DNA of 64,000 bases from Eledone cirrhosa. Lineage: Eukaryota. The notes under the pieces are model-generated. The model was not told the origin of the DNA. It did no database searches and saw only the letters and a list, made by a program, of their open reading frames with translations. Where the stretch lies: the NCBI GenBank assembly GCA_964016885.1, contig OZ024740.1, positions 37,076,001-37,140,000 on the forward strand, in the 5' to 3' direction. This document shows, in pieces, positions 1-64,000 of this stretch; position 1 is the first letter of the stretch, and the number at the start of each line of letters is the position of its first letter. The translations under genes and the position numbers were made by a program.

Positions 1-593
1 ATTTATAAGGGTGTGAAATTCTTTAAGTTTCTCGATATTTTCGTGTCAAAGGATGAAGCAATAATCTAGATATCGCTTCCAGTTCTTTTCTATGTATTAG
101 TGGAGAGTATTTCCAAATTTGTTTAGTACTTTAGTGTAGAGGGTGATTTCCAGGTATCCCACTTTTTTCACATAAAACAGGAAGAATTTCCAAAACTGAT
201 TAGATTAGAGCAAACATCACGAGCGCTCTATCTCAAAATTATTTTTGAAAACCATTAGAAATGCGCAACCGGTAAAAACTTAAAACTAAAACTGAATACT
301 AACCAATACTTATTACTAATTTATACTTATTCCTAATTAAACTATTTTTCACTGGGAAAAATTTGTCAGCATTTTCTTTTCCTTTTATTAATATATCACA
401 ACTCGTGTGTTACACCTCTATTTTTTTAAATATATATATATATATATATATTAAAGAGTTAAACAAGATTCAATGAGTACATCAAAGAATGAATTTTACA
501 GTAGATTGGAAGCACTCTACAGGAAAGTATTTTCCAGAGTTATTAATATTAAAATACAAATATTAATAAAATAGATGTTCTTTTGATCAATTA

Positions 594-648
594 CATTTTA
601 TTATACATATTTCAGAGATATAACAGTACGTCCTCATCAGACAAAATA
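594..648 (-). ncRNA. degenerate type I hammerhead ribozyme motif (Penelope-type)
   Basis: Minus strand reads ATTTTGT CTGATGA GGACGTACTGTTATATCTCT GAAA TATGTA TA ATAAAAT. Core and stem I are present; stem II looks partly deleted relative to the homologous motif at 25305. Confidence 0.5.
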
Positions 649-1347
649 TAATGATACATGACATACCCTGAGATGTTAAATGGTTAATATTTAATCAAGG
701 TAGTGAATAAGTTATGAGAAAACTCAACATTTATACCCTAATAATTAGAAAATGCGAAAACGTAATAGAATCAATAGAGAAGGTATGAGTAAGAAAACGT
801 TGCTTTAATGTAACAGTTATAGAGATTTTAAAATGTAGGATACTACTAATTATGATTGTAGAGGAAGACGTGTGTGGAGTTATATTTTATTACAATTTAT
901 GAAAGCTACCGATAGATAATTAAAGAGTGGGAGAGGTAAAGGGGAGTAATTTGTGCAAAAAAAGATGTTTCCCCATAGAGACTTAGCGGTTAAATTTCAA
1001 AATATTTAATTAATGTTATTTGAGGGTGAAGAATCAAAATTTTAGGTTTAAAAATTGATGGTTATTTATATTAATTTTATAAATTTTATGAAATTTTTTT
1101 AAAGTGTCACATTTCTAAAATTCTGAATTTATGAAAACAAAATTTTAAAGGATTAACTAGGCCCGCGAAAGAATAATATACACTGTTGAATATTCCCCCA
1201 AATGTAATCATTAACAAAATTACCTATAAGAGTGTCAACATTTTCGGTATGTAAAATTTAAGAAGTACTTACTGTTACAAATATCGAAGAATTTATTGTC
1301 GAGTAGATAGATTGTCAAAATATAATGATTAACGCAGAGTTTTCAGC

Positions 1348-1480
<133 letters not shown>

Positions 1481-1577
1481 CATTTATCGTAATAAATTAA
1501 TATTTATTATATTATAATCCTATATTAGTTCTACTTTTAAGGGGAGAATGAACTCTAAATAATTATTAAGTTATTGT

Positions 1578-1635
<58 letters not shown>

Positions 1636-1697
1636 TAAGGTAATGAATTCTTTTACAATGGAATCAGCTCGAATGAGGAAAAATATCCCCTGAGCAG

Positions 1698-2140
<443 letters not shown>

Positions 2141-2164
2141 CTGTTTACTCTTTTACCTATTCCA

Positions 2165-2450
2165 GCCATCTGGCTGCGGCCATGCTGAGGCACTGTCCTT
2201 GTTGCTACATTTTCTATATCCATACTGAGTTCGCTGGCAATTGATGTAGGAGGGAGTTCGTTGCTGCTGCACTTAGGTTATCTTCATCCCATGCTACGGG
2301 TTCATCTGGGATCCTGGATAGCAGAGTGTCAAGATCTTTCTTGAACGCATACATGTCCACACCATGCAGATCTCTCAATTTTCTTAGTAGCTTATTAAAA
2401 AGTTGAGGGCCTTTAAACCTTTTGCAATATCTACTCCTTACTCTAGATAT
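2165..2450 (-). mobile_element. CR1/L2-group LINE 3' fragment
   Basis: Minus translation RFKGPQLFNKL..LRDLHGVDMYAFKKDLDTLLSRIPDEP..AAATNSL resembles a CR1-like ORF2 C-terminus. Confidence 0.6.
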
Positions 2451-2753
2451 AACAAAAGTATGGCTATGGTCATCAAAAAATCATAACGTATGAGGCTGTT
2501 TGCTTGCAAACGAATCAATTATCATTATCATCGATATAAATCTCACGAATGCATTTATGTATCTACTATGCTAGGGCAAAAAATTTTGTTTATATATATA
2601 TATATATATAAGAAAATTGGGGTTTTTTTATTTTAAAAAAACGGAATGTCCAACACAGGTGAAACTATAAGGAAAAGAAATCGAAATTGCAACTGGAGTC
2701 TTTTCAAGAATATTTATTTATTTTAGACGTTCAATCATCTGACAGAAAGGTAC

Positions 2754-2796
2754 ACGATGCTGACGATAGCTAATAAGCTTGAAACTAGTACATCGT
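2754..2796 (+). ncRNA. type I minimal hammerhead ribozyme
   Basis: ACGATG CTGACGA TAGCT AATA AGCTT GAAAC TA GTA CATCGT: 6-bp stem I, CUGANGA and GAAA cores, palindromic stem III ACTAGT, predicted GUA cleavage after 2790. Stem I extends via CTGACA/TGTCAG and GTTCA/TGAAC. Confidence 0.8.
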
Positions 2797-3206
2797 TCCT
2801 GTGTCAGTGCTGAACAAAAGGGCGACGATGGTTGCCGAGCACTGTACGGCGTAATTCGGGCTGTTTGTTTACAAACAAACCGAACATTATAATAAATGTT
2901 CGGTAAACCCATACGTACATATATATATATATATATATGTGTGCATGTATGTATGTATGTATGTATATATATATATATACTACTGTGCGTCTGTACACAT
3001 ATATGTATGTACGTATACATACTTATATTTAGGTATCAGCCGTACTTAGAGTGAGAAATGAAATTTCGTTTCATTCTTTTCCATTTATCGTTTTCGGTAT
3101 GCCCGGCCGACTAACTCACTCGATATGCAAATTAGGCTGCTCAGCCGTTAATATGCATAAGGAAAGTATATACTTTCAGACGTTCAATCATCTGACAGAA
3201 AGGTAA

Positions 3207-3249
3207 ACGATGCTGACGATAGCTAATAAGCTTGAAACTAGTACACCGT
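3207..3249 (+). ncRNA. type I minimal hammerhead ribozyme (second copy)
   Basis: Same motif with one stem I mismatch (CACCGT); predicted cleavage after 3243. Confidence 0.75.
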
Positions 3250-3517
3250 TCCTGTGTCAGTGTTGAACAAAAGGGCGACGATGGTTGCCGAGCACTGTAC
3301 GGCGTAATTCGGGCTGTTTGTTTACAAACAAACCGAACATTATAATAAATGTTCGGTAAACCCATACGTACATATATATATATGTGTGCATGTATGTATA
3401 TATATACATACTACTGTGCGTCTGTACACATATATTTATGTACGTATACGTACTTATACTTAGGTATCAGCCGTATTAAGAGTGAGAAATGAAATTTCGT
3501 TTCATTCTTTTCCATTT

Positions 3518-3746
3518 ATTTATTTCCTTTTTTCTTATTTCCAGTTCTTAAGTTTTTCAAAATATAATTGAGATGGAAGGTTTGTAGTTTGTCCCGCATC
3601 TTCAGAGACAAATTTGCGAAACGAACCACAAACCCTCCATATCAATTATACTTTTGAAAAACCTAAGAACTGGAAATAAGAAAGAAAAAAATAAATAAAT
3701 ATTCTTAAAAAGACTCCAGTTGCATTTTCGATTTCTTTTCCTTATA
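3518..3746. repeat. imperfect inverted repeats flanking the hammerhead tandem
   Basis: 3518-3592 pairs with 3618-3700; 3690-3746 is the reverse complement of ~2666-2724. Confidence 0.75.
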
Positions 3747-3750
3747 TATA

Positions 3751-4274
3751 TGTAGTGACCTACATTCCGCGGGCTCACATACATTCTCTGTGCGTGATTT
3801 GGCTCAGCTCAGCCAATCAGCGCCAGTAGAAGAGGATGTATCCCTACGCGTTCTGAGGGAGAAATAGCCCGCAAAGATTTGAGGACGCTATCACTCGCAG
3901 CTGGACCATGCTAAGGTAAAACACGCTTGTTCTTTTGCTCCGTAAGCACAAACAATATGTAACGACAAAACATTACCTACGAGCCTGGCCAAACGCCTTC
4001 AGCCAGTCGCCCGTATTTTCTCTTGTAATCTTAACTGATTTGTTTCATTTCTCCTGGCATGCCAGCCTAATTCACTTCTTAACCTTGGTTAATAAAGAAT
4101 GTAAAAACAATCTAAATTCGTTGTCGATATTCCTATCATATCTTTCTACCAAACTGGTGGTTCCTCGTGGCAACATTACAACTCTCTAAATACTTCTCCG
4201 CTAAATTGGTGACAACACTCTATCTACCAAATTGGTGACTTATATTCAACAAAGAGAAACATTCTTTTCCTTTA
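3751..4274 (+). repeat. 5' LTR
   Basis: Direct repeat of 6031-6545; about 7 substitutions and 2 indels by eye. Confidence 0.85.
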
Positions 4275-4275
4275 T

Positions 4276-4290
4276 TGGCGACCCTCGACG
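4276..4290 (+). promoter_or_regulatory. primer binding site (probably tRNA-Arg)
   Basis: TGGCGACCC lies 1 nt after the LTR and is complementary to a tRNA ending GGGUCG-CCA. Confidence 0.6.
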
Positions 4291-6030
4291 ATTAAGAATG
4301 AAAACGTAGCCTTTTTCGTTTTAACAGCAATGTGGAATGGCTTAACATTTAGAATGTTCGAATCGGGTGGCTAGACTCACTTAGCGTAAGTCCATAAAAT
4401 TCATAATATTCCATTTGTTGAAGCACGCATACAGACGAACACAAAAATACAACACAAAAAAAAAATTAATTAAAAAAAAAAGGAATTCTCTGGATGTGGA
4501 ATTTTGCTTTCGGCGTTCTGTTGAAATTACAAATGGAGACTCAGAAATTTTGTTTTCCCGCGTACAGCTTGTCTTCTCCAATCCCAGCCGTCTGATTGGC
4601 TGCATCGTGCCACATGACGGCTTCTTCATCACAGGCGCATTTTTCAATCGGCCATCTTGCCGAATAATTTTCATGGAGAATAATTTTTTTTGTTGTTCGA
4701 ATTTTCTTTCGAATATTTTTAGAAAAAAAATTAGCAGTATTTCAAAAACTTTACGCCACGAGGAAATTTCAAAACGGCTACCACCAAGTACCAGCCATCG
4801 GCAGCAACACATGGCTAACTATTAACCAACACCAGGAAACGGCTTGTAACTTTACCGACGCAACCACCATACCTTCTGTCTCGTTACCACAAGGACTCGA
4901 GAAATTAAGACATTAGTTTTCTCACCATTATGGCTTCATACGTGGCTACCATGTTGGTGACGCTAGGTTCTTCAACGCCCGACTTCTACTCTACAGAAGA
5001 TTCATTGTGACTTTGCTTTAACAACAACAACAACTCTACTAGCTTCCTAGTAAGAGCGTTCTCAAAGAAAAAAGAAGCGAACTTTTTGTTAAAAGAAAAG
5101 AAACAATTCTTTCTTTATTTCTTTTTTTTTTTCAGGCATTTATTTTGGACATTTATTTTTTTTTAAACTGTGTTATATGAAAATTCATTTCTCACTATCA
5201 TTGTATATGTGACCGCACGCACACATTTTTTTTGCTGTATTACATGCCTGCATATATACACACACCAACATGTTGTTGTCTATGGTATGTGATCTTCAAG
5301 CGTCGTAATATTCTGCGAGATCCCTTTCACCTTCTGGAGGTACCAAAACATGCTATCGACACTTGCAGCTTAATTCAGCTGCACCGCAACACGAGTATGC
5401 TAATTGCAGCTGAACTCAAACAGTTTCGCATCTCGTTGCACATTCATCGTCCATAACAACCTCTATCTTGTTATTTTACCCAAATCACCGGGAAAACAAC
5501 AAATAGAACTGGACTTGTCAGCATTTCCACCACTTCTGTGGATTCGCCCGAATTGTGGGACTGCAACCCCCCTAAAGATTCAGCTTACTTTTTTTTCTTA
5601 TCAAAGCAACCAGCCATTTTTTCCTGGCTCCCTAGCACATTCGGCAATACATCTGGGAGGCCAACATTTTCTCGCCTACCCATCATCTTCTTGCCAGCAG
5701 TGGTAAACTACCATAATAGCTTCGTCCACAGCTACTGGTACAACACTTACCATTAACATTTAATGCAAGAACAGCAACTTCGCCCATGTCAGACTTTATC
5801 TGTTTTCTGGTAGACCTTTGGTGGTCACGTATAAACTACAAAACAGCTAGTCATTTGACAGCGGCTCAACACAGCCCGTCGCGCCTCATTTTTTTTCTTG
5901 CATGCATCTTTCTGCTCAATTATTTTTTCACTGATGTGCTCTTTCAGCATTTGTTCTTGCTGATTCAATAATCTGTGGGTCCTCGGCTTCATCATTAACG
6001 ATTTTCGGCTAAAAATCTGCTCGGAGATGA

Positions 6031-6543
6031 TGTAGTGACCTACATTCCGCGGGCTCACATACATTCTCTGTGCGTGATTTGGCTCAGCTCAGCCAATCAG
6101 CGCCAGTAGAAGAGGATGTATCCCTACGCGTTCTGAGGGAGAAATAGCTCGCAAAGATTTGAGGACGCTATCACTCACAGCTGGACCATGCTAAGGTAAA
6201 ACACGCTTGTTCTTTTGCTCCATAAGCACAAACAATATGTAACGACAAAACATTACCTACGAGCCTGGCCAAACGCCTTCAGCCAGTCGCCCGTATTTAC
6301 TCTTGTAATCTTAATTGATTTGTTTCATTTCTCCTGGCATGCCAGCCTAATTCACTTCTTAACCTTGGTTAATAAAGAATGTAAAAACAAGCTAAAGTCG
6401 TTGTCGATATTCCTATCATATCTTTCTACCAAAACTGGTGGCAACATTACAACTCTCTAAATACTTCTCCGCTAAATTGGTGACAACACTCTATCTACCA
6501 AATTGGTGACTTATATTCAACAAAGAGAAACATTCTTTTCCTT

Positions 6544-6545
<2 letters not shown>
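6031..6545 (+). repeat. 3' LTR
   Basis: Direct repeat of 3751-4274; ends TTTA and runs into (TA)n. Confidence 0.85.
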
Positions 6546-6575
<30 letters not shown>

Positions 6576-7149
6576 GAGAAGAAAGAATACTGTGTGGTTG
6601 CACATGGGTTACATATGATAAAAATAGTCCTTCGTCAGTGATTTTCCAACCTTCTTTGGTATTTCATCGCTTTAAAAATCATATACCTCCGGTTGGTGCG
6701 AGCAATAGCTAAATAAACCTATTTGGGACAAGTAAATCGCGTAAAGCGAGTGAGACAAGTAAACAACATAGAAGGATGAAAGCAACGCAAAGATAGGAAA
6801 GAACAAGCAACATGGTTATCCGGTCAGCATAAGCTGGGTGGATTTCACGAGCGAGCGTGATACAGACCATCCCACGTGAGTGAGATGTGAGCAAGAAGAG
6901 AACCCACTACAAGCCAAACGGAAGGAAGTGAGAAGGGGAGAAACAGAGAGTGAGTGAGTGGAAGTGCGAGGAAGAGGTCAGTCGAGAGAAAGTGTAACTG
7001 ACAGAGGGGGCGAAAGAAGGTGAGAGAAAGAGAGAGAGCGGGTAAGCAGTAAGAGAGAAACAGACATACGCAGCCGAGGTAAATATATATAAAAAACATG
7101 AGAAGAAAGAATACTGCGTGGTTGCATATGGGTTACATATGATAAATAA

Positions 7150-7255
<106 letters not shown>

Positions 7256-7404
7256 GCAGCTATATATAAATATGTATATAATGTAGATAATAATAAATGT
7301 TACCCAATTACAAATATGAAAATAGGTTAAGGTAAAATAACAAGTATACTACAGAGCCGAAATATAATGTAAATGACAATCAAAGAGTGTTTAAAACATT
7401 TAAT

Positions 7405-7457
7405 CACTTACGATCGTTTCATCCTAACATACCACAAGACCGTGTTCATCGGAGTAT
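7405..7457 (-). ncRNA. degenerate hammerhead motif
   Basis: Minus: TACT CCGATGA ... GAAAC GATC GTA AGTG. Same GAAACGATCGTA arm as 13497-13508, but with a core U4C change and a broken stem II. Confidence 0.4.
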
Positions 7458-7569
7458 ACCACAAAGTTAAAATACAAATATAATATCAAAACTTTGTCAC
7501 AAGAACATTAGGAGGATACATAATATGGGAGGCTAGATAAGCATAAGTATCAACATTTATATAAGATAA

Positions 7570-8215
7570 CAGAGTCTCTGATGTTGTTGGGTGCCACGAG
7601 AGTTTCACCTGAAAGAAGGGAGTATGGGAGTTTCAGGGTATTCTCTTTTCCAAAGTGGATTAACTCAAATTTATCCTCGTTCAGCAGCATATTGTTCTTT
7701 CCCGCCCAGTAGGTCTGACTGAAGGCATTTCCGGTTACCCACTTCATTGATGACCTTCTGGAGCTTGGAATCATCTGAAAAGATGTTTATGTTGCAGTGC
7801 TTGGTGATGTCAGTAATGTCATTAATGTAGATGATGAAAAGAAGTGGGATCAACACACTGCCTTGCGGAACGCCACTGCTGCCTTTGGCTGGGCCTAATT
7901 TTACTCCTTCGACTACAACATATTGGGCTCTGTCTGTCAGGAAACATTTGATCCATTGCAGTAACTTTCCAGAGACATCAATGTTGGATAGTTTTTTTCA
8001 ATAGAATCTTATGATCAACCCTGTCAAATGCCTTGGTGAAATCAAGGTAGATGACATCAGTGTTGGAGCCCTCTCCCAGAGATCTCAAATGTTATCAAAG
8101 TGATGCAGCAGCTGCGTTAGGCAGTCTTTACATTACGGAACCCATGTTGGTTGGAGTTCAGCAAATTGTTGCTTTCAAGAAAGTGGGTTATTCGTGATCT
8201 CACCACCCTCTAAAG
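7570..8215 (-). pseudogene. CR1/L2-group LINE reverse transcriptase fragment
   Basis: DVIYLDFTKAFDRV, SGVPQGSVLIPLLFIIYIND, IFSDDSK, LNEDKFELIHFG; frameshifted. Confidence 0.85.
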
Positions 8216-8620
8216 GTCTGTTCCTTTTCGCCTTCCCTACGTGAATGCATACTGGTTACAGATATGACCGACTGTGATTGGCAGATCCACCAACAGTAAC
8301 TGCAGGAAAATATGTTTGTGTTGTGTTTGGCTCCGCCCAGACACCGCCCGTTCTGTCGCTCTCCTCTCCACTAGGCTGACACGACGGTTTGCTTCAAATG
8401 TGCTGGTGGCCTGCCAGATGGTGCGACGCCAAGCATTGCGGTCAGCAGCCTGGGTAGGTCACTTGAGGAGGTCGATATTACAAACTTTCAAGGTCTTTTT
8501 ATAGCACTTCTTTGCATCGCTTCTTCGGCGCACCGCTGTTTCGACACCCAGAAAACAATCCCCTTGGAGTACGAACTTTGGCAGGCGATGGTCTGCTATT
8601 CTGGCGATATACCCCGCCCA
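8216..8620 (-). mobile_element. RTE-clade LINE 3' fragment
   Basis: WAGHIARIADHRLPK..AADRNAWRRTIW..FEANRR, typical of an RTE C-terminus. Confidence 0.65.
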
Positions 8621-9929
8621 TATATATAATATATTGACGGGGTATATATATATATATAATATATATGTGTCTGTGTGTGTGTATGTGCTTATAGGCTGTC
8701 GCTTATAACACCTTTAAAACAACTGTAAAATGTATGTTTAAGATAAGGTACATCACCATACATGCATACATGTATCACATGTACACTTAAACATATCTTT
8801 GCACATTATTCCGTGACCCATTAATATTACACATTCTAATATCTACGTCCTTAAAATATTTCATATCTTACAAGACGACAGACAGCTTATCAATCCTTAT
8901 CTATAATTCAGACTAGACTACCTACTTAGAAATATTGATTTCTATTTAGTAGGTTCTAAACCACATAAACGCCTACTGGCACACATAGATATACTCACGT
9001 GTGTGTGTGGGGGGGGGGGGGGTGTAATCAGGTTGCTCTTCAGCGCTACTTGTAACATGTTGCCCATTACAACCTGTACATGGTCGAGTCGTCGGCGACT
9101 AAGCCGGCAAACCAACTAAGCTTGTTTGGTGAGGAGGGTGACTTTGGACAGCCTGTGGGATGAAAAACAAAACCCGCCAAAAGGGCAGGGGAACTCTGGA
9201 GAGACGACGGCCATCCAATAAAGATTTTTTTTTTTTTTTTGAGCGACAAACTCCTAGACTTCACTAAGACATTTCTCTAGGAGAAGGTCACTCCGATATA
9301 AACCCTGCATCCAATGATGTAAATCAGTTCTTCTTTTTGGACACATGCATTCGATGTTCAGAGAGTGGGATTGGTCTCATGCAAAGCCTTTTCACACTTA
9401 AAAAAAGCTTCAGACACAGCATCGCTTGATACGTGACATGTTTTGCAGTGCATGGTATTGCTGGCCATAGGCAAGTCCCTTGTGGGACTAAAAGGCAACG
9501 TCCATGATGCTTATTATGCTTAAGTATCAAGCGATGGCATTACTCGAAATCGTATTGCAGCCATCATGTATGTATGTATGCATGCATGTATGTATGTATG
9601 CAGGCATGCATGTATGTATGTACACGTGTGTGTGTATGTGCAGGGATGGGTGTCATTGCATGTGTGGATTTATATGTTTTGAGTTATATATGCACGCACC
9701 CACACATGTTTCTGTATCTATACGAGTGTATATGCAGTTGTTACATGCTAAATTTCTGAAATGTTTTACATATTTTTACAGTTCCATTAATGAACTGTAT
9801 TTGCAATTACCTAATTACCTTTGCTCGCAGCTTCTGAAGATTTGTACTGATGCAGTTAGAAAATTGTACAAGCGCCCCCAATTACCACAGGTACAAATCT
9901 AAAGGTATAATCAGGGTGGAGTGTCTGCA

Positions 9930-10560
9930 GATTCCTTCTTATTTCAGCATAAATCTTCTTTTCGCAAATATTTAACACTATATTAACATCTGCTGGGCAG
10001 CGAATTTCCATTACAGTGCGTGCCTTTTTTTCTCTGTCTCATATCATTATGTCTGGTCTGTTATATTTACAACTTATTTGGATTTTAACTGGAACATTCC
10101 ATCAATTCTCTTTCATATAATGTGTGCACATATATATTTTTATCCTCGGGACTACCTTACGAATTGCGTTGTATAGTGTTTTGGCCAGTAAATCATGCCT
10201 GCTATGTAGATAGTATGGTAATGACATCTTCGATCAGCTGCTTATGATGTGGGTTACATGCCTGATGTTTATTCCGCAGAGTCTGCATCTGTTGTTACAT
10301 CTAGGTGTCTTGCCTGCATCTCTGCCTCTTTTGTGCATCAGGTATTTCGTTGTTATCCCCTGTTCCTGCATCCAAAAGTGCGGAACAGAATTGAATGCTT
10401 CCTTCCAATCCAGCTATATTGTTCCTCCTATATCGCTGCACCTCTGGCATAGCAGTTTCATTAATTAGGAGTTGCTCAACACACCCATAAACTCTGTTCT
10501 TCCCAGCTGCTTGCTCCTCTGTGATGATTTTGTTATTGTGACAGTAATCCTGAAGGTTCA
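9930..10560 (-). pseudogene. degraded R4/Dong-like (RT + RLE) fragment
   Basis: IITEEQAAGK..GCVEQLLIN (RT motifs) and YNRPDIMI (RLE PD motif), with large internal deletions. Confidence 0.65.
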
Positions 10561-10719
10561 GACAGGCTGTATACATATTATACATTAGGTTCTGGAGGTT
10601 CTGGCATTCAATAAGTCGATAGTTTTTTGCAAAGTGGGTTTCTTTGTATAGATATTGTACAGTCGTTGCTGGGTCATATAGACAAAACGTTAATTTATTC
10701 AAAATATAGAGACATTAAT

Positions 10720-10901
10720 TGTTTCTACTTTAGGCACAAGGCCAGCAATTACCCAGTACATTACTGGTACTTTATTTTATCGACCCCGTAAGGATGAAAG
10801 GCAAAGTTAACCTCGGCCGGATTTGAACTCAGATCATAAAGGGCCGTAACTCTATGCTGCAAAGCATGGCATCTGACCCTCTACCGATACTGCCAATCCA
10901 C
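10720..10901 (-). mobile_element. tRNA-derived SINE (Meta-domain-like core)
   Basis: B box GAGTTCAAATCC, core CTTTGCCTTTCATCCTTACGGGGTCGATAAAATAAAGTACCAG, and TSD AGACATTAAT at 10710-10719 and 10902-10911. Confidence 0.85.
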
Positions 10902-11225
10902 AGACATTAATGTGCTGTAAATATTCACCTCCAATTTCGTTGATAGCGAATAAAGTTTCTTTATTCGGCGTTTTGTTTAATAACGTCAAATGCTGTGTCT
11001 CTTTAAACGGAAGTTTTAAACATAAATTAATTTCTTTTTGAAATGTTTCACTAAGGATACATTTCAATTGTTTGGAACTCTTCATTTTACCAGCTAATGG
11101 TAGACTCGTTACCGCGATGGTATTTTGACGTTGATGGTCAACGTGACTGCGAAGTAATATAGCAGTCGTGTTAAAGTCTCTTATGATACGTGGTTTTAAA
11201 TTAGTTGCTTGCAGGTCTCACTTAA

Positions 11226-11481
11226 CCCTTTAACATTTACATTACTCTATATTTACTATTGTATTTTCATGGTAAACACTTTATTTCACATAATTATCTT
11301 ACATAATTATCTCACATAATATCGAACATATGAGATTTTTATATTATATATTATATAGATTTTTATATTTTATATCATATATAAAACGTTAACATAAGTA
11401 TGTGTGGTTAGTTACAGCTGGTTTGAACAGAAAGAGGTGAGAGAATTCTGGCCGGATATGGCCGGTTTAAATACTAAAGGG
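11226..11481. mobile_element. piggyBac-type MITE
   Basis: TTAA on both sides; TIRs CCCTTTAACATTTA / TAAATACTAAAGGG (12 of 14 match). Confidence 0.75.
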
Positions 11482-12397
11482 TTAAATTAATGATCCTGTA
11501 TTGTTTTTTCTTGATGGTAAGCCTGACTACGAAGTAACGTAGTAGCAACAGGACAGTCTGTTGTGTTGTGTTGATCCAAAGTAAAAGGCGTTTATCAAGA
11601 TTGGTTACTTTCTTTTGGTTAGCTGGATTTCCATGGTATTGTGTAGAAGTTCGGCTTCCAGGAGTGAACATCAATGTCTTGAAGCGATTGCCAACGAAAG
11701 GGTCTACGTGATGTTTATACTCTACTAATGGACAAATATAGATATATAAAAAGTACATGATAAAATGACAAGTCAGTCAATCATATTGATGGCCTCCTCA
11801 CAGCCCCGGCGAACAGAATGGAGAAGGCGAGGCAAGGGGGACGCGCTGTGTTGATTGCATATCTGATCTAGGAGAATGTCCATATAGTGTGGTTATTTAT
11901 GGAATTTTCACACTTTGAGATATGAAATGTCAAACGTAAATATTTATCATAGTTATTTTGAAGAATATTTACGTTTGACAAAGGCTTTGGCGAAATTATT
12001 TAGCTATGAAATAATTTAGCTCTGAATGAAATCCATCCTAATGTAATAAAGATATCTTTTCCTGCCATTTTATAATAATTTAATAGATCGTTATTGAGTT
12101 CGTAGCTCCAGGAAAACTATAAATTATATTTTTCCGTTTCTTTGGTTTATCTTTCCCGCTGTTGTTTTTTTGCATTCTTCAGTAGTGTTGTTGACGTTGA
12201 TGTTGTGGTGTCCAGTCATATTGTTGTAGCAAATCCTTGTAAGGTGATCCTACTTTTGAGCCAGGTACCTCGCATATCATATGTACGACTGCTAACTTCA
12301 CGTGTCTATATATGTATGTATATGAGTGCGTGTGAGTGTATATATATATATATATCAACATCATCGTTTCACGTCCATTATTCCACGCTAACATGGG

Positions 12398-12446
<49 letters not shown>

Positions 12447-12450
<4 letters not shown>

Positions 12451-13702
12451 CTAATACAACATCCTTGGCTGAAACAATTAATAATTATAGAAAAAAGAAT
12501 ATCGATTACAACCTGCCCTGGAGCGTGCTCAAAAGGGCCACCCCTTATCAAAATAGCAGATACGAGTGTAGGTTATGCTCCCAAGAACTTTTTGAAATCA
12601 TGAAATCTAAGGATGTCCTATTAAATAAGCGACATGAATTAATTATATCATGCAATCATAGAATTTGAAGAACCTTCAAATATTATAAACCTAATTAATA
12701 TACACCTTACTCTTATATTTTACAAATTATTATAATTGTTTTTTTTAATTTAGTTAACCTATAATTAGTATTTTACTACAGAGAACTTCATAATTTTATT
12801 TCCCTCTTACAGATCTCTTTTCCTAAAATTAATACCTATTATTTAATTTAATTTCCTGTTATGTATCTAGATTCCTTGTAGTTTAAATAAGATTGGTATT
12901 CCTCACTACTACCCTTATCCCAAAATTTTACTTTCCTTCGTTTTTAACAACAATCTTTAATAACATCTATTTCTTATTTATCACATTCATATGAATTAAT
13001 ATAACTTTACCCCTATAAGTATACCTATCAATTAATTTAATTTCTTGTTATAGATCTAGATTCCTTGTGGTTTAAATAAGATTGGTATTTCTCACTAATA
13101 CCCTTACCCTAAAATTTTATTTTCCTTCGTTTTTAACATTATTCTTTAATAACATCAAATTTTCGTGTACCTTTCACAATCTTCTTGACTTGACCTCTTT
13201 TCATCCCCAACGTATTCTTTTCATTCAAAACATAAGTCTACACTCTTCTACCCCTAAATTAAATTTCTACTACTGCTATTCAATCAACTTGACCTCTAAC
13301 TACTTTTCTATTGGTCAATTCAAAACCTGTTCCCAAACAGACCTTTTATATTAAATCTTTGTTGGTTTATTTCAATAAATACATCTCATCATTTCTGAGG
13401 ACGGCTTGTATATGTGAAGGTATGTATATTTCCTCTGATAATTTGTAATATGTTTACATAGATCTATGTAATATATCAACACACATATACATCCTAGAAA
13501 CGATCGTAAAATGAGGAATTTTTAATATAAGGAACTTGTTCTTTGTTTTTATTTCATTGTTTTTATTAATTTATTTTGTTCTGTTTTCCTATGATTTTTA
13601 TCGAAAATTTTTGAATGCATCTTCTCTTTCCATGATATTTGGATTATATTGAGTTCTTCACACGGATTGGACACTACCGTATATTTTGGTAGATTTATCT
13701 AC
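12447..13702 (+). mobile_element. 5'-truncated Penelope-like element between (TA)n tracts
   Basis: GIY-YIG C-terminal remnant WSVLKRATPY..CRLCSQE..LLNKRHELIISCNH (12447-12668), AT-rich 3' UTR with a ~190 bp tandem duplication, and a hammerhead near the 3' end. Confidence 0.8.
13389..13514 (+). ncRNA. type I hammerhead ribozyme with enlarged stem II
   Basis: TCATTT CTGAGGA [TGTATATGTG ... CACATATACA] GAAAC GATC GTA AAATGA; predicted cleavage after 13508. Confidence 0.7.
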
Positions 13703-13797
13703 ATATATATATATATAATTACATAATAAACAACACAATATTGTTGTTTATTATGTAATTAAATAGCTCTGTACAATACATAGAGCACTCTTCTTAA

Positions 13798-13805
<8 letters not shown>

Positions 13806-13861
<56 letters not shown>
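13806..13861. repeat. (GA)n microsatellite
   Basis: Direct reading. Confidence 0.97.
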
Positions 13862-13866
<5 letters not shown>

Positions 13867-13999
13867 ATTGGAAATAGCGCGGAAAATATATTTAAGGGTC
13901 TGTTTTTCTTTTTTTTTCCCCTTTCTTTGAATCGTCAAAGTGACATTATTAAAAAAGTGAGAGGGACAATTCTTTAAAAAAGAGTTTTATAATATATAA

Positions 14000-14048
14000 A
14001 GTATTACCGGTTTCGATGTATTAGTAAAATTCATCTTATCAGATGTTG
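14000..14048 (-). ncRNA. degenerate minimal hammerhead motif
   Basis: Minus: CTGATAA GATGAATT TTACT AATACATC GAAAC CG GTA. Palindromic ACCGGT stem III, G8A core change, weak stem I. Confidence 0.45.
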
Positions 14049-14640
14049 AGTATTACCATTAAAATGAATTCATAAGAATTAAAAACTAAAAATTAAAGAT
14101 TTTAAATTAAGTGTTGAGGCAGGTTTTTTTCATCTTTTTTGTTGAGAAGGAGACTGGAAAAATGAACCCTTATAGAGAGAGAGATGTAGTCATGGTAGTA
14201 GCAGCAGTGCAAGTCACGTGGCTCAGTCCAACCTAACTATAAATAGCTACAATTAGTTGAGTATATCGCATAAGCAGCGAAGACACTAATAAATACCCGA
14301 TTATGTTATAAGATTGTTCTTGAATTTAAGTTGTTCAGATGTGGATAATGGAAAACAACTGCAATTTATTCTCCTCTAAGTCTAAGGAATCGTGAGACCG
14401 ACAGCATCGATCATCTTCGATCTCTCCATCATACATTCAGCAACAGAAACAATAATAAAACAAAGATAGAAAATGATTTTAGCTGTACCTTCCATATGAA
14501 AATTGTACATATACTGTAAATGTACAAGTACTTATCTTTCAGATCTCAGCGTAAAATCAATATAATTGCACTTTCATCATAATAAACGTTGGAACATTAG
14601 AATTCTCAAAGCAGATTATTTTTAACATTTTTAATTCCAG

Positions 14641-14765
14641 AGTTAGAATGCTTTGTGGTATTTGTTTCGACTCTCTGTACTTTGAGAACAAATCCCGCCG
14701 ACGAGGTCACCTTTGCCTTTCATCCTTTCGAGGTCGATAAAAAAAATACCAGTCCAGTACTAAGG
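14641..14765 (+). mobile_element. SINE fragment (same family, diverged)
   Basis: Core CTTTGCCTTTCATCCTTTCGAGGTCGATAAAA..TACCAG. Confidence 0.75.
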
Positions 14766-15431
14766 CCAATTCTTCCTCTATATCTCTTTCTCAATTCCTC
14801 TTTACCCCCCCCCCTCTCTCTTTCTCTCTCTCTCTATCTATCTATCTATTTATCTATCTATATTTCTCTGGGAAAAAATCGGCTGTGTTCAGACCAGGAG
14901 AGGAGACGGGTCCTGTCAGTTTTCTTTTTTTTAATGCCCAATACACGCCGTATGTCACTACTGCGTCCTTACGACTTCATCAGGCGTTACGGTTTAAAAG
15001 AGGAAACAAGAGAATCATTAATTACATTCATACATAGTCACACGTTACGTTTAAGCTTTTCTCAAGAGAATTTGCAACATCGACTACAATCTCACAAACT
15101 CCTGTATTTAAAGATTTTACATGTGGGAATTTGTGACATTCACTATTACCCTATGGAATTAGTGTGATCAGTGAAATGAATTAGCTTTAACTGAAGATCG
15201 AAATTTCATCGGTTTTGGTTCAGGTGGAGCAGAGGTTCTCAACGTGGGCGGCGGGGGGGGGGGGGGTCAGGGAGTGCTAGGGCCTAAGTGGGGGGGGGGG
15301 TTGAATTTATTATTTATATTATTATAGTATTGTATATAGATGATATAATAATATATTAAATATCAAATGATACATATTATATATAAATATAGTAAAATAA
15401 AAAATATATAATATTTCTTTATACATAGTAT

Positions 15432-15707
15432 ACTAGACCTGAAAGATGCGCATGCTCAAAAGAGCCACAGAATGTTATAATAAACCTTCAAAAGTGTGGG
15501 ACTAGAGTTGTTGCTCAAAAATATTGTAATCATTATCTATCGTACACTCTAGATGTATTTATTGTGATATTTTTATAAAGAATGCCACGGAATGTACGAT
15601 AGATAATGATTACAATATTTTTGAGCAACAGCCCTAGTCCCACACTTTTGAAGGTTTATTATAACATTCTGTTGCTCTTTTGAGCTTGCGCATTTTTCAG
15701 GTCTAGT
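15432..15707. repeat. inverted repeat, ~115 bp arms
   Basis: 15432-15546 is an imperfect reverse complement of 15593-15707. Confidence 0.88.
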
Positions 15708-16547
15708 TTAATATTTTTTTAAGGCAACGCTTGAAATAACTCTAGTTAAACATGATATATATTAATAATAAATTATCGTTGTAATGCAATTAGATTATAT
15801 AATTGTTATTTTATAAATGATCTTATAAATATTATTGTAAGATGTATAAAAATATTTTCAGACTTTTAATATAAACAACTACAAAAAACAATCAATATTA
15901 AATAAATATATTTTACATAATAATTGTTATAGTTGAATTAATAAAAATTAAATATTACATACAAATAGTCTAACATAATAATAAAAAAAATAATCTAACA
16001 TAATAATAATAAAATAATCTAACATAAAACGAACAATAATATGTACAAATATACAAGTAAATATGATACAACCAATATTATAAGCATGTTATAACGAACT
16101 GAAAAAAAATAGTTAATATAAATTTAAAAAATCATATATAAATTAACAATATAAGTATGTATCAGCCGTACTAAGAGTGAGAAATGAAATTTCGTTTCAT
16201 TCTTTTCCATTTAAATTAACAATATAACTTACTAAAACGAGAAAAATATTTTGACGAAATACAGGAGGAAGATTCGAAAGCGAAACGATAAATAAACGTG
16301 CAATCAAAATGGCGGATACTTTTGAGTAACAATTACTCTCGTTGGTTGATTAGCCAATAAGACGATGAAATTAGCCAATAAGACGATACATTACAAAACA
16401 TGTTTGGCGATCACCACGGCCAGCGACACCTCTTGAATTTTTTATTCACAAGCTACGCATATATGTCAGACACGCAGACTTAAAACATTCTGTTGTTAGT
16501 CACTGCGTGTCTAACATATATTATGTTATTTATTATATATAAATTAA

Positions 16548-16770
16548 CAGGGCGGTGGATTGATTGGCAGTATCGGTAGAGGGTCAGATGCCATGCTTTG
16601 CAGCATAGAGTTACGGCCCTTTATGATCTGAGTTCAAATCCGGCCGAGGTTAACTTTGCCTTTCATCCTTACGGGGTCGATAAAATAAAGTACCAGTCAC
16701 ACACTGGGGTCGATATAATCGACTTTCCCCTCCCCCAAAATTGCTGGCCTTGTGCCTATATAAGAAACCA
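16548..16770 (+). mobile_element. full-length tRNA-derived SINE (Meta-domain-like core)
   Basis: A-box-like TGGCAGTATCGG, B box GAGTTCAAATCC, core, tail CCTTGTGCCTATATAAGAAACCATT; TSD TTATATATAAATTAA. Confidence 0.88.
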
Positions 16771-17479
16771 TTATATATAAATTAATGATTTTATTTATTA
16801 TATATTATTTACAGTTTGCGTGCAGGCAGGTCTCTCTAGAAATAGGGTTGGGGTGTTGGGGGTATTACGTGACCGTGAAGCGGCGGTGGCCCCAAAAGTT
16901 TGAGAACCTCTGGGCTAGAGAGTTGTCATGTTATAAGGCTAGACAAGCCAGGTCACAATGTCTTTCTCAGATCTGTTTTTGTTTTGGTTTTCTTCTGGAT
17001 GCCCTTCCTAACACCAACCACATTATAGAGTATTACTTGGCTATGGGGCGGCGGTGGCCCCAAAAGTTTGAGAAAACTCTGACTTAGAGCTTACCTCTTG
17101 TTTCATCAACATTAATAGATTTCTCGAAAAGGTAACGTGGCGAGACATTTTCAGAAGTTTTACTTTCCAGAGTTACTTCACACTTACGCTGGCAATTATT
17201 TTATGTGAAAAGTCAGTTGAAGTGATTGCTGGGTTTTAAGTGGTTAGATTTACAATTACTTCCGGACGACTGAACCCATTGCTTTAATAAAGATATTAAG
17301 CAGATATGTTTGAGAGAATTTTAAAGGATCAATTCTGAAATGTGTAAAACATTGGTATCAGAAAGGAAATATCTTATTAGTTTCGAAACATGAAACGCGT
17401 TATTTATTCAGAACATCTACAGGCTCATGCATCCATAAGTATGATATCACATTAGCTGGATTCACAACACCTACAATGT

Positions 17480-17790
17480 AAAGAGTAAAGGCCCCGCTTC
17501 GGTCACGAAGGACCATGGGATATACATCTAGAAAGTTTCCCCCCCCCCCCCCCGCCCGAAACACATGTCCGAGCAAGGTGTTTTTGTGGAAAACTAGAAG
17601 TCACCAATGCATACTAGTCTCCCCTCTTCACGCCACCGATGTTGTCAAAGGAAAAAACAAAGGCTGATAGTGAGTGAACTGGAGTAACATGAAATAAAGT
17701 GTCTTGCTGAAGGACACAACACCTCGTCTGGTCCAGGAATCGAACTCACAACCTTATGTTTGTGAATCCAACTCTCAAACCACTCGAGGT
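17480..17790 (-). mobile_element. second tRNA-derived SINE family (V/CORE-like domain)
   Basis: Minus: GAGTTCGATTCC B box followed by GTTGTGTCCTTCAGCAAGACACTT. Boundaries approximate. Confidence 0.6.
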
Positions 17791-18249
17791 ATAGTTTGAT
17801 AATCACAATAGCTTCAATTTCTTTCCATTTTAAAGTCATGTAATCATACAATCCACTCAATTTTCTGGATCTCCCTTGTAGAATTCCCAGATCATCCCTT
17901 TTCCTTAGGTTTTCTATCAATTTAAATTCGAAATATTTTTGGCTTATACAGCAACTTGATTTTCTTGCTTTTGATGAATTTCTTGAATATTCCTGCAACA
18001 CGCTTCCAGCCCCTGCCATGTTGAAAATCTACAACCGACCCAACAACCCTTAGTATATGGAAGCGTAGTGTTTACCAAGATCTCCAAAAAGGTTGTGTTA
18101 TTGATAATGTGTATGATAACGTATATTATCTTGTGTATGGAAATTACCACTTTTCCAATCATATAAACCATGACATTAGCACCACCATCCTTAGTTATTG
18201 AAATAGAGAAGTTGCTTTGGAATACGATCATCAGACATCCGGACAACAT

Positions 18250-20075
18250 GACCGCACCACCTCAACCAATGCCGAAAGATCATGCTCTCTATAGTTATGA
18301 ACCTGCTTCGTTCGAGAACTTCCAAATCACTGACGAACATTTTCCATTGCACCCAAGTATCTTACGAAGAGGTTGTTGGTGAAACCTCTCCAGTTCCTTG
18401 GGGAGCTTTCTGTATGTGACCCACGTTTCACAAGCATAAAGCAAAGAGGAGACGACACAAGTCAGATACACTTTTACCTTGGTTTCAATGGTGATACCTC
18501 GTCTGGACCATAAACGTTTATGCAGCCGTCCAAAAGCATCAATGACTTTCTTGATTCTTAAGGATATCTCATCATCAAGTGTGCATGAATTGTTCAACGT
18601 ACTACGAAGGTAAACAAACTTGTCAGCAACTTTTAGCCTCTTTCCGTACACGTACACACTTGGTGTAGTGTATTCTTTCCCAGGTGCTGACTGATACATC
18701 ACAACAGTCTTTTCCAAGCTTATTGTGAGAGCCAAAGTGATGCAAGCTTCAGAAAAAGAGTTCATATTATGCTGCATGTCACTTTGTGGGTGTGCAAAAA
18801 GATTGCAGTCATCTGCATACAAAAACTCTCGGATTGTTAATACCTTCGTGCTTGCACCAAAGCTCTTGATGTTGAACAACCTTCCTGAAGGGCGATACCT
18901 GATGTAAACTCCATGCAAACAATTTTTCATGAATGCCATGAGAAACACTGTCGTGAAATATAAGGAAAACAGTGTTGGTGCCGAAATGTCCCCCTGTTTC
19001 ACTCCATTTTCAATTGATATTGGTTCAGAGATGCTACCACCAATACTGACCCTAGCCTTCATGTCATCATGAAAAAGACGCATAATCTTCACAAACTTTG
19101 GAGGGCAGTCAAGCTTTACCAAAATTTTCCACAACGCAGTTCGATTGACAGTGTCAAAGGCCTTTGTCAAGTCAACAAGGACCTGGTAAAGGTCCATACA
19201 TTATTCGTTACAATTTTCTCGCAACTACAGAGCAGAAAAGATCATATCCACTGTTCCTCTTTCGTTTCTGACTCCGCACTGCGACTCAGACAACACATTC
19301 AGAGCAACCTTTAAGATCAATCTATCCATCAAAATTCGACACGTGACTTTATCAACTACTCAAAGAAGTGATATGCCACGATAATTGCCACATCTGTCTT
19401 TCCCACCCTTTCTTTTATGGAGAATATCCATGAGTGCATCCTTCAAATCTTGTGGGACATTCTCATCTTCCCACACTTTTTTCATGGGGTCAGTCAGGCG
19501 CTGGGTTAAGTTTTCACCACCGCACTTCAAAACCTCTGCACTCGGACCATTCATATCAGGAGGCTTGCCACAGTCCAGCTTATGTACAGCAGAGGTCACC
19601 TCTGCAAGAGAAGGTACATCAGCCATCTCGCTTCACTGGTTTAATAGGAATGGAGCAAATGAAATCATCATCAACCTGGGATGGCTGGTTCAAGAGCTCA
19701 TCAAAGTGATCTCTCCATCTGTCGAATATGTATTTTGGATCACGCAGTAACTGCTTGACATCTTTTGATCTCAAATGTGTCGTGGTGAGCTGAAAGGACC
19801 ATACACATCTCAGAGTAGAGAGTGCAGCAGTTTCACATTGTTGCCAACATATGCAGCTTGAACTTCATCTGCTTTGTTGCTTCACCAGGTATAGTGCATG
19901 GCCCTGAGTTTCACCTGCACCTCCTTCTTTACCTGTCTGTAATGCTCATAATTGTCAACTACATCGAGTGCCTTTTGTTTTCTGTCCAGCAGAGCTTTGA
20001 CCCCCCCCCCAGTCATTCTCATCAAACCAGCCATTGTATTTTCTTGTGACAAAGCCAACGACCTCTGCTGAAGCA
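18250..20075 (-). pseudogene. degenerate RTE-clade LINE (RT region)
   Basis: NYRGISLL (19360-19626); DLTKAFDTV, GVKQGD..PTLF, LYADD, LLYACETW (18295-19197); stops and frameshifts. Confidence 0.9.
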
Positions 20076-20184
20076 TCATAGACACAAGCATATACATACA
20101 TATAAAGATTACCATAAGCTACCAGTTTAGTTGAATGAGTTAATAATTAATTAATTAATCAGAGCGTTATATATATATATATAT

Positions 20185-20341
20185 GTTTACATGGACACAC
20201 TGGAAGAGGAAGACCAAGGTTAACGTATGTTGATGCCTAAGGACAGACACTAGTCTGTTGGAGACGCAGGACATGGCAGCGATAATGAGAGGCAGAGACC
20301 GCTGGAGAGAACTCGTCCATGGATCTCGGGAATTTTACCCG

Positions 20342-20345
<4 letters not shown>
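20185..20345 (+). mobile_element. RTE-like LINE extreme 3' fragment between (TA)n tracts
   Basis: GRGRPRLTYVD..MRGRDRWRELV motif. Confidence 0.55.
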
Positions 20346-20418
<73 letters not shown>

Positions 20419-20451
20419 AGGGTGTTAAAGTTTGCTTGAAGCATTGTGAAA

Positions 20452-20950
20452 TATGTAAAATATGTAGTTTAGAGAGCCACAACAATGCAGATGGGAAATC
20501 TCGAGGTAGGAAGTGAGTGAGAAATAGGAGAAAAGTGAAAAATGAGAGAAACGAAAACAAAACAAAGGTAGAAGGGTTACCGTAGTGGAGATTTAATCCC
20601 AATATTTCGGGCTCACGCCCATCAACGGGGGAAAAGTTCCAAAAGGGGGGGGGGGGTAACAGGCTAAGCCGGAGAAAGTTGTTGTATTGTCGTTAAAACA
20701 TAGGAATGCCGTTATGGGGAAAATTCAAACTTTCTCCGGCTTAGCCTGTTCCCCCCCTTTTGGAACTTTCCCCCCGTTGATGGGCGTGAGCCCGAAATAT
20801 TGGGATTAAATCTCCACTACGGTAACCCTTCTACCTTTGTTTTGTTTTCGTTTCTCTCATTTTTCACTTTTCTCCTATTTCTCACTCACTTCCTACCTCG
20901 AGATTTCCCATCTGCATTGTTGTGGCTTTCTAAACTACATATTTTATATA
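20452..20950. repeat. long inverted repeat, ~225 bp arms
   Basis: 20452-20680 is a near-perfect reverse complement of 20728-20950; ends in (TA)n. Confidence 0.92.
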
Positions 20951-20993
20951 TATATATAAGAAGAAATTAAAAGATGGTTAAAAAAGTTCCATG

Positions 20994-21064
20994 TATTTTA
21001 TTATGCGCATTTCAAAAACAAATATCATCCAGGGACGATATTTGCGTTCTCATCAGATAAAATA
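20994..21064 (-). ncRNA. type I hammerhead ribozyme, apparently intact
   Basis: Minus: TATTTTAT CTGATGA GAACGCAAATATCGTCC CT GGATGATATTTGTTTTT GAA ATGCGCAT A ATAAAATA. 8-bp stem I, long stem II, palindromic stem III, AUA cleavage triplet. Confidence 0.85.
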
Positions 21065-22069
21065 GGGAGACATGATATGAAGCTTTAAAAAGACACTTGT
21101 GAGCAAGGTAGTGTCGAAACAACATATGATAAATAAAATTAAAAGGATATAGGAGATTAGAAAAAGGAAAGGAAGGGGAGAAGGGTAAGGAAGATGAAGA
21201 AAGGAAAAAGAAAAAAGAAGGAAAGGATAACGGAGGAAGATTATAAGAAGGAGGAAGGAGAGAGAAAGAGAAAGAGAGACAAGAGAGAGAGATAAACATT
21301 TAAACTGAGAAACGCTGTCTCACACAGAGAGATGACTGAAAAAAACGGTTGTAAAATTCATAAATAAATTAAATAAATTAATAAGATTTTAAATTTGAAA
21401 GTTAATGAGGTTTATGGATGATGATGCTTATGATTACAGATATAGAAATTAAGTATACTATTTATTTAGGGTTTAAATAGTGAAGGATTTATTAAGAAGT
21501 GCAAAAATTTATTTTAAAAGTATTATTAAGATAAAATTAAGTGAAATAAGATAAGGTGAACGAAAATAAAGTTAGATGATTTATAAGCATAGAAGACGAT
21601 ATAGGGTCCTAGTTTGTTTCAATAGATTGTAATATAAAAGTAATTATTTAAATGTATACAAGCATGGAAAGAGAGAAAAACGAAAGAATACGAGGAAGAA
21701 AAAAACATTACGTCAAAAATTTGTTTACAAAATTCACCTAATGCTAATATTAATAGATTTGAAGTAAAAAAAATTGGGAGTAAAGCTACTAAAAAGTAAT
21801 GTTGAGAAAAAACGATATAAAGATGAACTATTTAAAAGAACAAATTTTGTATCGGCAAGAAGAAATTTGCTATAGTGAATTAAAAGCTTAAAAAATTACA
21901 AAAAATTATTAAAAGAAATTAAAAAATGATACAATTAGGGGACCAAAAATGTTATAGTATGAATGAACTTTTGTAGAATGCACTGAGATATGGTAGAAAA
22001 AAGGATATATGTGTAAAAGAAATATATTTGTGTGAGAAAAAGATTTTAATACTAATTATAGAGAAAGAA

Positions 22070-23260
22070 TTAGCTATATACTTTGTGAAATGATCTAAGC
22101 GATTTGTGAATACAAAGCGAAAATAAATCTGTGCGTATATTTATTATAGAATTAAAATTAGAGATAATGGTGAAATTTTCCGCTAGGCATAAATTACAAG
22201 TTCTGGATAGGGAAGCAGTAAAATAGGGAGAAGATTTGCAAATTTTTCTCCAAGAAATTTTGTAATTAATGTTTTTGTATTTTAAGGACCAGTTGAGTTC
22301 TGAGAGAGCAGTGTTTGTTCTTTTAAGTGGGTATTTAAAAGATAAAGAATGGTTATATAATCTCGCCTTAAAGGAAGTAGAAGTAGATCCAAAGTAGGTA
22401 TAAGAATTGGTGCTAGTTATCACCTTACATTCGTATACTAAATTCTTGTCGAGACAGTAATTATTAAGAGGACATTTAGTTCTATTAAGGCAATTGCATT
22501 TACGATTAATGTTATTAATAGAGTTATTTGCAAGTGGCCCAGAGTTATTTATAGAAGGAGTTGAATTGGAGAAATTACCTACAAGAGGTGCTAATGTTTC
22601 CTGATTTAGATTAGTATTAGGAGCATTCATCGAAATTACGTTTGACGTCGTATTTGTATTTAAGGAGACTTGCCTAGAGTTTACATTGACGTCGGGCCTA
22701 ATGTTGTTATTACTATGACGCTCAGGGTTGGATGGATATGATTTATTATTTAATATTTTAGTATTATGTTTAGAGATAATGTTAGAGATGTTGGAAGTGG
22801 TGGAATAAGAGAATTTAATTGTATGCTTATTAAAGATCTTACTATAAATATGTGAAGGAGGCAAGCAATTAGCTAGCGCCCTAAAAAATAGTTTAGGAAT
22901 ATTACTAATAATAGAAAGAGAAAAAAGAGCGTTGTACCAAATAATATTTTTATATCTAGGTCTTCTCTTTATGCTATTGGAATGTTTATAACTAGCTATG
23001 TTACTATAGGTTCTGCCATGATTGGTTTCATTATTGTATTTAATTCTGTTTGGGTAACCAGCTCTGGAAAGCGCATTATTATAATAATTAGCTTTAGCGT
23101 CAAAGATAAGTTTATTAGAAGATAGATTAGAGATTCTTTTTTCAGCATTTTTGACTATAGAATTCTTAACATTAATAGGGTGGTTTGATTTATAATTAAC
23201 ATAATTCAGATTCTCATTATCTTTATGGTAAGTGTAATATAGGCCGGTGTCAAGCTTAAG
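22070..23260 (-). pseudogene. Penelope-like RT thumb + GIY-YIG endonuclease (5'-truncated ORF)
   Basis: YVNYKSNHP, IIWYN..FS, KIFNKHTIKFSYS, CNC..CPLNNYC, LVYEC..YTYFGST..FKARLYNH, CNLCLAE..CIH. Confidence 0.85.
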
Positions 23261-23699
23261 GGAAGTTATCTAATTTAACGTTGTTCTCAAATTCAATTTT
23301 TAATAAAACCTTATAATAATTTTTTATTGCTTTATGATATGATTAAAGTTAGATTAATGGTTCTATATAAATATATAAACATATAGATTGTTAACATGAT
23401 CTCTTGATGAATATGCATATCGTTTGATTGTGTAGATACATTTATTTTGATTGGGATTCTTGTATTTTTTTAAATATATAGCTTATATGGTTAACAGTTA
23501 TAAGGAACAGTAAACCATTCATGCTTTTATGTATTTATTCTTTTGGAGTATCTTAGTTTTAAGTTTCAGGATGTTTGATTTATATATTTATATTTATTTA
23601 TATATATTTATGGTATATGCATCGCACACGATCCTAGTCGTCAAACGTTTTCCACTTAATTTGATGTAAAACTTCAATTATAATCTTTACTAACAATGA

Positions 23700-24570
23700 T
23701 TGTATTTATTATTTATTATATGTATTTGGATCACTAATATCGTCTTGAGTTCCAAACAGAATACTCTGTATATATTTGGACAAATGTATATATCTAGTTT
23801 AATAATATGCTTCTAGCCACATTTATAAGTACTTTAGATACTTAAGGACATTCTAGTGTTATAATTGTTAAATATCTTCTAAATTATATAACGATTATTA
23901 TTTTTTAATTTAATTAAATTCGGGTTACCTTCAGGTCGATGAAAATCTTAAGTTTTCTCTTTCTCATGTTTGCAGACACTTTAAATATGAAATTATACTA
24001 CAATATAGATCCTTAAAAATTTTCCTGTATTTTTAAATTATATAGCTTAGATGTTTGGTACTTTTAAGATCGCAAACAATTTACTTTTTTTTTTATAATC
24101 TAGTTCTTATCCTTATGATTCATGAAGTTTGCTTTGTATATTTATAGTATATATGTATTACATGATCCTAATATAATAATTGATCTAAAACCTTAATTTT
24201 AACAATATTAACAGTAACTTATTTATTATATTATATTATATTGTGTATAACTGACTAATTTCGTCTTGAACTTTAGACAATATACTATTTGTATATATTT
24301 AGACAAATGCGTATATCTAATTTAATAATACCCTTTTTAAGTCTAATTATAAGGCCTTTAGATACTTTCGGGCATTCTAATTGTTAATTTTAAATTTTTA
24401 AAGTTATAACTGAAATTATTTTCTAAATTATATAATGAGAATTATTATTTTAATATAAAAAATGTTTTTTAATATAATATAAAATAATATAATTTGTGTG
24501 GATGAAAATATTAAGTCTCTTCTTTCTCATGTTTGCAAATACTTTAAATATGATTTTATAAATTAAATAT
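23700..24570. repeat. diverged tandem duplication (~520-560 bp period), very AT-rich
   Basis: 23741-23810 resembles 24263-24330; 23938-23990 resembles 24500-24553. Confidence 0.6.
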
Positions 24571-25304
24571 GATTGTATACTTAATTATTAATATAGATAT
24601 TTATAAATTTTATAGCCTGAAATATTATACCTTTAGATTAATTCATTATTCTGAAATAACATAAATGATTCTAAATTTGACGGTCAGCCGGATACGTTTG
24701 GATATATATAGTGTATATAATTAAATGTTAGTATATTTCTAATTAACTAAGGACTTGAAATTAAACCCTCATATTATTACACCCAGATATATTTAATATT
24801 TAGATTGATGGATACTTCTAGATAATTCAAAAGATTCGAGTTTACTCTTTCACAAAGCTATGCCCAAATGTATATTCATATTTATTTATATAGATATATA
24901 TATTTTTGCGTCATCTAATCACACCCTATTCATCCACGACAATACAAATCTCCCTCCTTATGCTTTATACTATAAACATTTTTCCTCCTTGTCTCTCTAT
25001 CCTTGATCAATTCGCTTTTGTTTTCTATACTTCTAGTAACTATATTTTTTTCCTCATCTGTTTCTCTCTGTCTTTCTTCTTTCTTTCTTCTTTCTTCAAT
25101 AATGTAAATTATTTGAATCTCTAACAGTTATGTAAATTGCTATTATGTATTTTTAAACTTTCTCACACGCACCCTCTGTATTATATGTAAATTTGTTCAT
25201 GTCTCAATCTTAAGGTATATAAATATTGAGTTTTGTCATATCTTATTCACCACCATGACCGAATCTTAACCATCTACTAAGTCAGGGTATGTGATGCATC
25301 GTCT

Positions 25305-25371
25305 TATTTTATCTGATGCGGACGTACTGTTGAAGATAGCTCAGTACCTCTGAAATATCTATAATAAAATA
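25305..25371 (+). ncRNA. type I hammerhead motif with one core change
   Basis: TATTTTAT CTGATGC GGACGTACTG TTGAAGATAGCT CAGTACCTCT GAAA TATCTA TA ATAAAATA. Same stem I as 20994-21064; A9C change; ~45 nt upstream of (TA)n. Confidence 0.6.
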
Positions 25372-25415
25372 TACTTCATCACACGAATGTCTATTTTTGT
25401 TAATATTTTGAATTA

Positions 25416-25538
<123 letters not shown>

Positions 25539-25592
25539 CGTTTCTGAATTTGTTTAGCAAGGTTCTTTATCTGAAAACGTGTGTTGAAACCG

Positions 25593-25784
25593 ATATTGTT
25601 ATACTTTGGGAGGGTCATGTTGCCAATAAGAAACACACGCACCAGTTGCTTTCACTTCAATTTATTATAAATTAAATTTATAAATTTAGGACTTTATAAA
25701 TTGAATTTATAATAAATTGAAGTGAAAGCAACTGGTGTGTGTGTTTCTTATTGGCAACATGACCCTCCCAAAGTATAACAATAT
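25593..25784. repeat. inverted repeat, ~90 bp arms, 8 bp spacer
   Basis: 25593-25684 is the reverse complement of 25693-25784; ends in (TA)n. Confidence 0.9.
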
Positions 25785-25837
25785 ATATATATATATATAT
25801 AATTTTCTTTTTTTTTTTTTTTATTTTTTTTTTTTAA

Positions 25838-26397
25838 TAGTGGTTTGGCAAGAAAGTAATTTCGTTTTTCGCAAATAGATAGAGTTACGATTTTTTTAAA
25901 TGAAGTTTGTCAATGTTATTATTTTTTCCTTTTGACATTTGATAGCCGTTACTTCTAGCTTACTTTAGAAGCAAATCGCACGTAATTTTGTTTAGAGTCG
26001 TTAGTTCAGTGTCAATTTTAACATGGAGTGCAAAAACGAACATTTTCGCCATATTTTGCTTTTTTTTATTTCCGTAAAGGCAGGAAAGCTGCTGAGGCTC
26101 ACGGAGAGATATGTGAAGTTTATGGTGTTGATTGCTTAACAGAACACACGTGTCAGAAATGGTTTTAAAAATTCCGTTCTGGAGATTTTTCACTCGAAGA
26201 TGACCAAACGTTCTGGTCGACCTACTGAGCCATAAACAAACAACAATTTAAAATCACTTAAAATGTCTTGGACTCGTTAAGAAGCTCGATATTTGAGTTC
26301 CACATAAATTGAAAGAGATTCACTTAACACAACAAATCAATATTTGCAATTAAAACGCATTGAAATCGACCTTTTTTTTAAACGAATCATCACCGGC
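25838..26397 (+). mobile_element. mariner transposon 5' fragment
   Basis: TIR-like GGTTTGGCAAGAAAGTAATTTCG; from ATG 26003 MECKNEHFRHILL..EICEVYG..WF..FRSGDFSLED..RSGRP; ends at FLKRIITG. Confidence 0.85.
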
Positions 26398-26925
26398 ATC
26401 TATACAAACTAAACAATTTGCCACATTCTGAGAAATGGTATGAGCATAAGCCAGAGCCGGTAATAGAAAACGATCAAGTGAAGGTGCTATGGGATTTTAG
26501 GATACAGACGGACAAGAAACTGGAACACAATAGGCCTGACCTGGTGGTTTTTGACAAGGTAAAAAGTTCGTGCCTGATTATGGATGTAGCCTGCCCATTT
26601 CACACGATAGTGCAAGAAAAGGAGAGGGAGAAAATTATCCGATACCACGATTTAAAGTAGGAGTTAAAAAGGATTTGGAACTGACATGAGATCAAGGTCA
26701 TACCGATTGTCATAGGAGCACTAGGTACTATCTCAAAGAGTTTCAAGGATGGTTAAAGAAGATCAGTCCAGCTCCGTTTTTTGGAACACTTCAAAAGGAA
26801 TGCTTCCTGGGAACAGCAAGAACCCTCCAATACGTCCTGAATATCTGAGGCTGCAGGTAGTGGCTTGATATTCATTTCAACAAAATTTCCAGTTAAATAA
26901 CATCAATGACTGAGACTCAAAGAAC
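26398..26925 (+). mobile_element. R4/Dong-like family B, 3' fragment (Dong-B1)
   Basis: RLE region KWYEHKP..LWDFRIQTD..HNRPD..DVACP, homologous to 54355-54890. Joined to mariner through TCACCGGC microhomology; (AAT)17 tail at 26926-26976. Confidence 0.9.
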
Positions 26926-26976
<51 letters not shown>

Positions 26977-26977
<1 letters not shown>

Positions 26978-29900
26978 TTTTCTTTATTAACCACAAGGGT
27001 TTACATAAAGTAGACATTAAGGACAGTACAGGACAATACAGGACGGTACAAATGGGCATTTCTTCTTGTAAAAAAAAAAAAATATATAACAAAATATAAC
27101 AATGAAAAATTCCCCAATAGGGTGGAGACTTCCGAGGGACATTTGTGGAGAAAGCCCATTAAAAGGCCACAGTGACCCTCACCACCAGGGTAAGTGCCCT
27201 CTCCCAGTTTTCCATCTTTAATTTACAGACACATATTCAGAGTAGGCCCATTCACTCGAGCCATACTTGCTTCTCTCACCAATCTTTCAACAAAAGGCTG
27301 GGATTTTCCTTTTCAAATGAAATTTGAAAAGGTTAATCAGGGCATCACCAAAGAGGTAAGTGCTCGTCTTCAGCCCTTTCAAACGTGTCCACCATACAAT
27401 CTCTTTCGCCATGGCCACAAGACAGATAAAAACTGCCTGCCCTTCCCGGTTAAAGGAAGAGGGCGGGGAAATCTTCACGATGGACTCAGCTGATAGCTGG
27501 ATCCGTCCTAAACGTGACAGCAGGTGTTCGACATAAACCCACAAGTCAGCAATGCTCGGACACTGGACGAGTGCGTGCAGGACGGTTTCGCCGCCCTGCG
27601 CGCATCTCAGACATGCCCGGCTGACGGCACCTCTATGCTTGTAGAGTTTATCCTGAACTGGCAAAGCTCCTTGGTAGCACTGCCAGGCCAGGGATTTCTG
27701 GAAGTTGTCCATAGGCCCCGACCCGAAAGTCCTTCAGAAGAGATTGGCTAGTTGATTTTCGTCAACGCCTAGAGTTTCTCCAAGTACATCGTCTCTCTTC
27801 CCCTCCACTAATCTTCTATAGAACGCCAAGCTGGAGTTTCCACCAATCACATTTCCCGATTGGTCATGGGCTGTGAGCGCCTGAAGACATTCCAGTCTCC
27901 AAGCGCTCCCTCTCGGTCTTCGCTTGACCCAGGACTGCAGCTCCGTCAAGGAGACGAGCTCGGGAAAGACGTGTCTAACAAACGGCGACCACACCTGATC
28001 ATCGTCGAGGAAGAGGTGGAGATGTCGTAGCCTGAGCGCGTGTCTGCGCATCATCAGCCACGGCATGCCCAGCCCTCCACGTAGCGGGTGTTGACAGCAG
28101 ATGGACCGCCTGACCATCGGAGCGCGTCCCTTCCACAAAAAGCGAAAGAGCAAACGCTCCAGCGTAGTCAGGCGGGGCTTATGACAAGGTACGACGGTCA
28201 GGCGGTAGTAGATGACGGACGCGATGTACGCATTAGCCACCTCCGCTCGACCTTTCAGGGATAGCTTCCTCTCGGCCCATTTCTGGGTGAGAGAAGCCAC
28301 CCTGCTCGTCACCTCGTCCCAGTTTTTGTCCGTCTGGAGGTCCGGACCGAACCAGACACCAATACGGTGACATCGTCCGCATATGCTGACACGGATCTTC
28401 CGCATCCTAGTTCGCGCGGGACCCGCCTCAACGTCTCCAGTTTGTGCAGTAATGGCTCGAGAATCAATACGTACAAGAGGGACGAGAGGCGACATCTTTG
28501 GCGGACCGGGCGCATGATGTTGAACGGTTCCGAAAGGTGACCGTTCACTCTCACCACAGAGCAGATGACGCTGTGCATGGCAGCGATCCAGCCTCTGAAG
28601 ACGGGCCCAAAGCCAGCCGCCCTCAGGACTGCCGCTAGGTAACGATGGTCGACCCTATCGAAAGCTTTCGACTGATCTAAATTTATCAAGGACCCACCCG
28701 TGCAAAGTTCCCTAGCTACTCTCTCCACGATGTATCGCATGAGGTGGAGGTTGTCGTGGATGGATCTGTCGGGAATGTTGCATATCTGCGCCTCTCCCAC
28801 CAGACCACCAACGATAAGTGCCAACCTCTTTGCTAGCCCTTGGCCAAAATCTTGGACTCTGCGTTCAGCAGAGTTATGGGCCTGAAATTATCTATGTTAT
28901 CCCTCTTGTTAGGATCTTTTCTCAGCACTCCGCCTCAGTGGTCGAGAGCTGCGGCAGTTCGTCGAGGTAGACACTAAAGTCCATCCCTCGATCTGGCCCG
29001 CCGCTGCCCCCGAACAGCTGTGCGAAGTGTCGCAGAAAAGCTACACACATTTGCACGGGATCGAGCAGCATGCGCCCGTCGTGGTCCACCAAAGACCGGA
29101 TCGTGGCTTGTTCCCACGACGTGCCTCCGCCACTCGGGCCCATTGAACGGCTTTCGTCCATTACTAAACCTAATGGACTCTATTCTAATCGCTCTTTTCA
29201 GAGCAAACAACCACTTGTTGTTGACGATGACCCCCGTCAACGCCCGCTTAACTAGTTCGCTAATCCGGTCTCTGTAGGCTTTGCGCCCTGGTAAGAACGC
29301 GTTTAGCTTCCAGTAGCCGGGTCCTCGTCTATGAAGCCTATCTAAGTCAAGCACACAGATCACGAATTTGTGGTCCGTGTAGCTGACTATCTTGAATTGT
29401 GGACAGCCTATGCTAGACCTATCTATTTCCCTACAAAATATACTATCTAGATATGATCTGGATGATCCTATGCGATTTGTCCAAGTCCACATTGGCACAT
29501 TCGGGAAATCCAATCGGTACCTGTCAGACAGTTCAAAACCCCTGAGCAGGTTGGTGAGGCCCTTTCACCCTCCTCCCCTATCCGCTAATCCCACACAGTC
29601 CCAGCGTGCATCTTAGATCCCGTTCCAGTCGCCCACTAACACTAAAGAGCGGGACGTTCCAAGAAACGTCTCCAGATGCCGGAAGAAATCAGGCCGCCCT
29701 GCTCCTGTCGGGGCATAGACGGCCACTAGGCTGAAAGCTTGCCCGTCTCCGCTGGTCACGTCCAGCACCACCAACTTACCCTCTGGGTCCAGGAAGATGG
29801 CCCGTATGGCGAGATCCAAACCTCTCCGAAAAAGCACAGCAACTCCTCCCCCCGATCCAGGACGGCTGGGACATGCGTACACATGGTAGCCTCCGAAGAT

Positions 29901-32048
29901 CGTTGCGAAGGCCCGTGCTTCGGAGATTCTGGTCTCGCTGATATCCACGACATCTATGTTCAGTGACCTGAGGTCGTTGATCAGGTGGCCCTGCTTCCAT
30001 GATGACCCCAAGCCACGCCCATTTATGCTGCCTATTCTGAGTGAGGTCATGTTGAAATGGAGTGGAAAAGATGGGAAAGACTTACTTCTCGTAGAGGAAG
30101 GATGGTTTGTCCATCCTTTTCACCGCTTCTGGCCTCCTCCGGAAGGATGTCCTTATAACTCCTCCTGGAGAGTGCTTGTTGGAAGTCTCCGATATCTTTG
30201 GGGAATTTTTGTTTTAGTGTCGTGTACGTTTTCTGTGTGATGCGAGTGATTTGTATGTGTGGATGTGGTGTGAACTTTTTTGGTGTTGTGTAGTCTTTTT
30301 CTGTGATGCTGGTGTTGTGTTGGATGTAGTGTAATAATTGATTGTTCAAATTTAATGTTGTGTAGTGTGTATCGTTTTGGCTGTTTTGTTTTGTTTGCGT
30401 TTGTTGTGGGTTTGTTTCTGTTACGCTTTTTGGTGACTTTTGTGGTGTTGGTGATGGTGGTGTTGGGGTTAATGATGGTGATGATGTTGGTGTTTGTGGT
30501 GATGTGGTTGGTGATGCTGGTGTGGATGGTAGCAACTTTTTTGTTTGATAGTTTATTTGTTTCCTTCTGTATTTTGTTTTTGGAGGGGGAAGAAAGAGAA
30601 TTTTTCCTTTTTTGGTTTCTTTTGCTTTTTTTTTCTGATACCGTTTTCCACTCGTCGTCACAATCTGTCTCCAGTTGCGATAGGTCGGGGAGTGGAAAAT
30701 CCTCCACAGGCGTTGGTTTTGGGAGTGGCGTGGTGGATGGTGTAGGCGCTGGTGCTAGTTCTGGCGCGTTGGGTGGTGGTGATGTTGGTTTTGCTACTGT
30801 TGCTGGGGTTGTTGCTGTTACAGTTGCTTCTGTTGTTGCTGCTACAGTTGTTGCTGCCATTTCTGCTGCTGGTGGTGTTGATGGTTGAGTCACTGGGGTG
30901 GGTAAGAGAGGTGCCCTCAACCTTTTAGCCTGAGGGAAAAATGCCCTTAGGTGGGTTCCTTCACCACAAACGACACACCTAGGCCTTCTGCCGTCAGTGA
31001 GGTCTATTACCTCTAGGATCTCCTCAATGCTTTTTTGGTTCGCTTGGATCAGGAGCTCCATCCCAGATCCGGACCAGTTCTCCTGCTTTTCTTTCGCTAT
31101 TTCCATTATCTTGGTGTTGGCCTCGATGCCGGCGAGGACGGCAGCCATTAGCCAGGGAATTTCGATGGCCGGTGGAATGTGGATCACCCTGATCTTCACG
31201 AGTCTCTGGCCACAATAGCTTGTGACGAGTGTGAAGTCGTCACTTCTTAATGGGGCCATGGAGTGTTCTCTGGCCTCCTGTGGTGCTTCAAAGAACACGT
31301 CCACGGTTCCATATTTCTGCCCACGTCTGATGTGTGGGTTTTTTTCCCACACATGTCCCAAAGCTTTTTGGATTTAGGACTCGGATGCTCGTTCCACTCG
31401 GCGCGATTTTATGTTAATCGTCCGATAAGACACGGTGCATAGGCGCCGATGCTCCATTTTATTAGATGGGGGAGGGGGTTGACCCTGTACCCATCTTTCT
31501 TTACCATTTGTTGGCTTCTTCTAATTCCTCCTGAGTTACCTGGAATGCTTCGCACTTTTTCGCTACTCTGGCAAAAGACATAGTTTTCTTATTCTCATTG
31601 TTGCTGTTGTTGTTATCGTTACTTTTGCTATTGTTAATTTTAGTTTCAGTTGTGGTGGTGGTGGCGTCAGTGGTGTTCGGTGTGGAAGAGTTCATTTTGG
31701 CTGAATTCGTTTCGATATCACGAGATTATTTATTGTTTTCTTTTGTTTCTGTTGTTGCTGTGGTGGTGGGGGGCGGCTTCAACACCTGCAGTCATTGGTA
31801 ATGGCGGGAAATGAATGTCTGCCTGAGACAAATTTAAAATATTGCTACTGCTTTTTTTTTTGATAATTATAAAAGTTTAAATTTTGGGCTCAAGGCCCCA
31901 ATCTTTTTGAGTGTCCTTTTCGGAAAACAATGTATGTGCACTTATATACAGTTAACAATAAACATTTTCCATAAATGGTAATTTTAAACAAACGAAAACA
32001 ACAAACTTTTGCGGAGCTCACGATGATACGATTTACTACGTACGTCGC
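26977..32048 (-). mobile_element. Tx1-clade LINE family A, copy 1 (both ends present, internally deleted)
   Basis: Homologous to 54969-60833; ORF1/ORF2 fragments with frameshifts and deletions; (AAT)n at both ends. Confidence 0.92.
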
Positions 32049-32404
32049 TAATAATAATAATAATTATAATAATAATAACAATAATAATTTTAATAATAAT
32101 GATTTCTTTATTGGCCACAAGGGCTGACATCAAGAAAAACATCACAGACGGAACAGGACGGTATGATGTGGGTTTTATGCGTGTAAATATTTTTATTATT
32201 TATATAAGAAAAGAAAAAAACATAAAACATATATATATATATAAACAATAAAATGAAAATTGAAACAATGAAAAATTCCCCAATAGGGGGGAAACCTCCG
32301 AGGGTTACTCGTGGCGAAAACCACACAAAAGACCACGGCCACCCTGACTACCAGGGCAAGTGCCCTCTCTCAATTTTTCCATCTCACAAACTACAGACGT
32401 ATAT

Positions 32405-35400
32405 TCAGAGTATGTTCACTCGGACCATTCTCGCTACATTCACCCACCTTTCAACAAACTTGCTAGAAAGCAGCACTTGCCACTCCACCCTGATTTTCCT
32501 CTTCAAGTGAAACTTGAAAAAGTTAATCAGGGATTCGCCGAAGAGGAATGTGTTTGTCTTTAATCCTTTTAACCTTGTCCACCACACAATCACTTTCGCC
32601 ATGGCCACCAGGCAGATTAAAACCGCCTGCCCTTCCTCCTCAAAGGAAGACGGCGAGACCATCTGCACAATGGACTCAGTCGACAACCGGATCAGTCCCA
32701 GAGGCGACAGCAACTGTTCGACATAGTTCCACAAGTCAGCAATGCTCGGGCACTGAACGAGTGCGTGCACAACGGTTTCGTCGCTATGCGCGCATCTCGG
32801 ACAGGCCCGGCTGACGGCACTTCCGTGCCTGTAGAGCTTATCTCGAACCGGCAGCGCTCCCCGGTAGCACTGCCAGGCCAGGGATTTTTGGAAGTTATCC
32901 ATAGGTCCCGGGCTGAAAGTTCTCCGGAAGAGAGCAAGCAGCTGATCTTCTTCGACGCCCAGGATCTCTCCGAGAACGTCGTCGCTCTTCCCCTCCACTA
33001 GTCCTCTATAGAACGCCGAGGTGGACGTTCCACCGATACTGGTGACCAACTGGGAGAGGGCAGTGAGCGTCTGGAGACATTTCAGTTTCCAAGCGCTATC
33101 CCTCGGTCTTTTTCTGACCCAGGACTGCAGCTCCGTCAAGGAGACGAGCTGTGGGAAAATGTGCCTGGCGAACGGCGACCACACCCGTTCACCATCAAGG
33201 AAGCACCAGAGATGTCGCAGCCTCAACGCATGTTTACGCATCATCAGCCATGGCATGCACAGTCCTCCACGCAACGGGTGTTGACATCAGATGGATCGTC
33301 TGACCATGGGAGCGCGTCCCTTCCACAAAAAGCGGAAGAGGGGGCGCTCCATTTTGGTGAGAGTTGGACTGGAGCAAGGGACGACGGTGAGGCAGTAGCA
33401 GATAACGGATGCGATGTACGCATTCGCCACTTCCGCCCGGCCTTTCAGGTACAGCTTCCTCTCAGCCCATTTCCGGGTGAAAGAGGCCACCCTGCTCGTC
33501 ACCTCGTTCCAGTTTTTCTCCATCTGGAGGTCCGATCCGAACCAGACCCCGAGCAATTTAACCGGTCTGTCCGTCCAACGCCCCACAACGCTGTCGGGCG
33601 GCATGGACTTGCCTCTCCAGGTGCCTAGCTGCAAGCCCACCGACTTTTCATGGTTTATCTTTGCTCCTGTCACCGCTTCGTATTCTCTTAGTGTAGTGCC
33701 GATCGCCTCGATGTGTTTGGCGTTCGACACCACTACGTATTCCTTGAGAGCGGTGCCGAGCATCTGGACGTGTCTGGTGCTCGACACCACCACGGTGACG
33801 TCGTCCGCGTAGGCCGACTCGGATTTCCCGCATCCTAGTTCGCGTGGGACGCCCCTCATCGCCCCCAGTTTGTGCAGTAACGGCTCGAGAGCCAATACGT
33901 ACAAGAGGGACGAGAGGAGACAACCCTGGCGGACTGAGCGCACGATGCTGAACGGCTGCGACAGGTGACCGTTCACCCTCACAACTGAGCAGATGTCGCT
34001 GTACATTGCTGCGATCCAACGCCTGAAAACGGGCCCGAAACCGGCTGCCTCGAGGACCGCCGCCAGGTACCGATGGTCGACCCTATCGAATGCTTTGGAT
34101 TGATCCAAGTTGATCAGGGCCCCACCCTTGCCAGGTTCCTTAACCACCCTCTCTATGATGCATCGCATGGGGTGGAGGTTGTGGTGTATGGATCTGTCCG
34201 GGATGGCGCATGTCTGCGCCTCTCCCACCAGACTCTTGACGACAAGCGCCAACCTGTTTGCTAACACCTTGGCCAAAATCTTGAACTCTGCGTTTAGCAG
34301 AGTTATGGGCCTGAAATTATCAATAACATCCCCCTTGTTCGGGTCTTTCTCAGCAGCGCCACTGCTCACCGGCTCACAAAACTGGGAATGCTCCCGTTAT
34401 GCTGCCAGTTGCAGTAGACGTCTGCCAAGAGGTCACCGAACAAGTCTGGCATAAATGCATAAAGCTCGTAGGGCAGACCATCTAAACCTGGCGATTTACC
34501 TCTTGTGCAGTTAGCCATCGCTTCCCGTATTTCACCGGCTGTTATTGGCTTTTCGCAACACTGTGCTGCGGTCGTCGAGAGCCGAAGCAGTCTATCGAGG
34601 TCGAGGTATGCACTGAAGTCCATGTCCCGATCCGGGCCGCCGCAGCTCCCGAACAGTTCAGCAAAGTGCTGCTGAAAAGCTTCACACATCCGCTCGGGTT
34701 CGAGCATCACGCACCCGTTTTGGTCAGACAAAGACCGAATTGTGGCTTTATTGCCACGTCGCGCCTCTGCCACCCGGGCCCATTGGACGGCTTTTGTCCC
34801 CTCGTGTTTCAGAGCACGTGCTCTAGCTCTGAGAACGCAGCCTTCGTGTTTTGCGTTGAAGAATTGGTCGAGTGCCAATCTCGCCGCAAGCACGTCGGTT
34901 GCGATGCCTGTCCTAAACGCCTCTTCTAGCTTTCTGACTAGCTGTCCCTCTACTCTATTTTCCTCTATCACTACTCCATTGCTAAACCTAATCGACTCTA
35001 CTTTAATTGCCCTTTTCAGGGCGAACCACCACCTGTTGTTGACGACCGCTCCCGTCAACGCCCGCTTAACTAATACGCTAATCCGGTCTCTGTAGGCCTT
35101 GCGCGCCGGGAAAGACGCGTTCAGCTTCCAGTAACCAGGCCCTTGTCTATGAAGTCTGTCTATGTCGATCTCATGATCACAAATTTGTGGTCTGTGTAGT
35201 CGACTATTTTAAATTGTGGACAACTTATACTAGCCTTATCTAGTTCCCTGCAGAATACCCTATCTAGATACGATCTGGATGACCCGATGCGGTTTGTCCA
35301 TGTCCACATTGGCACATTCGGGTGATCCAGTCGATACCTGTCAGACAGTTCAAAACGTCTGAACAGGTTGGTGAGGCTCTTGCACCCTCCTCCCCTATCC

Positions 35401-35867
35401 ACTAGCCCCACACGATCCCAGCGTGCATCCAAGATACCGTTCCAGTCGCCCACTAACACTAAAGAGCGGGACGTTCCAAGAAAGGTCTCTAGACGTCTGA
35501 AGAAATCTGGCCGTCCTGCCCCTGTTGGGGCGTAGACGGCTACTAGCCTGAAAGCATTGCCTTCGCTGCCGGTCACGTCCATCACCACCGACTTACCTTC
35601 TGGGTCCAGGAAGATGGCCCGTATCGCGAGATCCAAGCTTCTCCGAAAAAGGACGGCAACCCCTCCCCCCGATCCTGGACGGCTGGGAGATGCGTATACA
35701 TCGTAGCCGCCGAAGATCGGTGCGAAGGCCCGGGCCTCGGAGATTCTGGTTTCACTGATGGCCACCACATCTATGTTTAGTGACCTGAGGTCATTGAGCA
35801 GGTGACCCTGCTTCCAAGATGACCCCAGGCCACGTGCATTTATACTGCCTATTCTGAGTACAGTCAT
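32405..35867 (-). pseudogene. Tx1-B ORF2 (AP endonuclease, RT, C-terminal Cys/His motif), frameshifted
   Basis: GSINARG, ISET, GDWN, TDH; FRPITLLN, KAFDRV, QGC, YADD; CPRC..H..C. Split over 35160-35903, 34366-35058, 33287-34369 and 32405-33274. Confidence 0.9.
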
Positions 35868-35897
35868 GTTGGATGAGAAACGGGGCAAATGAGAATG

Positions 35898-37911
35898 GGT
35901 CACTTACTTTGTTCGTGTGGTGAAGGGACAGTAGAACCGTCCCTTTCGCTGGTCATGGGTGTTTCCAAGAGGATATCAGTGTATATCCTCTTGGTAACCG
36001 TCCCTCTGAAGTCTCCAACTGCGTTGGGGAATTTTTGTTTTAAAGGTTTGTATTGTTCTATTGAGATTTCGATGATGCTTATGTTGGTCGGGAGAGTTCT
36101 TGGTGTTGGTGGGGTGTAGTAGTTTTTTTCCGTGATGTCTGTGTGCTGCTTGATATATTTTATGAGTTCTTTTTTTGCTATGTTTATGGCTGTGTACTTT
36201 TGGGGGGGAGGGGTGATTTTGTTGCCGTTTTCTTCTTGTTGCTGTTTGGTGTGTGTGTCTTGTTGTGTTTGCGTTGTTGGTGTTTGTGGTGGTGTTGCTG
36301 CAAGTTTCCTTGCTGCCTTTACCCCCTCTTTGTATGCCTTCGTTTTTGGAGGGTGAATCTAACAGTTTTTTTGTTTTTTGTTTATTTGTGGCAGACTGTT
36401 TGCCACGTCACTCCCGCCTCAAACTCCATGTCGGATTCTGTGGCGTCTGGGAGGGGTATGTGCTCCACGGCTGTTGGTGGTGGTAGTGGAGCCCTCTTCG
36501 GCAATGTTGTTGCTGGTGTAGCTATTTCAAATGTAGCTATTGGTGTTGCCGCTACTGATGATGCTGCTTTAGTTATCCGTGGCCTTGGTACGGGTGCTAC
36601 GGACGTTGCCCTCCTACTCACCGTGGAAGGGGCTTCTTCGTTTGTTGCCTGTCCTGCTCTTGGTAGCAGCGGACCAGGTATTGGAAGGAGAGGGGCCCTC
36701 TTCGGTGTCTTCTGCGGGCAAAAGACCCTGAGGTGACCTTTCGACCCACAGAGATAACATTTTGGCCGTCTTCCTTCTACACTTATAGGGAGTTGGAGTC
36801 CTTCCTCAAAGTCTATGATATCGGGGATAGCCTCGATACATTCCTGGTCAGTTTGTATAAGCATTTGCATGCCTATACCTGACCAGTTCTCTCTCCCTAT
36901 TTTTTCTACTTGCAGCATGGTCGCCCTGTTCTCAATTCCACCAAGGACAGACGCGACCAGCCAAGGTATGGGCACGTCGGGTGGGACTTGGGTCACTTTG
37001 ACCCTCACAATTTTCTGCCCGCAGTAGGAGGGCACCAAGACTAACTCCTCACTCTTTAGGGTTTCCAAAGAGTGAGACTTTGCTTCCTGGGGGGTGGCGA
37101 AAAGTACGTCTACTGTGGCGTACTTTCTGCCTCGGGTGATGTGGGTTATGCGTGCCCAGACGCACCCCAAGGCCTTTTGGATTTGAGCCTCCGTGGCTCT
37201 CTCCACTCGATGTGAGATTTTGCTTACGGTGCTGTAAGTCACCGTTCGTAGCTGCTGGTCCTTGAAAAAATCGGGTGGAGTTTTCAGGGAAACTCTATTT
37301 GCGCTTCTTGTCACCATGGCCCTTGCGACTGCCATCTCCTCCTCTGTGACTAACACTGTCTCGATATTTCGGGCGACACCTGCAAAAGAAGTGGTCCCTT
37401 TTTCAGCAGCACCACTATTGCTGCCGCTACTGGTCTTACTGGTGGTGCTGAGGTCGCTATTACAGGTATCGGTGTCATTGTTGTTCTTTTCGCTCGTACA
37501 GTTGTTGGTGTTGTTTTCGTTGATACTGTTGCTGCTGTTACTGTTATTGTGGATATTGTTATTATTGTTGTTTTTGTTGATACTGTTCCTACTATTATTG
37601 TTGTTGTGGCTGTTGTTATTGTCATTGTTATTGTCGTTCTCGACCTTACCGCTGTTATTTTTGTTATTGTCGTCCTCGACTTTACCGCCGTTATTTTTGG
37701 TGTTGTTGTTGGTGATGTTGTTGGTGTTATTGTTGGTGTTGTTTGTGTTAGAAATATTTGTTAATTTTAAATCTGTAACAATCTTCTTTTCCTTTGTAAT
37801 ATTTTCGTTTATATTTACCTCCGCTGGAACGCTGTCTTGTTGACATGCTGATAAAGTCTCCCTCTCTCTGTGTTGTCTGACAGCGCTCTCTCTCTTTTTT
37901 GTGTTATCCAT
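35898..37911 (-). pseudogene. Tx1-B ORF1 (Asn-rich N-terminus, CCHC zinc knuckle)
   Basis: ORF 36382-37926 with CYLCGSKGHLRVFC; the C-terminal KQKFP..GDF..RIY.DIL segment lies beyond the stop at 36382. Confidence 0.85.
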
Positions 37912-38151
37912 GTTGAAATTTTTCAAAAAATATTTTACACAAATACGAATACGACACCCCGTAAAGTGGTGCCTTATTATTTACTAGTGAACCCCTGTAT
38001 TAGGTGGGTCACTTCTTCTAAACTTTTATCAAATTTAAAACTTGAATAAAAGGTTTAGAACGGTTGAAAAAGAAGTAAAACGTTGAAAAAGACTGGAGGC
38101 GATAAGAAGCGTGGCTTCACCAACCAATAATAATAATAATAATAATAATAA

Positions 38152-41100
38152 CAAAATAAAGTAATGTCAAATGATGAAATCTCATACCGGATCGGCCGTC
38201 ACCCGGGTCAAATAGAGCCGCGTCTCTCAGAGAGGAACCAGACTGGAGTCGAAAAATCAGCTAATGGTTCAAACCTTCCCATCAATTCAGAGCTGGAGAC
38301 CTCCCATAACCGGAATACTCCTACTGTTGGCCCTCCATGCTCACCAACAAGAAATCCAAAGAAAAAGAGAGAAAAATGGTGAAGGGAAGACAATAGAGAA
38401 GTCCTTGAGGCTTTCTACACTGCCATGTACTACCCATCAAATACATCGAATACAGAACAGACTGGAAAAAGAAACATCCCGAAAAACAGAGGCTATATTG
38501 ACAGTAACAAATTAGCCTATATACGAAGAAATATTGTTAAAAAAAAAGTTAACTGATATAGAAATTGATCAGATCAAGCAATTAGCACAAAGTCAGCGAA
38601 GGGAAAATGAAACATGTGTCAGTGAAACCGAGGTAAATTGTAACAGCAGAACAAATTAAAGAAAGGATCGAAAAAGTGGAGGGGATGCTCAAGATGAAAC
38701 TCAAAATGAAAACAATGAAATTATGATCGAATGGATGAAAATGAGAGAATCTGACATGGGGGAACGAGACACTCTTCCTAAGATCCAGAACTCCAAACAG
38801 AACCAAAAGATAATACACTAGATAATATACAAGATAATACACAAGACTAACATAATTCTCAAAAACATTATCATCACAAACAAACTAAACATTACTGATC
38901 TAAATCATCTTTATTATGCATCGGCTAAAGTCACCACTCACTTATGTGGAGTGAAAATGAAAAAACAAAAAAAAAAACAAAGAAAAACCAGCAAATGGAA
39001 ATCCCCAGGAAAAGACAAAATAGCACATTTTTGGATAAATGCCTTCACAGATTCTCATGAGCTCTTATCCCAACTTTACAATGAAATGGTTAAGGAGCCA
39101 GAAAAGATACCATTATGGCTAGTTAACGGCACTACATTCCTACTTCCGAAGAATGATGAGACAAACAATCACAAAAATTACAGACCGATAACTTGCTTGA
39201 CCACAATGTATAAAATTTTAACATCAGTCCTAACTGTATATACATATGATCACCTGATAACAAATGTTCTATTTCCCAATGAGTAGAAAGGGTGTAAACG
39301 AGGCTCATATGGCTGTAAAGATCAGGTTTTGGTTAACAAAAGGATACTGGAAGACTGTCATAATAGGCACAAAAATCTATCAATAGCTTGGATAGATTAC
39401 AAAAAAGCATTCGATAGTTTGCCACACAGTTGGATTAAAAAAAATATTTAGAGATTTTCAAAATATCTCCGGTTGTCAAGAGGTTTTTGTCATTCAGTAT
39501 GATGACATGGAAAACGACACTCCTTTTGAATAGTGAAAAATAAATCACTGGAAGCTGGAGAAGTTAATATTAATTGGGGTATTTTTCAGGGTGACTCTTT
39601 ATCACCGCTTTTATTCTGCATCGCACTTATACCATTAAGTAAAATGCTCAATGAAACAAAACATGGATATAAAGTCTATGACAAAACCATTAATCACTTG
39701 TTCTACATGGATGACCTGAAACTATTTGCAAAAAATGATGAACAATTGCAAGGGCTATTATCCACTGTGGAGCAGTTCAGTGATGACATTAAAATGGAGT
39801 TTGGACTAGATAAATGCGCCAAAGCAACGTTCACCAGAGGAAAGCTGCTGAAAGGTTCATACATTAATCATGATCAGGAAAATGTGAAAAGAGAACTTGA
39901 TCAAGAGGAAACTTACAAATATCTAGGTGTTTGTGAAGGAGACGGAATCAAGCACTCGTCAATGAGGGAAAGGATAAGGAAGGAATGTTACCGCAGAGTA
40001 AGTGCAATCTTAAGAACGGAATTGAATGCAAGGAATAGGATCGATGCCATAAACACGCTTGCCATACCAGTAGTAACCTACAGTTACAATGTCATCAACT
40101 GGTCAAGCACAGAGATCCGTAGGCTCGATACATAAATTAGAAAATCCTTAACCATGCACAGAATGCATCACCCTAAGGCAGATAGAGATATAATATATCT
40201 CCCTAGGAAAGAAGGAGGACGTGGGTTAATCCAGTTAGATATTGCGTTGAAAACTGCAACAATTGGATTATCTACATATCTAAAGGAATCACATGATTGG
40301 ATGATCAAACTCGTTTTGAAACACGAAAGCACCAAAAGATCATACTCCATTACAAAAATACACAAAGATACAGTAATCGACTACAAATTTCAGAAGTCCC
40401 ATTTACTGCTGAAATGGAAAACACAGAAAAAGCAAAGCAGGTAAAAGTAACTGCAAAGAAAGAACTGCTACAGAAACTGGCTAAGAAATGGCAAGAAAAG
40501 CCTCTGCATGGAAAATACCCAGAAAGAGCTAACAATCCTGATGTTGACAAAACTTTAACCCATAAGTGGTTGGCATCCTCTGGACTGAAATCGGAGACTG
40601 AATCAGAAACTGAATCGGAGACCATTGACCATATAATTTCAATGTGCTGTCCTATAGCTCCAACCGAATACCTAAACAGGCACGACAGAGCTGCACAATA
40701 CATACATTGGATAATGTGTAAGCATTTTGACCTGCCCCATCAAAAGAATTGGTGGGAGCATCAACCACCTCCCATACTTGAAAAAGATCACATCTCAATC
40801 ATGTGGAACTTTAACATCCAAATAGTCCTGATATAATACCGAAGGACTTTAAAAAGAGGGTATGCCTGCTAATTGATATGTCCGTTTCAATAGACAAGAA
40901 TGTATCTGTAAAAACTTTTGAAAAATTGAGCAAGTATAAGGGCCTGGAGATAGAAATTGGAAAAATGTGGAAATTGAGAACTAAAACAATACCAGTGGTT
41001 GTAGGCGCTCTAGGAATGATACCTAGGGGTCTAATGATAACTTATCGCAAGTCCCAGGAAACCCTCGTATAGGAGAAATACAAAAGATAGTACTAATGGG

Positions 41101-41281
41101 AACTGCCCATATACTAAGGAAGATTCTGTCAATATAAGTACATCACAAGTCTAAACACCTAAAGATGCATGTGTGAATATGTATGTTCTTTCTTGAACAT
41201 GGCGGACCTTGTTGTCTCTTGAGGTCACTGGTTGTGACTTGGTGATAACTCGTATGAACATAAAGCAAGATAAATGCAACT

Positions 41282-41282
<1 letters not shown>
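38152..41282 (+). mobile_element. R4/Dong-like family A, copy 1 (degenerate, internal deletions)
   Basis: [36 protein letters not shown]-terminus QKIVLMGTAHILRKILSI; (AAT)n on both sides. Confidence 0.9.
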
Positions 41283-41313
<31 letters not shown>

Positions 41314-41315
<2 letters not shown>

Positions 41316-44300
41316 TTTCTTTATTAACCACAAGGGTTTACATAAAGTAGACATTAAGGACAGTGCAGGACAATACAGGACGGTACAATTGGGCATTTCT
41401 GCGTGTAAAGAACAAAAACAGAGGATGTATCAAAAAAATAACAATGAAAAATTCCCCAGTAGGGAGGAGACTTCCGAGGGACATTTGTGGAGAGAGCCCA
41501 GTAAAAGGCCACAGTGACCCTGACCCCCAAGGCAAGTGCCCTCTCCCAGTTTTCCACCTTTAATTTACAGATACGTACTCAGAGTAGGCCCATTCACTCG
41601 GGCCATTCTTGCTTCTCTCACCCATCTTTCAACAAAATGCTGGGAAGAGAGCACTTCCCTCTCTACCCTGATTTTCTTTTTCAAATGAAATTTGAAAAAG
41701 TTAATCAGGGCATCACCGAAGAGGTAAGTGCTCGTCTTCAGCCCTTTCAAACGTGTCCACCATACTATCTCTTTCGCCATGGCCACCAGACAGATAAAAA
41801 CTGCCTGCCCTTCCCGGCTAAAGGAAGATGGCGGGGCAATCCTCACGATGGACTCAGATGATAGCCGGATCCGTCCTACACGCGACAGCAGGTGTTCGAC
41901 ATAAACACACAAGTCAGCAATTTTCGGACACTGGACGAGTGCGTGCAGGACGGTTTCGTCGCCCTGTGCGCATCTTAGACATGCCCGGCTGACAACACCT
42001 CCATGCCTGTTAAGTTTATCCCGAACTGGCAAGGCTCCTCGGTAGCACTGCCAGGCCAGAGATTTCTGGAAGTTGTCCATAGGTCCCGGCCCGAAAGTTC
42101 TTCCGAAGAGATTGGCTAGTTGATTTTCGTCGACGCCTAGAGTTTCCCCAAGTACGTCGTCGCTCTACCCCTCCACTAATCCTCTATAGAACTCCGAGGT
42201 GGAGTTTCCACCGATCACATTGCCCGATTGGTCGAGGGCTGTGAGCGCCTGAAGACATTCTAGTCTCCAGGCGCTCCCTCTCGGTCTTCGCTTGACCCAG
42301 GACTGCAGCTCCGTCAAGGAAACGAGCTGGGGAAAGACGTGTCTAGCAAACGGCGACCACACCTGATCCCCGTCGAGGAAGAGGTGGAGATGTCGTAGCC
42401 TGAGCGCGTGTTTGCGCATCATCAGCCACGGCATTCACAACCCTCCACGTAGCGGGTGTTGACAGCAGATGGACCGCCTGACCATCGGAGCGCGTCCCTT
42501 CCACAAAAAGCGAAAGAGCAAACGCTCCAGCGCAGTCAGGTGGGGCTTAGGACAAGGTACGATGGTCAGGCGGTAGCAGATGAGAGACACGATGTACGCG
42601 TTAGCCACCTCCGCCCGACCTTTCAGGGATAGCTTCCTCTCCGCCCATTTCTGGGTGAGAGAAGCCACCCTGCTCGTCACCTCGTCCCAGTTTTTGTCCG
42701 TTTGGAGGTCCGGACCGAACCAGACCCCTAGCAATTTAACCGGTCCGTCCGTCCAGCGTCCGATGACGCTGTTGGACGGCATGGACCTGCCTCTCCAGGT
42801 GCCGAGCTGCAGGCCCACTGACTTTTCCTGGTTGATCATTGCTCCTGTCACCGCTTCGTATTCTCTTAGTGTAGTGCCGATCGCCTCGATGTGTTTGGCG
42901 TTCGACACCACTACGGTAGCTGGATCCGTCCTACACGCGACAGCAGGTGTTCGACATAAACCCACAAATCAGCAATGCTCGGACACTGGACGAGTGCGTA
43001 AAGGACGGTTTCGTCGCCCTGCGCGCATCTCGGACATGCCCGGCAGACGGCACCTCCATGCCTGTAGAGTTTATCCCGAACTGGCAAAGCTCCTCGGTAG
43101 CACTGCCAGGACAGGGATTTCTGGAAGTTGTCCATAGATCCCGGCCCGAAAGTTCTTCCGAAGAGATTGGCTAGTTGATTTGGCTAGTTGATTGGCTAGT
43201 TGATTTTCGTCGACGCCTAGAGTTTCCCCAAGTACGTCGTCGCTCTACCCCTCCACTAATCCTCTATAGAACGCCAAGGTCGAGTTTCCACCGATTACAT
43301 TACCCGATGGGTCGAGGGCTGTTGTGAGCGCCTGAAGACATTCCAGTCTCCAAGCGCTCCCTCTCGGTCTTCGCTTGACCCAGGACTGCCGATCGCCTCG
43401 ATGTGTTTGGCGTTCGCCACCACTACGGTGATATCGTCCGCATATGCTGACACGGAGCTTCCGCATCCTAGTTCGCGCGGGACGCCCCTCAACGTCTCCA
43501 GTTTGTGCAGTAATGGCTCGAGAGTCAATACGTACAAGAGGAACGAGAGGGGACATCCTTGGCGGACCGAACGCATGATGTTGAACGGTTCTGACAGGTG
43601 ACCGTTCACTCTCACCACAGAGCAGATGTCGCTGTGCATGGCAGCGATCCAGCCTCTGAAGACGGGCCCAAAGCCAGCCGCCCTCAGGACTGCCGCTAGG
43701 TAACGATGGTCGACCATATCGAAAGCTTTCGACTGATCTAAATTGATCAAGGACCCACCCGTGCCAGGTTCCCTAGCTACCCTCTCTACGATCTATCGCC
43801 TGAGGTTGTCGTGGATGGATCTGTCGGGAATGGCGCATGTCTGCGCCTCTCCCACCAGACCACCAACGATAAGCGCCAACCTCTTTGCTAGCACCTTGGT
43901 CAAAATCTTGAACTCTGTGTTTAGCAGAATTATGGGCCTAAAATTATCTATGTTATCCCCCTTGTTCGGCTTCTTTCTCAGCAGCACCCCCACCTCCCTC
44001 CTCGGCTCATAGTGATGGGAGTTCTCCCGTTCTGCTACCAGTTGCAGTAGACGTCCGCCAAGAGGTCTCTGAACAAGTCTGGAATATGTACGTAAAGTTC
44101 ATAGGGCAGACCATCTAAACCAGGCGATTTACCCCTTGTGCAGCCAGTCATTGCGGCTGTTATCGGCTTTTCGCAACACTCCGCCTCAATGGCCGAGAGC
44201 AGCGTCAGTCCGTCGAGGTAGACACTAAAGTCCATTCCTCAAACCGGCCCGCCATGCCCCCGAACAGCTGAGCAAAGTGTCGCTGAAAAGCATCACACAT

Positions 44301-47300
44301 TTGCCCGGGATCGCGTAGCATGCGCCCGTCGTGGTCCGCCAAAGACAGGATCGTGGCTTTGTTGCCACGACGCGCCTCCGCCACTCGGGCCCATCGATTG
44401 GTTTTTGTCCCCTCGTGCATGAGAACACGCACCCTAGCTCTATGAACGCAGCCTTCGTTCTTTGCGTTGAAAAATTGGTCGAGGACCAATTTCGCCCCAA
44501 GCACGTCGATCGTGATGCCTTTACTAAGCGCCTCGTCTAATTTGCTAATTAGTTCTCCCTCTACTTTATTTTTCTCTATTACAAAAGCCTTACTAAACCT
44601 AATGAACTCAGTCCTAATCGCTCTTTTCAGGGCAAACTACCATTTGTTGTTGACGATTGCCCCCGTCAACACCCGCTTAACTAATTCGCTAATCTGGTCT
44701 CTGTAAGCTTTGCGCGCTGGTAAGGACGCGTTTAGCTTCCAGTAGTCAGGTCCTTGTCTATGAAGCCTATCTAAGTCAAGCACACAGATCACGAATTTGT
44801 GGTCCGTGTAGCTGACTATCTTGAATTGTGGACAGCCTATGCTAGACCTATCTATTTCACTACAAAATACCCTATCTAGATATGATCTGGATGACCCTAT
44901 GCGGTTTGTCCAAGTCCACATTGGCACATTCGGGAAATCCAAACGGTACCTGTCAGACAGTTCAAAACGCCTGAGCAGGTTGGTGAGGCTCTTGCACCCT
45001 CCTCCCTTATCCGCTAATCCCACACAGTCTCAGCGTGCATCTAAGATCCCGTTCCAGTCGCCCACTAACACTAAATAGCGGGACGTTCCAAGAAAGGTCT
45101 CCAGACGCCGGAAGAAATCAGGCCGCCCTGCTCCTGTCGGGGCATAGACGGCCACTAGGCTGAAAGATAGCCCGTCTCCGCTGATCACGTCCAGCACCAC
45201 CAACTTACCTTCTGGGTCCAGGAAGATGGCCTGTATTGCGAGATCCAAACCTCTCCGAAAAAGCAGAGCAACTCCTCCCCCCGATCCCGGATGGCTGGGA
45301 GATGCGTACACATCGTAGCCGCCGAAGATCGATACGAAAGCCCGTGCTTCGGAGATTCTGGTCTCGCTGATGGCCACTATATCTATGTTTAGTGAGCTGA
45401 GCTCGTTGAGCAAGTGGCCCTGCTTCCATGACGACCCCAAGCCACACGCATTTATGCTGCCTATTCTGAGTGAGTTCGTGTTGAAAAGGAGTGGAAAAGA
45501 TGGGAAAGACGACTTACCTTCCTTCTCGTAGAGGAAGGATGGTTTCTCCATCCTTTTAACTGCTTCTGGCCTCCTCCGGAAGGAAGGATATCCTTATAAA
45601 TCCTCCTGGAGTGTGCTTGTCGGAAGTCTCCGATGTCTTTGGGGAATTTTTGTTTTAGTGTCGTGTACGTTTTCTGTGTGATGCGAGTGATTTGTATGTG
45701 TGGAGGTGGTGTGAATTTTTTTGGTGCTGTGTAGTCTTTTTCTGTGATGCTGGTGTTGTGTTGGATGTAGTGTAATAATTGGTTGTTCAAATTTAATTGT
45801 TTCTACTTTAGGCACAAGGCCAGCAATTACCCAGTGCATTACTGGTACTTTATTTTATCGACCCCGTAAGGATGAAAGGCAAAGTCAACCTCGGCGGGAT
45901 TTGAACTCAGATCATAAAGGGACGAAACTATGCTGGAAAGCATGGCTTCCGACTCTCTACCGATACTGCCAATCCACCGCCCTTTTGGTTGTTCAAATTG
46001 GTTGTTCAAATTTAATGCTGTGTAGTGTGTATCGTTTTGGTTGTTTTGTTTTGTTTGCGTTTGTTGTGGGTCTGTTTCTGTTTCGCTTTTTGGTGACTTT
46101 TGTGGTGTTGGGGTTAATAATAGTGATGGTGTTGGTGTTTGTGGTGATGGGGTTGGTGATGCTGGTGTGGATGGTGGCATAGCTGTCCTAACCTTTTTGT
46201 TTGTTAGTTTATTTGTTTCCCCCTGTATTTTGTTTTTGGAGGGGGAAGGAAGAGGATTTTTTTCTTTTTGGGGTTCTTTTTCATTTTTTTCCTGATACAG
46301 TTTCCCACTCCTCGTCGTCACAATCTGTCAACAGTTGCGATAGGTCGGGGAGTGAAAAATCCTCCACAGGCGTTGGTTTTGGTTGTGGCGTGGTGGATGG
46401 TGGAGGCACTGGTGCTAGTTCTGGCGCGGTGGGTGGTGGCGATGTTTGTTTTGTTACTGTTACCGGGGTTGTTGCTCATACAGTTGCTTCTGTTGTTGTT
46501 GCTACAGTTGTTGCTGCCATTTCTACTGCTGGTGGTGTTGATGGTTGAGTCACTGTGGTGGGTAAGAGAGGTGGCCTCAACTTTTTAGCCTGTGGGCAGA
46601 AAGCCTTTAGGTGGGTTCCTTCACCACAAACGACATACCTAGGCCTTCTACTCTCAACGATTACGGTGAGGTGGCTGCCGTCAGTGTGGTCTATCACCTC
46701 TGGGATGCTTTTTTGGTCCGCTTGGATCAGGAGCTCCATCCCAGATCCAGACCAGTTCTCCTGCTTTTATTTTGTTATTTCAATTATTTTCGTGTTGGCC
46801 TCGATGCGCGCGAGGACGGCAGCCATTAGCCAGAGAATTTCGATGGCCGGTGGAACGTGGGTCACCCTGATCTTCACGAGTCTCTGGCCACAATAGCTTG
46901 GGACGAGTGTGAAGTCGTCGCTTCTTAATGGGGCCATGGAGTGCTCTCTGGCTTCCTGTCGTGTTCCAAAGAACACGTCCACAGTTCCATATTTCTGCCC
47001 ACGTCTGATGTGGGTTTTTTTCGCCCACACCTGTCCCAAAGCTTTTTGTATTTGGGACTGGGATGCCCGTTCCACTCGGCGTGATTTTGTGTTTATCGTC
47101 CGGTAAGACACGGTGCATAGGCGCCGATGCTCCATTTTATTAGGTGGAGGGGGGGATTACCCTGTACCCATCTTTTTTTACCATTCTCTTGGCTTCATTT
47201 AATTCATCCTGGCTTACCTGGATTGTTTCGCTTTTCTTGGCTGCTTTGGCAAACGACACATTTGCGCTGGTGTTGATGTTTTTGTTGTTATTCTCATTGT

Positions 47301-47874
47301 TGTTGTTGCTGTTGTTGTTATTATTATTTTTGTTATTGTTATTTTTAGTTTCAGTTGTGGTGGTGGTGGCGTCAGTGGTGTTCGGTGTGGAAGAGTCGAT
47401 TCTGGGTGAATGCATTTCGATGTCACGAGATAATAAATTTTTGTTTGTTTCTGTTGTCGCTGTGGTGGTGGTGGCGGCTTTAACACCTGTAGTTATTGGT
47501 AATGGCGGGGAATGAATGTCTGCATGAGACAAATTTAAATTATTGCTACTGCTTATATTTTTAGTGTTGGCACTAAAAATAGTGTTTACAATGGTGGTGT
47601 TGGTGTGAGGTGTTAGTTTGTGAGGAAGGCTGTCAGCTTCGTGTGGCTGTGAGTCGTCCATGTTTTTTTCAAAGAAAGTTTTTGTTTGATAATTATGAAA
47701 GTTTAAATTTTGGGCTCAAGGCCCCAATCTTTTTGAGTGTCCTTTTCAGAAAGCAATATATGTGAACTTATAAACACTTAACAACAAAATTTTCCATAAC
47801 TGGCAATTTGAAACAACTGAAAACAACAAACCTGTGCGAAGCTCACGATAATACGATTTCCTACGTAGGTCGCC
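41314..47874 (-). mobile_element. Tx1-clade LINE family A, copy 2 (full length, rearranged, SINE-interrupted)
   Basis: Same termini as copy 3; internal duplicate at 42917-43387; SINE at 45798; ORF2 start changed to ACG. Confidence 0.92.
45798..45984 (-). mobile_element. SINE inserted in Tx1-A2 ORF1
   Basis: Shares an internal deletion with the SINE at 10720; TSD TTGGTTGTTCAAATTTAAT. Confidence 0.88.
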
Positions 47875-47923
<49 letters not shown>

Positions 47924-48369
47924 GATAAAAGGACTTTAAAAAGAGGGTATGCCTGCTAATTGATATGTCTGTTCCAATAGACAAGAATGTATCTATAAAA
48001 ACATTTGAAAAATTGAGCAAGTATAAGGACCTGGAGATAGAAATTGGAAAAATGTGGAAATTGAGAACTAAAACAATACCAGTGGTTGTAGGCGCTCTGG
48101 GAATGATACCTAAGGGGTCTAATGATTACTTATCGCAAATCCCAGGAAACCCGCGTATAGGAGAAATACAAAAGATAGTACTAATGGGAACTGCCCATAT
48201 ACTAAGGAAGATTCTGTCAATATAAGTACATCACAAGTCTAAACACTAAAGATGCATGTGTGAGTATGTATGTTCTTCCTTGAACATGGCGGACCTTGTT
48301 GTCTCTTGAGGTCACTGGTTGTGACTTGGTGATAACTCGTATGAACATAAAGCAAGATAAATGCAACTG
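47924..48369 (+). mobile_element. Dong-A copy 2, short 5'-truncated
   Basis: ORF 47965-48225 nearly identical to the C-terminus of 49607-50293; (AAT)n on both sides. Confidence 0.9.
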
Positions 48370-48390
48370 TAATAATAATAATAATAATAA

Positions 48391-50436
48391 CTGGAAGATT
48401 GTCATAATAGACACAAAAATCTATCAATTGCTTGGATAGATTATAAAAAAGCATTCGATAGTTTGCCACACAGTTGGATTGAAAAATGTTTAGAGATTTT
48501 CAAAATATCCCCGTTGTCAGGAGGTTTTTGTCATTCAGTATGAAGACATGGAAAACGACACTCCTTTTGAATAGTGAAACAAAATCACTGGAAGCTGGAG
48601 AAGTTAATATTAATTGTGGAATTTTTCAGGGTGACTCTTTATCACCGCTTTTATTCTGCATCGCCCTTATAACATTAAGTAAAATGCTCAATGAAACAAA
48701 ACATGGATATAAAGTCTATGACAAAACCATTAATCACTTGTTCTACATGGATGACCTGAAACTATTTGCAAAAAATGGTGAACAATTGCAAGGGCTATTA
48801 TCCACTGTGAAGCAGTTCAGTGATGACATTAAAATGGAGTTTGGACTAGATAAATGCGCCAAAGCAACGTTCACCAGAAGAAAGCTGCTGAAAAGTTCAG
48901 ACATTAATCTTGGTCGGGGGAATGGGATAAGAGAACTTGATCAAGAGGAAACTTACAAATATCTAGGTGTTTGTGAAGGAGACGGAATCAAGCACTCGAC
49001 AATGAGGGAAAGGATAAGGAAGGAATGTTACCGCAAAGTAAGCGAAATCTTAAGAACGGAATTAAATGCAAGGAATAGGATCGATGACATAAACACGCTT
49101 GCCATACCAGTAGTAACTTACAGTTACAATGTCATCAACTGGTCAAGCACAGAGATCCATAGGCTCGATACAAAAATTCGAAAATTCTTAACCATGCACA
49201 GAATGCATCACCCTAAGGTAGATAGAGATATAATATATCTCCCTAGGAAAGAAGGAGGACGTGGGTTAATCCAGTTAGACATTGCGTTGAAAACTGCAAC
49301 AATTGGATTATCTACATATCTAAGGGAATCACATGATTGGATGATCAAACTCGTTTTGAAACACGAAAGCATCAAAAGATCATACTCCATTACAAAAGAT
49401 GCACAAAGATACAGTAATGGACTACACATTTCAGAAGTCCCATTTACTGCTGAAATGGAAAACACAGAAAAAGCAAAGCAGGTAAAAGTAACTGCAAAGA
49501 AAGAACTGTTACAGAAACTGGCTAAGAAATGGCAAGAAAAGCCTCTGTATGGAAAATTCCCTGAACGTGCTAACAATCCTGATGTTGACAAAACTTTAAC
49601 CCATCAGTGGTTGCATCCTCTGGACTGAAATCGGAGACTGAAGGACTGATTATATCAGCACAAGATCAGTGTCTGCCAACAAAAAATTACCAAGCCAACA
49701 TAATAAAAAATGGGTGCAGCCCATTATGCCGTGTATGCAAAAAACAACCAGAGACCATTGACCATATAATTTCAATGTGCAGTCCTATAGCTCCAACCGA
49801 ATACCTAAACAGGCATGACAGAGCTGCACAATACATACATTGGATAATGTGTAAGCATTTTAACCTGCCCCATCAAAAGAATTGGTGGGAGCATCAACCA
49901 CCTCCCATACTTGAAAAAGATCACATCTCAATCTTGTGGAACTTTAGCATCCAAACAGACCGAAAAATAGATGCAAATAGACCTGATATAATATTGAAGG
50001 ACTTTAAAAAGAGGGTATGCCTGCTAATTGATATGTCCGTTTCAATAGACAAGAATGTATCTGTAAAAACTTTTGAAAAATTGAGCAAGTATAAGGACCT
50101 GGAGATAGAAATTGGAAAAATGTGGAAATTGAGAACTAAAACAATACCAGTGGTTGTAGGCGCTCTAGGAATGATACCTAAGGGGTCTAATGATTACTTA
50201 TCGCAAATCCCAGGAAAACCGCGTATAGGAGAATTACAAAAGATAGTACTAATGGGAACTGCCCATATACTAAGGAAGATATTGTCAATATAAGTACATC
50301 ACAAGTCTAAACACTAAAGATGCATGTGTGAGTATGTATGTTCTTTCTTGAACATGGCGGACCTTGTTGTCTCTTGAGGTCACTGGTTGTCATTTGGTGA
50401 TAACTCGTATGAACGTAAAGCAAGATAAATGCAGCT

Positions 50437-50437
<1 letters not shown>
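48391..50437 (+). mobile_element. Dong-A copy 3, 5'-truncated (RT + RLE)
   Basis: ORF 48486-49628 (QGDSLSPLLF, YMDD) and 49607-50293 (CRVC..H..C, RHD, NRPD..D..K); (AAT)n on both sides. Confidence 0.92.
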
Positions 50438-50468
<31 letters not shown>

Positions 50469-50469
<1 letters not shown>

Positions 50470-53400
50470 TGGTGGATATATATCTTTATGGAATCGCTCA
50501 CATGGTGGATATATATCGTTATGGAATCGCTTCCGTAAGTTTTTGATTTTTACTTATTTAAAACAACTGTGATAGAATAATTCTTATTACAAATGCAAGC
50601 CATAACGCATTACTTTACGACATAGGGCCCCAATATTTAATATTTAATTTTGGATCAGAAATGTTATAGTCGAAAAGGAGGAAAATGGCAAAATGGCTAA
50701 ATAGCTAAATAGCTAAGTGGACAGACAGCAAATAATTTCACCACCAACAACACCACCAACACCAACACCGCCACCATCACCACTACCACGCCAAAAACTC
50801 TAGTCAAGTTACCTTAACTTCTATTTCTACTTCAACTTCAACACCATCGCTACAGTACTACGATCACATCACCACCACCACTGCCTCATTATCTCTACCG
50901 CCACTACTCGCTCCCACTACTTCCTGCTGAGTACTACTAGCACAGCAACACCACCACCACGACCACTGCCTCATTATCACTACCGCCGCTATTCTCCCCA
51001 CTACCTCCTGCTAAGACATGCATCGTAGTGTCCCCACTAAAAGAGGAAGGCATCAAAAGATATAAATAGACTGATTTGATGACCCGGTCAAAAAATCAAA
51101 AAACCAAAAATCAAAATCAAAACAGCACAGCAACATAAAGAAAAGAAAAATGAAAAGAAAAACAGACAGACAGAGAAGGAAAAAAGTCAGACAATCAAAC
51201 ATTACATTACAATGAAACTTATGCTTATTCTTTTGGTGTTTTTTTTACCTATTTGTTTGTTTGTTTATTTATGTTCGTCTACAGCGTGATAGTGCCACAC
51301 TAAAATCACCGGGGTGATGACATCACTGGAGGTGATGAAATCACCGGTGGTTATGTAACCATACATTCACCAATCCTCGATAAGAGTGTTTAAATGTCGA
51401 ACCTAAACAGTTCGAATAACGGTGAAGTGGAGACTGGAATGTCATGTGACAGACTCTCACCCAGCAGGTGCTCCCTGGCTCAGCAGCAGGGACCTGGCTG
51501 TCAACCAAATACTGCTGGTGTCGGAGGAAGAAGAAGAAGAAGAAGAAAAGGGACCAGAACCAACTGGACGAAAGAATTGAATAGAACTGTTATCCAATGT
51601 TACCTGAAGAATAACCCCAAGGAGAAAGTCTATAGGAAACGGATGCATAACATCTGGAACGAGATTGGTCTATTTAAATTAGATGAACAAAAATTGGCCG
51701 GGCAGGCTCGGGTAATAAGAACTAATGGATGGATAAGTGAGCTGGAACTGGAGGAACTGAGCAGAGAGATTAGGTTGGAAATGGAGAGTAGAGTATGCCA
51801 GGCAAACGAGCCAGTGGGAAATTAAGGTGAAGAGGTTGAGAGAACGGAGGAACCATCCGAAGCAGACAATGATCTGAATGCTGAAATAAATAATGCCTGG
51901 GACAAAGATACGGCCATTGAGGAGATGAATGCTGACAGACTAGAACAAGATTTGGTTGATATCCTAAACTTAGTGGTAGATGAATTGAACAATGATAGTG
52001 GGAAACCTATGAACCTAAGATTTGTAGAAAAGTTAAAAGAAACAACGGCTAAGGTAAACAGAGTCATCCCATACCTTGAGGCGAGGAGCCTTCACCAGTG
52101 CAACAATATCCTCAAAGTAACAGCAAATGCGGTGAGGAAATTACTTGGCATAAAAGCGAGAGGAAACAACAAACAAGAAAGATCAGAACCTTGGTGGAAG
52201 AAACGACTGAATGGTCAAATCAGGGAAATGAGAAATGACATTGGAAAGCTTGAGTCCCTACTGAATGGGACACTAAAAAACATAGACACTAAAAATAGAC
52301 TGGAAATAAAGTACAAAACTAGGAGGAAAAAGCTAAATATTATCATAGAGGAACTGAAGCAACGCATTGTAGCAAAGAATGCAAAAATTAGGCGATACGA
52401 GTGCAGAGTCAGTCAGTATAGACAGAACCACATGTTTGACAACAACCAGAAGATGCTGTTTGGACAGCTTGAAGGGAAAGAAAGAGGCAACGACTTGATC
52501 CCTGAGGCGGAACAAACTAAGACATTCTGGAGAGGAATATGGGAGCAGGATATTAAACATAATGACCAGGCAGTGTGGATTGAGACAGTACAAAAGGAGA
52601 TTAGTGAACAGGCACACCAACAAACTGATTTGAGTATCACAGTTGAAACTCTTAAGGGGCAAACCAAAAAACTAACCAACTGGAGATCACCAGGCCCAGA
52701 TAGTGTGCAGGGGTATTGGATTAAATATATAACATCCCTCCACCCGAAACTGACAACCATGTTAAATGACTGCTTGATGTCAGGTGAGGTACCAGAGTGG
52801 TTGACAAAAGGTACCACAGTTCTGGTAATGAAAGACCGAATCAAGGCTAATGATGTTACCAACTATAGACCTATCACATGTCTGTCCGTAATGTGGAAAC
52901 TGTTGACAAGCATTATGTCTGAGGAAATCTACCATCACCTCCACACAAACAACTTGTTACCGGACTAAGGATGCCGAAAGAAGTCCCGTGGTACAAAGGA
53001 CAAGTTGCTTATTGATAAGATGGTAATGAGGAATTGCAAGAGGAGACACACTGGTCTTGCCATGGGATGGATAGACTACAAAAAGGCATTTTACATGGTA
53101 CCTCATTCTTGGATAACCAAAAGCCTAGAGATCTTTAAGGTGGCAGATAACATCAGACAGTTGTTGGGCAAAAGTATGAAGTCCTGGAAAACAGAGTTAA
53201 CTTCAGCTGGAGAATCCTTGGGAGGCGTGAAGATCAAGAGAGGTATCTTCCAGGGAGATAGTCTGTCCCCTATGTTGTTTGTCCTTGCCCTGATGCCCCT
53301 GACCATTATACTGCGAAAAGTGAGAGCAGGATACAAGTTGGGAAAGGGAGAGCTTACCATCAATCACCTCCTCTTCATGGACGATCTTAAGCTCTTCGGG

Positions 53401-54890
53401 AAGAGTGAGAAGGAGTTGGATGTGCTTGTTGACACTGTCCGTATTTTCAGCAATGATATATGTATGCAATTCGGTATTAGTAAGTGTGGAGTCCTTGTGA
53501 TGAAGAGAGGTAAATTGAGCAGAAGCAACGGAATCCAGGTACCAACAGGTGAGATGATAAAGGAAATTAACACTGAAGAAGGGTACAAGTATTTGGGTGT
53601 TCTGGAGGCTGATAACTTCAAGAACAAAAATATGAAGGAATTGATAAGATCTGAATACATTCGGAGAGTAAGGAGCGTATTAAAGTCACATCTGAACAGT
53701 AGGAATGCCATAAGTGCAGTAAATTCCCGAGCTGTGTCTATTATTAGGTACAGTGCGGGAATTCTGAGATGGAATGTTGCTGAACAAAAAGAAATGGATA
53801 GGAAGACTAGGAAGCTATTGACTATCTACAACATGTTCCACAAGAGGAGTGATGTCGATAGACTCTACTTAAGGAGATCTGAAGGTGGAAGAGGTCTTAT
53901 CAGCATAGAGGACTGTGTTCAGATGGAGAAAAACAACCTACACAAATACGTGACTGATAGTAAGGAGCCAATGCTCAGAATTGTACTGAAGGAGAGGACA
54001 ATAGACCAGGGGATGTCCAAGGAGGAAATAACAACAAGGAGAAAGAGCAGCCTTCATGAAAAATCCCTTCATATTACCTTCTTTGAGAAAACTGAATTCA
54101 GAGATCCACAGACATGGAACTGGTTGAAAAGAGGAGACCTTAAAAAGGCTACAGAAGGAATGTTAATGGCTGCGCAAGAGCAGGCCCTTAAAACGAAGTG
54201 GGTGAAACACCATATTTACAAGGAGGAGGCTAGCCCACTGTGCAGGATCTGTGGAGAGAGAGAGGAGACTGTGGCTCACATTGTATCCGAGTGTAAACAC
54301 CTAGCCCAGACTCACTATAAGGGCTGGAGACATGATGTGATGGGCAGGGTGATTCACTGGCACCTATGCAAAGTAAACAATTTACCACATTCTGAGAAGT
54401 GGTATGAGCATAAGCCAGAGTCGGTGATAGAAAACGATCAGGTGAAGGTGCTGTGGGAATTTAGGATACAGACGGACAAGAAACTGGAACACAATAGACC
54501 TGACCTGGTGGTTTTGGACAAGGAAAAAAGACCGTGCCTGATTGTGGATGTGGCCTGCCCATTCGACACGAAAGTGCAAGAGAAGGAGAGGGAGAAAATT
54601 AACCGATACCAGGACTTAAAGTGGGAGGTAAAAAGGATTTGGAACTGCCATGAAGTCAAAGTGGTCCCGATTGTCATAGGCGCACTAGGTACTATCGCAA
54701 AATGTTTCCAGGGATGGTTAAAGAAAATTGGCCCCGCCACGCTTTTTGGAACGCTTCAAAAGGCATGCTTGCTGGGAACAGCAAGAACCCTCCGATACGT
54801 CCTGAATATCTGAGGCTGCAGGTAGTGGCTTGATATTCATTTCAACAAACTTTCCAGTTAACTAACATCAATGACTGAGACTCAAAGAAC
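50469..54890 (+). mobile_element. R4/Dong-like family B, copy 2, apparently full length
   Basis: ~0.9 kb 5' UTR homologous to 61370-62390; single long ORF with two lesions; (AAT)26 tail at 54891-54968. Confidence 0.92.
51394..54813 (+). pseudogene. Dong-B2 ORF: Myb-like N-terminus, RT, CCHC finger, restriction-like endonuclease
   Basis: NWTKELN..YRKRMHNIW; [27 protein letters not shown]; CRIC..H..C, RHD, RPD..DVACP..K. Stops at 51825 and 52968 are absent from copy B3. Confidence 0.92.
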
Positions 54891-54969
<79 letters not shown>

Positions 54970-55211
54970 TTTTCTTTATTAACCACAAGGGTTCACATAA
55001 AGTAGACATTAAGGACAGTACAGGACAATACAGGACGGTACAAATGGGCATTTCTGCGTGTAAAAAAACAGAGGTTGAAATAAAATAACAAAGAAAAATT
55101 CCCCAATAGGGGGGAGACTTCCAAGGGACATTTGTGGAGAAAGCCCATTAAAAGACCACAGTGGCCCTGACCACCAGGGCAAGTGCCCTCTCCCAGTTTT
55201 CCACCTTTAAT

Positions 55212-58200
55212 TTACAGACACATACTCAGAGAAGGCCCATTCATTCGGGCCATACTTGCTTCTCTCACCCATCTTTCAACAAAATGCTGGGAAGAGAGCA
55301 CTTCCCTCTCTACCCTGATTTTCCTTTTCAAATGAAATTTGAAAAAGTTAATCAGGGCATCACCGAAGAGGTAAGTGATCGTCTTCAGCCCTTTCAAACG
55401 TGTCCACCATACTATCTCTTTCGCCCTGGCCACCAGACAGATAAAAACTGCCTGCCCTTCCAGGCTAAAGGAAGGGGGCGGGGCAATCCTCACGATGGAC
55501 TCAGCTGATAGCTGGATAGGTCCTACACGTGACAGCAGGTGTTCGACATAAACCCACAAGTCAGCAATGCTCGGACACTGGACGAGTGCGTGCAGGACGG
55601 TTTCGTCGCCCTGCGCGCATCTCGGACATGCCCGGCTGACGGCACCTCCATGCCTGTAGAGTTTATCCCGAACTGGCAAAGCTCCTCGGTAGCACTGCCA
55701 GGCCAGGGATTTCTGGAAGTTGTCCATAGGCCCCGGCCCGAAAGTCCTTCCGAAGAGATTGGCTAGTTGATTTTCGTCGACGCCTAGAGTTTCTCCAAGT
55801 ACGTCGTCGCTCTTCCCCTCCACTAATCCCCTATAGAACGCCAAGGTGGTGTTTCCACCGATCACATTGCCCGATTGGTCGAGGGCTGTGAGCGCCTGAA
55901 GACATTCCAGTCTCCAAGCGCTCCCTCTCGGTCTTCGCTTGACCCAGGACTGCAGCTCCGTCAAGGAGACGAGCTGGGGAAAAACGTGTCTTGCAAACGG
56001 CGACCACACCAGATCACCGTCGAGGAAGAGGTGGAGATGTCGTAGCCTGAGCGCGTGTCTGCGCATCATCAGCCACGGCATGCCCAGCCCTCCACGTAGC
56101 GGGTGTTGACAGCAGATGGACCGCCTGACCATCGGAGCGCGTCCCTTCCACAAGAAGCGAAAGAGCAAACGCTCCAGCGCAGTCAGGCGGGGCTTAGGAC
56201 AAGGTACGACGGTCAGGCGGTAGTAGATGACGGATGCGATGTACGCATTCGCCACCTCCGCTCGACCTTTCAGGGATAGCTTCCTCTCGGCCCATTTCTG
56301 GGTGAGAGAAGCCACCCTGCTCGTCACCTCGTCCCAGTTTTTGTCCGTCTGGAGGTCTGGACCGAACCAGACCCCTAGCAATTTAACCGGTCCGTCCGTC
56401 CAGCGCCCGACGACGCTGTTGGACGGCATGGACCTGCCTCTCCAGGTACCGAGCTGCAGGCCCACTGACTTTTCCTGGTTGATCATTGCTCCTGTCACCG
56501 CTTCGTATTCTCTTAGTGTAGTGCCGATCGCCTCGATGTGTTTGGCGCTCGACACCACTACGGTGACATCGTCGGCATATGCTGACACGGATCTTCCGCA
56601 TCCTAGTTCGCGCGGGACCCCCCTCAACGTCTCCAGTTTGTGCAGTAATGGCTCGAGAGTCAATACGTACAATAGGGACGAGAGGGGACATCCTTGGCGG
56701 ACCGAGCGCATGATGTTGAACGGTTCCGAAAGGTGACCGTTCACTCTCACTACAGAGCAGATGTCGCTGTGCATGGCAGCGATCCAGCCTCTGAAGACGG
56801 GCCCAAAGCCAGCCGCCTTCAGGACTGCCGCTAGGTAACGATGGTCGACCCTATCGAAGGCTTTCGACTGATCTAAATTGATCAAAGACCCACCCGTGCC
56901 AGGTTCCTTAGCTACCCTCTCTACGATGTATCGCATGAGGTGGAGGTTGTCGTGGATGGATCTGTCGGGAATGGCGCATGTCTGTGCCTCTCCCACCAGA
57001 CCACCAACGACAAGCGCCAACCTCTTTGCTAGCACCTTGGCCAAAATCTTGAACTCTGTGTTTAGCAGAGTTATGGGCCGGAAATTTTCTATGTTATCCC
57101 CCTTGTTCGGATCCTTTCTCAGCAGCGCCACCGCTCCTCGGCTCACAGAGCTGGGAATTCTCCCGTTCTGTTGCCAGTTGCAGTAGACGTCCGCCAAGAG
57201 GCCTCCGAACAAGTTTGGCATTTGTACGTAAAGTTCATAGGGCAGACCATCCAAACCAGGCGATTTGCCCCTTGTGCAACTAGTCATTGCATCCCGTACT
57301 TCAGCGGTTGTTATCGGCTTTTCGCAACACTCCGCCTCAGTGGCCGAAAGCCACGGCAGTCCGTCGAGGTAGACACTAAAGTCCATCCCTCGATCCGGCC
57401 CGCCACTGCCCCCGAACAGTTGAGCGAAGTGTCGCTGAAAAGCTTCACACATTTGCCCGGGATCGAGTAGCATGCGCCCGTCGTGGTCCACCAAAGACCG
57501 GATCGTGGCTTTGTTGCCATGACGCGCCTCCGCCACTCGGGCCCATTGAACGGCTTTCGTCCCCTCGTGTCTGAGAGCACGCACCCTAGCTCTGACAACG
57601 CAGCCTTCGTGCTTTGCATTGAAGAATTGGTCAAGGGCCAATTTCGCCGCAAGTACGTCGGTCGCGATGCCTTTGCTAAGCGCCTCATCTAATTTTCTAA
57701 CTAATTCTCCCTCTGCTCTATTTTTCTCTATTGCTAAAGTCTTACTAAACCTAATGGACTCTATTCTAATTGCTCTTTTCAGAGCAAACCACCACTTGTT
57801 GTTGACGATGGCCCCCGTCAACGCCCACTTAACTAGTTCGCTAATCCGGTCTCTGTAGGCCTTGCGCGCTGGTAAGGACGCGTTTAGCTTCCAGTAGCCG
57901 GGTCCTCGTCTATGAAGCCTATCTAAGTCAAGCACACAGATCACGAATTTGTGGTCCGTGTAGCTGACTATCTTGAATTGTGGACAGCCTATGCTAGACC
58001 TATCTATTTCCCTACAAAATACTCTATCTAGATATGATCTGGATGACCCTATGCGATTTGTCCAAGTCCACATTGGTACATTCGGGAAATCCATTCGGTA
58101 CCTGTCAGACAGTTCAAAACGTCTGAGCAGGTTGGTGAGACTCTTGCACCCTCCTTCCCTATCCACTAATCCCACACAATCCCAGCGTGCATCTAAGATC

Positions 58201-58631
58201 CCGTTCCAGTCGCCCACTAACACTAAAGAGCGGGACGTTCCAAGAAAGGTCTCCAGACGCCGGAAGAAATCAGGCCGCCCTGCTCCTGTCGGGGCATAGA
58301 CGGCCACTAACCTGAAAGCTTGCCCGTCTCCGCTCGTCACGTCCAGCACCACCAACTTACCTTCTGGGTCCAGGAAGATGGCCCGTATGGCAAGATCCAA
58401 ACCTCTCCGAAAAAGCACAGCAACTCCTCCCCCCGATCCCGGACGGCTGGGAGATGCGTACACATCGTAGCCGCCGAAGATCGGTGCGAAAGCCTGTGCT
58501 TCGGAGATTCTGGTCTCGCTGATGGCCACTACATCTATGTTTAGTGACCTGAGGTCGTTGAGCAGGTGGCCCTGCTTCCATGACGACCCCAAGCCACGCG
58601 CATTTATGCTGCCTATTCTGAGTGAGGTCAT
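55212..58631 (-). CDS. Tx1-A ORF2p, 1139 aa: AP endonuclease + reverse transcriptase + C-terminal zinc motif
   Basis: Uninterrupted ORF; GSINARG, ISET, YAP, GDWN, LDR, TDH, GYWKLN, KSPGLDG, FRPITLLN, QGCPLS, YADD, CPRC..ETVLH..C. Confidence 0.95.
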   Translation of the reverse strand: MTSLRIGSINARGLGSSWKQGHLLNDLRSLNIDVVAISETRISEAQAFAPIFGGYDVYASPSRPGSGGGVAVLFRRGLDLAIRAIFLDPEGKLVVLDVTSGDGQAFRLVAVYAPTGAGRPDFFRRLETFLGTSRSLVLVGDWNGILDARWDCVGLVDREGGCKSLTNLLRRFELSDRYRMDFPNVPMWTWTNRIGSSRSYLDRVFCREIDRSSIGCPQFKIVSYTDHKFVICVLDLDRLHRRGPGYWKLNASLPARKAYRDRISELVKWALTGAIVNNKWWFALKRAIRIESIRFSKTLAIEKNRAEGELVRKLDEALSKGIATDVLAAKLALDQFFNAKHEGCVVRARVRALRHEGTKAVQWARVAEARHGNKATIRSLVDHDGRMLLDPGQMCEAFQRHFAQLFGGSGGPDRGMDFSVYLDGLPWLSATEAECCEKPITTAEVRDAMTSCTRGKSPGLDGLPYELYVQMPNLFGGLLADVYCNWQQNGRIPSSVSRGAVALLRKDPNKGDNIENFRPITLLNTEFKILAKVLAKRLALVVGGLVGEAQTCAIPDRSIHDNLHLMRYIVERVAKEPGTGGSLINLDQSKAFDRVDHRYLAAVLKAAGFGPVFRGWIAAMHSDICSVVRVNGHLSEPFNIMRSVRQGCPLSSLLYVLTLEPLLHKLETLRGVPRELGCGRSVSAYADDVTVVVSSAKHIEAIGTTLREYEAVTGAMINQEKSVGLQLGTWRGRSMPSNSVVGRWTDGPVKLLGVWFGPDLQTDKNWDEVTSRVASLTQKWAERKLSLKGRAEVANAYIASVIYYRLTVVPCPKPRLTALERLLFRFLWKGRAPMVRRSICCQHPLRGGLGMPWLMMRRHALRLRHLHLFLDGDLVWSPFARHVFPQLVSLTELQSWVKRRPRGSAWRLECLQALTALDQSGNVIGGNTTLAFYRGLVEGKSDDVLGETLGVDENQLANLFGRTFGPGPMDNFQKSLAWQCYRGALPVRDKLYRHGGAVSRACPRCAQGDETVLHALVQCPSIADLWVYVEHLLSRVGPIQLSAESIVRIAPPPSFSLEGQAVFICLVARAKEIVWWTRLKGLKTITYLFGDALINFFKFHLKRKIRVEREVLSSQHFVERWVREASMARMNGPSLSMCL

Positions 58632-58665
58632 GTTGAAAAGGAGTGGAAAAGATGGGAAAGACCAC

Positions 58666-60624
58666 TTACCTTACTTCTCGTAGGGGAAGGACGGCTTTTC
58701 CATCCTTTTCACTGCTTGTGGCCTCCTCAGGAAGGATGTCCTTATAAATCCTCCTGGAGAGTGCTTGTCGGAAGTCTCCGATGTCTTTGGGGAATTTTTG
58801 TTTTAGTGTCATGTACGTTTTCTGTGTGATGCGAGTGATTTGTATGTGTGGAGGTGGTGTGAATTTTGGGGTTGTTGTGTAGTCTTTTTCTGTGATGCTG
58901 GTGTTGTGTTGGATGTAGTGTAATAATTGCTTGTTGTTCAAATTTAATGCTGTGTAGTGTGTATCGTTTTGGTTGTTTTGTTTTGTTTGCGTTTGTTGTG
59001 GGTTTGTTTCTGTTTCGAATTTTGGTGACTTTTGTGGTGTAGGTGATGGTGGTGCTGGGGATAATGATGGTGATGGTGTTGGTGTTTGGGTTGATGGGGT
59101 TGGTGATGCTGGTGTGGATGGTGGCATATCTGTCCTAACTTTTTTGTTTCTTAGTTTATTTGTTTCCCTCTGTATTTTGTTTTTGGAGGGGGAAGGAAGA
59201 GAATTTTTTCTTTTTTGGTTTCTTTTTTTTTTTCCGGATATCGTTTCCCACTCCTCGTCGTCACAATCTGTCTCCAGTTGTGATAGGCCGGGGAGTGGAA
59301 AATCCTCCACAGCCGTTAGCCTTGGTTGTGGTGTGGTTGATGGTGTAGGCGCTGGTGCTAGTTCTGAAGCGTTGGGTGGTGGTGGTGTTGGTTTTGCTGG
59401 TGGTGGTAGTGGTGTTGGTTTTGCTACTGTTGCTGGGGTTGTTGCTGTTATAGTTGCTTCTGTTGTTGCTGCTACAGTTGTTGCTGCCATCTCTGCTACT
59501 GGTGGTGTTGATTGTTTTGTCACTGGGGTGGGTAGGAGAGGTGGCCTCAACCTTTTAGCCTGAGGGCAGAAAGCCCTTAGGTGAGTTCCTTCACCACAAA
59601 CGACACACCTAGGTCTTCTGCCCTCGACAATTACCGTGAGGTGGCTGCCGTCAGTGAGGTCTATTACCTCTGGGATCTCCTCAATGCTTTTTTGGTCCGC
59701 TTGGATCAGGAGCTCCATCCCAGATCCGGACCAGTTTTCCTGTTTTCTTTTGCTACTGCTATTATTTTCGTGTTGGCTTCGATGCCGGTGAGGACAGCCG
59801 CTATTAGCCAGGGAATTTCGATGGCCGGTGGAACGTGGGTCACCCTGATCTTTACGAGTCTCTGGCCACAATAGCTTGGGACGAGTGTGAGGTCGTCACT
59901 TTTTAATGGAGCCATGGAGTGTTCTCTAGCCTCCTCTGGTGTTTCAAAGAACACATCCACGGTTCCATACTTTTGCCCACGTCTGATGTGGGTTTTTCTT
60001 GCCCACACATGTCCCAAAGCTTTTTGGATTTGGGACTTGGATGCCCGTTCCACTCGGCGCGATTTTACATTTATTGTTCTATACGACACGGTGCACAGGC
60101 GCCGATGCTCCATTTTATTAGGTGGGGGGGGTGAGGCTGACCCTGTACCCATCTTTCTTTACCATTTGTTTGGCATTTTCTAAATCTTCTTGGGTTACCG
60201 TGAACGCTTCGAATTGTTTTGCTACGATGGCGAAACTGAGGGTCGGTTTTATAATGTCATTGTTGTTGTTGTTGCTATCGTTAATATTAATTTTATTTTC
60301 AGTTGTGGTGGTTGTGACGTCAGTCGTCTTTGGTGGGGAAGAGTCCATTTTGCTTGATTTCATTTCGACGTCACGAGTTAATTTATTTTTTTCTTCTTTT
60401 GTTTCTGTTGTCGCGGTGGTGGTGGTGGTGGAGGGTTTAACACCTGCAGTCATTGGTAATGGCGGGAAATGAATGTCTGCCTGAGACAAATTTAAAATAT
60501 TGCTACTGCTTATATTTTTTTTTGTGTTGGCAAACGTAGTAACATTTACAATGGTGGTGTCGGTGTGAGGTGTTATTTTGTGAGGAAGGCTTTCAGCTGC
60601 TTCGTGCAGAGGGGAATTAGCCAT
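58666..60624 (-). pseudogene. Tx1-A ORF1p (CCHC zinc knuckle, Pro/Thr-rich linker), two homopolymer frameshifts
   Basis: Pieces 60118-60624, 59706-60152 and 58666-59871; CVVCGEGTHLRAFC; breaks at G8 (60124-60131) and T runs near 59743-59751. Confidence 0.85.
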
Positions 60625-60852
60625 TTTTTTTCAAAGAAATTTTTGGATAATAATAAAAGTTAAAATTTTGGGCACAAGGCCCCAATCTTTTTGGGTGTCC
60701 TTTTCGGAAAACAATGTATGTGTGCTTATAAACAGTTTACAATAAAATTTTCCATAAATGGCAATTTTTAAACAAACGGAAATAACAAACCTTTGCGGAG
60801 CTCACGATAATACGATTTCCTACGTAGGTCGCCAATAATAATAATAATAATA

Positions 60853-60877
<25 letters not shown>

Positions 60878-60883
<6 letters not shown>

Positions 60884-61050
60884 GGGTCAACGCCAGGATG
60901 GGGCCCGTACAGAAAACAATGTTCATTGGAAGTACCAGGATACTGAAAAAAGTGCTTGACAATTGAAAGTGCCACCTCAGTTTACAGGTTGTAGACAGCT
61001 GGCACTAGAATTACATCACCAACAATAAATGCTGTGCGACAAGCGGATAG
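60878..61050 (+). mobile_element. R4/Dong-like family C, extreme 3' fragment
   Basis: VQKTMFIGSTRILKKVLDN* matches the Dong C-terminus; 3' hairpin; degenerate (AAT)n tail. Confidence 0.7.
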
Positions 61051-61066
61051 TAATAATAATGATAAC

Positions 61067-61259
61067 GATTTCTACTATAGGCACAAGGCCAGCAATTTGG
61101 AGGAAGGGGAAAGTCGATTAAATCGACTCCAGTGCATTACTGGTACTTTAATTTATCGACATCGTAAGGATGAAAGGCAAAGCTAACCTCGGCGAGATTT
61201 GAACTCAAAACGTAAAGGGTCATCCGATGCTCTACTGATTCTGCCAACCCACTGCCCTG
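61067..61259 (-). mobile_element. SINE inserted within (AAT)n
   Basis: B box, Meta-like core, tail CCTTGTGCCTATAGTAGAAATC; AAT repeats on both flanks. Confidence 0.88.

Positions 61260-61341
<82 letters not shown>
61260..61341. repeat. (AAT)n tract
   Basis: Direct reading; one of 11 such junction tracts. Confidence 0.97.
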
Positions 61342-64000
61342 GGGAAGAAGACGCACGAGGTGACGGAGGTCATGAAATCGCTCCCGTAAGTTTTGAATTT
61401 TTAACATATTTAAATCATTTGTGAAATAACAACTCTTAGTACAAATGCTACGTAAAGCACCCGGCTTGAGCCCCAAAAAATTCGGACCCAAAATATATTG
61501 TTATAAGGCTCAAATATTCAAATATTCAACTTTGTATTGTACACTGTATATCCAAAAAAGAAAATGGCTATAAATGGAAGAAGAAGAACCCCCCCCTCCT
61601 CTCCTCTGGCTACACTATATAGGACAGCTAAACTCACCAACACCAGAAACTAGATACACCACCCACCCCATCATCTGTGTACACTAAACACAACAGCCAG
61701 ATAACGACATTTTCACCTTCACCGCCACCGCTCACTACGGCCGTCATTACCACCACTATCCCATCACCGCCGCCACCACCCCTTGACTCCTTCACTGCTG
61801 CCACCGCTACAGCACCATCACTACAGTAATACGGTCGCATCACCGCCACCACTGCCTCGGTATCGACATCACCACCACCACTGTCTCAGTATCGCTACCG
61901 CCGCCAGTCTCCCACTTCTCCCTGCTGGCTGCTACTTCCACATTATAGAATTCCTACTACTAACAAAGAGGAAGGCATCAAAATATATAGATAGACTCAA
62001 AAGAAAAAAGAAAAAACAAACAACAAAACCAAAGCAGCACAGCAACAACAGCAAAAACGAGAAAAACAAACAGAGAAAAACAAAAACAAAAAAAGAAACC
62101 CCCAAAACGTAAAGAAAATAAGAATGAAGAGAGAAGCAGGCGGACGGACAGAGAAGAGGGGGGAAAAAGTAAAACTTAAAAAACAAAAACTAAGTCAGAC
62201 ATTCGAATACTACATTACAATGAAACTTATGCTTATTCATTTTCGGGGCCCTTTCTGCCCGTGTGTTTGTTTGTTTATGTGTGTTCGTATACAGCGTGGT
62301 GATAATGCCACACAAGGGCCAAGTGGGATGGCGGATCCACAGATGGCTATGTAAACATACATTCGCCAATCCTCGATAAGAGTGTTTAAATATCGAACAT
62401 AAACAGTTCGAATAACGGTGAAATGGAGACTAGAACGTCATGTGACAGACTCTCACCCAACAGGTGCCCCCTGGCTCAGCAGCAGGAACCTGACTGTCAA
62501 CCAAATACTGCTGATGTTGGAGGAAGAAGAAAAAGGAAAGGGGCCAGAACCAACTGGACGAAAGAATTGAATAGAACTGTTATGCAATGCTACCTGAAAA
62601 GTAACCCCAAGGAGAGGGGCTACAGGAGACGGATGCATAACATCTGGAACGAGATTGGTTTATTTAAATTAGATGAACAAAAATTGGCCGGGCAGGCTTG
62701 GGTAATAAGAACTAATGGGTGGATAAGCGAGCTGGAACTGGAGGAACTGAGCAGAGAGAATGGCTTGGAGATGGCGGGTGTAGTATGCCAGACAAGCGAG
62801 CCGGTGGGAAATGAAGGTGAGGAGGTCCTGAGAACGGAGGAACCACCCGAAGCAGACAATGATCTGAATACTGAGATAAATAATACCTGGAACAGAGATA
62901 CGGCCACTGAGGAGATGAATGCTGACGGGCTAGGACAAGATTCGGTTGACATCCTAAATTTAGTGGTAGATGAATTGAACAATGATAGTGGGAGACCTAT
63001 GAACCTAAGATTTGTAGACAGGAAAAAGTTAAAAGAAACAACAGCTAAGGTAAACAAAGTCATCCCATACCTTGAGGCGAGGAGCCTTCACCAGTGCAAC
63101 AATATCCTCAAAGCAACAGCAAATACGGTGAGGAAACTACTTGGTATAAAAGCGAGAGGAAACAACAGACAAGAAAGAGCAGAGCCGTGGTGGAAGAAGC
63201 GACTGAGTGGGCAAATCGGGGAAATGAGAAATGACATAGGAAAGCTTGAGTCACTACTGAATGGGACACTAAAAAACATAGGCACTAAAAATAGACTGGA
63301 AATAAAATACAAAACTAGGAGTAAAAAGCTAAATATTATCATAGAGGAATTGAAGCAACGCATTGTAGCAAAGAGTGCCAAAATCAGGCGATACGAGAAC
63401 AGAGTCAGTCAGTATAAACAGAACCGCATGTTCGACAACAACCAGAAGATGCTGTTTGGACAGCTTGAGGGGAAAGAAAGAGGCAACGACTTGATCCCTG
63501 GGGCGGAACAAACTAAAACATTCTGGAGAGGAATATGGGAGCAGGATGTTAGACACAATGCCCAGGCAGGGTGGATTGAGACAGTACAGAGGGAGATCGG
63601 TGAGCAGGCACAACAACAGACTGATTTGAGTATCACAGTTGAAACTCTTAAGGGGCAAGCCAAAATACTAACCAACTGGAAATCACCAGGCCCAGATGGT
63701 GTGCAGAGGTATTGGCTTAAACATTTAACATCCCTCCACCCGAAGCTGACGGCCATGTTCAATGACTGCTTGGTGTCGGGTGAGGTGCCAGAGTGGTTGA
63801 CAAAAGGTACCACAGTTCTGATAATGAAAGACCGAATCAAGGGTAATGATGTTACCAACTATAGACCTATCACATGTCTGCCCGTAATGTGGAAACTGTT
63901 GACGAGCATTGTGTCTGAGGAAATCTACCATCACCTCCACACAAACAACTTGTTACCGGACGAACAGAAAGGATGCCGAAAGAAGTCACGTGGTACAAAG
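61342..64000 (+). mobile_element. Dong-B copy 3 (runs off the window)
   Basis: 5' UTR and ORF homologous to 50469-53000. Confidence 0.92.
62423..64000 (+). CDS. Dong-B3 ORF, open to the window edge (partial)
   Basis: ATG 62423 [45 protein letters not shown]; 526 codons with frame preserved; lacks both lesions of B2. True start uncertain. Confidence 0.8.
   Translation, partial: METRTSCDRLSPNRCPLAQQQEPDCQPNTADVGGRRKRKGARTNWTKELNRTVMQCYLKSNPKERGYRRRMHNIWNEIGLFKLDEQKLAGQAWVIRTNGWISELELEELSRENGLEMAGVVCQTSEPVGNEGEEVLRTEEPPEADNDLNTEINNTWNRDTATEEMNADGLGQDSVDILNLVVDELNNDSGRPMNLRFVDRKKLKETTAKVNKVIPYLEARSLHQCNNILKATANTVRKLLGIKARGNNRQERAEPWWKKRLSGQIGEMRNDIGKLESLLNGTLKNIGTKNRLEIKYKTRSKKLNIIIEELKQRIVAKSAKIRRYENRVSQYKQNRMFDNNQKMLFGQLEGKERGNDLIPGAEQTKTFWRGIWEQDVRHNAQAGWIETVQREIGEQAQQQTDLSITVETLKGQAKILTNWKSPGPDGVQRYWLKHLTSLHPKLTAMFNDCLVSGEVPEWLTKGTTVLIMKDRIKGNDVTNYRPITCLPVMWKLLTSIVSEEIYHHLHTNNLLPDEQKGCRKKSRGTK

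Follow-up and report, generated by a model that had tools for sequence, protein, structure and literature searches.

Results

A mixed chain of two retrotransposon classes

The window analysed in this study is a stretch of 64,000 nucleotides of the Eledone cirrhosa genome. In the assembly sequence, positions 26390-64000 of the window form an almost gap-free mixed run of Dong/R4-like elements on the + strand and Tx1-like elements on the - strand, with (AAT)n tracts between them:

25850..26390, +, Mariner transposase fragment, left boundary (Pfam HTH_48, E 9.5e-13; about 9 bp of microhomology with DongB, no AAT tract; start approximate)
26390..26925, +, DongB, 5'-truncated, RLE end and 3' UTR (90% to a DongB copy; translation)
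26926..26976, +, (AAT)17 tract, DongB 3' / Tx1A 3'
26977..32048, -, Tx1A with both ends and four internal deletions
32049..32100, +, imperfect (AAT)n tract, Tx1A 5' / Tx1B 3'
32101..38125, -, Tx1B, full length, frameshifted (APE, RT, zf-RVT, ORF1 zinc knuckle; RT about 77% identical to Tx1A)
38126..38149, +, (AAT)8 tract, Tx1B 5' / DongA 5'
38150..41282, +, DongA, 5' UTR truncated, internal deletion (protein about 42% identical to DongB)
41283..41313, +, (AAT)10 tract, DongA 3' / Tx1A 3'
41314..47874, -, Tx1A-type element with both ends and an internal duplication at 42917-43389
45794..45961, -, SINE within the Tx1A body, outside any tract (flanking duplication of about 13-15 bp)
47875..47922, +, (AAT)16 tract, Tx1A 5' / 5'-truncated DongA
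47923..48369, +, DongA, 5'-truncated, about 450 bp
48370..48390, +, (AAT)6-7 tract
48391..50437, +, DongA, 5'-truncated, RT, CCHC and RLE
50438..50469, +, (AAT)10 tract
50470..54890, +, DongB, near full length, stops present, short 5' duplication
54891..54968, +, (AAT)26 tract, DongB 3' / Tx1A 3'
54969..60833, -, Tx1A, full length (ORF2 open over 1152 codons, 55212-58670, APE-RT-zf; 3' hairpin AACC-CTTGT-GGTT)
60834..60854, +, (AAT)7 tract, Tx1A 5' end
60855..61261, -, poly(A)/'DongC'/SINE block in Tx1 orientation, probably a single orphan 3' transduction
61260..61340, +, (AAT)26-27 tract
61341..64000, +, DongB, full length, extending past the window to 65889 (ORF open over 1141 codons, 62390-65812)

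Self-BLAST, the element table, ORFs and domains all agree with the element order, strands and junction coordinates given in an earlier note on this DNA. Its claim that almost no host DNA separates the elements also holds: Tx1, Dong and SINE sequences cover 98.6% of 26398-64000, compared with about 8% of 20 evenly spaced 10-kb stretches, although the RLE part of this coverage is partly by construction because the RLE pieces of the library were taken from the window (the same pieces also match copies outside it). All ten tracts of at least four perfect units in the window read AAT on the + strand and none reads ATT; none lies left of 26398, and the tract at about 61049 is degenerate. The chain passes the window end and reaches about 65.96 kb. 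Coverage downstream is 80% at 64-82 kb, 0% at 82-92.7 kb and 97% at 92.7-141.65 kb with unchanged polarity throughout, and 26.4-141.7 kb holds 29 AAT tracts and no ATT tract. At the left edge, the Mariner fragment is joined directly to DongB, a tract-less boundary that the earlier note had missed. This locus is not unique, since comparable chains of 25-50 kb are found on several contigs elsewhere in the genome.

Long chains of this kind could be false if an assembler had fused separate insertions through (AAT)n tracts of the same sequence or through copies that are 97% identical. Polarity would survive fusion at a tract, the young copies are 97-99% alike and one junction is duplicated in the region, as such an artefact would allow. 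However, the tracts are only 20-80 bp long, there is no N in the window or in the 100 kb downstream, the copies come from several families and are 82-97% alike, nearly all breakpoints differ, and chains recur on several contigs. We therefore consider a false chain very unlikely, and the polarity between element ends and tracts would hold even with an inflated chain length. Contiguity is given here as it stands in the assembly sequence; among public runs, 40-48% of the words of 24000-28500 occur in 3 of the 23 listed, none listed as long reads.

Architecture of the two element classes

DongB has a single ORF of 1141 codons that encodes an RT and C-terminal CCHC and PD-(D/E)xK endonuclease motifs (PD..D..K). 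Its profile match to R2 includes the RLE stretch (i-E 0.00097), R2 structures are the best matches of its predicted model (E 3e-35), and Pfam gives no Exo_endo_phos hit. TAA repeats flank DongB on the sense strand at both ends, matching the insertion feature of Dong/R4. The R2 clade, which inserts into 28S rDNA, was considered and rejected, the flanks of the Dong-like elements being (AAT)n. No named Dong or R4 sequence is present among the 120 homologues listed or the clusters examined. An Rfam scan of 60400-62000 found no ribozyme family, and an HDV-like descriptor, run without a positive control, also found none at the 5' ends.

The ORF2 of the Tx1-like elements carries an N-terminal APE, an RT and a C-terminal zinc finger by Pfam, and its best PDB match is L1 ORF2p (E 4e-51). 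A gag-like CCHC knuckle in ORF1 is a feature of the Tx1 clade. Pfam detects zf-CCHC in the ORF1 of two Tx1B copies (E 0.0086 and 0.0015, below the gathering score); the motif is visible in the ORF1 of Tx1A, which has no Pfam hit. No named Tx1 reference occurs among the hits examined, and ESM Atlas and cluster look-ups supplied no clade names. Outside this genome, the 80 metagenome loci examined as relatives are mostly 24-32% identical and two are 41-43%; only one of the 80 has an (AAT/ATT)4 run, an uninformative result. Both clade names, Dong/R4 and Tx1, are putative assignments from architecture rather than from a tree.

One target entered in two fixed directions

The genome-wide flanks of Tx1A, Tx1B and DongB 5' ends bear out the proposal of the earlier note that both classes use (AAT)n as a common target in opposite fixed directions. 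None of the 2,550 Tx1A 5' ends faces an (ATT)n run (control 0-1); 2,514 continue with AA, and among the other 36, 34 still enter (AAT)n and two lack a tract. There are 232 Tx1B 5' ends, and the first 100 listed, inspected by eye, all continue into AAT runs. DongB has 1,585 5' ends, with at least four AAT units upstream at 29 of the 30 loci with full-length copies examined. An exception to the polarity was found at locus L189, where an ATT run adjoins a DongB 5' end; the genome-wide pattern for wrong polarity of DongB covered one phase only and missed this locus. Across the loci sampled, 483 element ends meet their tracts in the arrangement seen in the window, against 3 in the flipped one, the SINE and 3'-end counts being partly tautological. 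At locus L111 the tract itself flips and Tx1A flips too. When the first 30 tracts of at least 10 units on contig C1 were inspected by eye, 22 touched a Tx1 or Dong end, or 27 counting SINEs. Neighbouring tracts lie on the same strand in 27 of 35 pairs at up to 15 kb, versus 26 of 50 at more than 100 kb. These results reveal that both classes sit almost only in AAT repeats, each in its own direction, as a real and genome-wide pattern, and that insertion of the Tx1-like elements is sequence-specific.

It might be argued that only Dong targets the tract, while Tx1-like elements use nicks in any AT-rich sequence, bring an (ATT)n tail of their own and build up passively in DNA that is neutral. Specificity of Tx1A is not absolute, because about 10 of 100 of its 3' ends are found away from long AAT tracts, either in related repeats (AAG, AGT, AAC, GAT) or in host DNA, and a SINE likely using the same Tx1 proteins inserts broadly. 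Such passive accumulation is nevertheless hardly credible to us and already largely refuted by the 5' flanks, since nearly all of the 2,550 Tx1A and 100 listed Tx1B copies have a tail-less 5' end that meets (AAT)n in phase. Solitary full-length Tx1A copies (loci L164, L165, L169 and L172) also have tracts on both sides.

Growth of the chains and origin of tract units

Serial insertion, as suggested in the earlier note, is supported by 47 joins of 5'-truncated Dong elements whose breakpoints are almost all different, giving many independent truncation points. Microhomology at these 47 joins is in slight excess (mean 1.32 versus 0.88 nt, p=0.002, against a rough null). Alternatively, the main route of growth could be unequal crossing-over, or segmental duplication of a small number of insertions. 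Internal deletions and duplications are frequent, and a 2-kb unit at 109493-111506 of the downstream chain shares its junction with one at 128641-130670 (97.7% identical); therefore, not every junction is a separate insertion. Self-matches of at least 90% that span a tract, however, number only four in 117 kb, three of which are the generic DongB 3'/Tx1A 3' join at 91-95%, and adjacent elements differ in family, truncation point and divergence. Duplication as the main route appears improbable, and we favour serial retrotransposition.

Tract-less internal joins comprise three head-to-head and no tail-to-tail cases. Joint priming of one break by Tx1 RNA and Dong RNA is a lead here, on counts (3 versus 0) that are too few.

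The claim that each insertion adds its own tail stands in part. One DongB subfamily inherits at least four units, as a marked AAT-AAC-AAT-AAC start is common to 1,931 of about 4,586 copies, and by eye AAC occurs within units 1-4 in 83 of 100 of its listed tails versus 0 of 100 Tx1A 5' ends. The ten window tracts total 131 units, more than is likely in one founder. These data favour the view that both classes obtain their new targets chiefly from long element-added tails. The claim is not supported at Tx1A 3' ends or by the tract-length test: at most two AAT units are present at 10 of 100 listed Tx1A 3' ends (by eye), and Tx1A can terminate on a single unit. Tracts between two 3' ends have 13.7 units (n=31) versus 13.2 between two 5' ends (n=38, p=0.31), tract length is independent of the number of facing 3' ends (Kruskal-Wallis p=0.76), and Dong 3'/host tracts (9.3 units, n=31) are shorter than host/Dong 5' tracts (16.3, n=24). 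Long tails as the main source thus seem doubtful to us.

The SINE and the poly(A)/DongC/SINE block

The short element at 45794-45961, a putative SINE (the label of the earlier note, in line with the SINEs of octopus), was overlooked in that note; it lies inside the Tx1A body with a duplication of about 13-15 bp and no tract. It has 40,719 matches genome-wide, most of whose listed 5' flanks are not AAT tracts, and together with the copy within Tx1A this speaks against the SINE as an AAT-specific member of the chain. A CTTGT loop and a GAAA end, with compensatory stems, occur in 88 Tx1 termini and in 70 of the SINE; the suggested covariation of this hairpin is based on four common stems that come from about three lineages (p~0.08 by shuffling).

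The block at 60855-61261 consists of poly(A) (T24 on the + strand), 'DongC' (60878-61048), which is the 3' end of an old RLE copy in antisense, a degenerate tract and a SINE (61062-61259). Previously read as separate DongC(+) and SINE(-) insertions, it is a near-exact copy of one other locus, contig C21 at about 4,400,150-4,400,560, with 2 mismatches in about 395 nt. At that locus the T-run is only T10 and internal to the RLE copy, with a full-length Tx1 on the far side of the tract. Among four other AAT5+T15 sites, two are an RLE 3' UTR piece cut at its own natural T-run with a Tx1 3' end beyond. Judged from these sequences, the block is likely one orphan 3' transduction from contig C21 by a Tx1 element. 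Read-through by Pol III from the SINE was rejected as the source, as a T6 run precedes the A-run on that strand.

Discussion

We conclude with good confidence that RLE- and APE-type elements share (AAT)n in opposite directions, likely through nicks on opposite strands, and that chains likely grow as each insertion yields two usable tracts. The process is likely target-primed reverse transcription, in which, by its established geometry, the RLE would nick the ATT strand and the APE the AAT strand. Because the junction phase is invariant, we infer a Tx1 primer ending in ...AAT-3'. Each insertion would split one tract into two that are both still usable, so that the chain extends. Target duplication, slippage and a small number of templated units, rather than chiefly long tails, would bring the half-tracts back to about 13 units. 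Tx1 read-through transcripts may occasionally carry downstream chain pieces and their tracts to new sites by 3' transduction, and Tx1 proteins may mobilise the abundant SINE through a putatively shared 3' hairpin.

We further speculate, as a possibility somewhat short of probable, that an undescribed (ATT)n-specific Tx1 lineage converged on the target of Dong from the other strand and that both classes build most long (AAT)n tracts of this genome, each insertion doubling a target in a self-extending niche. Dong, and perhaps Tx1, would template repeat units on the ends of their own RNAs, Tx1 read-through would move neighbouring chain pieces and tracts, and a 40,000-copy SINE spread by the same Tx1 proteins would found new chains through its short ATT tails. 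Some of the active-TE hotspots reported in octopus genomes would be explained in this way.

As a rule, target-specific retrotransposons are rivals for sites whose number is fixed. In this genome, two endonucleases of unrelated mechanism apparently work on a single target, and that target seems to multiply as it is used. The result is a concrete example, open to counting, of TE families facilitating one another, and a way in which TE hotspots could arise locally in a large animal genome. With thousands of young, mostly full-length copies and marked tails, tail templating, 5' joining and 3' transduction need nothing beyond sequence to be measured, and two small purified domains would be enough for a test of the strand rule. 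Caution is also suggested for (AAT)n markers in such genomes, which are often insertion junctions.

Several known systems resemble this one. R1 (APE) and R2 (RLE) share 28S rDNA at separate unique sites in the same orientation, and insertion uses up the site. The elements described here likewise place an APE and an RLE element on one multicopy target locus, but their insertion would leave two target sites. B. mori Dong, DongAg and DongBg, one of the three being from a mollusc, are reported to insert in TAA repeats (PMC3812793), and an annotation of Octopus vulgaris lists Dong-R4 as recently active (PMC13282606). Our Dong-like elements share the single ORF, the RT, the C-terminal CCHC/RLE and the TAA-repeat insertion. 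Unlike in reported Dong elements, the target is also used by an oppositely directed APE element, giving mixed chains of 25-50 kb. A 5' HDV-like ribozyme is reported for B. mori Dong and R4 (PMC3774820); in the elements studied here, neither the Rfam scan of 60400-62000 nor the HDV-like descriptor found one. Microsatellite-specific Tx1 elements include Kibi in (TC)n, Koshi in (TTC)n, crocodilian elements in (TTCC)n/(TTTC)n and the telomeric Tx1-1_ACar, with SINEU and Tx1-Mar as a precedent for a SINE partner (PMC4494074, PMC10088271). The Tx1-like elements resemble these in having two ORFs, an ORF2 of APE-RT-zf layout, a microsatellite at either side and a candidate SINE partner, but differ in their target, (ATT)n on the element strand, which is not listed in the text consulted. 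Dong targeting of TAA repeats and opposite-strand target sharing are thus already known, while neither a Tx1-like lineage specific for (ATT)n on the target of Dong nor a mixed chain of Dong and Tx1 elements was found in the literature searched, which excluded Kojima and Fujiwara 2004, Repbase Reports, subscription reviews and the supplements of PMC4494074. A precedent for target sharing is TRAS1 and SART1 in the (TTAGG)n telomeric repeats of Bombyx mori, which insert in opposite directions through opposite-strand nicks and form arrays, about three repeats being sufficient for SART1 (PMC7265360, PMC10088271). As in that system, two families use one repeat in opposite directions; TRAS1 and SART1, however, are both APE elements of one clade confined to telomeres, whereas in this genome RLE and APE elements share an interstitial microsatellite at thousands of sites.

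Results

The window spans 37,076,001-37,140,000 of contig C1. The element order and strands described in the earlier note were recovered by self-BLAST and with a labelled library made from natural copies: plus-strand Dong and minus-strand Tx1 elements abut through (AAT)n tracts to form a chain. All ten window tracts of at least four units read AAT on the plus strand, and across 26.4-141.65 kb (the window and downstream stretches) there are 29 AAT versus 0 ATT tracts. Tx1, Dong and SINE sequences together cover 98.6% of 26398-64000 and, further downstream, 80% at 64-82 kb, 0% at 82-92.7 kb and 97% at 92.7-141.65 kb; their average background in 20 evenly spaced 10-kb stretches of this 3.0-Gb genome is 4.9%, 1.1% and 1.8% for Tx1, Dong and SINE, respectively, and a chain was met in 1 of the 20. 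Other chains span 28.5 kb (~26.00-26.03 Mb) and 25 kb (~2.79-2.815 Mb) of contig C1, both in regions picked for tract density. Mis-assembly could in principle join repeats into such chains, but the tracts are short, N is absent, copies and breakpoints are diverse and chains recur on several contigs, all of which argue against an artefact. One 2-kb junction unit is present twice in the downstream chain, and local duplication therefore contributes. The window also holds other elements:

18295-19200 and 22070-23269, both minus strand: piece of the reverse transcriptase (RT) of a different LINE (Pfam RVT_1), presumably RTE-like, and an ORF without a Pfam match that presumably resembles a Penelope endonuclease end
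1698-1978, 15425-15714, 20451-20951 and 25593-25784: MITE-like palindromes, 190-510 bp in length

Similar ORFs recur at 82.5-86.8 kb downstream, and several of the palindromes lie beside (TA)n runs.

The Tx1-type elements carry two ORFs, of which ORF2 (APE, RT and zf-RVT domains; open over 1152 codons in the 54969-60833 copy) best matches L1 ORF2p; among named sequences, the APE protein is closest to one from Argonauta hians (73%), which points to an octopod as the likely host. The Dong-type elements have a single ORF, open over 1141 codons in the 61341-65889 copy, with RT, CCHC and PD..D..K endonuclease domains, and match R2 both by profile and by predicted fold. Identity between Dong and Tx1 is ~26% over a short RT stretch, versus ~42% for DongA and DongB and ~77% for Tx1A and Tx1B. 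The names Dong and Tx1 are assignments from architecture and target. Despite protein identity of only ~42%, the first ~390 nt of full-length DongA match the 5' end of DongB at ~77%, and this common module is found at 94931-95314 (window coordinates, locus L034) and in other chains. At least one further repeat family, outside our library, is repeatedly found abutting tracts (loci L012, L142-L145, L162 and L164; six similar termini), and additional Tx1 subfamilies are present.

The short element, presumably a SINE, shares its terminal CTTGT loop and GAAA motif with Tx1A and Tx1B, and the stems of this 3' hairpin are compensatory (AACC/GGTT, AGCC/GGCC, TGGC/GCCA), which suggests that it may be mobilised by Tx1 proteins. 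It has 40,719 genome matches, and most of those listed lie outside tracts. A second, similar hairpin (GGC-CTTGT-GCC) lies in the Tx1A 5' UTR (~60668-60685, minus strand), and a long array at C1:10.32-10.42 Mb, whose unit has the SINE 5' end motif and whose matches are spaced at about multiples of 45 bp, suggests a SINE-derived satellite.

A tract on the 3' side might represent a tail, which leaves the 5' ends as the informative ones. The Tx1A 5'-end 14-mer occurs 2,550 times in the genome (control, 1), with AAT repeats following in each of the first 100 listed. The exceptions, 14 copies without a following A and 22 with A then non-A, were all examined: (AAT)n is still reached in 34 of the 36, no tract is present in 2, and an (ATT)n run is found in none. 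AAT likewise follows 100 of the first 100 listed Tx1B 5' ends (232 in total; by eye); in ~20 of these, 1-3 AAC units, possibly inherited 5' tract units, precede the tract. DongB 5' ends gave 1,585 matches (control, 2), with at least four AAT within 130 nt upstream at 29 of 30 loci, the remaining one being GAA/GAT-degenerate; at L189, among the 29, an ATT run lies directly beside the 5' end. (GAA)n runs between tract and Dong 5' end, seen at ~94785-94940 (L034) and in ~7 of 100 listed DongB 5' ends, probably arose by slippage on the GAAGAAG with which the element starts. Across a set of fetched loci, 483 element ends abut tracts in the window-like orientation against 3 in the opposite one, namely L189, the 5' inversion of L061 and a weak 60-bp match. 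L061 (C2, ~38.94 Mb) is a DongB with an inverted 5' segment beside the tract, resembling L1 twin-priming inversions. L111 (C4, ~163.40 Mb) is a polarity switch point, where the tract changes from (AAT)n to (ATT)n between a DongA 3' end and a flipped Tx1A 5' end. Tracts of at least 10 units ending in non-A have 16,037 genome matches, and on C1 a Tx1 or Dong end borders 22 of the first 30 (by eye). Such tracts cluster (35 of 99 gaps at most 15 kb, versus 4% expected), and neighbouring tracts agree in strand in 27 of 35 cases at up to 15 kb versus 26 of 50 beyond 100 kb. The window locus is therefore a long instance of a structure common in this genome.

The piece labelled DongC has one other 100% match, while the other 38 are at 75-85% (40 scored of 95 candidates). 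The match, on C21, continues through the SINE and reaches the tract, with 2 mismatches over ~395 nt; the T-run at that site is a T10 inside the RLE copy, and a full-length Tx1 lies beyond the tract. On the minus strand the 60855-61261 block reads as a Tx1 3' flank that closes with an A-run, of 24 versus 10 at C21, and is set at an AAT in Tx1 phase. The block is likely an orphan 3' transduction with its 5' end closed inside the (ATT)n tract; gene conversion or a small duplication would be a less likely origin. At two of four other AAT5+T15 sites, an RLE 3' UTR piece begins at the T-run natural to it and a Tx1 3' end lies past it; the remaining two are ambiguous. Locus L362 (C21, ~4.411-4.416 Mb) has long minus-strand repetitive open frames rich in Gly/Cys/Asp.

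Discussion

By the established TPRT mechanism, cDNA synthesis on the 3' end of the RNA starts from the nicked strand, and orientation is therefore set by the strand nicked. We infer that Tx1 would nick the AAT strand, giving minus orientation, and Dong the ATT strand, giving plus orientation, by analogy with TRAS1 and SART1 (PMC7265360). Since an insertion would leave tract on either side, the number of targets would rise by one per event; tracts flank both sides of the solitary copies L164, L165, L169 and L172. In 47 truncated Dong copies that join tracts directly the breakpoints are almost all different, as expected for separate insertion events. Twenty young Tx1A-type copies (drawn from 40 matches, mostly for a non-element 3' flank) were traced to the 5' end, and 17 proved to be full length; such precise Tx1A 5' junctions would suit RNA starting inside the upstream tract. 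For R2, RNA beginning in upstream 28S sequence has been argued for (PMC3774820). Three tract-less head-to-head joins of 5'-truncated Tx1 to 5'-truncated DongB, with 1-2 nt overlap (L177, L182/L023, L015), may reflect either a deletion or the joint priming of a single break; internal joins of the tail-to-tail kind were not seen.

The earlier note had proposed that every insertion adds its own (AAT)n tail and thereby makes new targets, which held only in part. The 3' tract starts with AAT-AAC-AAT-AAC in 1,931 of about 4,586 copies of one DongB subfamily; these first units are inherited there, and a short tail is therefore templated. However, 10 of 100 listed Tx1A-type 3' ends (10,626 in total) have two or fewer AAT units by eye, so a long tail is not obligatory, and tracts faced by more 3' ends are no longer than others (13.7 units for two 3' ends, n=31, versus 13.2 for two 5' ends, n=38, with p=0.31, or p=0.76 across the four classes, leaving out the 30 loci chosen for their length). 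On present data, tail addition is a minor component at best.

Dong insertion in TAA repeats (PMC3812793) and Tx1 families of other microsatellites (PMC4494074) are already known. The O. vulgaris annotation lists Dong-R4 and L1-Tx1 as active, with hotspots unexplained, and 'target site', 'insertion preference' and 'AAT' have no occurrence in the main text (PMC13282606). We found no published report of Dong and Tx1 sharing (AAT)n in a search that did not cover Repbase, the 2004 survey and Fig. 3 of PMC4494074. The observation is real, and what appears to be new is the combination of Dong-type and Tx1-type elements on one (AAT)n target; the sharing of one repeat from opposite strands is itself already known for TRAS and SART (PMC7265360).
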